Assembly: GCA_046292385.1 (NCBI GenBank)
Contig: JBKBRF010000001.1
Location: forward strand, 223,305 to 287,304
Length of the DNA stretch: 64,000 nucleotides
Direction of reading: 5' to 3'
Source: Armatimonadota bacterium
GTDB taxonomy: Bacteria > Armatimonadota > SYMT01
The position numbers and the translations under genes were made by a program. The notes under the pieces are model-generated. The model did no database searches, had not been told where the DNA came from, and saw only the letters and a list, made by a program, of their open reading frames with translations. Every line of letters begins with the position of its first letter. The first letter of the stretch is position 1. Of this stretch, positions 1-64,000 are shown in pieces.

Positions 1-210
1 CGCGTGCCGGAGATCCTGCTCTCCGGGAACCACCAGGCGGTGGAGCTGTGGCGGCGGGAGCAGGCGCTCCGGCGGACCCTGGAGCGCCGGCGCGACCTGT
101 TCCTGCGGCACGAGCTAACGGTGGAAGACCAGAAGCTGCTCGGCCTGATTCCGCCGAAGAAGAAGCGCCGGCGCCGGAAGCCGGAAGAGGGAGAACCGAA
201 TGCGTCGTGA
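1..210 (+). CDS. trmD: tRNA (guanine-N1)-methyltransferase, C-terminal part (5' truncated by window)
   Basis: [29 protein letters not shown] is the conserved TrmD C-terminal motif, followed by a Lys/Arg-rich tail. Confidence 0.9.
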
Positions 211-790
211 GAGTGCCCGCGGAAACAAGCCGAAGAAGGGGAAGAGCGCCCCGGCGACCCAGCCCCCGCAGGACGCGCCGGAGCGGGCCCGCGATCTCCT
301 CCTCCGGCTGGAGACCGGCGGTCCGAACCCGGTGAACGCCGCGGAAGAGCTCGACCGCCTGCAGGGCCGCCTGGAGCGGGACGGCACGCTGGAGCTGTTT
401 CGGGAGCACGTCGCCGAGCTGGCCGACGCATGGTCGGAGACCGCGCTCCGCGGGGAGCGAGGGCGGGCGTGGCTGACGCTGGTGGGCGCCTACGACCTGA
501 AGGAGCACACGCTCCTGGTGGCGAACCTGGCGCTCGATCCAGGCCTGCCTGGGCCGCTGCGCTCCCAGGCGTGTCACGTCCTGGCGCGCCTGGGCGGGGA
601 GACCGCCTCCGGCGCGCTGCAGCAGGTGCTGCTCTCCGGCGGCGACGCGCAGGTCCGCGCCGCGTCCGCGGAGAGCCTGGGGCTGCTCCGGGACCGCTCC
701 GTGCGTCCCGTCCTGGAGACGCTGCTGGAGGAGGACCTCCCTCGTAACGTCTGGAACGCGGTTAGCGAGGCGGCGGACCGCCTGCGCTGA
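200..790 (+). CDS. HEAT-repeat protein
   Basis: HEAT/PBS-like units [36 protein letters not shown]; overlaps the trmD stop. Confidence 0.7.
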
Positions 791-828
791 CGAGCCGGCC
801 GGCGCGAGACCCGCCGCACTCTCCCGGA

Positions 829-2112
829 GTGCCGATGCTGATTCTCGCCGCCGCGCTGATCGATGGAACCGGCGCGGAGCCGTCTCGTGATATCGCCGTT
901 CTGCTCGACGGCGAGCGGATCACCCGGGTGCTGCCCCAACGCGACCTCGAGCGCACCGCCCGGGAAGGACGGGAGGTGCTCGACCTTGGCGACGCCACGC
1001 TGCTGCCGGGCTTGATCGACACGCACGTCCACCTCACCTTCAGCGCGGCCCCCACGCACGAGGAAGTACGCCGCGCCGTGACGGAGGAGAGTGACGCCAC
1101 CCTCGCCCTGCGGGCGATCGGCAACGCGCAGGCTCACCTCGCCGGCGGGGTCACCACCGTGCGCGATGTCGGCGGGCGCGGCTTCGTCGCCCTGGCGGTG
1201 CGGGACGCAGTCGCCGCCGGCATCGTTCTCGGCCCGCGCATCCTCGCCTCGGGCCCCGCGATCACCACCCGCACGGGGCACCTGAACTACCTCGGGGCGG
1301 TGGCGGACGATGCGGAGGAGGTCCGGATGAGGGTCGCGGAGGTGCTCGACGCCGGGGCCGACCTGGTGAAGATCTGCGCGACGGGCGGGATCATGACCGC
1401 CGAGTCGGACCCGATGCAGAGCCAGTACACGGCGGAAGAGCTGCGGGCGGCGGTGGAGGTGGCGGAAGCGCGCGGCAAGCTCGTGGCGGCCCACGTACTC
1501 ACCACCGACGGCGTGGAGCGCTGCGTGGAGGCGGGGGTCCGCAGCCTGGAGCACTGCCTGTTCCAGGAAGCCCCCGGCGAGTACCGGTTCCGTCCGGAGC
1601 TGGCCGAGCGGATGCGGGACCGGGGAATCTTCGCCGGCCTGACGTACGCGGGAATCACGCAGGCCCGGTACCGCCGCGAGGTGCTGGGCGAGGCGGTGGG
1701 AGAGCTCGGAATCTGGCAGGAGCGGCTGATGCGGCGGGGCGCGGCAGAGCGGGCGCTGATCGACGCCGGGGTCCGGTACGTGCTCCACTCCGACTGCGGC
1801 GTGCGGGAGACGCCGTTCGGCGAGTTCTGGCGGGTGCTCGCGTCCGCCTGCTACGAGCTCTCCCTCTCGCCGCTGGAGGCGATCCGGGCCGCCACCGGCA
1901 CCGCCGCCGAGCTGCTGGGGCTGGGGGCGGAGCTGGGCAGCGTCGCCCCCGGCAAGCGCGCGGACCTGCTGGCGGTGAGCGGCCGGCCGGAAGAGCGGAT
2001 CAAGGCGCTGGCCCGGCCCGGGATGGTGATGCGCGACGGCCGGGTGGTCAGCCGCGAACGGGACGGCGGGGGCTCGCTCCGCGCCCCCTTCTGCCCGGAA
2101 CGGCGCGCGTGA
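829..2112 (+). CDS. Metal-dependent amidohydrolase (Xaa-Pro dipeptidase-like subgroup)
   Basis: LLPGLIDTHVH, GVTTVRDVG, VKICATGG, AAH, SLEH, GSVAPGKRADL; alternative ATG at 835. Confidence 0.85.
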   Translation: MPMLILAAALIDGTGAEPSRDIAVLLDGERITRVLPQRDLERTAREGREVLDLGDATLLPGLIDTHVHLTFSAAPTHEEVRRAVTEESDATLALRAIGNAQAHLAGGVTTVRDVGGRGFVALAVRDAVAAGIVLGPRILASGPAITTRTGHLNYLGAVADDAEEVRMRVAEVLDAGADLVKICATGGIMTAESDPMQSQYTAEELRAAVEVAEARGKLVAAHVLTTDGVERCVEAGVRSLEHCLFQEAPGEYRFRPELAERMRDRGIFAGLTYAGITQARYRREVLGEAVGELGIWQERLMRRGAAERALIDAGVRYVLHSDCGVRETPFGEFWRVLASACYELSLSPLEAIRAATGTAAELLGLGAELGSVAPGKRADLLAVSGRPEERIKALARPGMVMRDGRVVSRERDGGGSLRAPFCPERRA

Positions 2113-2201
2113 TCTGGGCTATAATGCAGAGGCCCCCGGCAGGTGCCGGTGGGGTCTGCGGTGCGCGTGGTCGCCCCATACCGATCGGTAGCCGTCAGAT
2201 T

Positions 2202-2549
2202 ATGTACGCCATTAACTTCTATACGTCCCTCTACGAGGACATGCTGGTCCGCGGCCGCAAGACGGCCACCATCCGCCTGGGTGACAAGGTCGAAAAGTAC
2301 AAGCCGGGCGAGCTGGTGTGGATTACGGTGGGCCAGCGCTTCGGGCGCCGCCGGAAGCTCTTCACCGCGATCATCGACTCCGTCACGGTGAAGCCGCTCA
2401 TGGACGTCACCCCGCGGGAGCTGGACCGCGAGAACCCGGAGATGCGGACGCACGGCGAGCTGGCCAAGTTTCTCGCGATGATTTACGACCGCCCGGTGGC
2501 CCAGGACGACATCGTGACCGTCGTCCACTTCTCGCCGGTCAGCGAGTAG
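2202..2549 (+). CDS. ASCH domain (PUA-like) RNA-binding protein
   Basis: GRKTATIR fits the ASCH GxKxxxxR motif; ATG at 2202 chosen; a TATAAT lies at 2120-2125 upstream. Confidence 0.75.
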   Translation: MYAINFYTSLYEDMLVRGRKTATIRLGDKVEKYKPGELVWITVGQRFGRRRKLFTAIIDSVTVKPLMDVTPRELDRENPEMRTHGELAKFLAMIYDRPVAQDDIVTVVHFSPVSE

Positions 2550-2576
2550 GCGCAAGCTCCGCAGCAGGCATGAAAC

Positions 2577-2608
2577 AGAGGGGAGGCTCCGGATGGGGCC
2601 TCCCCTCT
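2577..2608. terminator. Hairpin between the convergent ASCH and pcp genes
   Basis: AGAGGGGAGGCTCC-GGAT-GGGGCCTCCCCTCT, 14-bp stem with one G:U; no clear U-tract. Confidence 0.5.
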
Positions 2609-2789
2609 ACGTATGTCAACCGCCGGGGCGGATTGGGAGCGCGGCAGCCGGCGCCCAACCGCCGCGCTCGTGTCGTGGGCCGGTATGCAGTTCGGCGGGA
2701 GCGCGGTAGCTGGGCGCCGGGAGATCGCGCTCATATCTCCAGGACCCGGAGGGCTCTGCCACGGTTCCGTGTGCGTTACCGGCCTTTGT

Positions 2790-3404
2790 TCATGGAGAGC
2801 CCGCCAGGCAGGCGATCGTGGCTCGGATCGCGCGCGCGATCTCTTCCACCGGAAGGAATGCCTGCCCCGCGGAGGCTTGCTCCGGCAGCGCCGGGAGGTG
2901 CAGAAAGCCGGCCGGTGGAGCGGTAGGGTCGCGCTCCCGCCGCCGCAGCGAGCGGTAGAGCACGTGGTTGCAGAGGTAAATCCCCGCGTGGTTGGAAGTG
3001 ACCGCGGGGACGCCCTCCGCGCGGATCGCCTCGGTGATCCGCTCCACGGGCAGGGGAGAGACGAGCGCGGCGGGTCCGTCCGGCTCGATCCACTGCTGCG
3101 GCGATTCCGGGGTGGGGAGGCTGCTCTCCACATACCGCACGTTCACCGCCAGCCGCTCCGGGCGCACGTGAGAGGCGCCGGTAGCCTGCCCGGTATGCAG
3201 CAGGAGATCGTACCGCTCCGCCGCCAGCTCGCGCTCCACCGCCTCGGTATCGCGGTCGTAGCTCACGGGCAGCACGGCGAAGCGCAGGTCCCAGTGGCGG
3301 CCCCACTGCTCCAGGAAGAGCCGGCAGCCCTCCAGGCTGGAGTTGAGGCCGGTGCCGTCGAACGGCTCGAACGCCGTCAGCAGGATCCGCATTCGCTCCG
3401 GCAC
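2790..3404 (-). CDS. pcp: Pyroglutamyl-peptidase I (peptidase C15)
   Basis: RILLTAFEPF; catalytic E (PERLAVN), C (AGIYLCN) and H (GFLHLP); alternative ATG at 3392. Confidence 0.9.
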   Translation of the reverse strand: MPERMRILLTAFEPFDGTGLNSSLEGCRLFLEQWGRHWDLRFAVLPVSYDRDTEAVERELAAERYDLLLHTGQATGASHVRPERLAVNVRYVESSLPTPESPQQWIEPDGPAALVSPLPVERITEAIRAEGVPAVTSNHAGIYLCNHVLYRSLRRRERDPTAPPAGFLHLPALPEQASAGQAFLPVEEIARAIRATIACLAGSP

Positions 3405-3406
3405 TT

Positions 3407-3889
3407 TTAAGCGATCAGGGCCTTGTTAAAGCAGGAGATCAGCTCCTGCGGCACCGCAGACTGGTCCCGGCCCGTGAAGACGAGGAGACACTCGTCGTTC
3501 ACCAGCTTCTCCTTCGACTGCCGCAGCCAGGAGCAGAGCGTCTTCGCCAGGCTGTCGTCTCCCTCGTGCAGCTTCTTCCACTTCGCCAGCGCGGCATCCA
3601 GCTTGTCCAGGTACATTACGCTGTTCTTCTGCGCCTCGCACAGCCGCAGCAGGTTCTCCAACTGGTGCTGCGCGTCGTGGTTTTCGAACAGCTCCATCAG
3701 GTTGCACATCAGCACGTCGCGTCCGAGCCGGTCCGCGATCCGACCCACGGCGGCCGCTTTGCCGGTCCCGGGAGGGGCCAGGATCAAGACGGCGGCGTCG
3801 GTCGCCCCGGTCTGGACCAGCCAGTCGTTCAGCCCGGGGATGTCTACGGAACCTTTCAGCTCGTCGGCGTGCAGATTGCGGAAGTGCAT
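3407..3889 (-). CDS. Small stand-alone AAA-like protein with degenerate Walker motifs
   Basis: VLILAPPGTGKAA (Walker A-like) and MYLDKLD (Walker B with Glu replaced by Lys); RBS GGAG upstream. Confidence 0.6.
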   Translation of the reverse strand: MHFRNLHADELKGSVDIPGLNDWLVQTGATDAAVLILAPPGTGKAAAVGRIADRLGRDVLMCNLMELFENHDAQHQLENLLRLCEAQKNSVMYLDKLDAALAKWKKLHEGDDSLAKTLCSWLRQSKEKLVNDECLLVFTGRDQSAVPQELISCFNKALIA

Positions 3890-4041
3890 GGGTCTTCTCC
3901 TTGGGCGGGAGGTGGGGAGGGGGAGTCCATCGCCTTTAACGTTGCCCCGGGAGAGGGTGTCGAAACGCGATTCGTACCCCCGCCCCGCCGCGGGAACCGA
4001 AGCCTTACCGGGAGGTTCGCCGGGCCGTCTGGGGAGCCCTC

Positions 4042-4223
4042 TAAAGGCTAAAGGCAGAAGGCTAAAGGCTAAAGTCCGAACCGTCCGTTAGCGGGAGGTC
4101 TTGCTCCTGCTACTACTCTTGCTCTTGCTCGCTGGCGAGCTTCGATTCTCCGGCGCGTCCTCGCCAGCTTAGGCCGTGCGGTGGCGGAGCTCGTTCTCTT
4201 TCTCCTTCTCGTTCTCTTTCTCC
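4042..4223. repeat. Cluster of short-period intergenic repeats
   Basis: 7-mer (AAAGGCT/GAAGGCT) array at about 4042-4074; CTCTTG-type 6-mers at about 4100-4131; CTCNTT x about 6 at 4190-4223. Confidence 0.6.
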
Positions 4224-4485
4224 AGGCCGCTGCCCGGGTGAACGCAGGCTCCGGCGCGGGGCGGCGAAGGCAGTAATCCGTCCGCCCGCAGCCTTGCGGC
4301 TCCGTTGCTCGCTACGCTAGCACCACTCAAAGCCGCGGCGGGAACGCGCGGCCCCCGGGCCGGGTCCGAAGTAGCACTGAACGGAAGCGGCGGAGCGGGC
4401 AACTATTCTGGCAAGGCAGACCGGCTTCGGGACGCTCGTCACCAGCTCACTGCGACGGCGCCTCGGAATCGCTACCTGGCGGGAA

Positions 4486-4513
4486 GCAACCGAAGAACCG
4501 GTTTTCTCGTCTA
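4486..4513 (+). promoter_or_regulatory. ECF-sigma-like promoter GCAAC-N17-CGTCTA upstream of the sigma factor gene
   Basis: GCAAC at 4486-4490 and CGTC at 4508-4511; the same spacing recurs at four other gene starts. Confidence 0.65.
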
Positions 4514-4612
4514 TTAGAGCAAGGACCGGTGGCTCTCCCGGGGCCGAACCGTGGACCGGCGGTGGATTCCACCGCGGCGCGGGGCGGCTCCGTCCACTGC
4601 AGAGGTACATCC

Positions 4613-5512
4613 ATGGCCGAGCATGTTGGGGCGCTCGAACGATGGCTGCGCTACAGCCGCAGCGGGGATGAGGAAGATCCGCTCGCGGAGGCGCGGCCGC
4701 GGATCTCCCGCAACAGCCTGACCTACTCCACGCATCACCGCCTGCTCAGCGCGCGGGAGGAAGTGATCCTCGCGGCGCGAGCCCGCAGCGGCGACCCGGC
4801 CGCGCGCCAGGCGATGATGGAGGCGAACATCCGGCTGGTGATGAGCGTGGCGCGGAGGTACACCTGCAAGAGCCTGACGTTCGAGGACCTGGTGCAGGAG
4901 GGGATCGTCGGCCTGCTGGAGGCGATCAACAAGTTCGACGGCACCCTGGGCAACCGGTTCAGCACCTACGCCACCTACTGGATCCGCCAGGCGATCGTGC
5001 GCGCCATCGAGAAGCAGGACCGCCTGATCCGGCTCCCCGTCTACGGCTGCGACGCGGTGCGGAAAGTGGAGCGGGTGACCCGCGCCCTCGCCGACTCGCT
5101 GGGCCGCGAGCCGAGCCCGGAAGAGGTGGCGCGCGAGACCGGGCTGCCGCTCCGGCTGGTCAAGAACATCGAGAAGTACGGGCAGGACCCGCTCTCGCTT
5201 GACGTGCTGGTGGGGGACAGCGAGGACACCGTCTTCTCCGACCTGGTGGTCGACGGCGACGCGATCGACCCCGCGGATACCGCGTTGAGCTCCATGGAGC
5301 GCGAGGTGCTGCTGGAGCAGGTGGAGCACCTGGAGCCGCGGGAGCAGCTGGTCATCCAGAAGCGGTTCGGGTTGGTCGACGGCCAGGTCTACACGCTCAA
5401 GGAGATCGCGGACCAGCTCAAGATGTCGCGCGAGGGAGTCCGCCACGTGCAGATCCGCGCCCTGCGGAAGCTGCGCGACGGCCTGCAGGGCGTGGGGCTG
5501 GTGCCGGCCTGA
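4613..5512 (+). CDS. RNA polymerase sigma-70 family factor (RpoD/RpoS-like, lacks region 1.1)
   Basis: LLSAREE (1.2), ANIRLVMSVARRY, DLVQEGIVGLLEAINKFD, RFSTYATYWIRQAI, IRLPV, TLKEIA..SREGVRHVQIRALRKLR; GAGGT RBS before ATG 4613. Confidence 0.9.
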   Translation: MAEHVGALERWLRYSRSGDEEDPLAEARPRISRNSLTYSTHHRLLSAREEVILAARARSGDPAARQAMMEANIRLVMSVARRYTCKSLTFEDLVQEGIVGLLEAINKFDGTLGNRFSTYATYWIRQAIVRAIEKQDRLIRLPVYGCDAVRKVERVTRALADSLGREPSPEEVARETGLPLRLVKNIEKYGQDPLSLDVLVGDSEDTVFSDLVVDGDAIDPADTALSSMEREVLLEQVEHLEPREQLVIQKRFGLVDGQVYTLKEIADQLKMSREGVRHVQIRALRKLRDGLQGVGLVPA

Positions 5513-5568
5513 CGCCGAATCGAGACCCCGCTCGCTGCGCGAGCCGGGGAAGTTGTCCGACGATTAGC

Positions 5569-5600
5569 GCGGGCGGGACCCCATGGTCCCGCCCGCTTCC
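5569..5600 (+). terminator. Probable terminator hairpin after the sigma factor
   Basis: GCGGGCGGGACC-CCAT-GGTCCCGCCCGC, perfect 12-bp stem followed by TTCC. Confidence 0.5.
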
Positions 5601-5675
5601 CGCGAATAGGGCACATTGCGGCTTTGCTGCCGCAGTCTTTCCGTTTCGAAGTAACTCGCTCTCACGAGGTGAACC

Positions 5676-6431
5676 ATGAAGATATCGACCCTCTCCCCGC
5701 GTCTGGTGCCCGCCGCGCTCGCCGCCGCGTGCAGCCTGGCGCTGGTCGCTCCCGTCTTCGCGCAGAAGACGCTCGATCACTACATCCAGCCCAGCCTGAA
5801 GGACCTGAGCGCCAGCGTGGACGTCGTCTCCAAAAACGACCGCGAGCTCGCCAAGATCGGCAAAGGCTACGTGGACGCCTACAAGCTCAGCAAGCAGGAA
5901 GTGTGGGCCAAGGAGCCCGGCCGCGTGCGCTTCCAGGGGAAGCAGGGCGTCTTCACCATTCGCTACGTCACCAACGGCAACCGCAAGCTGACGGAGGTGC
6001 CGACGCTGCGGATCAAGGACGTGGACGACATCAGCCAGGAGCCGTCGAAGGGCGACTCGATCGTCGACCTCGGCGTGATCAGCACCACGTGGGCGAACCG
6101 GGTGGTGAGCCGGTGGCTCCGCACGGAGCAGCGCGCCGGCAAGACGGTGCAGATCTTCCAGACCTGGTACAAGGAAGACCCCCGGCGCAAGTACACCTTC
6201 GTGCTCGACCCGGCGACCAAGACCGTGGTGGAGCGGATCGAGCATCACCGGAATAAGAAGAAGGAAGGCTACCGCAAGCGCCTCGTCTACAGCGAGGTCA
6301 AGCAGGTGGACGGCGTGAGCGTGCCGACTCGGGTGGAGCTCTACAACGGCGAAGGCAAGCTGGCCGGCGTGATGAAGTACGACGCGATCAAGATCAACAG
6401 CGGCCTGCCCGACACGATGTTCACCTTCTAA
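5676..6431 (+). CDS. Secreted LolA-like / outer-membrane lipoprotein-sorting fold protein
   Basis: Signal peptide (VFA|QK); KEPGRVRF; C-terminal VPTRVELYN...KINSGLPDTMFTF typical of LolA-like proteins. Confidence 0.6.
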   Translation: MKISTLSPRLVPAALAAACSLALVAPVFAQKTLDHYIQPSLKDLSASVDVVSKNDRELAKIGKGYVDAYKLSKQEVWAKEPGRVRFQGKQGVFTIRYVTNGNRKLTEVPTLRIKDVDDISQEPSKGDSIVDLGVISTTWANRVVSRWLRTEQRAGKTVQIFQTWYKEDPRRKYTFVLDPATKTVVERIEHHRNKKKEGYRKRLVYSEVKQVDGVSVPTRVELYNGEGKLAGVMKYDAIKINSGLPDTMFTF

Positions 6432-6638
6432 CCGGCGTTGCAGGGTTGCAGGTCGCAGGCCCCGACCGCTGACCGCTGACCCCTGCTAACCTGCCGCGGC
6501 AGCCGGTCCCTCCACGCGAGCGGGCCGGCTGCCGCGCTCGGCTTCTGGCCTCGTCGGGGTGCCTGGCGTGGAGGACTTCCGCGGGGGCGGCCGTGAACTG
6601 ACGCTCAGAACGCAGGATGGTCGCGCGAGGGGGCGGGA

Positions 6639-7223
6639 GTGTCGGGCAGGATCGAGGTGATCACGGGGCCGATGTTCAGCGGCAAGTCGACCGAGCTGCT
6701 CCGCCGGCTGCGGCTCGCCCAGATCGCGCGGAAGCGGACCGCCGCCTTCAAGCACGCGGCGGACGTTCGCTACGCCGAAGACGAGATCGCCACCCACGCG
6801 GAGCAGCGGAGCTGGGCCATGGCGGTCTCCACCGCCGGCGAGATCCTGGAATCGTGGCACACGCGCGCCGCGGCGGTAGTCGGGATCGACGAAGCGCAGT
6901 TCTTCGACGACAGCCTGGTGGATGTGGTGGAGGCGCTGGCCCGGCGCGGCAAGCGAGTGCTCGTGGCGGGGCTCAACCAGGACTCCTACGGGCGGCCGTT
7001 CCAGCCGATTCCGGAGCTGATGGCGCGGGCGGACGAAATCTTCCTCTCCCGCGCCGTATGCATGGTCTGCGGCGGAGACGCCACCAAGACCTTCCGCAAG
7101 CCGGGGGCGGCGGTGGCCCAGGTACTGGTGGGAACCGACGAGGAATACGAGGCGCGCTGCCGGGCCTGCTGGTATGCCGGCGAGCAAGCGAAGGAAACTT
7201 CTCCCCGTCTAGAAAACTCCTAA
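6639..7223 (+). CDS. tdk: Thymidine kinase
   Basis: GPMFSGKSTEL, IDEAQFF, AGL, Zn-binding CMVC...YEARCRAC. Confidence 0.95.
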   Translation: MSGRIEVITGPMFSGKSTELLRRLRLAQIARKRTAAFKHAADVRYAEDEIATHAEQRSWAMAVSTAGEILESWHTRAAAVVGIDEAQFFDDSLVDVVEALARRGKRVLVAGLNQDSYGRPFQPIPELMARADEIFLSRAVCMVCGGDATKTFRKPGAAVAQVLVGTDEEYEARCRACWYAGEQAKETSPRLENS

Positions 7224-7229
7224 AGGCCG

Positions 7230-7257
7230 GGAACACTTCCCAACACCGTGTCGTCGG
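7230..7257 (+). promoter_or_regulatory. ECF-sigma-like promoter GGAAC-N17-CGTC upstream of aroE-pilB
   Basis: GGAAC at 7230-7234 and CGTC at 7252-7255. Confidence 0.6.
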
Positions 7258-7283
7258 ACAGTTACTGGAGTTTCGCTCAGCTC

Positions 7284-8162
7284 GTGTTGCCTTTGATCAC
7301 CGGCCGAACCGAGGTGTACTGCGTTCTAGGCCACCCCGTGGGGCATTCCGTCTCCCCCGCAATGCAGAACGCGGCCCTGAAAGAAATGGGCCGGGACGGG
7401 GTATACGTTGCCTTCAACGTGGCGCCTGCGGATCTCCCCCGGGCCGTGGAAGGCCTGCGCGCGCTGGGTGTGAGGGGCGCGAACTGCACCATTCCCCATA
7501 AGGAAGCGCTCGTGGGGCTGGTCGATGAGCTCTCGGAAGAAGCGGAGCTCATCGGCGCGGTGAACACGCTGGTGTTCCGAGACGGGAAGGTTCGCGGAGA
7601 GAACACGGACGGCCGCGGGTTCCTGGCGGCCCTGCGCGAGGCAGGCGTCGAGCCGGAAGGCCAGCGGGCGGTAGTGCTGGGAGCCGGAGGGGCCGCGCGG
7701 GCGGTGGTGGTGGCGCTGGCGCAGTGCGGGGCCGAGGTGGCGATAAGCAATCGGACCGAAAGTCGCGCGAGTGAGCTGGCGCGAGAGGTGAACACCCGCC
7801 TCGGTGGTGAACGTGTATCGGTGGCCCCCGGAGAGGCGGCCGCACTGGGCCCGTTGGTGGCCCGGGCGAACCTGCTGGTGAACACGACGTCGGTGGGAAT
7901 GGCGCCGCAGGTCGACGCGATGCCGCCGGTCCCGGCCGAAGCGCTCCATCCGGGGCTGTTCGTATATGATTTGATTTACAATCCCCTCCAGACGCTGCTG
8001 CTGCGCACCGCCCGCTCGCGGGGGGCGCGCGGCACGCACGGGGCGGGGATGCTGGCGCACCAGGGCGCGCTCGCACTGGAGCATTGGACCGGGGTGCGAG
8101 GTCCGGCTCGCTTGATGGAACAGGTAATACTGCGGACCCTCGGCGCGGAAGCGACCGTCTGA
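7284..8162 (+). CDS. aroE: Shikimate dehydrogenase
   Basis: GHPVGHSVSPAMQN, GANCTIPHKE, IGAVNT, NTDG, LGAGGAARA, DLIYNP, GAGML; start uncertain (7248/7284/7293). Confidence 0.95.
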   Translation: MLPLITGRTEVYCVLGHPVGHSVSPAMQNAALKEMGRDGVYVAFNVAPADLPRAVEGLRALGVRGANCTIPHKEALVGLVDELSEEAELIGAVNTLVFRDGKVRGENTDGRGFLAALREAGVEPEGQRAVVLGAGGAARAVVVALAQCGAEVAISNRTESRASELAREVNTRLGGERVSVAPGEAAALGPLVARANLLVNTTSVGMAPQVDAMPPVPAEALHPGLFVYDLIYNPLQTLLLRTARSRGARGTHGAGMLAHQGALALEHWTGVRGPARLMEQVILRTLGAEATV

Positions 8163-8257
8163 GCCGCTCGAGACGGCTCAGGTGCGGGCGACCCGCCCGG
8201 GTGAGCCGCGGAGCGGTGCGACAGGGGCTGCATGTTCAGGAATAGGTCGGTATACCC

Positions 8258-10033
8258 ATGACCCAGATGATGCGACGCGATGTCGGCGAAGTGCTGCTGC
8301 AGGGGCGAGTGATTACCCCGGAGCAGCTCGCGCAGGCCCGGGAGATTTCCGAGAAGAAGGGGATCGCCCTGCCCGACGTGCTGCTCCAGCAAGGCATCGA
8401 GCCGTTCAAGCTCCTTCAGGCGAACGCGTTCCTTCACAACATGAAGGCGGTCGACCTGAAGCAGCACGCGCCGGAAGTGAGCGCCATCAACGTGGTCCCG
8501 CCGCACGTCGCGCGCCGCGCCCGGATGATTCCGGTTCGGAAGGTGAGCCAGAACGGCCAGGACGTGCTGGTCTGCGCCATCGCCGATCCGAACGACGTGA
8601 TGGCGCTGGACAACGTGCGGGATGCCTGCCGGCTGCGGGTACAGGCGGTACTGGCGCCGCCGGAGCAGATCGAAGAGCTGCTCGACCGGCACTATCCGGA
8701 GGGCGGCGGCGCGCCGGCCGCGGAAGCATCCAACGGCGGCGCCGGCGGCTCCACCAGCATCGCGGCCTCGGGCGCGAGCATCCTCGGCATGGTGAGCGAG
8801 TACACCCCGACCGGGGGCACGGATGACGACGCCGGCGGAAGCGACGATTCCGACGTGGTGCAGGGGCCGATCATCCGGATTGCCCACGCCATCATCCAGG
8901 AAGCGGTCAAGTCGGGCGCCTCGGACATCCATATCGAGCCGGCCGGCCGCAACCTCCGGGTCCGGTACCGCATCGACGGCGTGCTGCACGAGATCATGCA
9001 GATGCCGAAGTACATCCACCCGCCGCTCACCTCCCGCTTCAAGATCATGGCGGAGCTGAACATCGCGGAGCGCCGGATTCCCCAGGACGGTCGTATCGGC
9101 ATCAACTTCCAGAACAAGGACTACGACCTGCGCGTGAGCGTGCTTCCCACCCAGTACGGTGAGAAGATCGTCATGCGAATTCTGGACAAGTCGAGCGTGA
9201 TGCTCGGCCTGAACAAGCTCGGCTTCTTCCCGGATACCCTGGCCCAAATGGAGCGGCTGATCACCCAGCCGAACGGGATGTTCCTCTCCACCGGACCGAC
9301 CGGGGCGGGCAAGACGACCACCCAGTACTCCGTGCTGCACCGGATCAACTCGGTAGAGAAGAACATCAGCACGGTGGAAGACCCGGTCGAATACCAGCTT
9401 CCCGGCGTCAGCCAGGTGCAGGTCCACCGCAAGGCGGGTCTCACCTTCGCCACCGCGCTGCGCTCCCTGATGCGCCAGGACCCGGACATCATCATGGTGG
9501 GTGAAATCCGAGACCTGGAAACGGCGGAAATGGCGATCCAGGCGTCGCTGACGGGCCACCTGGTGCTCTCCACGCTGCACACCAACGACGCGCCCTCCGC
9601 CGTAACCCGACTGGTCGACATGGGCGTGGAGCCGTTCCTCGTCTCCGCCACCCTGATCGGCGCCAACGCCCAGCGCCTCGGCCGCCGCATCTGCGACCAG
9701 TGCAAGGACGACTACGAGATCGACGCGACCGAGCTGCTGCAGCTGGGCTACGAGCCGCAGCACGAGGGCGAGAAGGTGGTGCTCAAGCGCGGCCGCGGCT
9801 GCGACACCTGCAAGCACACCGGCTACAAGGGTCGTATCGGCATCTACGAGTTGATGGTGGTGAACGAAGAGATCTCCGACCTGATGGTCCGCCGCGCGCC
9901 GGTGACCGAGATCCGCAACGCCGCCCGCGCCAACGGGATGAAGACGCTGAAGGAAGACGGCTTGCGCAAGGTCCTCGCCGGCATCACCACGCCGGAAGAG
10001 GTGGCCCGCGTCGTCTTCACCGCCGGTCACTAA
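8258..10033 (+). CDS. pilB: Type IV pilus extension ATPase
   Basis: ASDIHIEP, ERRIPQDGR, GPTGAGKTT, EDPVEY, RQDPDIIMVGEIRD, TGHLVLSTLHTN, tetracysteine CDQC...CDTC. Confidence 0.95.
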   Translation: MTQMMRRDVGEVLLQGRVITPEQLAQAREISEKKGIALPDVLLQQGIEPFKLLQANAFLHNMKAVDLKQHAPEVSAINVVPPHVARRARMIPVRKVSQNGQDVLVCAIADPNDVMALDNVRDACRLRVQAVLAPPEQIEELLDRHYPEGGGAPAAEASNGGAGGSTSIAASGASILGMVSEYTPTGGTDDDAGGSDDSDVVQGPIIRIAHAIIQEAVKSGASDIHIEPAGRNLRVRYRIDGVLHEIMQMPKYIHPPLTSRFKIMAELNIAERRIPQDGRIGINFQNKDYDLRVSVLPTQYGEKIVMRILDKSSVMLGLNKLGFFPDTLAQMERLITQPNGMFLSTGPTGAGKTTTQYSVLHRINSVEKNISTVEDPVEYQLPGVSQVQVHRKAGLTFATALRSLMRQDPDIIMVGEIRDLETAEMAIQASLTGHLVLSTLHTNDAPSAVTRLVDMGVEPFLVSATLIGANAQRLGRRICDQCKDDYEIDATELLQLGYEPQHEGEKVVLKRGRGCDTCKHTGYKGRIGIYELMVVNEEISDLMVRRAPVTEIRNAARANGMKTLKEDGLRKVLAGITTPEEVARVVFTAGH

Positions 10034-10155
10034 CCGGCGGGAGCCGGGCCGGAGGCGGAGCCCGCCTCCGGCATTCGCGCGCTTGTCGCCTGGTCCTACT
10101 TTTCACGGCGCCGCGTGTGCTCGGCTGCCGAGCCCTTGCCGAAGGGAGCATCGAT

Positions 10156-11388
10156 TTGTCCGAAGTAACTCAAAACGCCACGTCCGCGACCTACACGGCA
10201 CCGACGCCCCCGCGTCCCAATAAGCCGAAGCCGCTGGACGAAGCCCATATCGACGACCTGCTCCGCCTGGTGGTGGAGTGGAAGGGATCCGACCTGCACC
10301 TCACGGTCGGCGTGCCGCCGATCATCCGCGCGGACGGAAAGCTGCAGCCGGCGCCGTACGAGCGGGTAACGCCGCAGGACACGCAGCGGATGTGCTACGA
10401 CATCCTCTCGGACGAGCAGATCCAGCGGTTCGAGAGCACCCTGGAGCTCGACTTCTCCTACCAGGTGCCCCGGGTCGCGCGCTTCCGCGTGAACCTCTAC
10501 AAAGAGCGCGGTAACCTGGCGGCGGCGCTCCGGGTGATCCCGCAGCAGATCCCCACCATGGAAGAGCTGGGGCTCCCGGCGGTGCTCAAGGAGCTCTGCC
10601 ACAAGCCCCGCGGCCTGGTGCTGGTGACCGGCCCGACCGGCTCCGGAAAGTCGACCACCCTCGCCGCGATGATCAACCAGATCAACTCGGAGCGCGCGGA
10701 GCACATCCTCACGATCGAAGACCCGATCGAGTACATCCACCCGCACAAGTACAGCGTGGTGGGCCAGCGCGAGCTGGGGATGGATACTAAGAGCTTCTCC
10801 GCCGCGCTGAAGTCGGCGCTCCGCGAAGATCCGGACGTGATCCTCGTGGGTGAAATGCGAGACCTCGAGACGATGCAGCTCGCGGTGACCGCCGCGGAAA
10901 CCGGCCACCTCGTCTTCGCGACCCTGCACACCAACAGCGCCGCGCAGACGGTCGACCGCATCGTCGACGTCTTCCCGCCCGGGCAGCAGGAGCAGATCCG
11001 CATCCAGCTCTCCAACAACCTGGAAGGCGTGGTGACGCAGCAGCTCCTCCGCCGGGCGAACCAGCCGGGGCGCGTCTGCGCGATGGAGATCATGACCGCC
11101 TCCCCCGCGATCCGGAACCTGATCCGCGAAGGGAAGTCGCACCAGATCAACTCGATGATCCAGATCAGCAACGGCATGGGCATGCAGACGATGGACCAGT
11201 GCCTGCGCGATCTCTACGCGAAGGGGGTCATCACTTACGACGACGCGATTACCCGCGCCATGCAGCCGGACGAGCTGAAGAAGATGATCAGCGGCGGCGC
11301 GGCCGGCGGGCCGGGCGGCCCCGGTGGCCCGGGTGCGCCGGGCGGCCCCGGCGGCCGGCCCGGTCAGGGCCAGGGAACCGGCCGGTGA
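10156..11388 (+). CDS. pilT: Type IV pilus retraction ATPase
   Basis: GSDLHL, RFRVN, GPTGSGKSTT, ALREDPD, ETGHLVFATLHTNSA, AIRNLIRE, GMQTMD; TTG start at 10156 after a GGGAG RBS; Gly/Pro tail. Confidence 0.95.
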   Translation: MSEVTQNATSATYTAPTPPRPNKPKPLDEAHIDDLLRLVVEWKGSDLHLTVGVPPIIRADGKLQPAPYERVTPQDTQRMCYDILSDEQIQRFESTLELDFSYQVPRVARFRVNLYKERGNLAAALRVIPQQIPTMEELGLPAVLKELCHKPRGLVLVTGPTGSGKSTTLAAMINQINSERAEHILTIEDPIEYIHPHKYSVVGQRELGMDTKSFSAALKSALREDPDVILVGEMRDLETMQLAVTAAETGHLVFATLHTNSAAQTVDRIVDVFPPGQQEQIRIQLSNNLEGVVTQQLLRRANQPGRVCAMEIMTASPAIRNLIREGKSHQINSMIQISNGMGMQTMDQCLRDLYAKGVITYDDAITRAMQPDELKKMISGGAAGGPGGPGGPGAPGGPGGRPGQGQGTGR

Positions 11389-11401
11389 TCAGGACCGTCT
11401 A
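11374..11401 (+). promoter_or_regulatory. ECF-sigma-like promoter GGAAC-N17-CGTCTA upstream of pilC
   Basis: GGAAC at 11374-11378 and CGTCTA at 11396-11401, overlapping the pilT stop. Confidence 0.6.
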
Positions 11402-11496
11402 AGCCAGGGTAGCAGTTGCACTACCGGGGCGGCGCACTCCGCGCGATGCCGTCCCGTCCACTCTCCCCCGGCGCCGAGAGAGCAGGAAGCAGGGCG

Positions 11497-12774
11497 ATGC
11501 CAACTTTTCAGTACACAGTCCGCGATCAGGCCGGCAAGGTGACCACCGGCGTCAAGGAGGCCGACAGCCAGGCCGTCCTGGCCCGGCAGCTCCGCGAGCA
11601 GGGCTTCACCGTTGCCAAGATCAAGCAGACCAGGGCGGCGGCCAAGGGCGCAGTGGCCGGTCAGCCCGCCAAGGGCACCGGCGGCGGCGTGAAGCTGGCG
11701 GACCTCTCCGTCTTCTGCCGCCAGTTCTCCACGATGGTCGACGCCGGCGTCTCGCTGGTGCGGTGCCTCAACGTGCTGCAGGAGCAGGCGACCAACCCGA
11801 AGCTGAAGCGGATCACCGCCGACATCCAGGCGGAGGTGGAGGCGGGGAACTCGCTCTCCAAGGCGATGTCGAAGTACCCCCGCGTCTTCAACAACCTCTT
11901 CATCGGTCTGGTGCGCGCGGGAGAAGTGGGCGGTGTGCTGGAAGAGAGCCTCCAGCGTCTCGCGCACTTCCTGGAGAAGGACCTCGAGCTTCGCCGCAAG
12001 GTGAAGGCGGCGATGACCTATCCCACCATCGTCGTCTTCGTGGCGCTGGCGATCGTGCTCGGTCTCTGCACCTTCATCGTGCCCAAGTTCTTCGATCTCT
12101 TCAAAGAGCTGGGGCTGAAGGAAGACACGTTCCCGGTGATGACGCTGTGGCTGAAGCAGTTCAGCGACTTCCTCATCATGGGCTTCCCCGGACGCCAGAT
12201 CATCACGCTGCTGGTGGTGACCGGCCTGGTGATCGGGTTCAAGATGTTCATCCGGACCCGGTTCGGAAAGCGGCTCTACGACCGGTTCAAGCTGAAGGCG
12301 CCGGTCTTCGGCAAGCTGAATCACAAGATCGCGCTCGCCCGCTTCTCGCGGACGCTCTCCACGCTGCTCACCTCCGGCGTGCCGATCCTCCAGGCGATGG
12401 AGACGGTGGCCGGCGCGGTCGACAACGAGATCATCTCGGACGCCGTGATGCACGCCCGGGCCCGCATCCGGGAAGGAGACCGCATCGGGCCGCCGCTGCA
12501 AAAGAGCCGCCTCTTCCCGCCGATGGTGGTGCAGATGATCAGCATCGGCGAGGAGTCCGGGGCGCTCGACAACATGCTGACCAAGGTGGCGGAGTTCTAC
12601 GAAGCCGAAGTGGATGCGGCGCTGGACAGCTTGACCGCGGCGATCGAGCCGGTGCTTATCGTGTTCCTCGGCTTCTGCGTCGGCTTCATCGTCATCGCGA
12701 TGTTCCTGCCGATGGTGAACCTGATCCAGGGCCTGTCGGGCGGTGAAGGTGACGGCGACGGTGGTGGTGAGTAA
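11497..12774 (+). CDS. pilC: Type IV pilus platform protein (GspF/PilC family)
   Basis: MPTFQY, FCRQFSTMVDAGV, GEVGGVLEESL, AAMTYP, ARFSRTLSTLLTSGVPI, IGEESGALD, IEPVLIV, AMFLP. Confidence 0.95.
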   Translation: MPTFQYTVRDQAGKVTTGVKEADSQAVLARQLREQGFTVAKIKQTRAAAKGAVAGQPAKGTGGGVKLADLSVFCRQFSTMVDAGVSLVRCLNVLQEQATNPKLKRITADIQAEVEAGNSLSKAMSKYPRVFNNLFIGLVRAGEVGGVLEESLQRLAHFLEKDLELRRKVKAAMTYPTIVVFVALAIVLGLCTFIVPKFFDLFKELGLKEDTFPVMTLWLKQFSDFLIMGFPGRQIITLLVVTGLVIGFKMFIRTRFGKRLYDRFKLKAPVFGKLNHKIALARFSRTLSTLLTSGVPILQAMETVAGAVDNEIISDAVMHARARIREGDRIGPPLQKSRLFPPMVVQMISIGEESGALDNMLTKVAEFYEAEVDAALDSLTAAIEPVLIVFLGFCVGFIVIAMFLPMVNLIQGLSGGEGDGDGGGE

Positions 12775-12795
12775 CGCTGCGGAAGTCTCGCCTGA

Positions 12796-14145
12796 ATGAC
12801 GTTCGACTTCTGGACCGCTTACTGGACGTTCACGTCCTTCGTCTTCGGGGCAATCGTAGGGAGCTTTCTTAACGTCTGCATCCTGCGGTTGCCCCGCGGC
12901 GAGTCTCCCTGGGGCCCGCCCTCCCACTGTCCCCAGTGCCAGCACCGGCTGCGCGTGCTGCCGGACATGGTGCCGATCCTGAGCCAGCTCTGGTACCGCT
13001 CCCGGTGCCGGTACTGCGGATCGCCCTTCTCCTGGCGCTACCTCTGGATCGAGCTGCTCACCGGCCTCGCCTTCGTCGCCGTCTACTTACGGTACGGCGT
13101 CTTCGGCAACGAGATGCTCTCCGAAGAGGCGCGCGGGTGGTCCGCCGCCGCGACGATGCTCTATGTCGCCGCGCTGATCGCCATCTTCTTCATCGACCTG
13201 GAGCACTACGAGATCCCGGATATCGCCGTGCTGGCGGCGTTCGTCTGCGCCTTCGCGCGCGACGTGATGCTGATCATGGCGAACCAGCGGCCGCTCTGGC
13301 AGACGATCCCCGGCACCGAGTGGAAGATTCCGCTCCCGCTCTCCATCTTCTGGGGACTGGTGGCGTTCTGGATGCTCTGGCAGTTCGCCACGCTCATGAC
13401 CGCCATGCTCGGCCGGGAGGCGATGGGCGCGGGCGATTCGCTGCTCCTCGGCGCCATGGGCGCGTTCCTGATCCCGTGGCCGCTGCTGGTGCTGGCCTTC
13501 CTGGCCGCGGTAGCGCTGGGAACCGTCGGCGGCCTGATCGGCATGGGCTTCGCGGCGCGGGACGAGCAGCGCGCGGAAGCGGCGCCGCCGGCCGCCGACC
13601 CGCTCGCCGCGGCGGAATCTCCTCCGGGCGGTCCGGTCGCGGCCGAGCAGGCGCAAACCAGTGCGACCGAGCCGGAGCACGCCGCCGCCGGCCCGATCAG
13701 CGAGCGAGCGAGCCGCGGCGCGGCAGGAATCCCGTCCGGCGATGCAGAAACGCCAGCGGTGCCGGAGCTGCCGCCCTCCAGCCGGTGGGGCCGGCTCTGG
13801 ACCGTCGCGGGCACCTGGCTGGCGGTCTTCGGACTCTGGGGCGCGGCGGTGCAGGCGCGCCACAGCCTGCCGCTGGGACTGGCCCTCGGGCTCGGGGCCG
13901 TGCTGGCCGCGGCGGCGCTGATCTACTTCGGCGCCCGGCAGTGGGTGGCGGGGGACCGGGAGTGGCTGCCGGCGATGGACGAGTTGTTCGAGGGGGATCC
14001 GGGGCCGCGGTTCATCCCGTTCGGGCCTTACCTGGTGGCCGGTACGTTCCTGGCGATGATGTTCGGGCGGGCGGTGGTGGAATGGTACGCGCAGTCGCAG
14101 CTCGGCATCCCGCCGCAAGAGCTCGCCGGAATGGGCTGGTACTGA
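12796..14145 (+). CDS. pilD: Prepilin peptidase/N-methyltransferase with an internal insertion
   Basis: GSFLNVCILRLP, SHCPQC...RCRYC, IDLEHYEIPD, AMGAGD, IPFGPYL. Confidence 0.9.
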   Translation: MTFDFWTAYWTFTSFVFGAIVGSFLNVCILRLPRGESPWGPPSHCPQCQHRLRVLPDMVPILSQLWYRSRCRYCGSPFSWRYLWIELLTGLAFVAVYLRYGVFGNEMLSEEARGWSAAATMLYVAALIAIFFIDLEHYEIPDIAVLAAFVCAFARDVMLIMANQRPLWQTIPGTEWKIPLPLSIFWGLVAFWMLWQFATLMTAMLGREAMGAGDSLLLGAMGAFLIPWPLLVLAFLAAVALGTVGGLIGMGFAARDEQRAEAAPPAADPLAAAESPPGGPVAAEQAQTSATEPEHAAAGPISERASRGAAGIPSGDAETPAVPELPPSSRWGRLWTVAGTWLAVFGLWGAAVQARHSLPLGLALGLGAVLAAAALIYFGARQWVAGDREWLPAMDELFEGDPGPRFIPFGPYLVAGTFLAMMFGRAVVEWYAQSQLGIPPQELAGMGWY

Positions 14146-14306
14146 GCGGCGCTGGCACGCGCCCGGCCCCGGTTTACGTATCCGCTATGGTCCTCTGATT
14201 TCCCGGCGTCACTCCGGCCCCGCGGCTCGAGCCGCCCCGGCTCACCCGCGCTGCACGCGCGTATCGCGGTCCGGTGCGATCCGGCGCGCACGCTGGAAAG
14301 CCACGG

Positions 14307-14341
14307 CCCTGCAGGAACATTGCAGGGACGGTAATCGTCTT
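14307..14341 (+). promoter_or_regulatory. ECF-like promoter GGAAC-N17-CGTCT overlapped by an inverted repeat CCCTGCA-N7-TGCAGGG
   Basis: GGAAC at 14314-14318 and CGTC at 14336-14339; palindrome arms at 14307-14313 and 14321-14327. Confidence 0.6.
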
Positions 14342-14372
14342 GCTACATGACTTTTCCCACGGAGGAACTCCG

Positions 14373-15122
14373 ATGAACGCCCGTGCCTTCGGGAGCCGCC
14401 GCCGCAGCGGTTTCACCCTGATCGAGCTGCTCACGGTCATCGCCATCATCGCTATCCTGGCCGCGCTCCTGTTCCCCGTCTTCGCCGGCATGGGCCGCAA
14501 GATGCGAGAGACGCAGTGTCAGAACAACCTGAAGGCGATCGTGCAGGCGATGAACGTCTATAAGGAAGACCACGGCGTCTATCCGGATGCCCTCTACGGG
14601 GTCGGTTACACCAATGGACTGGAGCTGCGCCTGGCGAAGCAGGTCAAGGATCCGGGCATCTTCACCTGCCCGGAGCATCCGCAGCAGTTCAAGCAGAGTG
14701 ACACGCTGGTGCCGGCGATCAATCCGATGACCGGCCAGCCGGCGACCGATCGCTACAACCGGCCGATGCTCTTCCCGCAGCGGAGCAGCTACGACATCCA
14801 GTACCGCCCGAACCAGGCGAGCGGCACGGCGATCCTGAACTACAACCTGAAGTGGACCGGTTGGGCGCAGAACCAGACCGGCGCGGGCGACCAGCCGCGT
14901 CAGCTCGCCTACAAGAACCCGCCGGACAACACGGTGGTGGCGATCTGTCTCAACCACGCCAAGCCCGGCGCGGCGGTGAACGGCGTTTTCCCGGTCGGCA
15001 AGGGGGAGATGGCGATCGTGGCGTTCCTGAACGGCCGCGTGCAGAAGATCCCGGCGGAGCAGGTCAACAACTGGACCGGCCAGGGCCAGCCGTATCCGTG
15101 GCTGGTGATGCCGAAGCCGTAG
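14373..15122 (+). CDS. Type IV prepilin, DUF1559-like (249 aa)
   Basis: RRRSG|FTLIELLTVIAIIAILAALLFPVF...CQNNLKAI..AM..Y..D; C-terminal AFLNGRV; GGAGG RBS. Confidence 0.85.
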   Translation: MNARAFGSRRRSGFTLIELLTVIAIIAILAALLFPVFAGMGRKMRETQCQNNLKAIVQAMNVYKEDHGVYPDALYGVGYTNGLELRLAKQVKDPGIFTCPEHPQQFKQSDTLVPAINPMTGQPATDRYNRPMLFPQRSSYDIQYRPNQASGTAILNYNLKWTGWAQNQTGAGDQPRQLAYKNPPDNTVVAICLNHAKPGAAVNGVFPVGKGEMAIVAFLNGRVQKIPAEQVNNWTGQGQPYPWLVMPKP

Positions 15123-15247
15123 GCCGCGTCATTCGGATCCCGGCGCCGGCCGCGCCGCCGGGCGGCGCAGCACCTCACGCTGGAGGGCCTCCCCAGTCCG
15201 GAAGGGCGTGCGTCAGAGAGAGTCCGCGTGTTAAGGACGGGTGTGTG

Positions 15248-17431
15248 ATGGCAGAACTCCGAAAGTCAACCGGTGAGAGGACCCCCTGGACGCTCCGCGG
15301 GGGCCGTCGCGGTACCTCGCTGGTCGAGATCCTGGTGGTGCTGGTGATCCTGATCGTCGGGATCTTCGCCGTCACGCGGCTCTTCCCGGAAGGGATGCTC
15401 AGCCTCGGCTACTCCGGCAACTTAACGCTGGCGAACGCGCTGGTGCAGAAGAACGAAGACTTCCACGCCAGCCACCGCACCAACGTGCCGGAAGGGATGG
15501 TCGGCATCGACCCGGACACCGGGCTGATCCGCACCCAGATCACGCCGGCCGACATCCGCAGCGAGCGGCCCTATCTGGACACGCCGGTGACCAGCGCCAC
15601 CGGTACGCCGCCGAACGACCCGCGCCACTCCGGCGTGAACCAGGTGCGCCGGGTCATCGGCGAGCGGCTGATGCTGCCGCCTCCCTCCCAGTTCCCGGAC
15701 CCGCGCCTGGGGCTCGGCTCGGAGAATGTCTGCCTCTACCGGCCGCTCTACACGCCGATCTACTCCCTGAACGCGATGCCCGGCAGCAGCCTGGGGGTCC
15801 AGGCCTACAGCGGCACGCCGTTCCGGCGGGTGGTGATCGCCAAGGAGCCGCAGACGGTGGAGGAGTGGCAGGCGTTCTACACGCTGCTCGATCCGTACAC
15901 CTACGCCGTCGACTACGACAACGCGAAGCTCTACTTCCTGGCGACCGGCTACGAGCGCCGCTTCAAGATCCGTGGCAACCTCCGCGCGCAGCTCCAGAAC
16001 GGGCGGTACCTGAGCACGGAGATGCACCCGAACAATACGGTGTACCTCCCTGCCGGCCGGGACGCCGACGACCCGACCGATCCGCGGGGGATCATCCAGC
16101 GGTTCGACCTGCGCGTCACGCAGCCGGGGTTCGAGCGCCTGCCGCTGCCGGGCGACCTGGTGGCGGACGACCAGGGCAATCCCGCCACGGTGGCGGAGGA
16201 GGGGATGCTCGATCCGGAGACCGAGTTCCTCTACCGGTACTTCACGCCGCTGCTGACGAACCAGCCGTTCAGCGCCACGATCGACTCCGACCCTTACCAG
16301 TTCAAGGTCTACGACCCGGTCTTCGGCCTCCTCGGCTTCAACCCCCGGGTGGCGTCGGTACCGCGGCACCAGGGCGGCGGCGCCCAGCTGGTAAAGGTCG
16401 ACTACGACGTGGACGACTGGCAGATCCTGCGCGAGGAGCTGGTGGTGCCGACCGAGCTCGTCAACCGCGACGAGCCGAATGCGCAGGCCCAGTTCCACAG
16501 CGTCAAGCTGGCGATCTCCGGGCTCAAGAAGATCGGCGACATGGAAGAGACGATCAACTTCGTCGCCAACAGCGCCTCCGACACCTTCGAGCACCAGGGC
16601 CTGGTCCGACACTACCCGCCGTCGCAGCGCACGGGCGCCCCCGCGCGGCCGGGAACGGGGGCCGGCTCCACCCTGCTGGGCGCGCAGAACCAGTCCGGCG
16701 TCGACCTGGTGCTGGTCGACCTGGAGACGGGGCTGCAGATCGACAGCCGCACGCTGCAGCGGCCCGGCACCAACCCGGACCCGAACGTGAGCAACCTGAA
16801 CGGCGAGATCGACTATGCCAACGGAGTGATCCACCTGCGGCCGACGGTGCAGCTCAGGCTGCCGTTCGCGCTCCAGGGCGGCAACGCCTCGCTGCAGGTG
16901 CCGGCCGGCGGTCGCCGCTTCCGGATCCACTACCGCAGCTCGAGCGACTTCGCCGTTGCGTCGATGAAGCCGTACTCCAACTACGGAACCTTCGGCTTCC
17001 ACCCGAATGACGCGCCGAACCGCCTGCCGACCTTCAAGGAATACCAGCCGTACCCGTACGGCTTCGTGCTCTTCTTCAATACCGACGCCGACAAGACAGT
17101 GGCGGTCGACTACCAGTGGACGCACCGGCTCTCCGGCGAGGTGCGGATGGAGGTGGGAGAGCTGCACCAGATCCAGTCGCCGACGGCCCTTTACCCGCCC
17201 GGCCCGCCGCCGAACAACTGCGGTGGCGGGAGGCCGCAGAGCTACTGGGTGCGGGTGCGGCACTCGGACCCGCAGGCGTGCGAGCCGAGCGATCCAAACT
17301 TCGATCCGGACGTGCTGCCGGGGAGTGTCCGGGTCATCGGCGTGCGCGGAGCCTCGTTCCACACCTGGGTGGAGTGGCGCGATCTGAACCGCTTCCGGCG
17401 GCTGCAGCGCTCCACCATCCTCGGCGGATAG
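15248..17431 (+). CDS. Giant PilV-like prepilin (727 aa)
   Basis: RRG|TSLVEILVVLVILIVGIFAV class III signal with Glu5; first of three tandem giant prepilins. Confidence 0.7.
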   Translation: MAELRKSTGERTPWTLRGGRRGTSLVEILVVLVILIVGIFAVTRLFPEGMLSLGYSGNLTLANALVQKNEDFHASHRTNVPEGMVGIDPDTGLIRTQITPADIRSERPYLDTPVTSATGTPPNDPRHSGVNQVRRVIGERLMLPPPSQFPDPRLGLGSENVCLYRPLYTPIYSLNAMPGSSLGVQAYSGTPFRRVVIAKEPQTVEEWQAFYTLLDPYTYAVDYDNAKLYFLATGYERRFKIRGNLRAQLQNGRYLSTEMHPNNTVYLPAGRDADDPTDPRGIIQRFDLRVTQPGFERLPLPGDLVADDQGNPATVAEEGMLDPETEFLYRYFTPLLTNQPFSATIDSDPYQFKVYDPVFGLLGFNPRVASVPRHQGGGAQLVKVDYDVDDWQILREELVVPTELVNRDEPNAQAQFHSVKLAISGLKKIGDMEETINFVANSASDTFEHQGLVRHYPPSQRTGAPARPGTGAGSTLLGAQNQSGVDLVLVDLETGLQIDSRTLQRPGTNPDPNVSNLNGEIDYANGVIHLRPTVQLRLPFALQGGNASLQVPAGGRRFRIHYRSSSDFAVASMKPYSNYGTFGFHPNDAPNRLPTFKEYQPYPYGFVLFFNTDADKTVAVDYQWTHRLSGEVRMEVGELHQIQSPTALYPPGPPPNNCGGGRPQSYWVRVRHSDPQACEPSDPNFDPDVLPGSVRVIGVRGASFHTWVEWRDLNRFRRLQRSTILGG

Positions 17432-17553
17432 CGGGCGCCGGGAACCGATGCGACGACTTGCAACGTGATTGGGTCTGCGGGATACCCCGCGAGTCCGCGG
17501 CGGCCAGGCATGGCCCGGGCGCCCGGCTCCGGCCCGAGAAGTAGGGGACGTTG

Positions 17554-19416
17554 ATGCGCGACAGAGAGCATACACTGGCACGACGGCGGCCGCGCGGCGC
17601 TGCTCGGCGGGGCTTCACGATCATCGAGATGATCGTGGTCATTGCCATCACCGCACTCCTGATGACGATCCTGTTCGTTCCGCTCTCCCGCACGCTCGAC
17701 CTGGTCTCGCGCGGCAACGCCCGCGTGACGAGTCAGGACAGCGTGCGGGCGGCGATGCGGACGGTGCGCCGGGACCTCTCCAACGCGATGCAGGTCTTCC
17801 CGCCGCGCCCCATTCACATCTGGGGCTACCGGGACTGGACCTACGACAACCGGAAAGACCGTCCGGAGCCGCTGCCCAACAGCCCTTCGGAGCGGTACCT
17901 GGTGGAGAACGGGGTCTTCGCCTTCCGTTTGCCGAAGCACCAGTACCACTGCCCGCGCTTCGATCACACCATCCTCCCCACGGAGGCGGATCCGAACCTG
18001 GCGCTCGACACCTGCCCGCGCCACCTCGGCTCTCCCATCGAGATGCGCCCGCTCTCGCCGCTGGAGCCGGACGATAAGATCGTCGCCTACTTCCTGGCGC
18101 TGAAAGATCCGACCGTGACAGACGGGCAGGGCCTCCCGCAGTACCGGAATATCGCGCTCTTCAGCAACGTCGCCACCAACACGCTGAACACCTACACGCT
18201 CTACCGGCTGGAGTTCGACCCCCGGCTGCCGCAGTTCGCCCGCTGGACCATCGACGCAGACGGAGATGGTCAGGTCGACGATCCGAATCCGAACTTCTTC
18301 TACGAGACCCAGAACGTGACGGGTCTGGTCGGGGGCCAGCAGGTGACCCTGCCGGCGTATCAGTGGTGGCGGGACGCGTCTCGCGTGGTAGTGAACCAGC
18401 AGCAGTCCGACATGGTGAAGTGGCTGGCGAGCGGAGCGAAGTGGCTGCCGCACCCGATTACCACCATGGGCCCGGCACCGGTCTCCGATGCCGACCTGCT
18501 GCCGAACCGGAACGTCGGCCTCTTCAACCAGGACGGCTCCACGCTGCCGGCGTCGATCCCCTCCGCGGAATACCTGGCCGAGTTCGGGCACTGGCTGGGG
18601 CTGGAGAATGACGGCCAGGGACTGATCCCGGCCACCTGGGTGATCAAGCCGGACGGTCAGACCGGGACCTATCTCCGCGGGCCTCGCATCCAGATCTTCG
18701 ACTTCAGCCTGGCTCCGGCGCAGCAGCTAGTCTTCGACTCTGCCGATGCCACGCGCCGCAACCGGCTGGTCTCCTATGACTCGATGACCGGGCGCGTCAC
18801 CTTCGCGATGCGGCGGTTCAACTACGGCACCAACGATCCGGTGCTGATGGAGCACTATTCGGCTCCGGCGCCGAGTGCCGCCAATCTCTACACGGTCGAC
18901 CTCACGCTGGACCAGGTCAGCGACCCGAACAACATGCCGAGCAGTTTCGGCGCCGCGAAGGTGTGGGAGGGGAACAATGCGCTGCGCCAGGGAACATCGC
19001 TGATCGTCCCCGGGTCAGAAGAGGTGCAGCTCACCTTCCAGCCGGCGAGCGGCCCGCGCGAGGTGGAGATACTGCGACGGGTGGGGTGGACCGGCCTCGG
19101 CAACGGGGTAGACCGGTACGTGGCGCAGGCAGACCTGGCGCCGGACGAGTACACCATCGACTACCGCACCGGCATCATCGGACTCGCCGACCGCGATCCC
19201 AACCGCTGGAGCGGGGTGGCCCCGGGCGGCCAGCGCCAGCTCCTGGTGAAGCACCGCTTCCAGACCAACCGGCCGGGCGACGTGGTGAAGGCGAGCTTCG
19301 TCACCCAGGAAGCGGCCCTGGCGAACCTGGGTCTGGTGGAGTTCACCCGCGCCAAGGGTGAGAAGCTGCCGTTCGAAGTCTCCGAGCGGATCGTTATCCG
19401 GAACCTCAAGCGATGA
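17554..19416 (+). CDS. Giant PilW-like prepilin (620 aa)
   Basis: RRG|FTIIEMIVVIAITALLMTIL...SQDSVRAAMRTVRRDLSNA (PilW/GspJ-like helix). Confidence 0.75.
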   Translation: MRDREHTLARRRPRGAARRGFTIIEMIVVIAITALLMTILFVPLSRTLDLVSRGNARVTSQDSVRAAMRTVRRDLSNAMQVFPPRPIHIWGYRDWTYDNRKDRPEPLPNSPSERYLVENGVFAFRLPKHQYHCPRFDHTILPTEADPNLALDTCPRHLGSPIEMRPLSPLEPDDKIVAYFLALKDPTVTDGQGLPQYRNIALFSNVATNTLNTYTLYRLEFDPRLPQFARWTIDADGDGQVDDPNPNFFYETQNVTGLVGGQQVTLPAYQWWRDASRVVVNQQQSDMVKWLASGAKWLPHPITTMGPAPVSDADLLPNRNVGLFNQDGSTLPASIPSAEYLAEFGHWLGLENDGQGLIPATWVIKPDGQTGTYLRGPRIQIFDFSLAPAQQLVFDSADATRRNRLVSYDSMTGRVTFAMRRFNYGTNDPVLMEHYSAPAPSAANLYTVDLTLDQVSDPNNMPSSFGAAKVWEGNNALRQGTSLIVPGSEEVQLTFQPASGPREVEILRRVGWTGLGNGVDRYVAQADLAPDEYTIDYRTGIIGLADRDPNRWSGVAPGGQRQLLVKHRFQTNRPGDVVKASFVTQEAALANLGLVEFTRAKGEKLPFEVSERIVIRNLKR

Positions 19417-22400
19417 TGAGCGCCATGCGAACTAGAGCCAGGACCGGGTGGGCGAGGGGCCGGCGCGGGCAGACGATCGTCGTGGCGATCGCCATCCTGT
19501 TTCTCCTCATCCTCGTCGGCTCGATCTTCATCACGACGGTGGTGCAGAACCTCCGCCGGGTTACTGCCCAGGGGGAGCGGAACGACGCGCTCACGCTGGC
19601 GCTCGCCGGCCTGCGCTACGCGGGACAGCAGTTTGCCGCCAGCCCCGCGGGGGCCGACTGGCGACCGACGCCGACCGAGGCACTGTGGCGCACCCCGGTG
19701 CCGCCGGCGACGATCTTTCGTGACCAGCTTCCCCCCAATACGCCGGGGGACCTGAACGGCGACCAGGTGCTCGACGCCAACGAGATCCGCCTGCTCGACC
19801 CGGACTACAAGTGGCTGAGCGACGACGGCACCTACCGCCGTCCCTTCGTTCGCGTTCCGACGGGCCGCGGCCGGTTCCTGGTGCGCGTGACTTACATTCC
19901 GCGCTACGAGGCGTCCGGTCCGAACGCCGTCGAGTTCGCGCAGAACTCCGGCCTGATCCACGTGGAAGCGGTGGGCCGCCCCGGCGAGCTCGATCCGAAC
20001 GACCCGACCTTCTACACCTCCGACCCGACCGGCAACACGCAGGGTGGAGAAGTGGTGGGGCCGTATCGCAAGGTCGACGCCTACGTGCCGATGGGCCTGG
20101 TGGACCAGCTCTGGTGGGTGACCAACCGCACCAGGGAGCGGGGCCCGGCGACCCTGGGCGTGCCCGGCTTCCGGGACGGCCTGGCGCGTGGGGTCGAGTT
20201 CCCGGCGGTGTGGGAGGGCGGCATCCGCAGCGATACCGATCTCCAGCTCCAGGGCCAGAACAACGTGCGGCTCTACCCGTCCCGCGGGGAGGGGGTCTTC
20301 GTGAAGGGCGAGCTCCGGCTTAGCCCCCGCGGCAATACCGCGCAGCCGCGCCCGCAGCTCGAGCTGCAGGTGCTGGAGGACAGCGGAGAGACAGCTGGGA
20401 CCGCCCCGGATGGAAATCCGATTATTCCGTCGGAGAACTTCGACGATAATCCGGGTAACGACTCGCTCATCATCCGGGTCGATGCGGACCCGCTGATCGC
20501 GAACAATGGTCTCGCCTCGGTCCTGCTCTACACCCCGGGCGGGAGCCAGCGGCGCGTGCTGCTGGACGAGCGGCACCTGCGGAGCGATCCGGAGCTGGCC
20601 GCGCGCAGCACCCGCATGCAGCCGCCGCCGGACCTGACCGCGGGCGACCCGACCACCGGGATGAACCGCTGGCTGCTCCTCACCCGGGAGACCGGCGGCA
20701 TGCTGAGCATTCCGCAGCAGGGCGAAGCGACGCGCCTGGTGCGGGCCGGCTGGTATGGCCTGGTCGATCAGAACCTGTCGCCGACGATCCGCGCCCAGGG
20801 GCTCTACCTCGATAACCACGGCGACATCCAGTATCCCGGCGACCGCTCCGCAGTGAAGGACGAGTGGCTGCGGCGCGGCAACTCCGACACCCGGAACCGC
20901 GGCTGGCTGGGCGACTACTACGTGCCGAGCGTGGAAGAGGGCGGCACCCTCCACCCGATCGCGGAGGTGGCGCTGGTCGACGTGCATTCGAACCCGAACG
21001 ACCCGAGCTCGCCGCGCGTGCCGAAGATCCGGATCACACGCTACGACCTGGATCAGCGGCACATGAACCTCCAGGGGGCCGTGGGCCGGCAGCGGTTGTT
21101 CTACCGCCACGACGGCACCCAGCTCGTTCCCGTCGGCTACACCCGCGAGTTCGACTATCCCTCCAACGGCGTCTTCTTCGCCGAGGGGAGCATCCGCCTC
21201 CGCGGGCGGGTGGGAACCGAGACCGACCCGAGGCAGCTCACCATCGTCTCCGGCGGCACCATCTATGTCGAAGGCAACATCGTCAAGCCGCACCGCGCCT
21301 CCTTCGTGGGGCTGCTGGCGCGCGACTACGTGACGCTCAACCCGACCGCCTTCACGCGGGTCCAGCCGGGCAGCGACATCCTGGTCGAGGCGGACACCTT
21401 CGACACGGACGGCCGCCCGGTGGGCTACCACTTCACGGTGCAGCAGGGGAGCGACCTCGACTTCTCCTTCCAGTCCGCCGAGCCGCTCGGCAGCGGCATG
21501 ATCCACGTGAAGCACTCCGCCGCTTACGAGGCGGACGGCTCCCAGACCGCCGTCACGCTCAACCTGCCGCGGCTGGCGCCGAACGCCGACCAGAATGGCT
21601 GGCCCGCGTGGAACACCGATCGGTACGACTTCGGCGCAAACCGTCCGCCGGGCGATCCGCCGGCGGGGCTGACGCCGTACACCGGCGTATCGCAGCTCTT
21701 CTACCTGTTCCGGAAGTTCTCGCCGGGTGAATTCCGCGACCAATCCGCGGAGGACCCCCAGAGCTACGCCGAGTCTAACTTCCAGACGCCGCTCGGCACG
21801 CAGACGCCGCGCTTCGAGCGCAAGACGTTCTTCCTGCCGCAGCTTGGCTCCGGCGGCGCCGTGCGGCCTGGAATGGACGCGACCTACCGGCTGGTGGTCG
21901 GCTCCCAGGACGACGGCTCCGGCAACCCGGTGACGCAGCCGAACGGGCAGCCCTACTGGCTTTCCCGGATCGCGGTGCTGCCGCAGGACCGGCCGCTGCC
22001 GATCAAGATCGAGGCGGTGATGTACGCGCAGAACGGCTCCTGGTTCGTGATCCCGCCGCCGTACTTCAACGACAACCCGACGGACACGCGGGCGGAGTTC
22101 GCTTCTACGGGTCGCCGCCCGATCGGCACCTTCCCGCGGAACACGGACCATTACCCGTTCTACAACGAGCCGCTGAACATCGAGGTGCAGATCAACGGGT
22201 CGATGACGGAGAACATGCCGGCCGCGCCGAGCGAGCAGGCCGCGTGGGTGAACCGGACCTGGATCCACGATCCGGGCTACGACCCGGGCGTCTTCCCGCT
22301 CCAGGGCCGCCCGCCGTTCTCCCCGCGGCTGCGCTACCGCTACGACTCCGATCTGAAGCGGATGGTCCGGGCCCGCATCCCGCGGCTCGGCCAGGAGTTC

Positions 22401-22586
22401 ATCGTGTGGACGGCGCCCACCGCGCCGCCGGTGAACGGAATGATGACGGTGGATCAGGTCATCGCCTTCGCCCGCGGCAACGATCCGAACACGAACCAGC
22501 CGATCAACAGCTACGTGGAGTTCCTGCCGGTGCTGCCGCGGATGCCCGCCGGCACGCTGGTCTACGAGGGCAATCCGCAGCAGTAA
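19413..22586 (+). CDS. Giant PilX/GspK-like prepilin (1057 aa)
   Basis: RRG|QTIVVAIAILFLLILVG lacks Glu5 (a PilX/GspK hallmark); ALTLALAGLRYA resembles the PilX N-terminal motif; ATGA overlap with the upstream gene. Confidence 0.7.
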   Translation: MMSAMRTRARTGWARGRRGQTIVVAIAILFLLILVGSIFITTVVQNLRRVTAQGERNDALTLALAGLRYAGQQFAASPAGADWRPTPTEALWRTPVPPATIFRDQLPPNTPGDLNGDQVLDANEIRLLDPDYKWLSDDGTYRRPFVRVPTGRGRFLVRVTYIPRYEASGPNAVEFAQNSGLIHVEAVGRPGELDPNDPTFYTSDPTGNTQGGEVVGPYRKVDAYVPMGLVDQLWWVTNRTRERGPATLGVPGFRDGLARGVEFPAVWEGGIRSDTDLQLQGQNNVRLYPSRGEGVFVKGELRLSPRGNTAQPRPQLELQVLEDSGETAGTAPDGNPIIPSENFDDNPGNDSLIIRVDADPLIANNGLASVLLYTPGGSQRRVLLDERHLRSDPELAARSTRMQPPPDLTAGDPTTGMNRWLLLTRETGGMLSIPQQGEATRLVRAGWYGLVDQNLSPTIRAQGLYLDNHGDIQYPGDRSAVKDEWLRRGNSDTRNRGWLGDYYVPSVEEGGTLHPIAEVALVDVHSNPNDPSSPRVPKIRITRYDLDQRHMNLQGAVGRQRLFYRHDGTQLVPVGYTREFDYPSNGVFFAEGSIRLRGRVGTETDPRQLTIVSGGTIYVEGNIVKPHRASFVGLLARDYVTLNPTAFTRVQPGSDILVEADTFDTDGRPVGYHFTVQQGSDLDFSFQSAEPLGSGMIHVKHSAAYEADGSQTAVTLNLPRLAPNADQNGWPAWNTDRYDFGANRPPGDPPAGLTPYTGVSQLFYLFRKFSPGEFRDQSAEDPQSYAESNFQTPLGTQTPRFERKTFFLPQLGSGGAVRPGMDATYRLVVGSQDDGSGNPVTQPNGQPYWLSRIAVLPQDRPLPIKIEAVMYAQNGSWFVIPPPYFNDNPTDTRAEFASTGRRPIGTFPRNTDHYPFYNEPLNIEVQINGSMTENMPAAPSEQAAWVNRTWIHDPGYDPGVFPLQGRPPFSPRLRYRYDSDLKRMVRARIPRLGQEFIVWTAPTAPPVNGMMTVDQVIAFARGNDPNTNQPINSYVEFLPVLPRMPAGTLVYEGNPQQ

Positions 22587-22617
22587 AGGCAGAAGTAAGA
22601 AGGCAGAAGGCAGAAGG
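22585..22617 (+). repeat. Left arm of a heptamer inverted repeat flanking the four-helix-bundle gene
   Basis: AAAGGCA GAAGTAA GAAGGCA GAAGGCA GAAGG, starting within the upstream TAA stop. Confidence 0.85.
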
Positions 22618-22637
22618 ACCGTGACGGAGACTGCTAC

Positions 22638-23006
22638 GTGATCCCAGGTGGCAGTGGTGAGCGCGATCTCCACGGACGTACAAAGCGGTATGCGCTGGAG
22701 ATTATCCGGCTTTGCGGGCGCTTGCCCAGGACCAGCGTTGCGCAGGTCCTGGGCAAGCAGCTACTTCGTTCGGGAACGAATCCCGGGGCGCAGTATCGGG
22801 AAGCGCAGCGGTCCCGGACTCCGGCGGAGTTCGTGAGCAAGCTGGGAGTGGCTCTTCAGGAATTGGAAGAGACCGGGTATTGGTTGGAGTTGTTGACGGA
22901 GAGCGGCGTAGTCCCGCCCGCCGAAACCGAGCGGCTTGTCACGGAGACACGTGAGCTGACCGCCATTTTCGTCACGATAGTCCGCAGAGCGAAGGCCCGC
23001 GACTGA
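22638..23006 (+). CDS. Four-helix-bundle protein (23S rRNA intervening-sequence protein / Avd-like family)
   Basis: DLHGRTKRYALEII..., QLLRSGTNPGAQYREAQRSRT.AEFVSKL.VALQELEETGYWLELL...ETRELTAIF; more AT-rich codons than its neighbours. Confidence 0.9.
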   Translation: MIPGGSGERDLHGRTKRYALEIIRLCGRLPRTSVAQVLGKQLLRSGTNPGAQYREAQRSRTPAEFVSKLGVALQELEETGYWLELLTESGVVPPAETERLVTETRELTAIFVTIVRRAKARD

Positions 23007-23018
23007 GCTGGTTCGGAT

Positions 23019-23051
23019 CTTTTGCCTTCTGCCTTTTGACTTTTGCCTTTT
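23019..23051 (+). repeat. Right arm of the heptamer inverted repeat flanking the four-helix-bundle gene
   Basis: CTTT TGCCTTC TGCCTTT TGACTTT TGCCTTT T; complementary to 22585-22617 with G:U pairs. Confidence 0.85.
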
Positions 23052-23065
23052 GGACGAGGTGTACG

Positions 23066-26000
23066 ATGCTCAGACGAGCCGGATTCATCCTGATCACAGT
23101 CGCTCTCATGGCAGCAGGGTCGCTGCCGATGGCGTGGGCCGCGCGGTTCACGCAGGGGCGCACGCGTCAGTTGAAGGTCTGCGTGCTCACCATCCCCACC
23201 CCGAGTGAGCCCGGGAGTCCGATGGCGCAGCCGGATCCGGACGCGGTGAGCCAGACCCGGAGCCCCAACCCGTATCCGTACGTCTTCTACGTGCTGCAGA
23301 ACCGGGGCGACCTGAAGCCGGACGGCTGGAGCTTCGTCAACCCGGCGGCGCCCGCCACGGTGTCGCTGGAGCAGGCGGTCCGCTGGGGCGTGGCACAGGG
23401 CACCGCCCTGAAGCCGGACATGGCGGCCTACTGGGAGACGCCGCTCAACGAGCGGAACATCAACGTGCTGCGGCAGATGGACGTGGTCTACCTGCCGATC
23501 GCTCGCAACCCGGTGCTCTTCACGGAAGACCAGCGCCGAATGCTCACCACGATGGCGGACAGCGGCGTGACGATCTGGGTCGACTGGGCGCTGCCGGCCG
23601 CGACCGCCAACGACGCGATGGGCGGTCCGAACCCGCTGACCCGGGATCCGTTCTTCACGAACGTCGACTTCGGCACGGTAGGGGGGACCGCCGCGGTGCC
23701 GCCGGTGCGCCACCCGCTGCTGGAGGCGCAGTACGTGCTGCAGGACCAGGAAGTGCTGCAGGTCGGCTCGCTCTACGGCACCGCGACGGCCCCGGGTGCC
23801 AGCCGCGCCGTGCAGACCCGCGGCGACGCGCAGCCGACCGCCAACTTCACCACCGTGATTCCCAACTCCGTGGCTCCCACCCACCTGGGCGGCTACGTGG
23901 TGGCCGCGCGGATGGGCGCCGGCTACGTGATCGGGACCGCGGGGAACGTCGGCGGCGCGCTGGCGGGGCAGATCCTGACCCCGGCGAACGCGGCAACCGT
24001 GCGGAACCAGCCGGTCGACCTGAACCGCGCGCAGGACGAGGACCTCAAGTTCGCCTACAACATCTTCGCCTGGCGCACCGAGGCGGCGACCGTCTCCAAG
24101 GACGCGCGCCATACCGGTGAGACCAACGTCCACGTTCAAGGGCTCATCGAGCAGGGCAACTTCCCGCACCTGCTCTACCCCGGCTCCGCCGGCCAGCCGT
24201 GGATCAACTACGCCACCTACGCCGCCGCCAACCCGGCCCAGCTCCTGCCGAACCCGAGCAGCCCGCTGATCATGAACGGGGTGGTGGTGGCGGCGACCCG
24301 CTACCGCGACGCCGGCAACAACCCGGTCAGCGAGCTGAACGCGTTCCAGACCGATCCGAAGGACGACTTCGACTCCAACGGCTACCTGGACGACCCGATT
24401 CCGAGCGACGCCACGCCGCCGAACGAGCTGAAGGACTTCTCCCTCGGGCAGCCGTACGACCGGATTCTGCGGCTCCCGCTCGGACCGAATACCGTGGTGA
24501 CTGGGCTTACCTCCGGCGAGATCCCGGACATCACCGGCGCGGGCGGCGCGCAGTCGTACGTCTTCGCCACCGCCAACACCGGGCTGCTTTCCTTCTCCGC
24601 CCCGCGTCCCGGCGTGCCGATGCCCACCAACACCCAGCTCGCGCCGGCCGTGCCGATGAGCTACACCGGACCGGCGGCGTTCGCGAACATCCCGGGCCCG
24701 ATCATCAACAACCAGCCGTGGGTGAGCAGCCAGCTCTACGCGGGTGGGGTGGTCAACAGCGGGTCGCCGTTCGGCGGGAGCTCCAACGGTAAGGTGATCG
24801 CGTGGAACGTGGCGTTCGACGGGAGCCTGAACAACGGCGCCCTGCCGACGCCGAGTGCCGGGCCGGCCTGGTACTATCCGGCCAACCAGGAGGCAAACCG
24901 GATGGGCCCGGTGGCCGGGCCGGTTACCGTGGCGCAGGTGCAGGATGCCGCCACCGGCGCGATCGACACGCTCGTCTTCACGACCTCCGTCTCCTCCGGC
25001 GACTCCGCCGGCGACGTCCAGGGCAACCAGGGCGGCGATACCACCGGCAAGGTGCAGGGCTTCATCGTGGCGACGCGGGGCGACGTCCTCGCCTTCCCGC
25101 AGGGCGCCAACGCGCCCGGCGGCGGCAACCCCACGGCGGGCCGGCGCTTCGTGAGCAGCCGCTGGCAGAACCTGGCGCCGGGCTCCGGCGCGCCGCCTTC
25201 CGCCCAGGAGCTGCGGATCGATCCGCTCAAGCACGTGGAGGTGCGCGTGATCAGCCGCGCGACCGGCTACGTGGAAGGACGCTACTTCGCGCCGCAGCCG
25301 GGGCAGACGTTCAACGCCACGCAGCACATCCGGCTGCTGCCGGACGGCGTGGGCGGCCAGTTCGAGCTGCCGGAGCCGCCTCCCGCGTTCGTCTCGCCGA
25401 CGATCCCGGGCCAGTGGGACCTGAATCGCTTCATCCTGGTGGCGGACTACTCCCCGCTGCCGGTGCCGGTCGATAACAACGCCGGCCTCTCCATGCGGCC
25501 GCGGTTCAACCCGAGCACTCCGTACGAGCGGAACGCGAACGGCTCCGTGCAGAGCCAGATCCAGCCGACCGGCGTGGCCGGCGGCGTAGCGGTGGGCAAG
25601 GACAACCTGATCTACTACGGCACCGGCATCGGCTTCATGTGCGCCGCCGAGATGCGTAAGGGCCAGGCCGCCTTCCGCTGGAAGATGCGCGCGCAGGAGT
25701 ACCTGGACGGCTCCGGCCGCAGCAGCAACGTCGACCCGACGAGCGGGGCGTATCTGAACGACTACGCCTTCACCGCGGCGCCCGCGGCCGGCAGCCACAT
25801 CGTCTTCGCGGCGAGGGGCCGGGGCGGCCCGGGTCGCGTCTACGTCTTCGACCCGAACGCCACGATCCGCTTCAAGCTGCCGATCCCGCAGGGCTCCCTG
25901 AACCCCACCCTGGCGCGGGAAGTCTCAATCCAGGCGGACCACGGCGTCGGCGTCAACCCGAACGACCCGTATCTCTTCGCGGAGCAGCAGCCCTGGGGGC

Positions 26001-28375
26001 GGTATCCGAACCAGTTCAGCGTCGACCCCGACACCGGGGTGGTGACGTTCCTGAACATGGAGAACTTCTCCCTCAACCTGCAGAACATGGTCTCTCCGGC
26101 CCAGGCTGCGGCGCAGGGCGTCGATACCGGCGGCCGGCCCGCCGTGCCGATCAACGTCCGCGTGGGGCGGCAGGGTATGATCGCGTTCCAGGGCACCGTG
26201 CTCGTGCCGCTGCCGCTGGTGGCGGTCTACCAGCCGAACACCGGCGAGCAGTTCCTCTCCAGCCCGGTGATCGCGTCGGACCGGGCGATCCTGATGGGCT
26301 CCGGCGGGTTCATGCACGAGATCCCGCTCAACCCGAAGACGCTGAACCCGAACTTCGGCCTGGGTGCCGGGGCGGGACTGGCGGCGCTGGACCTGCAGGT
26401 CGCGGGCCTGCGGCGGGTCCGGGCCGTCACCGTGGTGCCGCCGACTTCGCCGGTGACCGCGCCGCCGGTGCTCTCGGACGACCTGCTGGTCGCCACCACG
26501 CCGCAGGGGCTCACGTTCTACCGGTCTCCCAACGTGGTGATCGCGGATTCGAACCGGATCATCGAGGCGTCCGGCGACTCCCAGGCGCTCGCGTCTACCG
26601 ACGCGGTGTTGAAGCACCGGGTCGACAACAGCGAGTTCGCCATCCCGACCGATCCGGCGTTCTCCAACACCTTCGGCCGCGCGGTGCTGACGGAGCGATT
26701 GCCGCTGAACCGCCCGTCGACGGTGCGCAAGCTGAACCGCGACAGCAGTCTAACGTCGATCTTCCAGAGCCAGTCGGTGACCAGGATCGGGAATGGGATG
26801 GACCCCACCGTCCAGGAGCATTCCGACCTGGCGACCGAGAGCTACCTGGTGGCGGATACCGGCAACAACCGCTGCGTGGAGTTCAACCCGCTCGGGAAGG
26901 CGGTCTGGGACCTCACCAGCTTCCAGGACCCGTTCAACATCCTTCCGGCCGGGGAATCGCTCTCCCTCCGCTCGCCGATGGACGTGCAGCGCTGGGTGGA
27001 AGTGGAGCGCAACACCGCGGTCTTCGACCCGGGCACCGGGATGTCCGGCACCGCGCCGTTCGTCTATGTGATCCACACGCTGATCGCCGATACCGGCAAC
27101 CACCGGGTGCTGGAGATCGTGGACAAGGTGCTGCCGCAGCCGAACGGCATGTTCACGCCGGCCAGCTTCCCCTACACGCCGAACCAGGTCGGCTCGGACG
27201 GCCAGCCGATCCGGTGGTACCACGTGCTGGTCTGGTCATCCCAGACCAACGCGCAGGGTCTGAAGCTGAACTACCGCACCGCGCAGCGGATCTTCTGGAC
27301 CGACGAGCAGGGCAACCCGATTCCCACGCAGGCGCCGCCTGGAAACGTGCCGGGCGAGGCGGTGCCGCACCCGCCGTATCTCCCGCACGAGCCGTACCTC
27401 AGCTACACCATGTGCGCGGTGAACGGTCAGATCGTGGGTTACCCGGAGACGGGCGCCGCCTACGTGTCGTACAACCGCTTCTACGCGGGGAACGTCCCCG
27501 ATTCGGTGGTACACCGCAAGCCGATAACCCGCGGCGGCGGGGACAGCATCGTCTTCCTGCGCGGGCGCTACCGCGCGGAGCAACCGGGGGAGCTGGCCCA
27601 GGCGCCGCCCGCGGCCGTCGGCTTCGGGGGCGTGGGTCCGTTCGACTTCCGCGTGCCGGTCTCCAACGGCAGCCAGCAGGTGCGGTTCGCGCAGGGCGTG
27701 GTCGATCCGAACGTGCCGGTGCTGACCCATATCTGGGACGACGTCCGCATGTCCGGCGCCAACCTGCGCCCGGTGCACCGGCTGAACGGCATCACCTCCG
27801 TGCAGCGGACCGTGCGCACCGACGTGCGGTTCGCGCCGGACATGTTCTCCCCCAACGCCCCCATGCGCCCGCAGATGTACTTCCTGGTGGCGGATCGGGA
27901 CGGCGTGTGGGAGTGCCGCTTCCTGGCCGGGCAGTTCGTGCCGAACATCAGCGTGCCGGATTGGGATCAGCCCCGGTTCCGGCTCACCTGGGCGCTGAAT
28001 GGCCCGGACTACGCGGCGATCACCGGAGGCCGGCGCCTGACGCCGTCGTCCGCGAGGCGGCTGGACAACGGCATGGTGCTGATCACCAACCGCACTCCGG
28101 CCCCGGATCCGACCGCCGCCAGCGGCAGCGCCATCGGGTCGGACGTCTTCATCCTGCAGCCGGCCGACTTCGCGACGCCGGAGCTGCGCGGCGGGCAGCC
28201 GTACGATCCCGTCAACGTGGCGATGCACGGCTGGCGGCCGGACCGCCTCGTGCAGGCGAACAGCAACCCGAGCATCCGCTGGCGCGCGGCGGAGGTGACG
28301 GCGGCGAACCAACCGCCCAGCCTCGCCGGCAGCTACGTGCCGATTCAGCCGACCTACGCGGACGTGGTGGACTGA
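23066..28375 (+). CDS. Giant secreted protein (1769 aa) with beta-propeller-like repeats; candidate PilY1-like tip protein
   Basis: Signal peptide MLRRAGFILITVALMAAGSLPMAWA; NHL-like YLVADTGNNRCVEF and LIADTGNHRVLEI; PQQ-like LIYYGTGIG and FLSSPVI; lies directly after pilX-like gene and insert. Confidence 0.65.
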   Translation: MLRRAGFILITVALMAAGSLPMAWAARFTQGRTRQLKVCVLTIPTPSEPGSPMAQPDPDAVSQTRSPNPYPYVFYVLQNRGDLKPDGWSFVNPAAPATVSLEQAVRWGVAQGTALKPDMAAYWETPLNERNINVLRQMDVVYLPIARNPVLFTEDQRRMLTTMADSGVTIWVDWALPAATANDAMGGPNPLTRDPFFTNVDFGTVGGTAAVPPVRHPLLEAQYVLQDQEVLQVGSLYGTATAPGASRAVQTRGDAQPTANFTTVIPNSVAPTHLGGYVVAARMGAGYVIGTAGNVGGALAGQILTPANAATVRNQPVDLNRAQDEDLKFAYNIFAWRTEAATVSKDARHTGETNVHVQGLIEQGNFPHLLYPGSAGQPWINYATYAAANPAQLLPNPSSPLIMNGVVVAATRYRDAGNNPVSELNAFQTDPKDDFDSNGYLDDPIPSDATPPNELKDFSLGQPYDRILRLPLGPNTVVTGLTSGEIPDITGAGGAQSYVFATANTGLLSFSAPRPGVPMPTNTQLAPAVPMSYTGPAAFANIPGPIINNQPWVSSQLYAGGVVNSGSPFGGSSNGKVIAWNVAFDGSLNNGALPTPSAGPAWYYPANQEANRMGPVAGPVTVAQVQDAATGAIDTLVFTTSVSSGDSAGDVQGNQGGDTTGKVQGFIVATRGDVLAFPQGANAPGGGNPTAGRRFVSSRWQNLAPGSGAPPSAQELRIDPLKHVEVRVISRATGYVEGRYFAPQPGQTFNATQHIRLLPDGVGGQFELPEPPPAFVSPTIPGQWDLNRFILVADYSPLPVPVDNNAGLSMRPRFNPSTPYERNANGSVQSQIQPTGVAGGVAVGKDNLIYYGTGIGFMCAAEMRKGQAAFRWKMRAQEYLDGSGRSSNVDPTSGAYLNDYAFTAAPAAGSHIVFAARGRGGPGRVYVFDPNATIRFKLPIPQGSLNPTLAREVSIQADHGVGVNPNDPYLFAEQQPWGRYPNQFSVDPDTGVVTFLNMENFSLNLQNMVSPAQAAAQGVDTGGRPAVPINVRVGRQGMIAFQGTVLVPLPLVAVYQPNTGEQFLSSPVIASDRAILMGSGGFMHEIPLNPKTLNPNFGLGAGAGLAALDLQVAGLRRVRAVTVVPPTSPVTAPPVLSDDLLVATTPQGLTFYRSPNVVIADSNRIIEASGDSQALASTDAVLKHRVDNSEFAIPTDPAFSNTFGRAVLTERLPLNRPSTVRKLNRDSSLTSIFQSQSVTRIGNGMDPTVQEHSDLATESYLVADTGNNRCVEFNPLGKAVWDLTSFQDPFNILPAGESLSLRSPMDVQRWVEVERNTAVFDPGTGMSGTAPFVYVIHTLIADTGNHRVLEIVDKVLPQPNGMFTPASFPYTPNQVGSDGQPIRWYHVLVWSSQTNAQGLKLNYRTAQRIFWTDEQGNPIPTQAPPGNVPGEAVPHPPYLPHEPYLSYTMCAVNGQIVGYPETGAAYVSYNRFYAGNVPDSVVHRKPITRGGGDSIVFLRGRYRAEQPGELAQAPPAAVGFGGVGPFDFRVPVSNGSQQVRFAQGVVDPNVPVLTHIWDDVRMSGANLRPVHRLNGITSVQRTVRTDVRFAPDMFSPNAPMRPQMYFLVADRDGVWECRFLAGQFVPNISVPDWDQPRFRLTWALNGPDYAAITGGRRLTPSSARRLDNGMVLITNRTPAPDPTAASGSAIGSDVFILQPADFATPELRGGQPYDPVNVAMHGWRPDRLVQANSNPSIRWRAAEVTAANQPPSLAGSYVPIQPTYADVVD

Positions 28376-28460
28376 CCCCGCGTATACAAGGCGGTAGGTC
28401 CCGTTCGAAGCAGATGAGAGCGACCCCCCGTGGGTTTCGATACGAGAGTATGGTGAGACG

Positions 28461-31400
28461 ATGTTGAAGCGCAGTGCAGTCCTCTGGATGCTGCTGGCAA
28501 GCCTGGCGACGCTGCCGGTCTTTGCTCGAGACTTCCGCTCGTGGCGCACCGACGGAATCCATCTCCGTGGGAGCAGCGTGGGGCAGCAGTCGACTCACCA
28601 GGCGTTCAACCTGTATGAGAGCCTGCTGGATACCGGCGCGCTGGACCTCTCTCTCTACTGGAAAGGCGCCCTCCAGGAGCACGGCGGGATGACGACGGCC
28701 CCGTTTGGGGACGTGCCTCCCACCCAGGCGCTCCGCGACAACCGCGAGCAGGACGCGGAAGTCGACTGGAGCACCTGGGGGCCGGTCGCGAGCAAGGCGC
28801 CCGCGCCGCCGCGCCCGCTCTTTACCCCCAACGTGCCGCAGGCCTGGAGCCCGATGGTGCTCGACCTGGACCAGACCAACGGCGGCAACCCGGACCACGT
28901 GCTCGTCTCCGTCTCGTTCGAGCCGCTGCAGCCGGGAGGCTCCACCCGGGAGCAGGTGCTGAACCTCTACTATCCGCAGGTCGCCGCGGGCCTGCCGCAG
29001 AACGCCACGAGCGTGACCGCGGCGGACCGGGGCACGGTGCGGCCGCTCTGGGTGCGGGGCGGGAATACCAGCACCCCCGGCATGCTGATCCGGAACCTGG
29101 CGCCGGTGCGCGCCAGCCTGACCAACGCCGCGGACCCCGGCGTCGGCGTGGTGACGCACGCCCCGATCCTGGCGCGGGTGCCGGCCACCTTCGCTGCGGC
29201 CCAGAATCCCACTGATCCGAACCGGCAGCCGGAGATCCTGCCGGTCGTCTACCTGGTAGTGGGCACCGGAGAGAACAACGACTTCGCGCGGGTGATCTGC
29301 GTCTCGCTGAAGCGGCCGGACGCGTTCGCGAACGCCGCCGCCAATCCGATCCTGCCGAATCCGGCCAGCTACACCACCGGTACCACCCTCGAGGCGCCGA
29401 ACGGCGACTACTTCAACCCCACCAACGGGGACGGCAACGTCATGTGGTCGTACACCGTGCGCGCCCGCGACGGCGTCGCCGCGACCCCGGTGGCCGGCAT
29501 CTCGTTCGCGGACGTGGGCGACAGCACCCTGCCGGTGCCGCTCGTCTTCCTCACCACTGCGGACGGCCAGGTGATCGCGCTGAACGGCCGGGCGGTGGAC
29601 CAGCGCGACGTGAGCCAGGACGGCGATCCGGCGATCGACGTTCAGAACCCGACGCCCCGCTGGACCTGGGCGACTCCGTCCCGGAACGTCGGCGGCGTGC
29701 CGGAGCTTCCCGGCTTCTCCTACGGCATGGCCCCGGCCGTGGCGCGCGTGCCGCTGGATGAGATGTTCAGCGGCCAGGGCAACAGCAGCCAGACCGTCAC
29801 CAACGCGGCCGCGAAGCACAACGTCACCGAGTGGCCGCTCTACGTGGCGGACAAGCAGGGCACCTTCTGGGCGCTGGAGGCCCCCGGTCGCACCGACCGC
29901 AACGGCAGCGGCGCGGTAACCGGCCACAGCGCCCTGGTGCGCTGGAAGAACGAGGCCGCGGCGGATGCCGCCCGCCTCGACGCGCTGGGTCAGCGGGAGC
30001 GGTTCATCCTGCCGCCGGTGATCTACCAGGGCAACACGCCGATGCTCACCTCCGGCGGCGCCGTGGTGAACGGCAGCAGCGACGTCGGCTTCGACGACCA
30101 GGTGATCTTCGGCGCGGAGAAGGGGAACGTCTTCGCCCTCGACGCGATCGGCGAGCTGATGGTGGAGGGCGCGGCCAACGCGGACGACGGCCGCCCCACC
30201 GGAAATACCTCGTTCCGCTGGCAGTGGCCGCAGGACGATACCACGCTCACCAACGCCGATGATTTTACGAACACCGCGGAAGAGCCGCGGGTCTGGCCTC
30301 GAGAGCTTCGGGACCCGAACCTCTCGACCTCGCCAACTCCGGCCCGGCTTGCGCCGCCGGTGGACCCGGCCGACTACTTCACCCGCAGCCCTCTCGCCGT
30401 GGCGCTGGGCGGAAACTCCAATCCCGACGGGTCAAACCCCAACCTCGATCCGGGCGACGACGCCGTCTTCGTGCCGTACCTGCAGGAACGGGCCGCGGAT
30501 CCGTCCGTGCCGGCCGGGAATCGCGGCTTCTGGGAGTACGTGGGCAGCCTCAAGCCGTACGGCTTCGTGCAGGTGAGCCGTCCGGTCCTGGAGCTTCGTG
30601 AGATCGAGTTCACGCAGGGCGCGGACACCTTCAAGCTGCCGCTCAACACGCTGCGCGTGGGTACCGTCAAGGGGAACGGCCTGCCGAGCAACCTGGTGCA
30701 GACCACGCGGGATCTGAACAACAATCCCGGCGGAGCCAACCCGAACTACGATCCGGTCGGCCTTACGCCGGAAGATACGATCTACTTCGCCGATACCACC
30801 TGGTACGCCGACGAGACCGGAGAGTATGTCACGCTGCCGTTCGGCACGCAGGTGACGATCCGCTACCGCGCGCCGGCGTCACCCTCGGACCTGACGCCGC
30901 AGGACGTGACGGAGACGCTCGTCTTCCCCTCGTGCTATCGGGACATCTCGACCGACCCCGCGGTGATCACCCCGGCGCGCTCCCGCGCCAGCCTGAGCGA
31001 GGCTTACAACCGGCTGGAGCAGCGCAGGATTACCCGCTCCGGCGCTACCTTTACCGTTGAACATGAGAACCCGGCGCTGGTCCCCACCGGCGACTTCCTC
31101 ATCGCGCCGGACGGCGAGGGCGCGCGGCCGCCAGCGATGTTCGGCGCCGGTAGCTCCAGCACGGCGGGCACCCTTCTGGTGCCGTCGCTCTTCCGCGGTC
31201 GCGTCGTCGCCTTCGACCACCGGCTGCGGCTGCAGCGGATCATCCCGGGTTTCTATCATCCCGCGCTTCAGACCGGAGCACTACCGCAGGAGCCGCCGGC
31301 GTTCGGGCCGGCGACCGGGGACCCCGGCTCATTTGTCCAGACCGCACTTGGCACGCCGTTTGTCGAGGATATCCCTGCTTCACGCGTAGCCACGCAGCCG

Positions 31401-34400
31401 GGCTGCCCGGATATCGGCGGCTCGGTGACCGTGGTGGATGGCTGGATCTATCTCACCTACCGCAACGGCCACACGCGCTCCCTGGCAAATGTGAGCGGCG
31501 GAGGTGCCGGTGCCGGCGGCGGCACGGGCGCCAACCCTCCCCTGTGGGAAGGGCTCCCGGGACCGCCGAGCGGTGGTGGTAACCTGGTGCGCGCGCCGCT
31601 TTCCATCCGCATTCTCCGGAATAAGCCGCCGACCGATATCTCTACTTTCAACCCCGGGGCGAACGACTACCGGGACTCGGCCGAGCTGGATGCCTCCGTC
31701 CTTCTCGAGTGGGGAGAGACCCTCTACGCGGAGGTCTATTACGGCCCAGCTAACGAGCTGCCTCCGCTTGGAGCTCCGCCGGCGAGTCCTCACGCGGTGC
31801 CCCAGCCGGGAAGCCTGTATCTCGATCCACAGGTGCTGCAGCGCGAGGTGCAGGGGCAGATCCGCAGCAAGGGGGCGGTGCAGCAGCTCCCCGGCTCCAA
31901 CCGCGGCACGCGTCCCACGGTAGCAAACGGGCGCGTCATCGCGATCGTGCCGATCTTCGCGGGGGTGCCGTCCGGCACGAACCCCCTGACCCCGGGAACA
32001 CCGCTGCTCTGGGAGAAGACCTCGCCTGAATTCAAGTCGGAGTTGACCTACGAGTACCAGGTCACCCAGCCGGGTCTTCAGTGGCGGTGGCCCGGTCCGG
32101 ATACCGATAACGACGGACAGTACGATCCGGATCCCAAGAAGGTCCACTTCTGGGAGGTCGAGCCGGCGCAGAACGGCAATCCGTATCCCACGACGGCGGG
32201 CCCCGGCAACTGGGCCTGGGCGGACAGTCCGGCGACCACCGATGTGGTGGAAAACGAGTACGCGCCGCTGGTGTCGTACAACAACCCGATCGCCCTCTAC
32301 TACGATCCGGACCTCAACCCGGCCAGCAACGTGTTCGGAATGTGGGACGGCGGCACCGGGCGCAACGCCGTGGGCACCGAGGTGACCTACACCGATCGGC
32401 TGGCTCGAGGGCGGCGCAACGGCGACCTGTACGAGACCCCGTACGTGGACGGCTCCCGCTCCGGCTCCGGCCGGCCGGTGGTGCCGACGGTCGGCGTGGC
32501 GGTGGCGGGCGGCGAGGCGCGGCAGGTGCTCTTCGGCGAGCACGGCAAGAGCACCCCGCTCGACTCCACCGTCTATCCCGGCGCCTCCAAGCTGGGGGTA
32601 GCGGACCGCAGCCACCTGGCGCTGGCCGGCCGCTCGCTGCAGATTCGGGTGCAGCCGGCGCCGCTGACCAAGCTGGGCGCGGGCGCCCACTTCGGCACCC
32701 TGAACAACGCGGCGCTGCGGGATACCAACCCCAACCGGCCCAAGGGCTCCTTCGACCAGAACCTGAACTACTGGGACGACGGCGCGCACGGGATGTACTC
32801 CAGCCTGCCGGAGTCTCAGCTGGTGGTGAGCAAGGTCGGCACCGCGCTGAACCTGACCAGCGCACCGGTGCAGGTCTCCGGGCGCAACCCGGACGGCTCG
32901 CTGCCCAACTTCAACCAGTTCGAGCAGCTCGCGGTGCAGGTCGATATCCCGCGGTTCGCCGCGGACGACGTGTACGGAACCCGGTGGCGCTTTACCGGCC
33001 AGAATGGGGTTAACCCGACCGATCCGCGCGCCAACTTCAACCCGTACTACCCCAGCACCGTGGCGGGACCGAACGGGCAGGCCGGCCGCTCCTACTGGGA
33101 CCGCGCGGAGCAGTTCAGCAAGGGCCCGGTGCCAACGAACAACACCAGTGGGCCGCTCCCGGCCGCGAACGAGGACCGGTCCTCCACTTACGTGCCGAGC
33201 GCTGCCTACGACCCGGCCGGGGCGCAGACGCCCCAGCAGATCGTCAGCCAGACCGACTACTACGACGACCGCATGAAGCGCGTCGTGTTGTTCAACGACG
33301 CCAACAACAACGGCCAGCTCGACCTGAGCCCGAACTTCCGGGAAGCGTACCGCACCTTCGCGGTCCAGGTGGTGGTCAAGCCGGAGCTGCGGGTGGAAGC
33401 CCAGCAGCAGGGGGTGGACCTGGGCGCCGTGTGGCACGGCAAGAAGGGCCCCGGCATGACGCCCGACACTCTACCCAACCTGTGGGAGTGGCAGCGGATG
33501 GAGTCGTGGCGGCTCGCCGGCAATCCCTCCGAGCAGGCCCTGGGCACCTTCTACAAGCAGTACTGGCGGCCGTTCAACCTGGTGAACACCGGCAACGTGA
33601 ACATGCCGTTCATCAAGCCGGAGCTGGTTTTCCAGCTCCCGAACCAGCCGGCGAAGTACATCGCCCTGGCGGGCGAGGGCAACGACCCGTGGCGGGCGCT
33701 GCCGTTGGTGAACCCGCTGGCCACCAACGACCTCCGCGATCCGTTCCAGATCTTCCTGCGGACCTCGCTGGACGACATGATGACCGACGGCGATCCGTAC
33801 GGGTTCAATCCTCGTTCCGGCGCCTGGTTGCAGAAGGCTCCCGTCGGTGCCGCGAACCCCGGATCGGTGGTTTACGTCCACGACGCGTTCCCGAACCAGC
33901 CGAACCTCAATCCGGAGGCTCGTGACCCGAGTAACGGCGGTCGCCCGCGGGATACCTGGCTGGCGCTGAACCTTCCGCTCGGCACCCCGCTGGGAACCTA
34001 CTCCGGCTCGGTCCGGTTCTACAACGACCGCGTCGTTTCGTTCCAGGAGTCGCCCAACCAGGGCGTCGGCTTCCAGTATCTTGGCGCCGACACGCGCAAC
34101 GGTATCCTGAACCGCGATACCACCGGCTCCACCCTGGAAGCGGCCACCGATCCGCCGGTGCGGCTCAAGGTGAAGGTGATCGAGAACGTGGCGCAGGGCC
34201 GGCAGCGGCCCGCCGCCACCGCGCAGGACCAGGACCGCCGCGTCGCCCCGACCGGGGTGATCGACTTCGACCAGAACGGCGCGCTGCGCGGGCTGCTGGT
34301 CGGCTACGCGACCAACTTCCTGGGTCTCTACACCCCGGCCGGCGCGCCGCTGCCGCAGCGGGAGCCGAACCGGTTCGACCTCTTCGCCACCCGCGTCCTG

Positions 34401-36524
34401 TTCGACAGCCAGCGGCGACTCTTCGAGTTCGACGAGCTGCCGATCGACACGGTGCCGTGGCGGAATCCGTTCAATAACGCGGTCGGCTTCGGGGTGGTCT
34501 CGGGCACGCCGCCCGCCAGCAGCCTGCCGCAGGCGAGCAAGCCGACGATGCTCCCGGGCCTATCCGGCGGCGGGCTGGTGGCGTGGGTGCAGCGGATTTC
34601 CCGCGGCTCCGGCAACGACGAGTACCGGATCTACTACACCCACACGCTGCAGCAGACCACGCCGCTGGAGCTGACCCCCCGCGGAACCCCGCTCGATCCG
34701 CGCGTGCCGCGGCAGGGCGTCCAGCTCACCCAGAGCTACGACGCGAACGGGAATCCATACTGGATGGCATTCTACGCCGTGGGACCCGGCACGCGGCAGA
34801 ACCTGGTGATGAGCTTCTCGCTCGACCCGTCGCAGGCCGATTCCTGGTCCGCGGAGGCTCCGGTAGCGACCTCAAAGTCGCTCTCCACCGTCCGCGACCC
34901 GTTCGCGTCGATTACGGACCAGGCGGTGCGCCGCCCGGCGCCGCTCCCGCAGACCGATCCGAACATGCCGCCGTTCCTGGCGACCGAGCTGGGGCTGCTG
35001 CCGCAGATGGCGTGGATCTCCTACGCCGGCACCAGCCAGAGCCGGGGCCTGACCGACGTCTACATGACCCGCTACCGCACCGCGGCGTTAGCGCAGGAAG
35101 GCCAGCGGAACGCCGCCAACCAGCAGAGCGGCGCGTATGACTACGCGCGGGTCGGTTACCCGCGGGTGGCCGCGGACGTGTCGGTCGGCGGGCAGGTCTA
35201 CTCGGTCGGCGGGGAGGTGCTGCAGGCCAACACCACCCGCACCACCTACAGCTCGTCCTGGGTCGACTGGCTGAGCCACGCTCACACGCCGGTGCAGGTC
35301 TACCTGGGCCGCGGCGATCTACCCGCGGGGAGCCTGGGGAGCCGCCTGCAGCCGCTGCCGCTGATCGACGTCAACGCGCAGGGGCAGGCCGGCACCGGTG
35401 GGGAGGTGGAGTTCCGGTTCTCCAACCAGCTCCAGGCCGCCGTGCCGCGTCTCCAGAACGAGCGGATCCTGATCGACCGCGCCGCCGGAATCGTCCGGTT
35501 CAGCCGGGACACGCGCACCCTGTCGCTGCTCCTCGGCCAGGCCGGCGTGACCCCGCCGTTCCAGACCAACTCTCCGGATCCGGTGGTCAGCGCGGACTTC
35601 ACCCCCGCTACCCTGCGGATCACCCGCGGCGACGTCTCCGCCAGCGACCCGGTGATCGTGCCGGTGCTCACGCAGCGCGAGAACGAGCCGATCATGGACG
35701 CGAGCTGGTACCGGCAGACGATCGACACGCAGGTGAACGGGGCCGGCCAGACCAAGGCCCAGGCCGGCATTCCGGTGCCTGGCCGCGCGGACCGCATCTG
35801 GGTCTTCTGGCGGCGCGCCACCGGTGCCGTCTCCGGCGGGACCTCGGCGTTCTACAAGATCCTGCGGCCGGGCGTGCGGGTCAGCAACGGCTCCATCCTC
35901 GGGGTACAGCCGTCCGAGCTGATCGTCTCGGTGAACGGAACGACCCTGTTCCCGGAAGAGGTGAATCCGCAGAATGGCCAGATCTACCTGCCCCACAGCT
36001 TCGAGGGACAGGAGGTCGAGGTGCGGTACCGGCTGGCGAACGGCACGACGGTGATCGAGCGCCACCGCGTGAGCTGGCTCGACGAGAGCGGGGAGCGTCC
36101 GGTTCCGATGGAGACCTCGATCAATGAGGGCAGCCTCCATGCCTTCGCGACCTTCGAGGCCCAGCTCATGAGCCCGCTGGGTCAGCCGCACACCGCGCTG
36201 GCGCCGGTGGCGAAGCTGGACCGCGCGTGGGTCTTCTGGAGCAGCACCCGATTCGGCGGCGACATCGTCTACGCCACGCTGGCGCCGCGAATCGGAATGG
36301 AGACCAACATCGCCGGAAGCGCCGTGCTCAACTCGATCACGCCGTCGGCACTGTCCCGCCTCTCGGCTAACGCGGCGCGGCAGCAGGAGCTCGCGGTGGC
36401 CGAGCACGAGCGGCGCCAGCCGTTCACCGTCCCGGTCCCGCACACGCCCGGCCCGCTTCCGCACCCCAGTACCCCGCTAGGGAAGCGGGCCGCGGCGGCT
36501 GCCTCCCAGGCAGGCAGGCGATAA
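28461..36524 (+). CDS. Giant secreted protein (2687 aa) with PQQ-like repeats; candidate pilus-associated adhesin/scaffold
   Basis: Signal peptide MLKRSAVLWMLLASLATLPVFA; VFLTTADGQVIAL, LYVADKQGTFWAL, VIFGAEKGNVFAL; uninterrupted 8-kb ORF. Confidence 0.65.
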   Translation: MLKRSAVLWMLLASLATLPVFARDFRSWRTDGIHLRGSSVGQQSTHQAFNLYESLLDTGALDLSLYWKGALQEHGGMTTAPFGDVPPTQALRDNREQDAEVDWSTWGPVASKAPAPPRPLFTPNVPQAWSPMVLDLDQTNGGNPDHVLVSVSFEPLQPGGSTREQVLNLYYPQVAAGLPQNATSVTAADRGTVRPLWVRGGNTSTPGMLIRNLAPVRASLTNAADPGVGVVTHAPILARVPATFAAAQNPTDPNRQPEILPVVYLVVGTGENNDFARVICVSLKRPDAFANAAANPILPNPASYTTGTTLEAPNGDYFNPTNGDGNVMWSYTVRARDGVAATPVAGISFADVGDSTLPVPLVFLTTADGQVIALNGRAVDQRDVSQDGDPAIDVQNPTPRWTWATPSRNVGGVPELPGFSYGMAPAVARVPLDEMFSGQGNSSQTVTNAAAKHNVTEWPLYVADKQGTFWALEAPGRTDRNGSGAVTGHSALVRWKNEAAADAARLDALGQRERFILPPVIYQGNTPMLTSGGAVVNGSSDVGFDDQVIFGAEKGNVFALDAIGELMVEGAANADDGRPTGNTSFRWQWPQDDTTLTNADDFTNTAEEPRVWPRELRDPNLSTSPTPARLAPPVDPADYFTRSPLAVALGGNSNPDGSNPNLDPGDDAVFVPYLQERAADPSVPAGNRGFWEYVGSLKPYGFVQVSRPVLELREIEFTQGADTFKLPLNTLRVGTVKGNGLPSNLVQTTRDLNNNPGGANPNYDPVGLTPEDTIYFADTTWYADETGEYVTLPFGTQVTIRYRAPASPSDLTPQDVTETLVFPSCYRDISTDPAVITPARSRASLSEAYNRLEQRRITRSGATFTVEHENPALVPTGDFLIAPDGEGARPPAMFGAGSSSTAGTLLVPSLFRGRVVAFDHRLRLQRIIPGFYHPALQTGALPQEPPAFGPATGDPGSFVQTALGTPFVEDIPASRVATQPGCPDIGGSVTVVDGWIYLTYRNGHTRSLANVSGGGAGAGGGTGANPPLWEGLPGPPSGGGNLVRAPLSIRILRNKPPTDISTFNPGANDYRDSAELDASVLLEWGETLYAEVYYGPANELPPLGAPPASPHAVPQPGSLYLDPQVLQREVQGQIRSKGAVQQLPGSNRGTRPTVANGRVIAIVPIFAGVPSGTNPLTPGTPLLWEKTSPEFKSELTYEYQVTQPGLQWRWPGPDTDNDGQYDPDPKKVHFWEVEPAQNGNPYPTTAGPGNWAWADSPATTDVVENEYAPLVSYNNPIALYYDPDLNPASNVFGMWDGGTGRNAVGTEVTYTDRLARGRRNGDLYETPYVDGSRSGSGRPVVPTVGVAVAGGEARQVLFGEHGKSTPLDSTVYPGASKLGVADRSHLALAGRSLQIRVQPAPLTKLGAGAHFGTLNNAALRDTNPNRPKGSFDQNLNYWDDGAHGMYSSLPESQLVVSKVGTALNLTSAPVQVSGRNPDGSLPNFNQFEQLAVQVDIPRFAADDVYGTRWRFTGQNGVNPTDPRANFNPYYPSTVAGPNGQAGRSYWDRAEQFSKGPVPTNNTSGPLPAANEDRSSTYVPSAAYDPAGAQTPQQIVSQTDYYDDRMKRVVLFNDANNNGQLDLSPNFREAYRTFAVQVVVKPELRVEAQQQGVDLGAVWHGKKGPGMTPDTLPNLWEWQRMESWRLAGNPSEQALGTFYKQYWRPFNLVNTGNVNMPFIKPELVFQLPNQPAKYIALAGEGNDPWRALPLVNPLATNDLRDPFQIFLRTSLDDMMTDGDPYGFNPRSGAWLQKAPVGAANPGSVVYVHDAFPNQPNLNPEARDPSNGGRPRDTWLALNLPLGTPLGTYSGSVRFYNDRVVSFQESPNQGVGFQYLGADTRNGILNRDTTGSTLEAATDPPVRLKVKVIENVAQGRQRPAATAQDQDRRVAPTGVIDFDQNGALRGLLVGYATNFLGLYTPAGAPLPQREPNRFDLFATRVLFDSQRRLFEFDELPIDTVPWRNPFNNAVGFGVVSGTPPASSLPQASKPTMLPGLSGGGLVAWVQRISRGSGNDEYRIYYTHTLQQTTPLELTPRGTPLDPRVPRQGVQLTQSYDANGNPYWMAFYAVGPGTRQNLVMSFSLDPSQADSWSAEAPVATSKSLSTVRDPFASITDQAVRRPAPLPQTDPNMPPFLATELGLLPQMAWISYAGTSQSRGLTDVYMTRYRTAALAQEGQRNAANQQSGAYDYARVGYPRVAADVSVGGQVYSVGGEVLQANTTRTTYSSSWVDWLSHAHTPVQVYLGRGDLPAGSLGSRLQPLPLIDVNAQGQAGTGGEVEFRFSNQLQAAVPRLQNERILIDRAAGIVRFSRDTRTLSLLLGQAGVTPPFQTNSPDPVVSADFTPATLRITRGDVSASDPVIVPVLTQRENEPIMDASWYRQTIDTQVNGAGQTKAQAGIPVPGRADRIWVFWRRATGAVSGGTSAFYKILRPGVRVSNGSILGVQPSELIVSVNGTTLFPEEVNPQNGQIYLPHSFEGQEVEVRYRLANGTTVIERHRVSWLDESGERPVPMETSINEGSLHAFATFEAQLMSPLGQPHTALAPVAKLDRAWVFWSSTRFGGDIVYATLAPRIGMETNIAGSAVLNSITPSALSRLSANAARQQELAVAEHERRQPFTVPVPHTPGPLPHPSTPLGKRAAAAASQAGRR

Positions 36525-36528
36525 TGAG

Positions 36529-36571
36529 CACTTCTATGGGGGCCGGGGAGGAACCGGCTCCCATAGAAGTG
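36529..36571. terminator. 18-bp hairpin ending the giant-protein operon
   Basis: CACTTCTATGGGGGCCGG-N7-CCGGCTCCCATAGAAGTG with one G:U, immediately after the stop. Confidence 0.65.
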
Positions 36572-36579
36572 AACTTTCA

Positions 36580-36609
36580 TTGACACCCGGCTCAGGCGTT
36601 TGCTAGCAT
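36580..36609 (+). promoter_or_regulatory. Housekeeping sigma-70 promoter for the pilM operon
   Basis: TTGACA at 36580-36585, 18-bp spacer, extended -10 TGcTAGCAT at 36601-36609. Confidence 0.7.
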
Positions 36610-36747
36610 ACGGCAGCGAGAAAGTGGGGTTCCCCAACAATGCCACTCTCGCCCCGCGCCGCCGCTCGCTCGCTGTCCGTTCGCCGGTAAAGTGTGCCCC
36701 GGTAACTGCTGGATCTCTCCAGAGCACGGTAAAGACGGAACAGAACG

Positions 36748-38316
36748 ATGCCCCTTAAGAAGTCCGGCGGCCCCGTGGTGGGCCTGGATATCGGATCCGC
36801 CACCATCAAGGCCTGCGAGCTCGACATTCGCGGCGGAAAGGCCAACCTCCGCGGGATAGCCGTGCTGCCCACCCCCGAGGGCGCCGTCGTCAACGACGAG
36901 ATCATCGATCCGGTCGCCCTCGGAAAGAGCATCGGACAGGTCTTCAAGCAGGCCGGTATCAAAGCACGCAAGGTCGTCACCTGCGTCTCCGGCAACAGCT
37001 CCCTGGTGGTGCGCATCATCGAAGTGCCCAAGATGACGCGCGCGGAGCTGCAGGAGACGATGAAGTGGGAGATCGAGCGGCACGTGCCGTTCGCCGCTGA
37101 GCAGGTGGTGATGGACTACCAGCCGCTCGTCGCGCCGGAAGAGGTGGCGGACGGTCAGAACATGGAAGTGCTGCTCGCGGTAGCGCAGGAAGCCTCCGTG
37201 ATGCGGCACCTCGAGGCGCTGCAGGCCGCCGGTCTGAAGGCGGTGGCGATCGACATCGAGCCGCTCGCGCAGTCCCGCTCCCTGATCGACCTCGCCAACG
37301 GCGCCGGACCGGAGGGGACCGTCGCCCTCGTCGACATCGGCGCCAGCACCACCGACATCGGCATCTATAAGGACGGCCGCATCGCCTTCACCCGCACCAT
37401 CCAGCTCGCCGGCAACAACCTGACCAAGGCGATCAGCGACGTGCTCGGCCAGCCGCTCGCCGAGGCGGAGCGCCTCAAGCGAGAGCTCGGCGGCGTACCG
37501 GACCAGCCCCGTCAGGACGCCGGCACCCTGGACGACGGCCTGGGCGACTTCCCCGGGCTCGACTTCGGCGACGCGCCGGACCTGGGCAACCTGGGCGGTA
37601 CTTTCGGTGCCGCGCCGGGCCAGGCGACCGCTACCGCCACCGACACCCACGCGGAGCCGGAGTACGACGTGGCCGGCGCCGGATTCAGCCCGGAAGCGTT
37701 CACCACTCCCTCCGGCGAGGCGAACCCGGCCGCTTCCCCGTTCGACGCTCCCCCGGCCGACCTGAGCGGCCCGGCTCCTGCCGGCAACCCGTTCGAGGTG
37801 CCCGCGGAGGAGCCCGCGGCCGGAGCGGCGCCCGCAGGCGGCTTCGATGCCTCCCTTTTCGGCCCCGCTCCCGGTGCGGACCCGTTCGCGCCCGTGGATG
37901 ATTTCCCCGCCTTCGGCGCTCCCGGCGGCGCCCCCGCCGCCTCTGCCGCCCCCGAGGCGATGAGTGAAGAAGAGTACCTCCGCACCCAGATTGCGGACGC
38001 GATCATGCCGGTTCTCCACGAGCTGGTCACCGAATTGCGGCGTTCTCTCGATTTTTATCGGAACCGTGCGAACGGTTTGGGCGCCCAACAAGTAGTAATC
38101 ACCGGTGGTACCGCCAAACTCCCCGGGCTGGCGGATTTCCTGAGGGCCAACCTCGAAGTTCCTGTTGCGGTTGGCGATCCGCTGAAGTACCTGGCTACCG
38201 GACCCAAGACGGACCCGAATTACTTGAGTGACATTGGTCCCGTCTTTCCTGTATCCGTGGGCCTGGCTGTGCGCGAGCTGCTCGTCGACACGGCGCCGGC
38301 CCGGAAGAAACGGTAG
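36748..38316 (+). CDS. pilM: Type IV pilus assembly protein PilM with an acidic low-complexity insertion
   Basis: VGLDIGSATIK, WEIERHVPF...VMDY, VLLAVA, AAGLK..AIDIEPLA, LVDIGASTT, ELRRSLDFY, ITGGTAKLPGL, VSVGLA. Confidence 0.92.
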   Translation: MPLKKSGGPVVGLDIGSATIKACELDIRGGKANLRGIAVLPTPEGAVVNDEIIDPVALGKSIGQVFKQAGIKARKVVTCVSGNSSLVVRIIEVPKMTRAELQETMKWEIERHVPFAAEQVVMDYQPLVAPEEVADGQNMEVLLAVAQEASVMRHLEALQAAGLKAVAIDIEPLAQSRSLIDLANGAGPEGTVALVDIGASTTDIGIYKDGRIAFTRTIQLAGNNLTKAISDVLGQPLAEAERLKRELGGVPDQPRQDAGTLDDGLGDFPGLDFGDAPDLGNLGGTFGAAPGQATATATDTHAEPEYDVAGAGFSPEAFTTPSGEANPAASPFDAPPADLSGPAPAGNPFEVPAEEPAAGAAPAGGFDASLFGPAPGADPFAPVDDFPAFGAPGGAPAASAAPEAMSEEEYLRTQIADAIMPVLHELVTELRRSLDFYRNRANGLGAQQVVITGGTAKLPGLADFLRANLEVPVAVGDPLKYLATGPKTDPNYLSDIGPVFPVSVGLAVRELLVDTAPARKKR

Positions 38317-38324
38317 GTATTCTG

Positions 38325-39449
38325 ATGCTAAAGATCAATCTGCTCCCGCCGTCCCTGAACCTGCGCAAGCAGCGGAACGTGGCCATTGGTGTCGTCGCGG
38401 TACTCGTGGTGGCCGAGGTCGGCTTCTTTATCTGGTCCCGCAACGGTCCACTCGACCAGAAGGCAGAGTGGGAGCGGCAGAAGGACGAGCGCAATGCCGG
38501 GCTCGCGCAGCTCGACCCGCTCGTGGCCCGGTCCGGACAGGTCGCCCAGGATGAGCAGGCGCTCGCGCCGAAGCGGAATTTCATCGAAGGCCTCTTCCGC
38601 TACAACGCGGAGTACCCGGGCCTCTACTCCCGCGTCGGCCGCTACACGCACAACGACGTGATGCTCCTGGCGATGAACGCGGACCAGGCGACCATGAACA
38701 TGAGCGCCTACGTGAGCCGGCCGGAGCACGTGGCGCGCCTGATGCTCGGCCTCAGCCGCAACCCGGATTTCACCGGTACCCCGGTAGTGGACGGCGTGCC
38801 GGACTACCAGACGGTCCTGGACCGCCGGCGCGCGGTGACGCAGCGGAACGACGAAGAGGATCTGCCCGAGACCACCATTATGGGCTACCCCGGTGGCGGA
38901 GGGCTCCCCGGCGTTGCCAGCGGCGGCTTCGGCCCCGGGATGGGCGGCGGCGGCGGTAATGGGTCTGGCGCCGGGCCCGGCATGATGATGCCGATGCCGA
39001 GTGCGGCGGGCGGCTCCATGGGTGCCGGCGGCGGCAACGGCGGCGGCGGCGGTATGACCATGCCGACGCCCGCGATGGCGGGTGGTGCCGCCGGTCCGGG
39101 CAGCAGCATGGGCGCGGCGATGGGCGGAAACAACAACAACCGCGGCGAGGGCCTCGCGGCGCTGCGGCTGGCCCGGGTTCGCCGGCAGCCGGTCGGCTTC
39201 ACCGTCTCCATCAAGTGCCAGCTCGCCAAGCCGGTTGGCCGTCCCACCTTCGGAAGCTCCGGGCAGGCCCAGGGCGGCGGCGGCGGAATGGGCGGACCCG
39301 GCGGCGGCATGTCGATGGGCGGCGGCAACGGCGGCGGCGGCATGTCGATGGGCATGGGCGGCGGCAACGGCGGCGGTGGCGGCATGCCGATGGGCGGCGG
39401 CGGCAACGGTGGCGGGATGTCCATGGGCGGCGGCAACGGCGGCTATTAA
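38325..39449 (+). CDS. pilN: PilN-like protein with Met/Gly-rich insertion and tail
   Basis: N-terminal KINLLP (PilM-binding motif), single TM, coiled coil; follows pilM. Confidence 0.75.
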   Translation: MLKINLLPPSLNLRKQRNVAIGVVAVLVVAEVGFFIWSRNGPLDQKAEWERQKDERNAGLAQLDPLVARSGQVAQDEQALAPKRNFIEGLFRYNAEYPGLYSRVGRYTHNDVMLLAMNADQATMNMSAYVSRPEHVARLMLGLSRNPDFTGTPVVDGVPDYQTVLDRRRAVTQRNDEEDLPETTIMGYPGGGGLPGVASGGFGPGMGGGGGNGSGAGPGMMMPMPSAAGGSMGAGGGNGGGGGMTMPTPAMAGGAAGPGSSMGAAMGGNNNNRGEGLAALRLARVRRQPVGFTVSIKCQLAKPVGRPTFGSSGQAQGGGGGMGGPGGGMSMGGGNGGGGMSMGMGGGNGGGGGMPMGGGGNGGGMSMGGGNGGY

Positions 39450-39477
39450 TCGACGCCGGAGCGCTTTCAGTAATTCA

Positions 39478-39503
39478 CCACCTGCCGTTTCCACGGCAGG
39501 TGG
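39478..39503 (+). terminator. Hairpin after pilN
   Basis: CCACCTGCCGT-TTCC-ACGGCAGGTGG, perfect 11-bp stem; no U-tract. Confidence 0.45.
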
Positions 39504-39566
39504 ATCAACGCCGTCCGGGGCGGCAATTCCCGCGGCCCGATTTTAGAAGTCTAAAGGTGAGTCTCG

Positions 39567-40493
39567 ATGCAAGCGCAAGCAGGCAATAGCTCAGCCGAAC
39601 CCCAGAGCTGGATGCAGAACCCGAAGATCGCAATTCCGATCATCGTGGTAGCGGCCCTGGCGATCATCGGCATTATCGTGATGTTTTTCGGCGGCTTCGG
39701 TGGAGGGGACCAGAGCGCCGGACCGGTCGATACCCCCGTCATGTTGGACCCCAACGGCGGCGGAATGACCCTGACCGATGCGGCGAGCGCCGGGGCCGGC
39801 CCCGGTATCCCCGGCGGCGGCCCCGGTATGCCCGGCGCCCCGGCCGTCGGCGGCCTGACCCCCACCATGCCGGGAGCTGCCGGCAACCCGGCCGCCCCAG
39901 CTCCCGCCGGAGCGGCCGCCGGCAAGGCGGACACCAAGCCGGGGCTTCCCCGGGGCGATTTCGGTCGCGGCAACCCGTTCGCCGAGACACGCGAGATTAC
40001 CAGCGTGCTCGACAGCGAGGTCGCCGAGCGCCAGCCGGAATACCTCGCCCCGCCGCAGAACATCTACGCGGAGCTGTACGAGCCGAAGCCCGACGAAGGG
40101 GTAACCGTGGGTGAGGACGACCAGGGTGGTCCCGCCGTGCCGACGATGCGCGTGGCCGGAATGGTAGAGGGCAGCCAGATCGCCGCCGTGCTTCAGATCG
40201 GCAGCCAGTATATGACGGTGACCCCGGGCAAGATGGTGCCGGAGGGGAATCCGGTCTATCGCGTGGACCGCGTGGAGAAAGACAAGATCTTCCTGAGCCG
40301 CCGCTGGGAGACGGGCGGTCGCAAGGGAGTCCAGCGGATCGAAGTCGGGCTGCGCGGCTCCCCGGAGATGGGTAATCCCTACCTCGCGGCCGGCGGCGGC
40401 CCCATGGGCGCGGGTCCCGGCGGGATGCCTGGGCCGGGTGCTCTGCCGGGTCCGGGTGCCCCTGCGGCGGCCGGTGGTCCCGGCGGCTACTAA
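39567..40493 (+). CDS. TM-anchored PilP/GspC-like protein
   Basis: N-terminal TM, Pro/Gly linker, RGNPF, then MRVAGMV...AAVLQIG..YMTVTPG...YRVDRVEKDKIFL resembling the PilP/GspC HR domain; no lipobox. Confidence 0.55.
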   Translation: MQAQAGNSSAEPQSWMQNPKIAIPIIVVAALAIIGIIVMFFGGFGGGDQSAGPVDTPVMLDPNGGGMTLTDAASAGAGPGIPGGGPGMPGAPAVGGLTPTMPGAAGNPAAPAPAGAAAGKADTKPGLPRGDFGRGNPFAETREITSVLDSEVAERQPEYLAPPQNIYAELYEPKPDEGVTVGEDDQGGPAVPTMRVAGMVEGSQIAAVLQIGSQYMTVTPGKMVPEGNPVYRVDRVEKDKIFLSRRWETGGRKGVQRIEVGLRGSPEMGNPYLAAGGGPMGAGPGGMPGPGALPGPGAPAAAGGPGGY

Positions 40494-40655
40494 AGACGAT
40501 GAATGGTGTGGGCCGCCGAGTCCGGAGCGACTTCCCGGCGGCCCCCGCGCCCTGAACACGTGGTCCCGCAGGTTTATCTCCCCAGCGGTGCTATTGGCCG
40601 ACGGTTCGGCAAATGGCCTCCGATACGACCCATACCGGGTTGGGAGCAGATTTAG

Positions 40656-41543
40656 ATGAAGAATAATCGACTTACGCCGCTTCACGTATACCTGATCGGC
40701 GGATTCATGATGCTGCTGGTTGGGCTGGGCATGTGGTTTTTCATGATCCGCCCCATCAATCTCGACAACGAGCGCCTTGAGGGCGAGGTGCGAGGTCTCG
40801 AAAGCACCCAGAAGCAGGTCGACGGCCAGAGCTTCGGTTGGAACCAGGTGCAGCAGGCGGAGGAGACTCTCGCCGCCGCCGAAGCGCGGCGCGACGCCGC
40901 CAAGGCCCGCCTGACGGCGGTCGAGAACAGCAAGCATCCCGCGGCGGCGCGCATCGACCTTCGGGACGGCAGCGACGAAGCGATCATCTCCAGCGGCACC
41001 CTTTCGCGCTGGCTCACCTTGCCCGGCGTGGTGATCCCGACGATGGAGCGCTTCAAGCGCCAGCATGCGGCGCGGCACAACGTCCGCGTGGTGGGTGGCT
41101 TCCAGGCACCCACCCTCAAGCCGGATGCCCGCTCGATTCCGCGCGACATCATCGCCTGGCAGCTCGGCCAGCTTCAGGTGACCGGCAAGTTTAACGACGT
41201 GATGGCGTGGGCGCGCGGTTGGAACCGCGCTCCGTTCCTGGTAGCCGTGGATGGCCTGAACCTCTCGCTGGCAGACCGCCGCGGGGTGGTGACCACCGGG
41301 TGCACGATCACCGTCTACATGTTCCCTCGGGGTCAGGCCGCGCAGTCGACCGGCGGTGGCGGCCAGGTGCAAACCGGCGGCGGTGGAATGGGCGGCGGCA
41401 TGTCGATGGGCATGGGCGGCGGCAACGGTGGCGGCGGCGGCATGTCGATGGGCATGGGCGGCGGCAACGGCGGCGGCGGCATGCCGATGGGCGGCGGCGG
41501 CAACGGTGGCGGCATGTCGATGGGCGGCGGCAACGGCGGCTAG
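40656..41543 (+). CDS. pilO: PilO-like protein with Met/Gly tail
   Basis: TM plus coiled coil; LQVTGKFNDVMAWARGWNRAPFLVAVDGLNL resembles the PilO ferredoxin-like core. Confidence 0.6.
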   Translation: MKNNRLTPLHVYLIGGFMMLLVGLGMWFFMIRPINLDNERLEGEVRGLESTQKQVDGQSFGWNQVQQAEETLAAAEARRDAAKARLTAVENSKHPAAARIDLRDGSDEAIISSGTLSRWLTLPGVVIPTMERFKRQHAARHNVRVVGGFQAPTLKPDARSIPRDIIAWQLGQLQVTGKFNDVMAWARGWNRAPFLVAVDGLNLSLADRRGVVTTGCTITVYMFPRGQAAQSTGGGGQVQTGGGGMGGGMSMGMGGGNGGGGGMSMGMGGGNGGGGMPMGGGGNGGGMSMGGGNGG

Positions 41544-41649
41544 CAGCTCGCCGCAGCGTATTCGCTCTCTGGCCAGCCAGCCAGGGAGCCCGGCGTCCCC
41601 GAGGCGGCGGCTTGCCGCCTCGGCCACCGGGATCCCGCTTCAGATCCAC

Positions 41650-41677
41650 GCAACGAATTGAACCGGGGGCGCGTCCA
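41650..41677 (+). promoter_or_regulatory. ECF-sigma-like promoter GCAAC-N17-CGTCCA upstream of the secretin N-domain protein
   Basis: GCAAC at 41650-41654 and CGTC at 41672-41675. Confidence 0.6.
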
Positions 41678-41797
41678 ATTGTCGAAGTGACGCGGAACGG
41701 CCCCAGGCTCAGCAGGTAAGTAAACAAGATCCGGCCTACCGGCGGAGCTCGTGCGGTCTTTCCGCAGACGCGGCGCTTCGAAACTTCAGGAGGACCA

Positions 41798-42646
41798 GTG
41801 AAAATGGGCGTGACTCGGCGACTGACATTCGCCATCGCAACCGCCGCAGCGGCGCTAACGCTGGCGGCGGCCCCCGCTCCCGCGCTAGCCCAGGAAGGCG
41901 TTGCCGGCGGCAACGCCGGGATGGCCACCCAGGGGGCCGAGCGGCCGATCAGCATTAACTTCCGGGACATCCCGCTGCGGGACGCCGTGCAGGTGATCTT
42001 CGCCGGTTCCGGACTGCAGTTCTCGATCGACCCGAATGTGCAGAACATTCCGATCAACCTGCAGCTCACCAACGTTCCCCTGCGGAACGCCCTGCGCGCC
42101 GTGCTGCGGCAGGCCGCGATCGCGCAGCCTGGCCTTACCTACAGCGTGGAGAACGGTATCTACACCGTGAAGGTCCGGCCTCCGGCGCCGATCACCCAGG
42201 ATCAGCCCACCATCGAGGAAACTCCGGAGAATACCGTCACCGAGGAAGACCTCGTCTGGGAGAAGATCCCGGTCCAGTACACCGACATCCTCGTCTTCGT
42301 CTCCGTTCTCGGCGGGAGCTACTTCCCGGATGAGATGATGATGAAAGGCGGCATGGGCATGATGGGTGGCGGCATGGGCGGCGGCATGATGGGCGGCGGC
42401 ATGATGGGCGGCATGGGCGGCATGGGTATGGGCGGCATGGGTATGGGCGGCATGGGTATGGGTGGCATGGGTATGGGCGGCATGGGTATGGGCGGCATGG
42501 GTATGGGCGGCATGGGTATGGGTGGCATGGGCATGGGCGGCGGCATGGGCATGGGCGGCGGCATGGGCGGCTTCGGCGGCGGCATGGGCGGCATGATGGG
42601 TGGTGGAATGATGGGCGGCGGCATGATGGGCGGCGGCCGCTTCTAA
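41798..42646 (+). CDS. Secreted secretin N-domain (STN/N0-like) protein without beta-barrel, with a Met/Gly tail
   Basis: Signal peptide (ALA|QE); ISINFRDIPLRDAVQVIF...INLQLTNVPLRNALRAVL...TYSVENGIYTV; ends in about 100 aa of almost pure M/G; AGGAGG RBS (GTG 41798 or ATG 41804). Confidence 0.75.
   Translation: MKMGVTRRLTFAIATAAAALTLAAAPAPALAQEGVAGGNAGMATQGAERPISINFRDIPLRDAVQVIFAGSGLQFSIDPNVQNIPINLQLTNVPLRNALRAVLRQAAIAQPGLTYSVENGIYTVKVRPPAPITQDQPTIEETPENTVTEEDLVWEKIPVQYTDILVFVSVLGGSYFPDEMMMKGGMGMMGGGMGGGMMGGGMMGGMGGMGMGGMGMGGMGMGGMGMGGMGMGGMGMGGMGMGGMGMGGGMGMGGGMGGFGGGMGGMMGGGMMGGGMMGGGRF
42416..42535 (+). repeat. 15-bp coding tandem repeat x8 (GGMGM) with 60-bp higher-order periodicity
   Basis: GG(C/T)GGCATGGG(T/C)ATG units; lines 42421-42480 and 42481-42540 are near-identical. 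Confidence 0.9.
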
Positions 42647-42681
42647 TCCACGAAGGTAATCCCCGCAGTAACGACTAACCT

Positions 42682-42724
42682 AGGGTCGCTGGGTGCTTCT
42701 CTGCTTTCCCAGCGGCCCTTTCTC
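42682..42724 (+). terminator. Rho-independent terminator after the STN-only gene
   Basis: AGGGTCGCTGGG...CCCAGCGGCCCT followed by TTCTC. Confidence 0.55.
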
Positions 42725-42873
42725 GGAACCTCTAGCAACCAGGCCGTTCATTAATCGATAAGCAACGGCGACCCTGCCGGCCTCCTCCGGTGTCCCGTCC
42801 ACCCGGAAAGCTCCCGCAGCGGCGCAAAACGGCCTGCTCCCCTCTACTGGCTGAAAATGAGGAGTACTCGCGT

Positions 42874-44613
42874 ATGAACAGTCGCGTCCTACGGATCGGG
42901 GCGCTGTCGGCTGGCCTCCTCGCTGGCGTATGTATGCCGGCGTATGCGGAGCCCCAGTCCGGCCTGGTCAACCTGGAGCTGGCCAAGGTGCCGTTCTCGC
43001 AGGTCATCCAGATCCTGGCGAAGAGCGCCGACGTGGAGATCGTGTTCAACGATCCCGAGGGCCTCCTGTCAGACCGGCAAATCCCCCTTGTTAGTCTCCG
43101 GAACAAGCCGATCGCGAAGGCGCTGGAAATCGTCTGCCGCGCGGCGAACGCCCACTACGAGAGGGACAAGGACGGCGTCTATTTCATCTCCCCCAAGGCG
43201 CCGGAGCAGGCTCCCGCGCCGCGGGCGGAGCTGACGCGGCCGGTCCAGCCGGCCCCGCAGCCGCAGCCTCCGGTAGCGGAGCTGCCGGAGCTCGTTGAAG
43301 AGACCGTCATCGAGAAGGTCTCGCTGCAGTTCCTCGACCCGAACGAAGCGATCCGGACCCTCTTCGGGTCGCACGCCCGAAAGCCGCTGAGCGAAGCGGG
43401 CCGCGCGCGCGGGATCGATGATCTCGACATCATGCCGGGCCTCATCGACCCCTCCACCGGGAGCTGGTATCTCCCGATGGGCTCCGCGCCCGCCCCTGTA
43501 GCATCACCGGTTTATACTCCGGGTCCGGGCGGCTTCGGCTCTCCCACTGCTGGCGGACAGTACGGCGGCGGAATGATGGGCGGCGGGCTGGGCGGCTTCG
43601 GCGGTGGCATGGGCGGCGGCCTCGGCGGCCTCGGTGGCGGCCTGGGCGGCGGTCTCGGCGGCGGCCTGGGTGGCGGCCTCGGCGGTGGTCTGGGCGGCGG
43701 CCTCGGCGGCGGCCTGGGTGGCGGGGGCGGCGGTGGAGCCGGCAACCTCGTGCCCGAAGGGATCGTGGCGATCCTTGGCGTGCCGACCGACAACTCGCTC
43801 CTGGTCCGCGGCACTCCGGAAGATATCCAGGCGCTGAAGGACATCGTCCGTCTGCTGGACATCGCTCCGCAGCAGATCTCCGTGAAGATCGAGCAGATCG
43901 CGGTGACGAGCCAGTTCGAGAAGACGTTCGGCGTCGACTGGAATATTCGCTACAACGATATTGCCGTGGACTCCGCCATCGGTTTCTCCACCGGCGGTGC
44001 GATCAACGTGGCGATCATCGGCGACAACTGGCGGGCGCAGCTCGCGGCCTCCATCGCGGAAGGGACCGCCACTGTGGTCGACTCTTTGAGTGTGACCACG
44101 ATGAATAACGTCCCCGCGTTCATCTCACAGACGGCGGTGAGCTGGATCTTCCTGCCGGCCATCACCCAGATCCAGGGCGCAGGCGCACAGACTACCTACC
44201 AGGCGCAAGCGCTCTCCGCCAGCACGGTGCTCAGTGCGTGGCCGCGGGTGAATGGTGACGGCACCATCACGATGGTGATCCCGTTCCAGCTCTCCCGGTT
44301 CCTGGGGGAATCGGTGGGCCCGGACGGGCAGCGAGTGCCCAACCTGACCTTCACCACCCTTACTTCCCTGCGACGGGTGGCCAGCGGCCAAACGATCGTG
44401 GTCGGTGGGGCGGTCAACCGGGACGAGGCGAACAACACCAGCGGTATCCCGCTTCTGAAGGACCTGCCGATCGTCGGTCCGCTCTTCCGCAGCAAGCGGT
44501 ACTTCAAGCGGCAGACCGAGACGCTGTTCTTCTTCACGCCGACCCTCATTCCGGAAGAGCAGGCGACCGGCGCGGGGAATCTTGCGGGCGGTGGCAGCGG
44601 CATCGGCCGCTAG
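42874..44613 (+). CDS. pilQ: Secretin (PilQ/GspD family)
   Basis: Signal peptide; STN domain; N3 (NSLLVRGTPEDIQALKDIVRLLDIAPQQI); C-domain SGQTIVVGG...SGIPLLKDLPIVGPLFRS...FFFTPTLI; GAGGAG RBS. Confidence 0.88.
   Translation: MNSRVLRIGALSAGLLAGVCMPAYAEPQSGLVNLELAKVPFSQVIQILAKSADVEIVFNDPEGLLSDRQIPLVSLRNKPIAKALEIVCRAANAHYERDKDGVYFISPKAPEQAPAPRAELTRPVQPAPQPQPPVAELPELVEETVIEKVSLQFLDPNEAIRTLFGSHARKPLSEAGRARGIDDLDIMPGLIDPSTGSWYLPMGSAPAPVASPVYTPGPGGFGSPTAGGQYGGGMMGGGLGGFGGGMGGGLGGLGGGLGGGLGGGLGGGLGGGLGGGLGGGLGGGGGGGAGNLVPEGIVAILGVPTDNSLLVRGTPEDIQALKDIVRLLDIAPQQISVKIEQIAVTSQFEKTFGVDWNIRYNDIAVDSAIGFSTGGAINVAIIGDNWRAQLAASIAEGTATVVDSLSVTTMNNVPAFISQTAVSWIFLPAITQIQGAGAQTTYQAQALSASTVLSAWPRVNGDGTITMVIPFQLSRFLGESVGPDGQRVPNLTFTTLTSLRRVASGQTIVVGGAVNRDEANNTSGIPLLKDLPIVGPLFRSKRYFKRQTETLFFFTPTLIPEEQATGAGNLAGGGSGIGR
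43564..43740 (+). repeat. 12-bp coding repeat (GGGL)n inside the secretin N3 region
   Basis: GGCGGCGGCCT(G/C)-type units encoding GGGLGGGL... Confidence 0.85.
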
Positions 44614-44778
44614 ACTCCGGGTACGGCTAAAACCAGGCGGCCGGTCTTCCCTCACGGGCGGACCGGCCGTCGCTGCGTACGTCGCCGTTGCTCCGCACCG
44701 CCGGAGGTTCGGGCTTCGGTCCAAAGGTCAAGCCGGGACGCCGTCGGGAATGGGGTCCGTCGGGCGTCCGCCCCGGAA

Positions 44779-44787
44779 TGATACAAT
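44779..44787 (+). promoter_or_regulatory. Extended -10 promoter for the aroK operon
   Basis: TGaTACAAT about 50 bp upstream of aroK. Confidence 0.5.
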
Positions 44788-44837
44788 CCGGCCGTGGGAG
44801 CCATTGACCGCGCGCGGTCGGTCGTCGTAGGAGCAGC

Positions 44838-45404
44838 GTGTCCAGTCGAGCCGGTGATAAGCCGCCGATCCAGCCGAACCTGGTGCTGGTCGGCTTCATG
44901 GGAACGGGGAAGAGCGCGGTCGGCCGCGCACTGGCCGCCCGGTTGGGGAGGCCGCTGGTGGATACCGACCTCCGCCTGGCGCACCGGGCCGGCCTGTCGA
45001 TCCCGGAGATCTTTCGCGCGCACGGCGAGGAGCGGTTCCGGGAGTTGGAGACGGAAGAGGCGCGGCGTGTCTCCCGGCCGGCCGGCCTGGTCGTGTCGAC
45101 GGGCGGGGGCATCCTGGGACGAGACGAGAACGTGGAGCTCCTGCGCCGGGGCGGCGTGCTGATCCGCCTCACTTCTCGCCCGGAGGTGATTCTCCGCCGG
45201 ACCGCCCCGTGGGATAACCGTCCGATGCTCGCCACCGCTGCCGACCCGCGCGCCGCCGTGGAGCGGCTGCTGGCGGTGCGAGAGGCGCGGTATGCGCTGG
45301 CAGACTGGACGCTCGATACGTCCGACCTCTCGGTAGACCAGGTAGTGGAGGAGATATGCGCCGCGTTACCGTCGCTGTACCGGGCCGCAGCTACCCGATT
45401 CTGA
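44838..45404 (+). CDS. aroK: Shikimate kinase
   Basis: NLVLVGFMGTGKSAVG, DTD, GEERFRELE, VSTGGG, RPML. Confidence 0.95.
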   Translation: MSSRAGDKPPIQPNLVLVGFMGTGKSAVGRALAARLGRPLVDTDLRLAHRAGLSIPEIFRAHGEERFRELETEEARRVSRPAGLVVSTGGGILGRDENVELLRRGGVLIRLTSRPEVILRRTAPWDNRPMLATAADPRAAVERLLAVREARYALADWTLDTSDLSVDQVVEEICAALPSLYRAAATRF

Positions 45405-46444
45405 TCGGGGCAGGAGCTCTGGAGACGCTCGGCGAGCAGGTCCGTGAGGTGGGAATCACCGGAGCGCTGGCCCTGGTCCAGGACGCGGCCGTCGCGCCGC
45501 TCTACGGCGCCCGGGCCGCGGAATCGCTGCGCCGCGCGGGCTATGCGGTAATGGAAGTGGTGGTTCCCAGCGGCGAGGCGAGCAAGTCGCTCGCGCAGCT
45601 CGGCGAGCTCTACCGCGAGTTTGCCGGTGCCCGTCTCGACCGCCGCGCCGCCGTGGTAGCCCTCGGGGGCGGCGTGGTGGGCGACCTGGCCGGCTTCGCG
45701 GCGGCCAGTTACCTGCGGGGCATCGAGCTGGTGCAGGTGCCGACTACCCTGCTCTCGCAGGTCGATTCCAGCGTGGGGGGCAAGACCGGGATCGACCTGC
45801 CGGAAGGCAAGAACCTGGTCGGCGCCTTCCATCAGCCCGCGCTGGTGGTCGCCGATCTCGCCACGCTGGAGACGCTGCCGGAGCGGGAGTACGTGGCCGG
45901 CCTGGCGGAGATCGTAAAGTACGGGGTGATTGCAGATTCACAGCTCTTCCGGTATCTGGAAGAGAACCGCGAGGCGATCTCCGGCCACTATTCCCATAGC
46001 CTGGAACACCTCGTGGAGCGCTCCTGTCAGATCAAGGCGGAGGTAGTAGGGCAGGACGAGCGCGAGTCCGGACTCCGGGAGATCCTGAACTACGGCCACA
46101 CCGTGGGCCACGCGGTGGAGGCGGTAGCCGGCTATGGGCGGTATGCTCATGGGGAGGCGGTCGCGATCGGTATGGTCGCGGCGGGCCGCCTGTCTCGCGC
46201 GCGGGGCTGGCTCGCGCCGGGAGACGAGCAGCGGATTCGGGTGCTGTTGGAAGCGTTCGGGCTGCCGGTCGGTCTCCACGAGCCGCTGCCGCGAGAAGCG
46301 CTGCTGGCGGCGATGCGGCTGGATAAGAAGACCCGCGGCTCCGAGCTCCGCTTCGTGCTGGCGCGCGGGATCGGCCGGGTAGAAACGGCAGCGGTGCCGG
46401 AGGCGGAAGTCACGACGGCGCTGGATGCGATCTGGCCGGAATAG
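45356..46444 (+). CDS. aroB: 3-dehydroquinate synthase
   Basis: ALGGGVVGDLAGFAA, VPTTLLSQVDSSVGGKTG, KNLVGAFHQP, LNYGHTVGHAVE, HGEAVAIG, DKK. Confidence 0.96.
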   Translation: MRRVTVAVPGRSYPILIGAGALETLGEQVREVGITGALALVQDAAVAPLYGARAAESLRRAGYAVMEVVVPSGEASKSLAQLGELYREFAGARLDRRAAVVALGGGVVGDLAGFAAASYLRGIELVQVPTTLLSQVDSSVGGKTGIDLPEGKNLVGAFHQPALVVADLATLETLPEREYVAGLAEIVKYGVIADSQLFRYLEENREAISGHYSHSLEHLVERSCQIKAEVVGQDERESGLREILNYGHTVGHAVEAVAGYGRYAHGEAVAIGMVAAGRLSRARGWLAPGDEQRIRVLLEAFGLPVGLHEPLPREALLAAMRLDKKTRGSELRFVLARGIGRVETAAVPEAEVTTALDAIWPE

Positions 46445-46447
46445 GGG

Positions 46448-46813
46448 ATGGGGAGCTTGGATCAGAAGCCGGGCCTGGACGAGGCAGTGAACGGGAGCGC
46501 GCCGGGCGCGACGGACGGCCCGGGGCGGGGCGGGCTGAAGCTGCTCCTGCAGCTCCCCGCGCTGCTCTGGCTGACGCTAGTGCTGGCGGCGTACGCCCTG
46601 GTAGCGCTGCGGCCTCCGCAGCATCCGGACCCGTACGCGCCGGCCGCGGAGCGCCAGGCGTATGCGTTCGCGCCCGTTCCTGGGCTCGCGGAACTCGACG
46701 CCTGGGTCGTGCCTGCCCTGGCGCTGCTCGGGATCGCCGCCCTGGCCTGGCACTTCGTCGTTGGACCTGTGAGATCGGCGCCGCCGGCCATCGCCGATCG
46801 GGATGGAACCTGA
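46448..46813 (+). CDS. Small two-TM membrane protein
   Basis: Two hydrophobic segments; translationally coupled (TGATG) to the kinase. Confidence 0.55.
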   Translation: MGSLDQKPGLDEAVNGSAPGATDGPGRGGLKLLLQLPALLWLTLVLAAYALVALRPPQHPDPYAPAAERQAYAFAPVPGLAELDAWVVPALALLGIAALAWHFVVGPVRSAPPAIADRDGT

Positions 46814-48618
46814 TGCCAGAGAACTCTTCGGCGAACCCGACCGCTGCCGCCGCGACGACGGTCCTGAAGGAGCGCTACGAGCTGGGCGAGCGCCTGGCGG
46901 ACGGCGCCTTCTTCAACAGCTTCCGCGGGCGGGACACCCATACGGGGCGCGCCGTGGCGATCAAGGTCTTGAAGCCCGAGTATGCCTCGGACGAGGTCTT
47001 CACCGCGCGGCTGCTCTCCGAGGCTCAGTGCGCGATGCAGCTTCGCCACCCGAACATCATGCAGGTGTTCGACGCCTGGCGGGAGCGCGGCACCGTGGTA
47101 CTGGTCACGGAGTGGGTCCGCGGCATCAATCTGAAGGAGCGGGTGAAGCGCGTCGCCCCGTTCCCGCTCGCGGTGAGCGTCGACATCTTTCTCGCCTGTG
47201 CGGAGGCGCTCGCCTACGCACACGAGCAGGGCTGCGTCCACGGCGACATCCGCCCGGATAACATCATCATCACGCCCGACGGGCGCGTGAAGGTGACCGA
47301 CTTCGGGATCGGCGTCAGCGTGGCCGCGTCGACCCGCATCCAGCTCAGCGCGCTGCCGCAGGCCGCGTTCTACATGGCCCCGGAGCTGGCCGAGGGGAAG
47401 ATGCCGGACGCCGGCAGCGATCTCTACTCCCTGGCCTGCATCCTGTACGAAATGCTCTCCGGCGTCGTCCCGTACGACGCGGACACCCCGATCGCGGTCG
47501 CCGTGAAGCACCTGCACGAGCCGGTGCCGTCCCTCAAGCAGGCCAACCCGGCGGTTCCGAATGCGGTGAACGGCCTGGTGGCGAAGTCGATGCAGAAGTC
47601 GCCGGCGGACCGGTATCCGGACGTGCAGGCGATGCTGCAGGACGGGCACGCGATCCGGGACGCGCTGCGGAACGACCGGCCGCTCACCTGGTCCCCGATG
47701 CCGGTGGAGACGCCGGCGGCCGAGCCGGACGGAAAGAAGGTGCGCCGGCGGCCCCCGCCGGAGCCGGAGCCGGATGGGGGGCCCAGCTTCAAGTTGCTGG
47801 CGGCGCTGGGCGGCCTGATGCTGGCGATGATCGTCGGCATGTTCCTGATCATGAATGCCTATCTGGGCAGCGCGCCGAAGGAGGTCCGCGTCCCGATGGG
47901 ATTGGTCGGCAAGACGCAGGGGCAGGCGGAGGAGATGCTTCGCCAGTGGGGGCTGGTCCCGAAGGTCAACGAGGAGTTCGATGACCGGATTCCGGCCGGG
48001 CAGGTGATCCGGACCGACCCGATCGGCGGCACCGAGATCCGCGCCGGGCGCGAGGTGACCCTGGCGGTGAGCAAGGGCGCCGCGCCGGTGGCGGTGCCGA
48101 ACGTCACGGACAAGACCGCGGAAGAAGCGCGGCAGGATCTGGAAGACGCCGGCCTGACGGTGCGCCGGGTGACGGACGAGTACAGCGACCTTTACCAGAA
48201 GGGCAAGGTGATCTCCCAGGATCCGGTTGCGGGGACGCAGACGAAGCGCGGCTCCGGGGTCAACCTGATCGTCAGCCTGGGCCCGCCGCCGCCGCCTGCT
48301 TACGAGGACGTGCCGGTGGAGCCGGAGACGCCCGACACCACCGAGCCGGAGCCCGGCGCCGAGCCGGGAGCCGGCACGGGCGAGATCCGCGAGCAGCAGG
48401 TGGCGATCGACGTGCCCTCGCGTCCGAACGTACCGCAGCGGGTCCGCATCACCGTGCGCCACCCGGACAACACCGAGGAGACGGTCTACGAGGAGATTCA
48501 CCAGCCCGGCGCTCACGTGGAGCACACGGTGCCGGTGGAATCGCTCCGGCCCGGAAGTGAGCTCCGCATCTACGTGAACGACCGCCTGATCCCGCCGGCG
48601 ACCTACCGTAATGACTAA
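46813..48618 (+). CDS. PknB/PrkC-like Ser/Thr kinase with TM and two PASTA domains; atypical catalytic motifs
   Basis: [39 protein letters not shown]-like [11 protein letters not shown] and [10 protein letters not shown]. Confidence 0.88.
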
Positions 48619-49297
48619 CAGAGCCCCCGGAGTGCGGATCGCCGCCTCGATTCTGTCGGCCGATTTCGCCGCGCTGGGAAGCGCGGTAGAAGCGGTGGAT
48701 GCAGCAGGGACCGACTGGATCCATCTCGACGTAATGGATGGACACTTCGTCCCGAACCTCACCTTCGGGCCGCCGGTGATCCAGGCCCTGCGTCCCTTTA
48801 CGAAGAAGCCGTTCGACGTGCACCTGATGGTGGAGCGGCCCGAGGAGCTGATCCCGGAGTACGTGAAGGCCGGCGCCGATCTGATCACGGTCCACGTGGA
48901 GGCGTGTCGCCACCTCCACCGGACGCTGACCTGGCTGCGGGAGCAGCGGGTCAGCCCCGGCGTGGTGCTGAACCCCGCCACTCCGCTCTCCGCGATCGAA
49001 GAGGTGATTCCGGACGTCGACCTGGTCCTGATCATGTCGGTGAACCCCGGCTTCGGCGGGCAGGGGTTCATTCCGCAAAGCGTCGACAAGATCCGCCGCC
49101 TCCGGGAGATGCTGGACCGCGCCGGCAGCCGCGCGGAGATCTCGGTCGACGGCGGGATCGCGCCGGACACGGCGGGGCAGGTGGTAGAGGCCGGCGCCTC
49201 CGTGCTCGTCTCCGGCTCCGCAATCTTCGGCAGCAAGGCCGGCCTGGAGGCCGCGATCGGGGAGCTCCGCAGCGCCGCGCTGGGACGAGGGGGCTAG
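48611..49297 (+). CDS. rpe: Ribulose-phosphate 3-epimerase
   Basis: [49 protein letters not shown]. Confidence 0.96.
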
Positions 49298-49300
49298 CGG

Positions 49301-49690
49301 ATGGGAGCGGTGGCGTCGCAGTTGATCCTGGTCCTGATCGTCATCTTCGCGATCTACATGGCCTACGAGCTGTGGCGCTGGTTCCGCGGCAATCCGGCGG
49401 AGCTGACGCCGGGGCAGCTCCGCCGGAGACTGGCCGGGGCGGTGCTGCTTGCCGTCTCCCTGGGGCTCGCCTACATGGAGCCGCTGACCGCGGGCGAGCC
49501 GGTCCGCGTGCGCCTGGCCTATCTCCTCACCTCCCTGTCGTTCGCCGTGGTGGCGCTGATCCTGGCGCTCCGGGAGGCCGCTTTCGTGATGCGGCAGTAC
49601 GCCCGCTGGCGCACGGAGATGCTGCGCAGCCTCAACACCGACCGGCAGCCGCAGGAGACGCCGCCCCCCGCGGAGGAGCCGCGCCGGTGA
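49301..49690 (+). CDS. Three-TM membrane protein
   Basis: Three hydrophobic helices; in operon between rpe and ribD. Confidence 0.6.
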   Translation: MGAVASQLILVLIVIFAIYMAYELWRWFRGNPAELTPGQLRRRLAGAVLLAVSLGLAYMEPLTAGEPVRVRLAYLLTSLSFAVVALILALREAAFVMRQYARWRTEMLRSLNTDRQPQETPPPAEEPRR

Positions 49691-50841
49691 CCCGCCCCGG
49701 AGCGGAGGAGGCCGATCGCCGGCACATGGCGCGGGCCCTGGAGCTGGCCGCGCGTGCCCGCGGCCGTACCGCCCCGAACCCGATGGTCGGCGCGGTGGTC
49801 GTGTCGGGCGGCCGCGTGGTGGGCGAAGGCTGGCATCCCCGCGCGGGCGAGCCCCACGCGGAAGTCTTTGCCCTGCGGGAGGCGGGGGAAGCGGCGCGCG
49901 GCGCGACCCTCTACGTCACCCTGGAGCCGTGCTGCCACCACGGCCGCACGCCGCCGTGTGCCGAGGCCGTGGTCCGCGCGGGCATCCGGCGAGTGGTCGC
50001 CGCGACGGGAGACCCGTTCCCCCGCGTGTCCGGCGGCGGCTTCGGTCGGCTGCGCGAAGCGGGAATCGAGGTCGAGTGCGGCCTCCTCGCTCGGGAAGCC
50101 CTCGAGCTGAACCGCGCCTACTTCCGCGCCGTCCGCACCGGCCTGCCGTGGCTCACGCTCAAGATGGCGGTCACCCTGGACGGCAAGATCGCCACCCGCA
50201 CCGGCGACAGCCGCTGGGTGACCGGCGAGGCGGCGCGGGAGCAGGTCCACCGCCTGCGGGACTGGCACGACGCGGTGCTGATCGGGAGCGGCACCGCCCG
50301 TGCCGATAACCCCCAGCTCACCGCGCGCCTGGACGGAGCCCGGAGCCCGCTGCGCGTGGTGATCGACGCCCGCGCGGAGCTTTCGCCGGAGAGCCTCCTC
50401 GCCCGCACCGCGCGGGAGGTGCCGACCCTCCTCGCCTGCGGCCCGGAGGCGGAGACCGGTCCGCTGGAGCGTTGGGGCGTCGAAGTGGTGCGGCTACCGC
50501 TGGCGGCGGGCCGTGTCCCCCTGGAGCCGCTGCTGCGAGAGCTGGTCCGCCGCGGGATCCACTCCGTCCTCTGCGAGGGCGGCGCGCGGCTGGCGGGGAG
50601 CCTGCTCGACGCGGGGCTGGTGAACGAGCTGGCCTGGTTCATCGCGCCGAAGCTGGTCGGCGACCGGGAAGCACCCGGCGCGGTTGAGGGCGCGGGCATT
50701 ACGCGGATGACGGAGGCGCCCGTCCTCTCGGACGTGCGGGTGAGCCAGTTCGGGCCGGACCTCCTCGTCTCGGGTTACCTGACGCCGCTCGACTTTTCGG
50801 CGAGCGACGAGACGGCCGTCGATCTCGCGGCGGAGCGATAA
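49687..50841 (+). CDS. ribD: Riboflavin biosynthesis deaminase/reductase
   Basis: PNPMVGAV, HAEV, YVTLEPCCHHGRTPPC, TLDGKIAT, EGGARL; GTGA overlap start at 49687. Confidence 0.95.
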   Translation: MTRPGAEEADRRHMARALELAARARGRTAPNPMVGAVVVSGGRVVGEGWHPRAGEPHAEVFALREAGEAARGATLYVTLEPCCHHGRTPPCAEAVVRAGIRRVVAATGDPFPRVSGGGFGRLREAGIEVECGLLAREALELNRAYFRAVRTGLPWLTLKMAVTLDGKIATRTGDSRWVTGEAAREQVHRLRDWHDAVLIGSGTARADNPQLTARLDGARSPLRVVIDARAELSPESLLARTAREVPTLLACGPEAETGPLERWGVEVVRLPLAAGRVPLEPLLRELVRRGIHSVLCEGGARLAGSLLDAGLVNELAWFIAPKLVGDREAPGAVEGAGITRMTEAPVLSDVRVSQFGPDLLVSGYLTPLDFSASDETAVDLAAER

Positions 50842-50882
50842 GCTACAGCTATCGGCCCTGGTGGAAGGAGCGAGCGCCGGAC

Positions 50883-51503
50883 ATGTTTACCGGGATCATC
50901 GAAGAGGCGGGCCAGGTGCTCCGGGTCCAGTCGCAGGACGAGGGCGCCCGCCTCGAGCTGGAAGCCCCCGCGGTGGCGGCTGACGTCCGCCTGGGCGACA
51001 GCGTGGCGGTGAACGGCGTCTGCCTCACCGTAGTGGCGCACGAGGGACCGCGCCTCGCGTTCGACGCGGTCCGCGAGACGCTGCAGCGCTCCAACCTCGG
51101 CACGCTGCGTCCCGGCCACCGCGTGAACCTGGAGCGCCCCCTGCGCGCCGGCGGCAGGCTGGACGGCCACCTGGTGCAGGGCCACGTGGACGGCACCGGC
51201 GTGTTGAGCTCCGTCGTAGAAGAGGGTGGGTCGCACCGGCTCCGGTTCCAGGCGCTGCCCTCGCTCCTCCGCTACGTGGTGGAGAAAGGCTCCATCGCAG
51301 TCGACGGGATCAGCCTCACCGTCGCGGCGGTCGGGCCGGACTGGTTCGAGGTAGTGATCATCCCGCACACCTGGCAGGTCACCAACCTCTCCGGCCGCGG
51401 GCTGGGGGAGACGGTGAACCTGGAGGTCGACATCCTGGCGAAGTACGTGGAGCGGCTCCTGGCGGGGCGGCTGCCGGACGCCGGAGCGCCCGGGGGCGCG
51501 TAA
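50883..51503 (+). CDS. ribE: Riboflavin synthase
   Basis: MFTGIIE, GDSVAVNGVCLTV, VNLERP, GHLVQGHVD, KGSIAVDGISLTV, VNLEVDILAKY. Confidence 0.96.
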   Translation: MFTGIIEEAGQVLRVQSQDEGARLELEAPAVAADVRLGDSVAVNGVCLTVVAHEGPRLAFDAVRETLQRSNLGTLRPGHRVNLERPLRAGGRLDGHLVQGHVDGTGVLSSVVEEGGSHRLRFQALPSLLRYVVEKGSIAVDGISLTVAAVGPDWFEVVIIPHTWQVTNLSGRGLGETVNLEVDILAKYVERLLAGRLPDAGAPGGA

Positions 51504-51546
51504 GAAGTAACAGGGCCGCAGCAGCGGCCCGGCAAGGAGGAGCGGC

Positions 51547-52797
51547 ATGCCGTTCTGCAGCGTGGAAGAAGCGATCCGGGAGATCCGCGCGGGCAAGATG
51601 CTCGTGGTGGTCGACAGCGAGGACCGGGAGAACGAAGGCGACCTGGTGATGGCCGCCGAGTGCATCACTCCGGAAGCGATCAACTTCATGGAGACGCACG
51701 CCCGCGGCTGGGTCTGCGTGCCGCTGGAGGGACAGCGGCTCGACCAGCTCGATCTGCCGCTGATGGTCGCCCGCGGCACCGCCCGCCTCGGGACCGCGTT
51801 CACGGTGACGGTCGACGCCCGTTACGGCACCACCACCGGCATCTCCGCCAAGGAGCAGGCCCACACGATCCAGGTGCTGCTCGATCCGGACACCCGGCCT
51901 TCCGACCTGCTGCGCCCCGGCCACGTGCGCCCGCTTCGGGCCGCACCGGGCGGCGTGCTGCTGCGCGCTGGGCACACCGAGGCGGCGGTCGACCTCGCCC
52001 GGATGGCCGGCTTCCAGCCCGCGGGCGTTATCTGCGAGATCAAGCGGACCGACGGCGAGATGGCGCGCGTGCCCGAGCTGACGGAGTTCGCCGCCGAGCA
52101 CGACCTGAAGATCCTGACGATCGCCGATCTGATCGCCTACCGCCGCCAGACCGAGAAGCTGGTCAGCCGGGAGGCGAGCTGCCGGCTTCCGACGAAGTTC
52201 GGGGAGTTCGTGGCGCACGCCTACGAGACGACAGTCGACAGCAAGCCGTACCTCGCGCTGGTGCTCGGCGAGATCGATCCGGAGGAGCCGGTGCTGGTGC
52301 GCGCCCACAGCGGCTGCGTCACCGGCGATATCCTTCACTCGCTGAAGTGCGACTGCGGCAAGCAGCTCCACCGTGCGCTGGAGCGGATCCAGCGGGAAGG
52401 ACGCGGCGTGCTGCTCTACCTGCAGGGGCACGAGGGGCGCGGGATCGGCCTGACCAACAAGATCCGGGCCTACGCGCTGCAGGACGCCGGGATGGACACC
52501 GTAGAGGCGAACCAGCACCTGGGGTTCCCCGCGGACATGCGGGACTACGGGATCGGCGCGCAGATCCTCTACGATCTCGGCGTGCGCAAGATGCGGCTGA
52601 TGACGAACAACCCGCGCAAACGCTCCGCTCTGCACGGCTACGGCCTCTCCGTAGTGGAGATCGTGCCGCTGAGCGGCGGGGTGACGGAGGAGAACCAGCG
52701 CTACCTCCAGACCAAGCGGGACAAGCTGGGACACATGCTGCCGACCGACCTGCGCGTCGAGGCCGAAGATGAAGCGGCGGGCCGGCTCGACGCGTAG
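51547..52797 (+). CDS. ribBA: Bifunctional DHBP synthase / GTP cyclohydrolase II
   Basis: [35 protein letters not shown]...[30 protein letters not shown]. Confidence 0.96.
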
Positions 52798-52823
52798 CTT
52801 CAAAGGAATCTGGGAACAAGGCG

Positions 52824-53300
52824 ATGGCGAATGAAATCCAGGGTCGGCTCACCGCCGCCGGGGTCCGGGTCGGAATCGTGGTGGCTCGCTTCAACGAGCT
52901 GATCACCAGCCAGCTGCTGAAGGGCGCGGAGGACGCGCTGCTCCGGCACGGCGGCGATCCGGACGCCGTGGACGTGGCGTGGGTGCCCGGCTCCTTTGAG
53001 ATTCCGGTGGTAGCGCAGCAGATGGCCCGGTCCGGGAAGTACGACGCCATCGTATGCCTGGGCGCGCTGATCCGGGGGGCGACGAGTCACTATGACCACC
53101 TCGCCGCCTCCGTGACCGGCGCGCTCCTCGGCATCTCGGTGGAGAGCGGCCTTCCGGTGGTGAACGGGGTCCTGACGACGGAGACGATCGAGCAGGCGCT
53201 GGAGCGGGCGGGAACGAAAGCGGGGAACAAAGGCTACGATGCCGCGGTGACCGCTCTCGAGATGGCCTCCGTGCTCCGGCAGCTCGGCTCCGCCCGTTAG
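52824..53300 (+). CDS. ribH: 6,7-dimethyl-8-ribityllumazine synthase
   Basis: [47 protein letters not shown]. Confidence 0.96.
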
Positions 53301-53343
53301 CCCATGCGGCGCTTCCCCGGGAAGAGTAGGGAAGCGGAACAGC

Positions 53344-54438
53344 ATGGGACAGGCGGTGCGCAGTAATCTGATGGCCTTCGTGATCGGCTTCGTCACCTGC
53401 GCGGCGGCAGCGCGGCTGATGCTGCCGACCCCGGTGGCGGCGGTCTCGCCCGGCAGCTTTAGCACGGCGAACCCGGCCGACGTGGTGGCGGCAGTCGCCG
53501 CCTCCGTCGTGAACCTGGAGGTCTACGACCAGACCGGCGAGGGCGGCGAAAAGGAAGGCGTCTGGCCGCGCCTCCTCGGCATTCCGGCCGGCGTGCCGGG
53601 CGACCCGAGCGCCGTCGCCTCCGGCGTGATCATCGACTCCAAAGGCTTCATCCTCACCAACGATCACGTCGTGGAAGAGGCCGCCCGCATCCGGGCGCGG
53701 CTCTCCGACGGCCGCTCCTTCGACGCCAAGGTCGTCGGCCGAGATCCGCACACCGACCTGGCCGTGGTGAAGATCGACGCGGGCAACCTCCAGCCGGCGC
53801 GCCTGGGCGACTCCCGGCACGTGCGGCCCGGCGACTCGGTGGTCGCCATCGGCAACCCGCTCGGCTTCGAGAGCAGCGTGAGCGTGGGCGTGGTCAGCGC
53901 CAACCGCGAGGGGCCCTTCCGGATCGACGGCCGTACCCTGGGCGACATGATCCAGACCGACGCGGCGATCAACCAGGGCAACTCCGGCGGCGGTCTGTTC
54001 ACGGCGGACGGCAAGCTGATCGGGATCAACACCGCGATCATGGTCGCCAAGGGCGGCAGCGGCAGCATCGGCATCGGCTTCGCCACGCCGACTCACCGCG
54101 CTCGCCCGGTGCTCGAGTCGCTGATCGCCGAGGGCAAGGTCAGCCGCCCCTGGCTCGGCATCCGCTACCGCAACCCGAGCTCCGGTTACCTGGTCCGCCG
54201 CGCGCGGCAGGGGGTCGGTCTGATGGTCGAGGAAGTGCTCCCCCGCAGCCCCGCCTCTCTCGCCGGCCTGATGCCGGCCGACATCCTCCGCCAGATCGGC
54301 GAGTGCCCCATCCGCAGTGCCGACGACATGTACACCTTCATGGCGCGCTACCAGCCGGGGCAGGAGGTGGAAGCCCGGGTGCTGCGCGGCGGCGTGGAAA
54401 AGAAGCTGCGGCTGAAGCTGGCGGCCCGGCCGGAGTAG
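53344..54438 (+). CDS. HtrA/DegP-family serine protease with one PDZ domain
   Basis: ASGVII..GFILTNDHVV, TDLAVVKI, IQTDAAINQGNSGG, RPWLGI, SPASLAGL. Confidence 0.92.
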   Translation: MGQAVRSNLMAFVIGFVTCAAAARLMLPTPVAAVSPGSFSTANPADVVAAVAASVVNLEVYDQTGEGGEKEGVWPRLLGIPAGVPGDPSAVASGVIIDSKGFILTNDHVVEEAARIRARLSDGRSFDAKVVGRDPHTDLAVVKIDAGNLQPARLGDSRHVRPGDSVVAIGNPLGFESSVSVGVVSANREGPFRIDGRTLGDMIQTDAAINQGNSGGGLFTADGKLIGINTAIMVAKGGSGSIGIGFATPTHRARPVLESLIAEGKVSRPWLGIRYRNPSSGYLVRRARQGVGLMVEEVLPRSPASLAGLMPADILRQIGECPIRSADDMYTFMARYQPGQEVEARVLRGGVEKKLRLKLAARPE

Positions 54439-54489
54439 CCGCACTCCGTGGGGGTGGCTCGCCAGCACCGGCAGTCGGCGCTCTTCGGC

Positions 54490-54596
54490 GCGGCCTAACC
54501 CCCCAGCCCCCTTCCCTGAAGTGGAAGGGGGAGCAGGCTTGGCTATCACCGATAGCTCCCCTCTACTCTCAGGAGAGGGGCCTGGGGTGAGGCCGC
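54490..54596. repeat. REP-like nested inverted repeat between convergent genes
   Basis: GGCCTAACCCCCCAGCCCCCTTCCC..GGAAGGGGGAGC ... GCTCCCCTCT..GAGAGGGGCCTGGGGTGAGGCC: two inverted copies, each with an internal hairpin. Confidence 0.7.
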
Positions 54597-54751
54597 GTTT
54601 GCCGCATCACTGCCCGGTTTCATCGCGCAGAGACTGACGGACTGCTGACCGAGGCGGGCACCAAGCCGGGAGCGAGGCCAGCCCGTGGCGCGCCACCTCT
54701 GTGCGGTCCGTCTATTGGTTCCTCTGTGTCCGTTTGTGTCGAGAAAGAGCC

Positions 54752-55666
54752 TCAGGAGCCCGGAAGCGACTCCAGGCGCTCCTCGATCTGGCGGCGGAGC
54801 GACTCCTCCGGCAGCAGGCCGCTTGCGTCGGCGACCGTGGGGTGCGGGAGCGGCTCCGGGGCGACGATCCGCACCTCTTCATTCTCCACGCTCACCGGAT
54901 AGAGGCTGATCCCTTCCTGGGCGGGGCCGCTCACCTGCTGGCCGGTGACGACGTTGAACTGCGAGCCGTGCCAGGGACAGGTCACCACCCCGCAGGCGAG
55001 GGCGCCGTCGGAGAGCGGACCGCCTTTGTGTGGGCAGTGGTCCTGGAAGGCGACGATCCGGTTGTCGACGCGCGCGACCACGATCCGGTGGCCGTTCAGG
55101 TGGACCAGCTTCATCTGGCCCGGCTTCTCGAACTCGCTCATCTCCGCCACGGAGATCCGCTCGCCGGCCGGTCCCTCCAGCTTGCCGCTTTCCCGGTGGC
55201 GGGTGGCGTTCGGGCCGCGGTGGTCTACCCCGATCTGGTTCCGGTAGACGAGTGTGCCGCCGAGCCAGCCCGAGTACATCAGCCCGGCCATGCCGACCAG
55301 CGAGAGCGGAGTGCCGAGCCAGCGGCCCCAGCGGTCCGGGGAGCGCTTCCGGAGCAGCAGGTTGAGCGCATACAGCCCGGTGATGCTGACGTTCATCAGC
55401 CCGTGCGTGGCGCCGCGCTTCTTGGCGGAGCTGTTCGGCGGAATGACGGCGAAGTAGTCGATCGCGCCCGGAACGGCCGCCGCCAGCGCGCCGATGATCC
55501 CCGCGAACATCATGTCGTCCGCGCTCCGGCGGAGCTGGTCGGCCCCATCCCCGTCCTTCGCCGCGGAAGCGAGATCGTAGGCAAAGCTGCCGGTCCAGAG
55601 ACCGATCGGCAGCGCGATGAGCATCGGGTGGATCGGGTGGCTTCCGATCGAGGCTCGGCTCTTCAC
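54752..55666 (-). CDS. DUF2231 membrane domain fused to a Rieske [2Fe-2S] ferredoxin
   Basis: HPIHPMLIALPIG, HGLMN, GWLGGTLVY (DUF2231-like); CPHKGG...CPWHGS (Rieske); GTG at 55666 with AAGGAG RBS. Confidence 0.85.
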   Translation of the reverse strand: MKSRASIGSHPIHPMLIALPIGLWTGSFAYDLASAAKDGDGADQLRRSADDMMFAGIIGALAAAVPGAIDYFAVIPPNSSAKKRGATHGLMNVSITGLYALNLLLRKRSPDRWGRWLGTPLSLVGMAGLMYSGWLGGTLVYRNQIGVDHRGPNATRHRESGKLEGPAGERISVAEMSEFEKPGQMKLVHLNGHRIVVARVDNRIVAFQDHCPHKGGPLSDGALACGVVTCPWHGSQFNVVTGQQVSGPAQEGISLYPVSVENEEVRIVAPEPLPHPTVADASGLLPEESLRRQIEERLESLPGS

Positions 55667-55768
55667 GGCGGGCACTCCTTCGCCTGGCCGGCACCCACCC
55701 GGGCGGTGGGCCGCAGTCACAGGCCAGGCTTATTTGCCCTCCCGCAAACAAGCTCCAAACAAGTCTGG

Positions 55769-55872
55769 AGAAGGAAGACGAAAGAAGAAAGAAGCCTCTC
55801 ACGAAGTCTTGGCCGCGCCGGCGAGAGGTGGTGTCCGTCGTGCCCGGTTCTTTCCTCTCTCATCTCTCCTCT
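55769..55872 (-). repeat. Heptamer-periodic inverted repeat forming a 25-bp RNA stem on the transcribed strand
   Basis: Arms at about 55769-55793 and 55848-55872; on the minus strand the differences are five G:U pairs and one mismatch. Confidence 0.7.
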
Positions 55873-56807
55873 AAAGGTCTTGTCATCCGCCAACACCGGT
55901 GGATCTTCTTGTTCCGGTAGTCTTCCGGAATGGTCAGCGCGGTGATCTCGTGCCGGTCGGCGGGGAGCAGCTCCTCCTCTTCCAGGTGGAAGCCGCGGTA
56001 GTTGGTGCTGAAGTAGAGCACGCCGCCCGGGTCGAGCAGCCGCAGGCACCCGTTGATGATCTCCACGTGGCGCTGCTGCACGTCGAAGACCTCCCGCATC
56101 TTCTTGGAGTTGCTGAAGGTCGGCGGGTCGCAGACGATCAGGTCGAAGCGCCGCCGCGCCCGCAGCGCCTCCGGCAGCCACTGCAAGATGTCCGCGCGCT
56201 CCAGGCGGTTGGTCTCCGTGCGGAGGCCGTTGAGCTCGAAGTTGCGGGCCGCCCAGGCGAGGTAGGTGTTCGAGATGTCGACGCTGGTGGTGCCGGCGGC
56301 GCCGCCCGCGGCGGCGTAGACGCTGAAGCTGGCGGTGTAGCAGAAGAGGTTCAGCATCCGCCGGCCTTCCGCTTCGTCCTGGACCATCTTGCGGGTGGTG
56401 CGGTGGTCCAGGAAGAGGCCGGTGTCGTGGTAATCGGAGAGGTTCACCCAGAACTGGTGCCCCTGCTCCCGGACTACGAACTCCTCTCGCTCCTCGGCGA
56501 CCTTCTCATACTGGGAGAGACCGCGCTGGCGGGCGCGCTCCTTCAGGTAGAGGTGGTCGTCGTCGACCCCCAGGCCTTCTTTCACCTCGCGGACCACTTC
56601 GTCGAGCCACGCCTCGCGCTGCTCCGGCGTCTCATCCTTCTTCCGGTGCATCGCCCAGACCAGCGCGCGGCCGTCGTACCAGTCGACCACCAGCGGCTGG
56701 TCCGGAATGTCCTTCTCGTAAAGCCGGAAGCAGGTGACGTCGCTGCGCCGCGCCCACTTCCGCAGGTGCCGGTAGACGCGCTGGAGCCGGTTGGCGAGCA
56801 TACCCAT
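55860..56807 (-). CDS. Stand-alone RlmK/RlmI-like SAM-dependent rRNA methyltransferase (C-terminal half of RlmKL)
   Basis: ANRL...KWARR...FRLYEKDIP, FWVNLSDYHDTGLFLDHR, LNLFCYTASFSV, SVDISNTYL.WA..N, DPPTFSNSK, IPEDY...IHRCW. Confidence 0.88.
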   Translation of the reverse strand: MGMLANRLQRVYRHLRKWARRSDVTCFRLYEKDIPDQPLVVDWYDGRALVWAMHRKKDETPEQREAWLDEVVREVKEGLGVDDDHLYLKERARQRGLSQYEKVAEEREEFVVREQGHQFWVNLSDYHDTGLFLDHRTTRKMVQDEAEGRRMLNLFCYTASFSVYAAAGGAAGTTSVDISNTYLAWAARNFELNGLRTETNRLERADILQWLPEALRARRRFDLIVCDPPTFSNSKKMREVFDVQQRHVEIINGCLRLLDPGGVLYFSTNYRGFHLEEEELLPADRHEITALTIPEDYRNKKIHRCWRMTRPLEER

Positions 56808-56909
56808 GGCAGGTCTGATTCTGATCGTGTTTAAGCGGCCGGGCTCCCCAGGTAGGCAATGTCTGGAGCCTAGCTGAATGCGCGGGGGACGGGCCGCGGG
56901 AGAATTCTG

Positions 56910-57818
56910 ATGGTCGCGATCGATCTGGTCCGGGGGCAGACTACCAGCAGCGAGACTCGCTTCGCAAGCCTGGAAGAGGCGGAGCCGCGGAGCGAGTACA
57001 ACTACTCGCATTTCGGCACTCGCCACCTGCTTCGGGACGCGCAGCGCACGTTCGCGGGGCGCGGCATCCCGCCCGGCGCGCTGGCTCCCGACTTCGAGCT
57101 GGAGAAGGTGGGAGGCGGCACGTTCCGCCTGAGTGATCTTCGCGGGATGCCGGTGCTGCTCCATTTCGGCTCCTTTACGTGACCGGCGACGGTTGGCACG
57201 GTCGTGCCGCTGCGCGATTTGCACGCTGTCTGGGGAGACCGGATCCAGTTCGTCGACGTGGTGATCCGCCAGGCGCATCCCGGCCCGGGAGTGCGGCCTT
57301 ACCACACCTTTGAAGAGAAGCGGAGGGACGCGGAGCGCTACGCCCGGGAGGAGCGAATCCCGTGGACCGTGGCTGTCGACGACCTGGACGGCACCGTCCA
57401 CCAGGTCTACGGCGGGATTGCGGATCCGGCCTACCTGATCGGAGCCGACGGGCGCGTCTCGTTCTACAGCATGTGGACCAACGTCCCGGAGCTGGAGAAG
57501 GCGCTCGGCGAGCTGATGACCCAGGACTGGCAGGGGGTGGTCCGCGGCGGCCTGCTGCGCCGGCCGGACATGGTCCCGATCCTGACCGAAGGCTGGCCGG
57601 CGCTGGAGCGCGGGCTGCCGCAGAGCTACCTTGACCTGGAGCTGGCGGCGCCGGGGAGCGCCACGCTCTCCTGGCTCGGGTACCAGCTGCGGCCGGTGGT
57701 CCAGCCTGCCGCGCGCGCGGTCACCTCGCTGCCCGCGCCGGCCCGGGTGGGGCTGGCGATCGGAGCGATCGGCCTGGCGGTGTTTGGCCTCCGGGCCCTG
57801 GCACGGCGGCGCGGGTAG
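56910..57818 (+). CDS. Deiodinase-like thioredoxin-fold selenoprotein (UGA at 57180-57182 read as Sec), 302 aa, C-terminal TM
   Basis: ORFs 56910-57182 and 57204-57818 are in frame across a single TGA, giving APDFEL...PVLLHFGSFT-U-P...VVIRQAHP; this resembles deiodinase PLVLNFGSCTUP...YIxEAH. Confidence 0.82.
57190..57212 (+). promoter_or_regulatory. Candidate bacterial SECIS element
   Basis: CGGT-(bulged T)-GGCAC-GGTC-GTGCC-GCTG; G-starting apical loop begins after a 17-nt spacer from the UGA. Confidence 0.72.
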
Positions 57819-57826
57819 GAGCCGAG

Positions 57827-58927
57827 ATGGAGCTGCGGCCGGTTTCCGACCAGGTAGTGGTGGTGATGGGTGCCTCCAGCGGGATTGGCCGCGACGTCGC
57901 CCAGCGCTTCGCCGCGCGCGGCGCGCGGGTGGTCCTCTCCGCGCGGGACGCCGACGCGCTGGCAGCGCTGGCGGCGGAGATCCGCGCGGGCGGCGGCGAG
58001 GCAACCTGCTGTCCGGCCGACGTGGCCGTGTTCGAGCAGGTGCGGTCCGTGGCCGACTTCGCCGTCGCCAGGTATGGGCGTCTCGATACCTGGGTGCACC
58101 TTGCCGGAGTGGGGCTCTGGTCCCGCGTGGACGACATGCGGCCGGAGGAGTGGGACCGGGTGATCGCGGTCAACCTGAGCGGCCAGGCCTACGGCGCGAT
58201 GGCGGCGCTGCCGCACCTGCGGGCGCAGGGGCGGGGGAAGCTGATCCACGTCTCCTCCCTGGAGGCAGCGACCGCGCTGCCGTTGCAGAGCGCATACGCG
58301 GCGTCGAAGCACGGGGTGCGGGGGTTCGTGCGCGCCCTGCGGATGGAGCTGCAGAGCGAGGGGAGCGGGATCGACGTGACGGAGGTGCTGCCGTCCGGGA
58401 TTAACACGCCGCTCTTCGATACCGCCCGCACCCACATCGGCGTGAAGCCGCGGCCGCTCCCGCCGATGTACGAGCCGGAGGTGGTGAGCGACGCGATCCT
58501 CTACGCTGCCGAGCACCGGACCGAAGAGGTGGTGGCGGGCGGCGGGGGCAAGCTCGCGGAGCTGGCGCAGCGGTACGTGCCGCGCCTCTGGATGCGCGCC
58601 CTCGTCGCGCTGGCGCCGCGACTGCAGCGGACGGCGGAAGCGAAGGGGGAGGGCGCACCGGACAACCTGTTCCACCCGGCCGAGGGGCCCAGGCCGGCAC
58701 ACGGCACGTTCGGCGGTGAGTCGCGGCGCGTGAGCCTCTATACCTGGTCGCGCACTCACCCGCTCGCCGCCGGTGCCGTCCTGGCGCTCGGAATTGCCGC
58801 GTTTGCGGCCCTGGCCTCCCGGGGCCGCGGCACGACACCCGACCACGGCGCTTTTGGGCCCTGCTCCGTCCCGGCGGACGATCCGGCGGTAGAGGCCGAG
58901 CAGTCGTGCAGCCTCCGGGCGTCCTGA
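57827..58927 (+). CDS. SDR-family oxidoreductase with C-terminal TM
   Basis: VVMGASSGIG, DV, SS, YAASK, PSGINTP; TM LAAGAVLALGIAAFAALA. Confidence 0.9.
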   Translation: MELRPVSDQVVVVMGASSGIGRDVAQRFAARGARVVLSARDADALAALAAEIRAGGGEATCCPADVAVFEQVRSVADFAVARYGRLDTWVHLAGVGLWSRVDDMRPEEWDRVIAVNLSGQAYGAMAALPHLRAQGRGKLIHVSSLEAATALPLQSAYAASKHGVRGFVRALRMELQSEGSGIDVTEVLPSGINTPLFDTARTHIGVKPRPLPPMYEPEVVSDAILYAAEHRTEEVVAGGGGKLAELAQRYVPRLWMRALVALAPRLQRTAEAKGEGAPDNLFHPAEGPRPAHGTFGGESRRVSLYTWSRTHPLAAGAVLALGIAAFAALASRGRGTTPDHGAFGPCSVPADDPAVEAEQSCSLRAS

Positions 58928-59088
58928 GCGGGAGCCGGCGCAGGTGATGGCGATTTAACACTGGACGGGTTGCAGGTCGCTCGCTAGGGGACCAATAATC
59001 CGGTGGGAGGGCATGCGTCGCAGCCGCGCGCCTCCGGATATTCACCGCTCCGCTCACCCTCGCCCGCTGCACCCCAGGTACCCGTTCC

Positions 59089-61683
59089 ATGCCCCGCCAT
59101 CCCCGCTTGCACCGTCTCGCCGCGCCTGCCGCGCTGTTCAGCGCCTTACTGGCCACCGGAGCCGGCGCCGCGAGCCTCCCCGACTTCGACATCCAGAGCG
59201 GCTCTCGCGGCACCACGCTGCCGCCGCCGCCCGGCGCGCTCTCTACTTCGGGTAAAGAGGTGCCGGCGGGCACGGTGATCAAGCTCGACGCGCTGACCGG
59301 CACCGCCAGCCGCGTCTCCCATCCCCGCTCTACGCTGACCCGCCCCAGCTCCCTGCCGGCGGAGCAGGTGGCGCGCGGCTTCCTCCGCAGCGCCTCCGGG
59401 CTCTTCCGCCTGCGCGAGTCGGACCTGGCGGCCGTGACGCGGGTCCACCAGCACTCCACCGAGGGTCCGGGCGTCTCCCACGTCACCTTCGGCCAGCAGT
59501 TCCAGGGCATTCCGGTCTTCAAGGCGGAAAAGCTGGTCCACGTCGACCGGCGCGGCCGCGTGCTCTCCGCCTCCGGCGCGCTGGTGCCGGAGCTGCGCGC
59601 CACGATCTCCGCGGTCGCGCCGCGCTTGAGCGCCGCGGAGGCGGTCCGGAGGGCGCTGCACCATGCCAGCATTCCGGCTGCGGCTCCCGGCCGGCAGGTG
59701 GCCGGTCCCATCGGAAAGCGGCGGGAGACTCGCTTCGTAAACGACCGGCTGCTCACCCGGCCGGCGGAGGTGGAGCTCTCCTACCTTCCGGTGGCGCCGG
59801 GCCGCACCGCGCTGGCGTGGGACACCACCCTCTGGCTCAAGAATTCGACGGCGGTCTACCACGTGCTGGTCGACGCGACCACCGGCGACCTGCTCTTCCG
59901 AAAGAACTACACGCAGCACGCCGCGAGCGGGTTGATCTACGACCACGAGGCGCCGCAGGACGGGGCGCCCTATCTGGGTACTACCCCGCCGGTGCTCCCA
60001 CGGGTGACCGCGCCGTTCAACGGCAGCGATCACTTCCAGGCGTCAGACCCGCACTTCGACTGGTGGGCGGGAGAGTCGCAAACCAGCTCCCTGAGCAACA
60101 ACGTCCGCGCGGTGGAGGACAGGGACAACGACGGGCGGCTGGGCGGTCTCTTCGACGTGCAGCAAAGCAACTTCGCCTTCGAGCTCGACCTGAGCAAAGA
60201 CCCCGCCCAGTACCTCGCCGCCTCGGTCACCAACCTCTTCTACTGGAACAACTACCTGCACGACGTGTGGTACACGTTTGGCTTCAACGAGGCCGCGCGG
60301 AATTTCCAGCATAAGAACTTCGGGCTCGGCGGCATTCCGTCAGACTCGATCCTCGCGGTGGCACAGCTCGGCGCGGATGTGAGTGACCCGAAGTTCCGCA
60401 ACAACGCCAGCATGTCGGTGCCGCCGGACGGCCAGGCCGGGCAGATGCTGATGTACGTGTGGGACGAGGCGGGGAGCCCGCTGCGAGACGGGTCGCTCTC
60501 CGCGGACATCATCGCCCACGAGTACTTCCACGGGGTGAGCCTGCGGCTGGTCGGCAACGCCAACGGGCTGAACGGCTTCCAGGGCGGCGCGATCGGCGAG
60601 GGGCTGTCCGACTTCGCCGCGCTGATGGTCCACGCGCGCCAGATCGACGATCCGCTGGGCACCTACCCGATCGGCGGCTACGTGCTGAACGACTTCCGGT
60701 TCGGCATCCGCAAGGAGCCGTACAGCGTCAACCCGAACGTCTTCACCCGCACCTACCGGCGGATCGGCGACCTGCGGAACGGGCAGTTGAGGGTCCACGA
60801 CGGCGGAGAGATCCTCTGCAACGCGCTCTGGCAGACCTATGCGCGGCTCTACGAGCGGCTCGGCTTCACGCAGGCGAAGCGGCGGTCGATGCAGCTCCTG
60901 ATCGACGCGCTGAAGCTCTCTCCCGCCGACCCGACCTTCCTCGACTTCCGCGACGCGCTGCTCCTGGCGGACCAGAACCGCTACGGCGGCGATTCCCGCA
61001 CAGAGATCTGGCGCGCCTTCGCCTCCCGCGGCATGGGCTTCTCCGCCACTACGACCGGTCCGGACGACACCGCCCCGCAGGAAGCGTTCAACACGCCGGA
61101 CCCGATTCCCGGAGACACGAACGGGGACGGCTTCGTGAACGTGGTCGACCTGCAGACGCTGGTGAACGTGGTACGCGGCGTCACGCCGAAGAACGTGGAG
61201 ATCCAGGACGTCAACGGCGACTCGGACGTCACCGACGCGGATTACGACGCGTTCCTGGAGCTCTACCTGGCGATGGAGGACGACTTCCTCTTCGGCGGCG
61301 ACGCCGAGATCCTGGCGAAGAAGAAAAAGAAGGTGCCGTTCTTCGGCTTCCATCCCGGCAAGCTGCAGATCTCGGCGCTCGCCTTCGACCTGATCCCGGG
61401 GAAGAACGACATCGTGGTGGAGCTGAAGCTCGCCCGGAACGACCTCCGCCTCGCCGCCAAGACGCTCGGCAACCGCCGCGGTCGCGTGGTGCTCTTCAGC
61501 ACCACCGGCCAGCCGATCCCGAAGGCCGCGAAGCTGCTCCTCTTCAAGGCGAAGGGCCTGAAGTCGGTAATCCCGCTCGATCCCAGCACCGACAACCGGG
61601 GCTCCGAAGGCGCCTCGCCGGCTGCCACCCTGCACGAGATCCCGTACGTAAAGGGCGGAAAGCGCGGCCCCGGCCTGGGGTAA
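59089..61683 (+). CDS. Secreted M36 (fungalysin-like) metalloprotease with dockerin-like repeat and Lys-rich C-terminal domain
   Basis: Signal peptide; FTP/PepSY-like propeptide (FGQQFQGIPV, VLVDATTG); NLFYWNN..HD..Y.FGFNE...NFQ; HEYFH; GEGLSD; GDTNGDGFVNVVD...DVNGDSDVTDAD. Confidence 0.88.
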   Translation: MPRHPRLHRLAAPAALFSALLATGAGAASLPDFDIQSGSRGTTLPPPPGALSTSGKEVPAGTVIKLDALTGTASRVSHPRSTLTRPSSLPAEQVARGFLRSASGLFRLRESDLAAVTRVHQHSTEGPGVSHVTFGQQFQGIPVFKAEKLVHVDRRGRVLSASGALVPELRATISAVAPRLSAAEAVRRALHHASIPAAAPGRQVAGPIGKRRETRFVNDRLLTRPAEVELSYLPVAPGRTALAWDTTLWLKNSTAVYHVLVDATTGDLLFRKNYTQHAASGLIYDHEAPQDGAPYLGTTPPVLPRVTAPFNGSDHFQASDPHFDWWAGESQTSSLSNNVRAVEDRDNDGRLGGLFDVQQSNFAFELDLSKDPAQYLAASVTNLFYWNNYLHDVWYTFGFNEAARNFQHKNFGLGGIPSDSILAVAQLGADVSDPKFRNNASMSVPPDGQAGQMLMYVWDEAGSPLRDGSLSADIIAHEYFHGVSLRLVGNANGLNGFQGGAIGEGLSDFAALMVHARQIDDPLGTYPIGGYVLNDFRFGIRKEPYSVNPNVFTRTYRRIGDLRNGQLRVHDGGEILCNALWQTYARLYERLGFTQAKRRSMQLLIDALKLSPADPTFLDFRDALLLADQNRYGGDSRTEIWRAFASRGMGFSATTTGPDDTAPQEAFNTPDPIPGDTNGDGFVNVVDLQTLVNVVRGVTPKNVEIQDVNGDSDVTDADYDAFLELYLAMEDDFLFGGDAEILAKKKKKVPFFGFHPGKLQISALAFDLIPGKNDIVVELKLARNDLRLAAKTLGNRRGRVVLFSTTGQPIPKAAKLLLFKAKGLKSVIPLDPSTDNRGSEGASPAATLHEIPYVKGGKRGPGLG

Positions 61684-61709
61684 GCGTTTACCTCTCTGCC
61701 CCTAAAGCG

Positions 61710-61756
61710 GAAGAGCGCGGCACGGTCTCACAGCCGGCCGCGCTCTTCGTGTTTCT
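61710..61756 (+). terminator. Terminator hairpin after the M36 protease
   Basis: GAAGAGCGCGGC...GCCGCGCTCTTC, 12-bp stem followed by GTGTTTCT. Confidence 0.6.
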
Positions 61757-61907
61757 GTCGGGCTAGGCGCGGGTTCGCAGCGGGACGATGCCCGTTGACG
61801 AGCCCCGCACTCGCCCCCTCGGAGGATCAGCTCTCAACGTCTGCTGCCGGCGCCGCTTCTCGCGCCTTGAGACAGGTCGCGGCAGTTGAGTCTCGAGCCG
61901 GGGGCAT

Positions 61908-62300
61908 TCAGGTGTCGATGTCGCCCCAAGCCGTCCTCATCGTTTCTCTCGCCATCGCTTCTGTGGGGTACAACTCGGCCCACGCGATCAAGGCAAAGTC
62001 GTGAGCCTGGAGGACGGACCCGGGCTCGGGCTTCCCGAATACCTCGCAGACGTAGACCGCGATGGGCCATTCGGTGACTGGGAATAGTCCTGACCCCTTG
62101 TGTCTCGTCGCGATCATCACCCGATCCAGCTCGCGGCCGGCGCCGGGACCGTCCTCGATCTGGATGGGGGGCGTCACCGCGATCAACAGATAGTCACTCC
62201 GGTGCGTTCCCGCGAGCCGCCACAGGCGAGTGCACTGCCGCGGTTCTGAAAGGGTGAGAATCTCTGTCGAGGCCAGGAAGAAATCCGGGTGAGCTTGCAT
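61908..62300 (-). CDS. Hypothetical protein (130 aa)
   Basis: Protein-like composition, AAAGGG RBS-like sequence upstream of the ATG, lower GC than neighbours; no family recognised. Confidence 0.5.
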   Translation of the reverse strand: MQAHPDFFLASTEILTLSEPRQCTRLWRLAGTHRSDYLLIAVTPPIQIEDGPGAGRELDRVMIATRHKGSGLFPVTEWPIAVYVCEVFGKPEPGSVLQAHDFALIAWAELYPTEAMARETMRTAWGDIDT

Positions 62301-62431
62301 CTAAACCCCTTTCCAGAGCGGCGGATCGAGCCGTTGGGGATCACGCCGGCGGCCGTCCTCCTGTAAGCTCCGTACTTGGAGCTACGGGGTTCGGAAGTAA
62401 GTACTTCCAGGCTCTCGGTTCGACTGGGCTC

Positions 62432-62482
62432 AGCCCGCGCAGGCGGGCTTCGCTCTCTGTAGCCTCGACTTTAGTCCGAGGC
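62432..62482. repeat. GTAG-type REP element
   Basis: AGCCCGC-GCAG-GCGGGCT hairpin followed by GTAG and the CCTCG..ACTTTAGT..CGAGG palindrome. Confidence 0.65.
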
Positions 62483-62830
62483 GCGAATCCGGCCCAACTT
62501 CCCGTTCGCCACGTAGACCCTCTGGACCCCATTTGTAGGCATCTTCGTACACATACCCTACACAGCGGTTGGCTGGCAGCTCTGGATTACATAGCGGTCC
62601 CACCTGATTCCATCAGGCGATCACAGGCGCCGCGTGAGACTTCCGTTCACCAAGGCCGGACGCGCTCTTCTCGTTTCCGGAGATCGGTCGAACCAGACTC
62701 GCCCTCGCGCCGGTATAAACTACCGGGGTCACTTCCGGCCCTTCGCGGCGCCCGTACCGGTGGTGCCGCAACCTGAGTGGGGAAGCACTGGGTGCGATCG
62801 GATCTCTCCTGGACCACGCCTAAATCGAGG

Positions 62831-64000
62831 ATGCGCTCGGGCACGGCCCGGCTCGGACCGGCGCTCACGCTCAACATCGGGGCGGCGCTTACCAGCCTGC
62901 TCGGCAACGCCTTTCGAGCGGCGCTGACGGTGCTCGGGGTCGTGATCGGTGTCGCCTCCGTAATCGTGCTCGTCGCCTTTGGCGAGGGCGCGCAGCGGGA
63001 GATCACCTCCCAGATCGACACCCTCGGCGCTTCCGTCTCCATCCTGGTCCCGGGGAAGATGCAGGGCCAGGCCAACTTCAACCCGATGGGCGGAATGGGC
63101 CTGAGCAACATCACCTGGGACGACGTGGAGGCCGTGCGGAGCGTGCCGGGCATCCGGGCCGCGGCGCCGGTCACCTTCATCGGGGGCGGGGTCTACCGCG
63201 GCGAGAAGGCGGCGGAGATCTGCATGCCGATCGCCACCACCCCGGAGTTCCAGAGCATCCGCCGCCTCACGCTGCAGGACGGGCGGTTCTTCACCGGCGC
63301 GGAGCTGGAGCGGAAGGTCTGCATCCTGGGGAAGGGGATCAAGCAGGACCTTTTTGGCGAGGAGCCGGCGGTGGGGAAGGAGATCTCGATCAACGACACC
63401 GCCTACCGCGTGATCGGGGTCGCCGCGGAGCGCAGCATCGGGAGCGGGATGTTCGGCGGCGACGAGCTCGACGCGCTGATCTACCTGCCGTTCTCCGCCG
63501 TGGAGAAGCAGTACGGGATGTCGCTCATCCACCGCGTCTTCGTCGACGTGATGCCGGACCGGGAGCCGGAAGCGGTGCTGGAGCAGGTGCGGCAGACGGT
63601 GCTGCAGCAGCACGGGGGCCGGGACGACTTCTCCCTCCTCGGCGCCAAAGAGCTGCTCTCGATGTTCTACCGGATCTTCACCCTGCTGGCGTCGCTGCTG
63701 GTCGGCATCACCAGCATTTCGCTCATCGTCGGCGGGATCGGGATCATGAACGTGATGCTCGTCTCGGTGACGGAGCGGACGCGGGAGATCGGCATCCGGA
63801 AGACGGTCGGCGCCCGCCGCCGCGACATCTTCTTCCAGTTCCTCACGGAGGCGGTGGTGCTCTCCGCCGTCGGCGGCGCGCTGGGGATCGGGCTGGCGGT
63901 GCTGGTCTGCCGCCTGGTGGTGATCTGGATGCCGCTGCAGCCGGTCATCACCGGCAGCTCCGTCGCGCTCGGATTCGGGGTCTGCGTCGTCGTCGGCATC
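62831..64000 (+). CDS. MacB/FtsX-like ABC transporter permease (3' truncated; absent from the ORF track)
   Basis: Own translation from ATG 62831: RAALTVLGVVIGVASVIVLVAFGEG...GRFF...SLIVGGIGIMNVMLVSVTERTREIGIRKTVGARRRDIFFQFLTEA. Confidence 0.92.
   Translation, partial: MRSGTARLGPALTLNIGAALTSLLGNAFRAALTVLGVVIGVASVIVLVAFGEGAQREITSQIDTLGASVSILVPGKMQGQANFNPMGGMGLSNITWDDVEAVRSVPGIRAAAPVTFIGGGVYRGEKAAEICMPIATTPEFQSIRRLTLQDGRFFTGAELERKVCILGKGIKQDLFGEEPAVGKEISINDTAYRVIGVAAERSIGSGMFGGDELDALIYLPFSAVEKQYGMSLIHRVFVDVMPDREPEAVLEQVRQTVLQQHGGRDDFSLLGAKELLSMFYRIFTLLASLLVGITSISLIVGGIGIMNVMLVSVTERTREIGIRKTVGARRRDIFFQFLTEAVVLSAVGGALGIGLAVLVCRLVVIWMPLQPVITGSSVALGFGVCVVVGI

Follow-up and report, generated by a model that had tools for sequence, protein, structure and literature searches.

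The six large genes lying between pilD and pilM in the window (the 64,000-nucleotide stretch of Armatimonadota DNA analyzed here) are a real part of the main type IV pilus locus of this phylum, and the cassette that they form is an enlarged, uncharacterized variant of a known machine, not a new machine. Four of these genes encode prepilins (P1 to P4) and two encode giant putative exported proteins (G1 and G2). The overall explanation that we favor, with a probability of about 0.55, is a core type IVa pilus locus of Armatimonadota carrying an enlarged priming and tip module. No paper on this cassette was found in the literature.

The pilus locus and its conservation

The original prediction had described six frames, all on the + strand and sized 249, 727, 620, 1057, 1769, and 2687 aa, between pilBTCD and the genes running from pilM to the secretin. 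All six were recovered at that place and at those sizes, and PilB, PilT, PilC, and PilD upstream as well as PilM and a secretin downstream were matched by Pfam or TIGRFAM models.

8258..10033, +, PilB-type assembly ATPase, 591 aa, MshEN and T2SSE domains (PF05157, PF00437)
9700..11388, +, open frame of the PilT retraction ATPase (TIGR01420, 511 bits, cut-off 319)
11416..12774, +, PilC platform protein (PF00482 twice)
12796..14145, +, PilD prepilin peptidase (PF06750, PF01478)
14373..15122, +, P1, 249-aa prepilin, FimU/H slot, DUF1559-like (PF07963, 33.9 bits; PF07596, 24 bits)
15248..17431, +, P2, 727-aa prepilin, PilV/I slot, G|TSLVE, single copy
17554..19416, +, P3, 620-aa prepilin, PilW/J slot, G|FTIIE (PF07963 above cut-off)
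19413..22586, +, P4, 1057-aa PilX/K-slot pilin without Glu5 (AF2 model, pLDDT 90.1, pTM 0.91)
22638-23006, +, four-helix-bundle gene, 122 aa, between P4 and G1 (PF05635, TIGR02436)
23066..28375, +, G1, 1769-aa predicted exported protein: DUF4159-like N-terminal domain, PQQ/BamB-type then NHL-type propeller repeats
28461..36524, +, G2, 2687-aa predicted exported protein: variable N-terminal part, conserved C-terminal part
36529-36571, +, terminator-like hairpin between G2 and pilM, from sequence
36580-36609, +, sigma70-like promoter between G2 and pilM, consensus match only
36748..44613, +, pilM, pilN-like, PilP-like, PilO-like, STN-only protein, and secretin genes (PF11104, PF07660, PF00263, PF03958)
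41798-42646, +, STN-only protein, before the secretin (correcting an earlier note)
42790-44613, +, secretin (Pfam)

The products of the six genes add up to 7109 aa (772.9 kDa), and the GC3 of their frames is 0.88-0.94. When the region was shuffled 100 times, the longest frame without a stop had 516 codons, so chance does not account for the five long frames. The four-helix-bundle gene has a GC3 of 0.72, is bordered on both sides by inverted imperfect 7-base repeats, and was not detected at the equivalent place in 30 related loci; it is probably a passenger. G2 is separated from pilM by the hairpin and the putative promoter, both of which are consensus matches only.

PilB, PilC, PilD, PilM, and a secretin are all present in the locus, and the PilT match, well above its cut-off, bears out the earlier view of a PilT-bearing type IVa system. 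This match covers residues 184-525 of the open frame, whose true start probably lies some 450-500 bases further in. The PilB-like ATPase scored 613 bits with TIGR02538, below the cut-off of 676, and reaches neither the PilB nor the GspE equivalog cut-off; PilM scored 247 bits with TIGR01175 (cut-off 133). The three genes in the PilN/PilO/PilP slots gave NCBIfam matches at E 0.035-0.098 only and no Pfam match, the names PilP-like and PilO-like being given by position only. PilD is the only prepilin peptidase found in the genome (a single phmmer match). Two PilA-like prepilins of 111-112 aa are encoded on contig C24, and fimbriae and many pulG-like genes are described for Fimbriimonas in the part of its report used here (PMC4072686).

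The predicted association of the giant genes with pil genes was upheld by synteny across 30 related loci. The order P2-P3-P4 is kept in 28 of the 30, G1 stands directly behind P4 in 25, and pilC and pilD are directly upstream in 21. G2 directly follows G1 in 21/25 cases (two are truncated at contig ends, and one of these two is a weak match of 42 bits); it lies on a separate contig from G1 in two genomes and was not found in one further genome in a profile search of 41 genomes. The G1 profile matches 33 of these 41 genomes, and likewise the G2 profile. P4, mostly in single copy, was found in 119 of 121 Armatimonadota genomes, which makes it a nearly universal cap pilin in a phylum in which surface biology has hardly been studied.

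Four minor pilins with a predicted ComZ-like cap

The assignment of the prepilins to pilin, PilV-, PilW-, and PilX-like slots agrees with the gene order, the N-termini, and the model of P4. All four bear predicted PilD-type leaders, judged by sequence or model, and the first three have a class III leader with Glu5, which is invariant in both the P2 and the P3 alignment. The prepilin HMMs named in the original prediction gave a divided answer, as P1 and P3 passed PF07963 but PilX_N failed on P4; taken together, none of the outcomes that this prediction had named as refuting it was seen. The genome encodes about 50 prepilins of this kind (53 phmmer matches to P1, itself included), and P1 is therefore probably not the major pilin. 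The P2 family ranges from 503 to 800 aa; PF07963 matches 26 of its 29 members, the P2 of the window gave no such match at E≤0.01, and a PilV match was weak (TIGR02523, E 0.062). In the P3 family, PF07963 matches 25/25 members. The names PilV for P2 and PilW for P3 are thus putative, being drawn from gene order and N-termini. P3 carries an insert of ~350 aa that is absent from lineages without G1 and G2.

The N-terminus of P4 reads G|QTIVV, without Glu5, and its Gln is invariant in 32 aligned rows. None of the 32 family members matches any Pfam family at E≤0.01, PilX_N included, and its pilin nature is predicted from the structure model, which places the following parts.

about 20088-22364, +, beta-solenoid of P4 (AF2 model, ComZ match)
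about 21354-21989, +, inserted CBM6/35-like jelly-roll (CBM fold matches)
about 22563-22571, +, conserved C-terminal strand (terminal motif in 141/150 rows)

The model starts with an N-terminal helix of 57 residues and aligns with Thermus ComZ (6QVI; Z 12.2, rmsd 4.3, 261 aligned, 12% identity), residues 143 to 1031 falling on ComZ 38-513 of 518 aligned-chain residues. The other fold matches were ice-binding solenoids (Z 11) and CBMs, whose Z of about 8 approaches the noise level of the tool and indicates fold likeness only. Foldseek alone gave weak matches (best E 2.7e-4), and ComZ was not among the matches listed. The final strand of a PilK sheet is described as either donated in trans by PilY1 or supplied in cis by PilK itself, as in GspK, Thermus, and CpaL (PMC13533445, in the part used here). 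P4, modeled as a pilin fold without Glu5 into which a beta-solenoid is inserted, apparently supplies its own last strand in cis, at residues 1032-1034, as read from the aligned ranges and from DSSP on the AF2 model, not from coordinates.

ComZ is, in the available account (PMC6561018), likewise a Glu5-less pilin whose fold is broken by a beta-solenoid like that of ice-binding proteins; its C-terminal strand returns to the pilin part, and it is the last of a run of minor pilins (PilA1-3). P4 has roughly double the length of ComZ and carries a CBM-like domain besides other inserts; its partner pilins have 600-700 aa, and two giant putative exported proteins follow it. The cyanobacterial PilX-EPS/HpsA system, as far as its description was drawn on (PMC13759059), also has four core minor pilins (PilX with FimT-PilW-PilV), a PilX solenoid between the penultimate and last strands with grafted domains, and a phylum without canonical PilY1. 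No companion propeller giants are described there, whereas the pilins of the PilV and PilW slots are much enlarged here too. Since large solenoid-capped PilX/K pilins are already known in these two systems, and since the TIGRFAM model for protein A of the Verru_Chthon cassette is also large, we rejected the earlier idea of a new pilus-based apparatus.

The likeness to ComZ, a DNA binder (PMC6561018) and the top fold match of P4, raises the question of whether the module serves mainly as a tip for DNA uptake, as Thermus ComZ-PilA2 does. The near-universal retention of P4 would fit such a housekeeping role, but P4, G1, and G2 are all predicted to be acidic (pI 5.8, 5.9, and 5.4), a Pfam scan identified no com genes within the window, and P4 with its CBM-like insert resembles the enlarged adhesive PilX-EPS, not the compact PilX-Com, of the cyanobacterial account (PMC13759059). 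We therefore give this explanation only a slight chance.

Another pilin cassette, Verru_Chthon, consists of the TIGR02600 protein A, its largest member, with a model of 1296 positions, and proteins B-D. Protein A is a putative PilX/K-like pilin. P4, scanned directly, does not match TIGR02600 at E≤0.1; 0/41 genomes pass its cut-off, in a scan where control genomes were also without a match. P3 matches TIGR02599 over its N-terminal helix only (29 bits, cut-off 256).

The giant proteins G1 and G2

The putative signal peptide of G1 was recognized by eye with a hydropathy peak of 1.91, and that of G2 by eye, its hydropathy being below the 1.6 threshold. G1 homologs have 1342-1872 aa (one relative, 2450 aa); Pfam found DUF4159 in 13, PQQ_2 in 6, and NHL in 3 of 24 members. 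A DxDxDG-type loop, like the calcium loop of PilY1, occurs in 25/49 G1 sequences, though this motif is common among propellers. G2 homologs range from 1376 to 3590 aa and vary in their N-terminal part, with PQQ-type propellers and, in some relatives, Golvesin_C, NEW3, or DUF11; CBM-like or Ig-like Pfam domains occur there in 4/18 relatives. By sequence, no solved structure matched the G2 propeller better than E 0.56. Its C-terminal part was modeled as follows.

about 34179-36296, +, six-bladed propeller of G2 with inserted domains (AF2 of residues 1628-2632, pLDDT 84.3)

The cassette shares with the FimU-PilV-PilW-PilX-PilY1 (PilH-I-J-K-PilC) systems, as outlined in the material used (PMC7541494, PMC13533445, PMC13711793), the gene order, the Glu5-less fourth pilin, exported beta-propeller proteins in the last slot, and a PilT-bearing machine, and G2, with a variable N-terminal part on a conserved C-terminal part, follows the same logic as PilY1. 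It differs in having two different giants, not one, and a fourth pilin, P4, that seems to provide its own licensing strand. The view of G1 and G2 as PilY1 equivalents was not supported. PF05567, the PilY1 C-terminal propeller domain, is absent from all 24 G1 members, from 18 G2-slot proteins of relatives, and from the G2 of the window, and the tail used for beta-strand addition (C-terminal W-R/K-E/Q-hydrophobic; PMC13711793, as described in part) occurs in 0/49 G1 and 0/37 G2 sequences. The PilY1 C-terminal domain was not among the best 50 fold matches listed for G2 1628-2632, whose propeller matches six-bladed folds and is predicted to be closed by its own C-terminal strand. By sequence or model, G1 and G2 are multi-propeller proteins with neither membrane anchors nor a PilY1 tail; because the domain and the docking tail are missing, they would have to attach differently from PilY1, if at all. 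The cis-strand systems described in the papers cited here have no separate tip adhesin, so these papers give no docking mode for G1 and G2.

These features suit, in part, a scheme in which P1-P4 prime a short piston-like filament and the giants are cargo pushed through the secretin, forming a surface layer or matrix, like T2SS substrates or TcpF. The cis-strand cap recalls GspK of the T2SS (PMC13533445, as above), a PilY1 tail is lacking, a lipobox occurs in 0/49 G1 and only 2/37 G2 sequences, G2 is unlinked from G1 in the two genomes mentioned, and the modeled G2 propeller resembles sialidase, arabinanase, and lectin folds. We nevertheless consider this scheme unlikely, given that PilT and PilM are in the locus, that secretion could already be served by at least five further secretins and seven further PilB/GspE-type ATPases in the genome, and that the place of G1 directly behind P4 is more typical of a structural partner.

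Alternatively, the two proteins could be periplasmic, forming a BamB/TolB-like scaffold or chaperone cage by which an oversized tip is folded, held, or gated beneath the secretin. The closest sequence matches of the G1 propeller, whose profile matches propeller structures, are BamB-type, and sialidase-, TolB- (Z 12.6), and lectin-type propellers are among the G2 fold matches (Z 12-14); moreover, masses of 189 and 289 kDa contrast with a pore of about 60 Å (PMC6561018, in the part used) and a secretin of ordinary length (557-609 aa in 6/7 relatives). Propeller folds are promiscuous, however, with Z values tied among many families, and the CBM-like and Ig-like N-terminal domains of G2 fit an exposed role, which leaves a periplasmic location distinctly unlikely.

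A proposed priming and tip module

Under the favored reading of an enlarged priming and tip module, P1-P4 very likely form a priming complex. As in established type IVa pili, PilD would cleave P1-P4, and P4, lacking Glu5, would top the fiber and complete its own pilin sheet by its C-terminal strand like GspK and ComZ. P4 would be recognized by P2-P3 and then start a fiber of a small major pilin encoded elsewhere, extended by PilB and retracted by PilT. The presence of G1 and/or G2 on an extended tip is an even bet: both may be exported by Sec, be held by extra minor-pilin domains (the P3 insert being the best candidate) and not through beta-strand addition, and travel out as a domain chain that binds surfaces or polysaccharides. 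The earlier suggestions that all ~7000 residues make up a single tip assembly, and that it would be too bulky for an ordinary secretin, were not supported; the secretin has an ordinary length, and in Myxococcus xanthus the ~160 kDa PilY1.3 is proposed to occupy the pilus tip with its domains separated (PMC7541494, as excerpted).

The locus breaks the recently described alternative of a licensing strand from PilY1 or a self-complete PilK without tip adhesin, as here a seemingly self-complete PilK adjoins two giant putative exported proteins. If these ride the tip, they would test how much folded protein a secretin passes and represent a new docking mode. A bolder version, which we regard as doubtful, is a ~0.77 MDa tip in which a self-licensing ComZ-type cap and two giant non-PilY1 propellers, held by the PilW-slot insert, serve phylum-defining polysaccharide or particle capture; tips would then be loaded in a third way, distinct from both trans beta-strand addition and a bare cis cap, and such a tip would have to be threaded sequentially, assembled outside the cell, or passed through a wider secretin.

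Both G1 and G2 are missing from the five genomes of two families (f5 and f9). In four of these, a P3 stands beside P4; it has 245-401 aa, and its match to the 578-position profile is confined to positions 8-202. The shared distribution of the P3 insert, G1, and G2 maps to one change on the P4 tree (support 95/88) and therefore counts as one observation. These lineages provide a natural minimal version of the module for comparison.

A probable core pilus locus with six large genes

All six ORFs called from the sequence alone were confirmed in position and size, namely the prepilins P1, P2, P3, and P4 (249, 727, 620, and 1057 aa, in the FimU/H, PilV/I, PilW/J, and PilX/K slots, respectively) and the giant exported proteins G1 and G2 (1769 and 2687 aa), which sum to 7109 aa and 773 kDa. 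Their GC3 ranges from 0.88 to 0.94, and the five long ORFs exceed the longest frame of 100 shuffles (516 codons). The pil genes said to lie on both flanks are also present: those for a PilB-type ATPase, PilT, PilC, and PilD upstream and, downstream of G2, those for PilM, three PilN/P/O-slot proteins without family matches, an STN-only protein, and a secretin of ordinary length. A terminator-like hairpin and a promoter-like site separate G2 from pilM. PilM carries an acidic insert of ~170 aa, and long Gly/Met/Pro-rich low-complexity stretches occur in the PilN-, PilP-, and PilO-slot proteins and the secretin (window 38325-44613).

Additional features of the window
7248-8162: aroE, upstream of the pil locus
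22585-23055 (including flanking repeats): four-helix-bundle (23S rRNA IVP-like) gene, 122 aa, between P4 and G1
41798-42646: STN-only protein (signal peptide, one STN domain, tail rich in Gly/Met), encoded immediately ahead of the secretin
45356-46444: aroB, downstream of the pil locus
59089-61683: M36 (fungalysin) metallopeptidase, 864 aa, with an FTP propeptide and a dockerin-like domain

The aroE/aroB bracketing recurs in many relatives, and the aroB-side flank is followed by PASTA kinase, rpe, and riboflavin genes. The four-helix-bundle gene, whose GC3 is lower, is flanked by inverted imperfect 7-base repeats (ggcagaa-type left, ttttgcc-type right) and looks like a small mobile cassette; the genome contains two further paralogues of it. 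The STN-only protein may be a secretin N-domain encoded on its own or an accessory ring, and in six relatives (G005, G013, G015, G018, G019, and G028) a gene resembling it likewise lies just ahead of the secretin slot.

P2, P3, P4, G1, G2, and PilD are each encoded once in the genome, whereas there are at least 8 PilB/GspE-type ATPases, at least 6 secretins, and, by motif scan, 56 prepilin-like genes (31 with an H-X-DG-like motif). From this imbalance, we infer that the window holds the core pilus locus. Since two of the prepilin-like genes, on another contig (C24), are PilA-like and encode only 111-112 aa, the major pilin is probably not P1. A second, weak match to the P4 profile lies between secretin and PilC/PilB homologues (C2:169110-170855, E 5.8e-5).

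Minor pilins and a predicted cap

As predicted, P1, P2, and P3 possess class III prepilin leaders with Glu5. For P4, the anticipated absence of Glu5 was borne out (the protein has Gln1), but a Pfam prepilin match was not obtained for any of 32 family members, which matched no other Pfam family either. Sequence searches against solved structures returned nothing for P4 and only the pilin N-termini for P2 and P3. In the ESM Atlas, P3 reached 0.94 with two unnamed clusters, in which Armatimonadota are commonest.

We modeled mature P4 with AlphaFold2 using a 72-row alignment (pLDDT 90.1, pTM 0.91). The best structural match was Thermus ComZ (Z 12.2, rmsd 4.3, 261 aligned), with model residues 143-1031 aligning to ComZ 38-513. 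Residues 207-965 also matched ice-binding solenoids (Z 11.1-11.4) and residues 629-840 CBM6/35-type jelly-rolls (Z ~8); the Foldseek matches were weak on their own. Three observations suggest that the pilin sheet of P4 is completed by the protein itself: the match extends to the end of ComZ, residues 1032-1034 are modeled as a strand, and 141 of 150 homologues share a terminal motif. P4 was also considered as a Verru_Chthon A protein, but it gave no match to that model.

FimU, PilV, PilW, and PilX are described as priming type IVa pili and remaining at the tip (PMC7541494). For the PilX/K sheet, the final strand is reported to be supplied by the C-terminal tail of PilY1, or by PilK itself where that adhesin is missing (PMC13533445; PMC13711793), and PilX pilins bearing a solenoid have been described in Thermus (PMC6561018) and cyanobacteria (PMC13759059). 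By analogy with these precedents, P1 to P4 would very probably assemble into a priming complex working like the PilV-PilW-PilX module, with P4 as a self-licensing, ComZ-type cap.

Conservation across the Armatimonadota

P4 was detected in 40 of 41 genomes by single-protein search and in 119 of 121 genomes of the phylum with a profile built from 31 Armatimonadota genomes (E ≤ 1e-25); among sequence representatives that have no taxonomy attached, 1207 matched the P4 profile at E ≤ 0.001. Single-protein searches were too insensitive for the giants (G1 29/41, G2 10/41), whereas the G1 N-terminal and G2 C-terminal profiles each found 33/41, part of the misses falling in fragmented assemblies.

Synteny across 30 related loci shows that the giants and pilins are conserved beside pil genes. 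The order P2-P3-P4 is kept in 28, G1 directly follows P4 in 25, and in 21 of those 25 the next gene after G1 is G2 (contig ends truncate G2 in two of them, one being a weak match); pilC and pilD lie immediately upstream in 21/30, and pilM immediately follows G2 in 10 of the 19 loci with a complete G2. To check that the divergent giants are orthologous, we used profiles omitting each member's own family, a test passed by all 24 G1 and by 20 of 21 G2-slot proteins. The exception, a 2450-aa protein of G024 first taken as G2, is a G1 homologue; it still accounts for one row in alignment A3 and one in the G2-slot Pfam scan, but was excluded from later counts. Lengths, some of them overlong because they run from the first possible start, are 503-800 aa for P2, 508-780 for P3, 741-1584 for P4, 1342-1872 for G1, and 1376-3590 for G2.

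Both giants are absent from families f5 and f9 (five genomes, 93-98% complete). In four of these genomes, a P3 lies beside P4, but at 245-401 aa it spans no more than the initial third of the P3 profile, and the ~350-aa P3 insert (about residues 230-590) is missing too. Because f5 and f9 form one side of a single branch in the P4 tree (support 95/88), the joint absence counts as a single event and only suggests, from sequence comparison, that the insert is linked to G1 and G2. The f5 P4 proteins are longer (1299-1584 aa), with two nearby copies in G025, and in f5, f9, f14, and f20 a further pilin resembling P1 separates P2 from P3 (loci L024 of G025, L045, L072, L046, L047, L049, and L050).

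Two expression runs contained only 6-9% of the words. Contigs from one RNA run were ~91-97% identical to pieces of pilB, pilT, pilC, P4, and G1; since they come from relatives and there was no silent control, they are not evidence of transcription.

The cassette is thus genuine, occurs in nearly the whole phylum, and represents an enlarged, uncharacterised version of a known pilus-tip design. We found no paper on it in the mostly open-access main text that the search covered; the available text of the Fimbriimonas genome report speaks of fimbriae and pil genes and counts 79 pulG-like genes, but does not mention P1-P4, G1, or G2 (PMC4072686). The feature that we did not find described is a self-complete cap pilin alongside two giant exported non-PilY1 proteins.

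The giant exported proteins

Among 24 G1 members, Pfam identified an N-terminal DUF4159-like domain in 13, PQQ-type repeats in 6, and NHL-type repeats in 3, and profile searches also matched propeller structures; the best ESM Atlas score (0.84, to PQQ propellers) is a lead only. The variable N-terminal part of G2 contains PQQ-type propellers, with Golvesin_C in 2 and DUF11 in 2 of 18 scanned (one of the latter also with NEW3). The C-terminal half of G2 had no significant sequence match among solved structures, but residues 1628-2632 gave a predicted fold with pLDDT 84.3, of which model residues 280-985 matched six-bladed propellers of sialidase, arabinanase, PknD, TolB, and lectin types (Z 12-14, identity 8-13%). 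Paralogy of G1 and G2 was unsupported (best profile-pair probability 4.8%). A small 'DxxxGxI' module common to P2, P3, G1, and G2 was motif-seeded and partly circular, hence a lead only: P2/P3 reached 92%, other pairs stayed below 70%, and no HMM matched across families in G1 or G2.

What defines a PilY1 protein is the propeller at its C-terminus (PMC13190605), and the original prediction implicitly took the giants as PilY1 equivalents. This did not hold in the tests that could be run: the PilY1 domain PF05567 is absent from both, and the PilY1 tail (a C-terminal W-R/K-E/Q-hydrophobic motif that docks by beta-strand addition) occurs in 0/49 G1 and 0/37 G2 sequences. PF05567 matched in 0/41 genomes, but the controls were silent too, so this does not prove absence. 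A C-terminal membrane segment is absent from both giants, and a lipobox was seen in 0/49 G1 and 2/37 G2 sequences. PilY1-type docking cannot apply to G1 and G2. Most likely, at a probability of about 0.5, they would instead dock on additional domains carried by the minor pilins, where they would be exposed for adhering to surfaces or glycans. Less probably, they are secreted cargo, and somewhat less probably still they form a periplasmic scaffold. Despite the ComZ-type cap, a role of the module mainly in DNA uptake is improbable.

The concern that such a tip may be too bulky for the secretin is a fair one. The width of ComZ (~60 Å) is reported to be similar to the pore (PMC6561018), and for the ~160 kDa PilY1.3 an arrangement in separated domains has been proposed (PMC7541494). 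By analogy, the putative pilin-bound giants could pass as chains of domains threading the secretin one after another.
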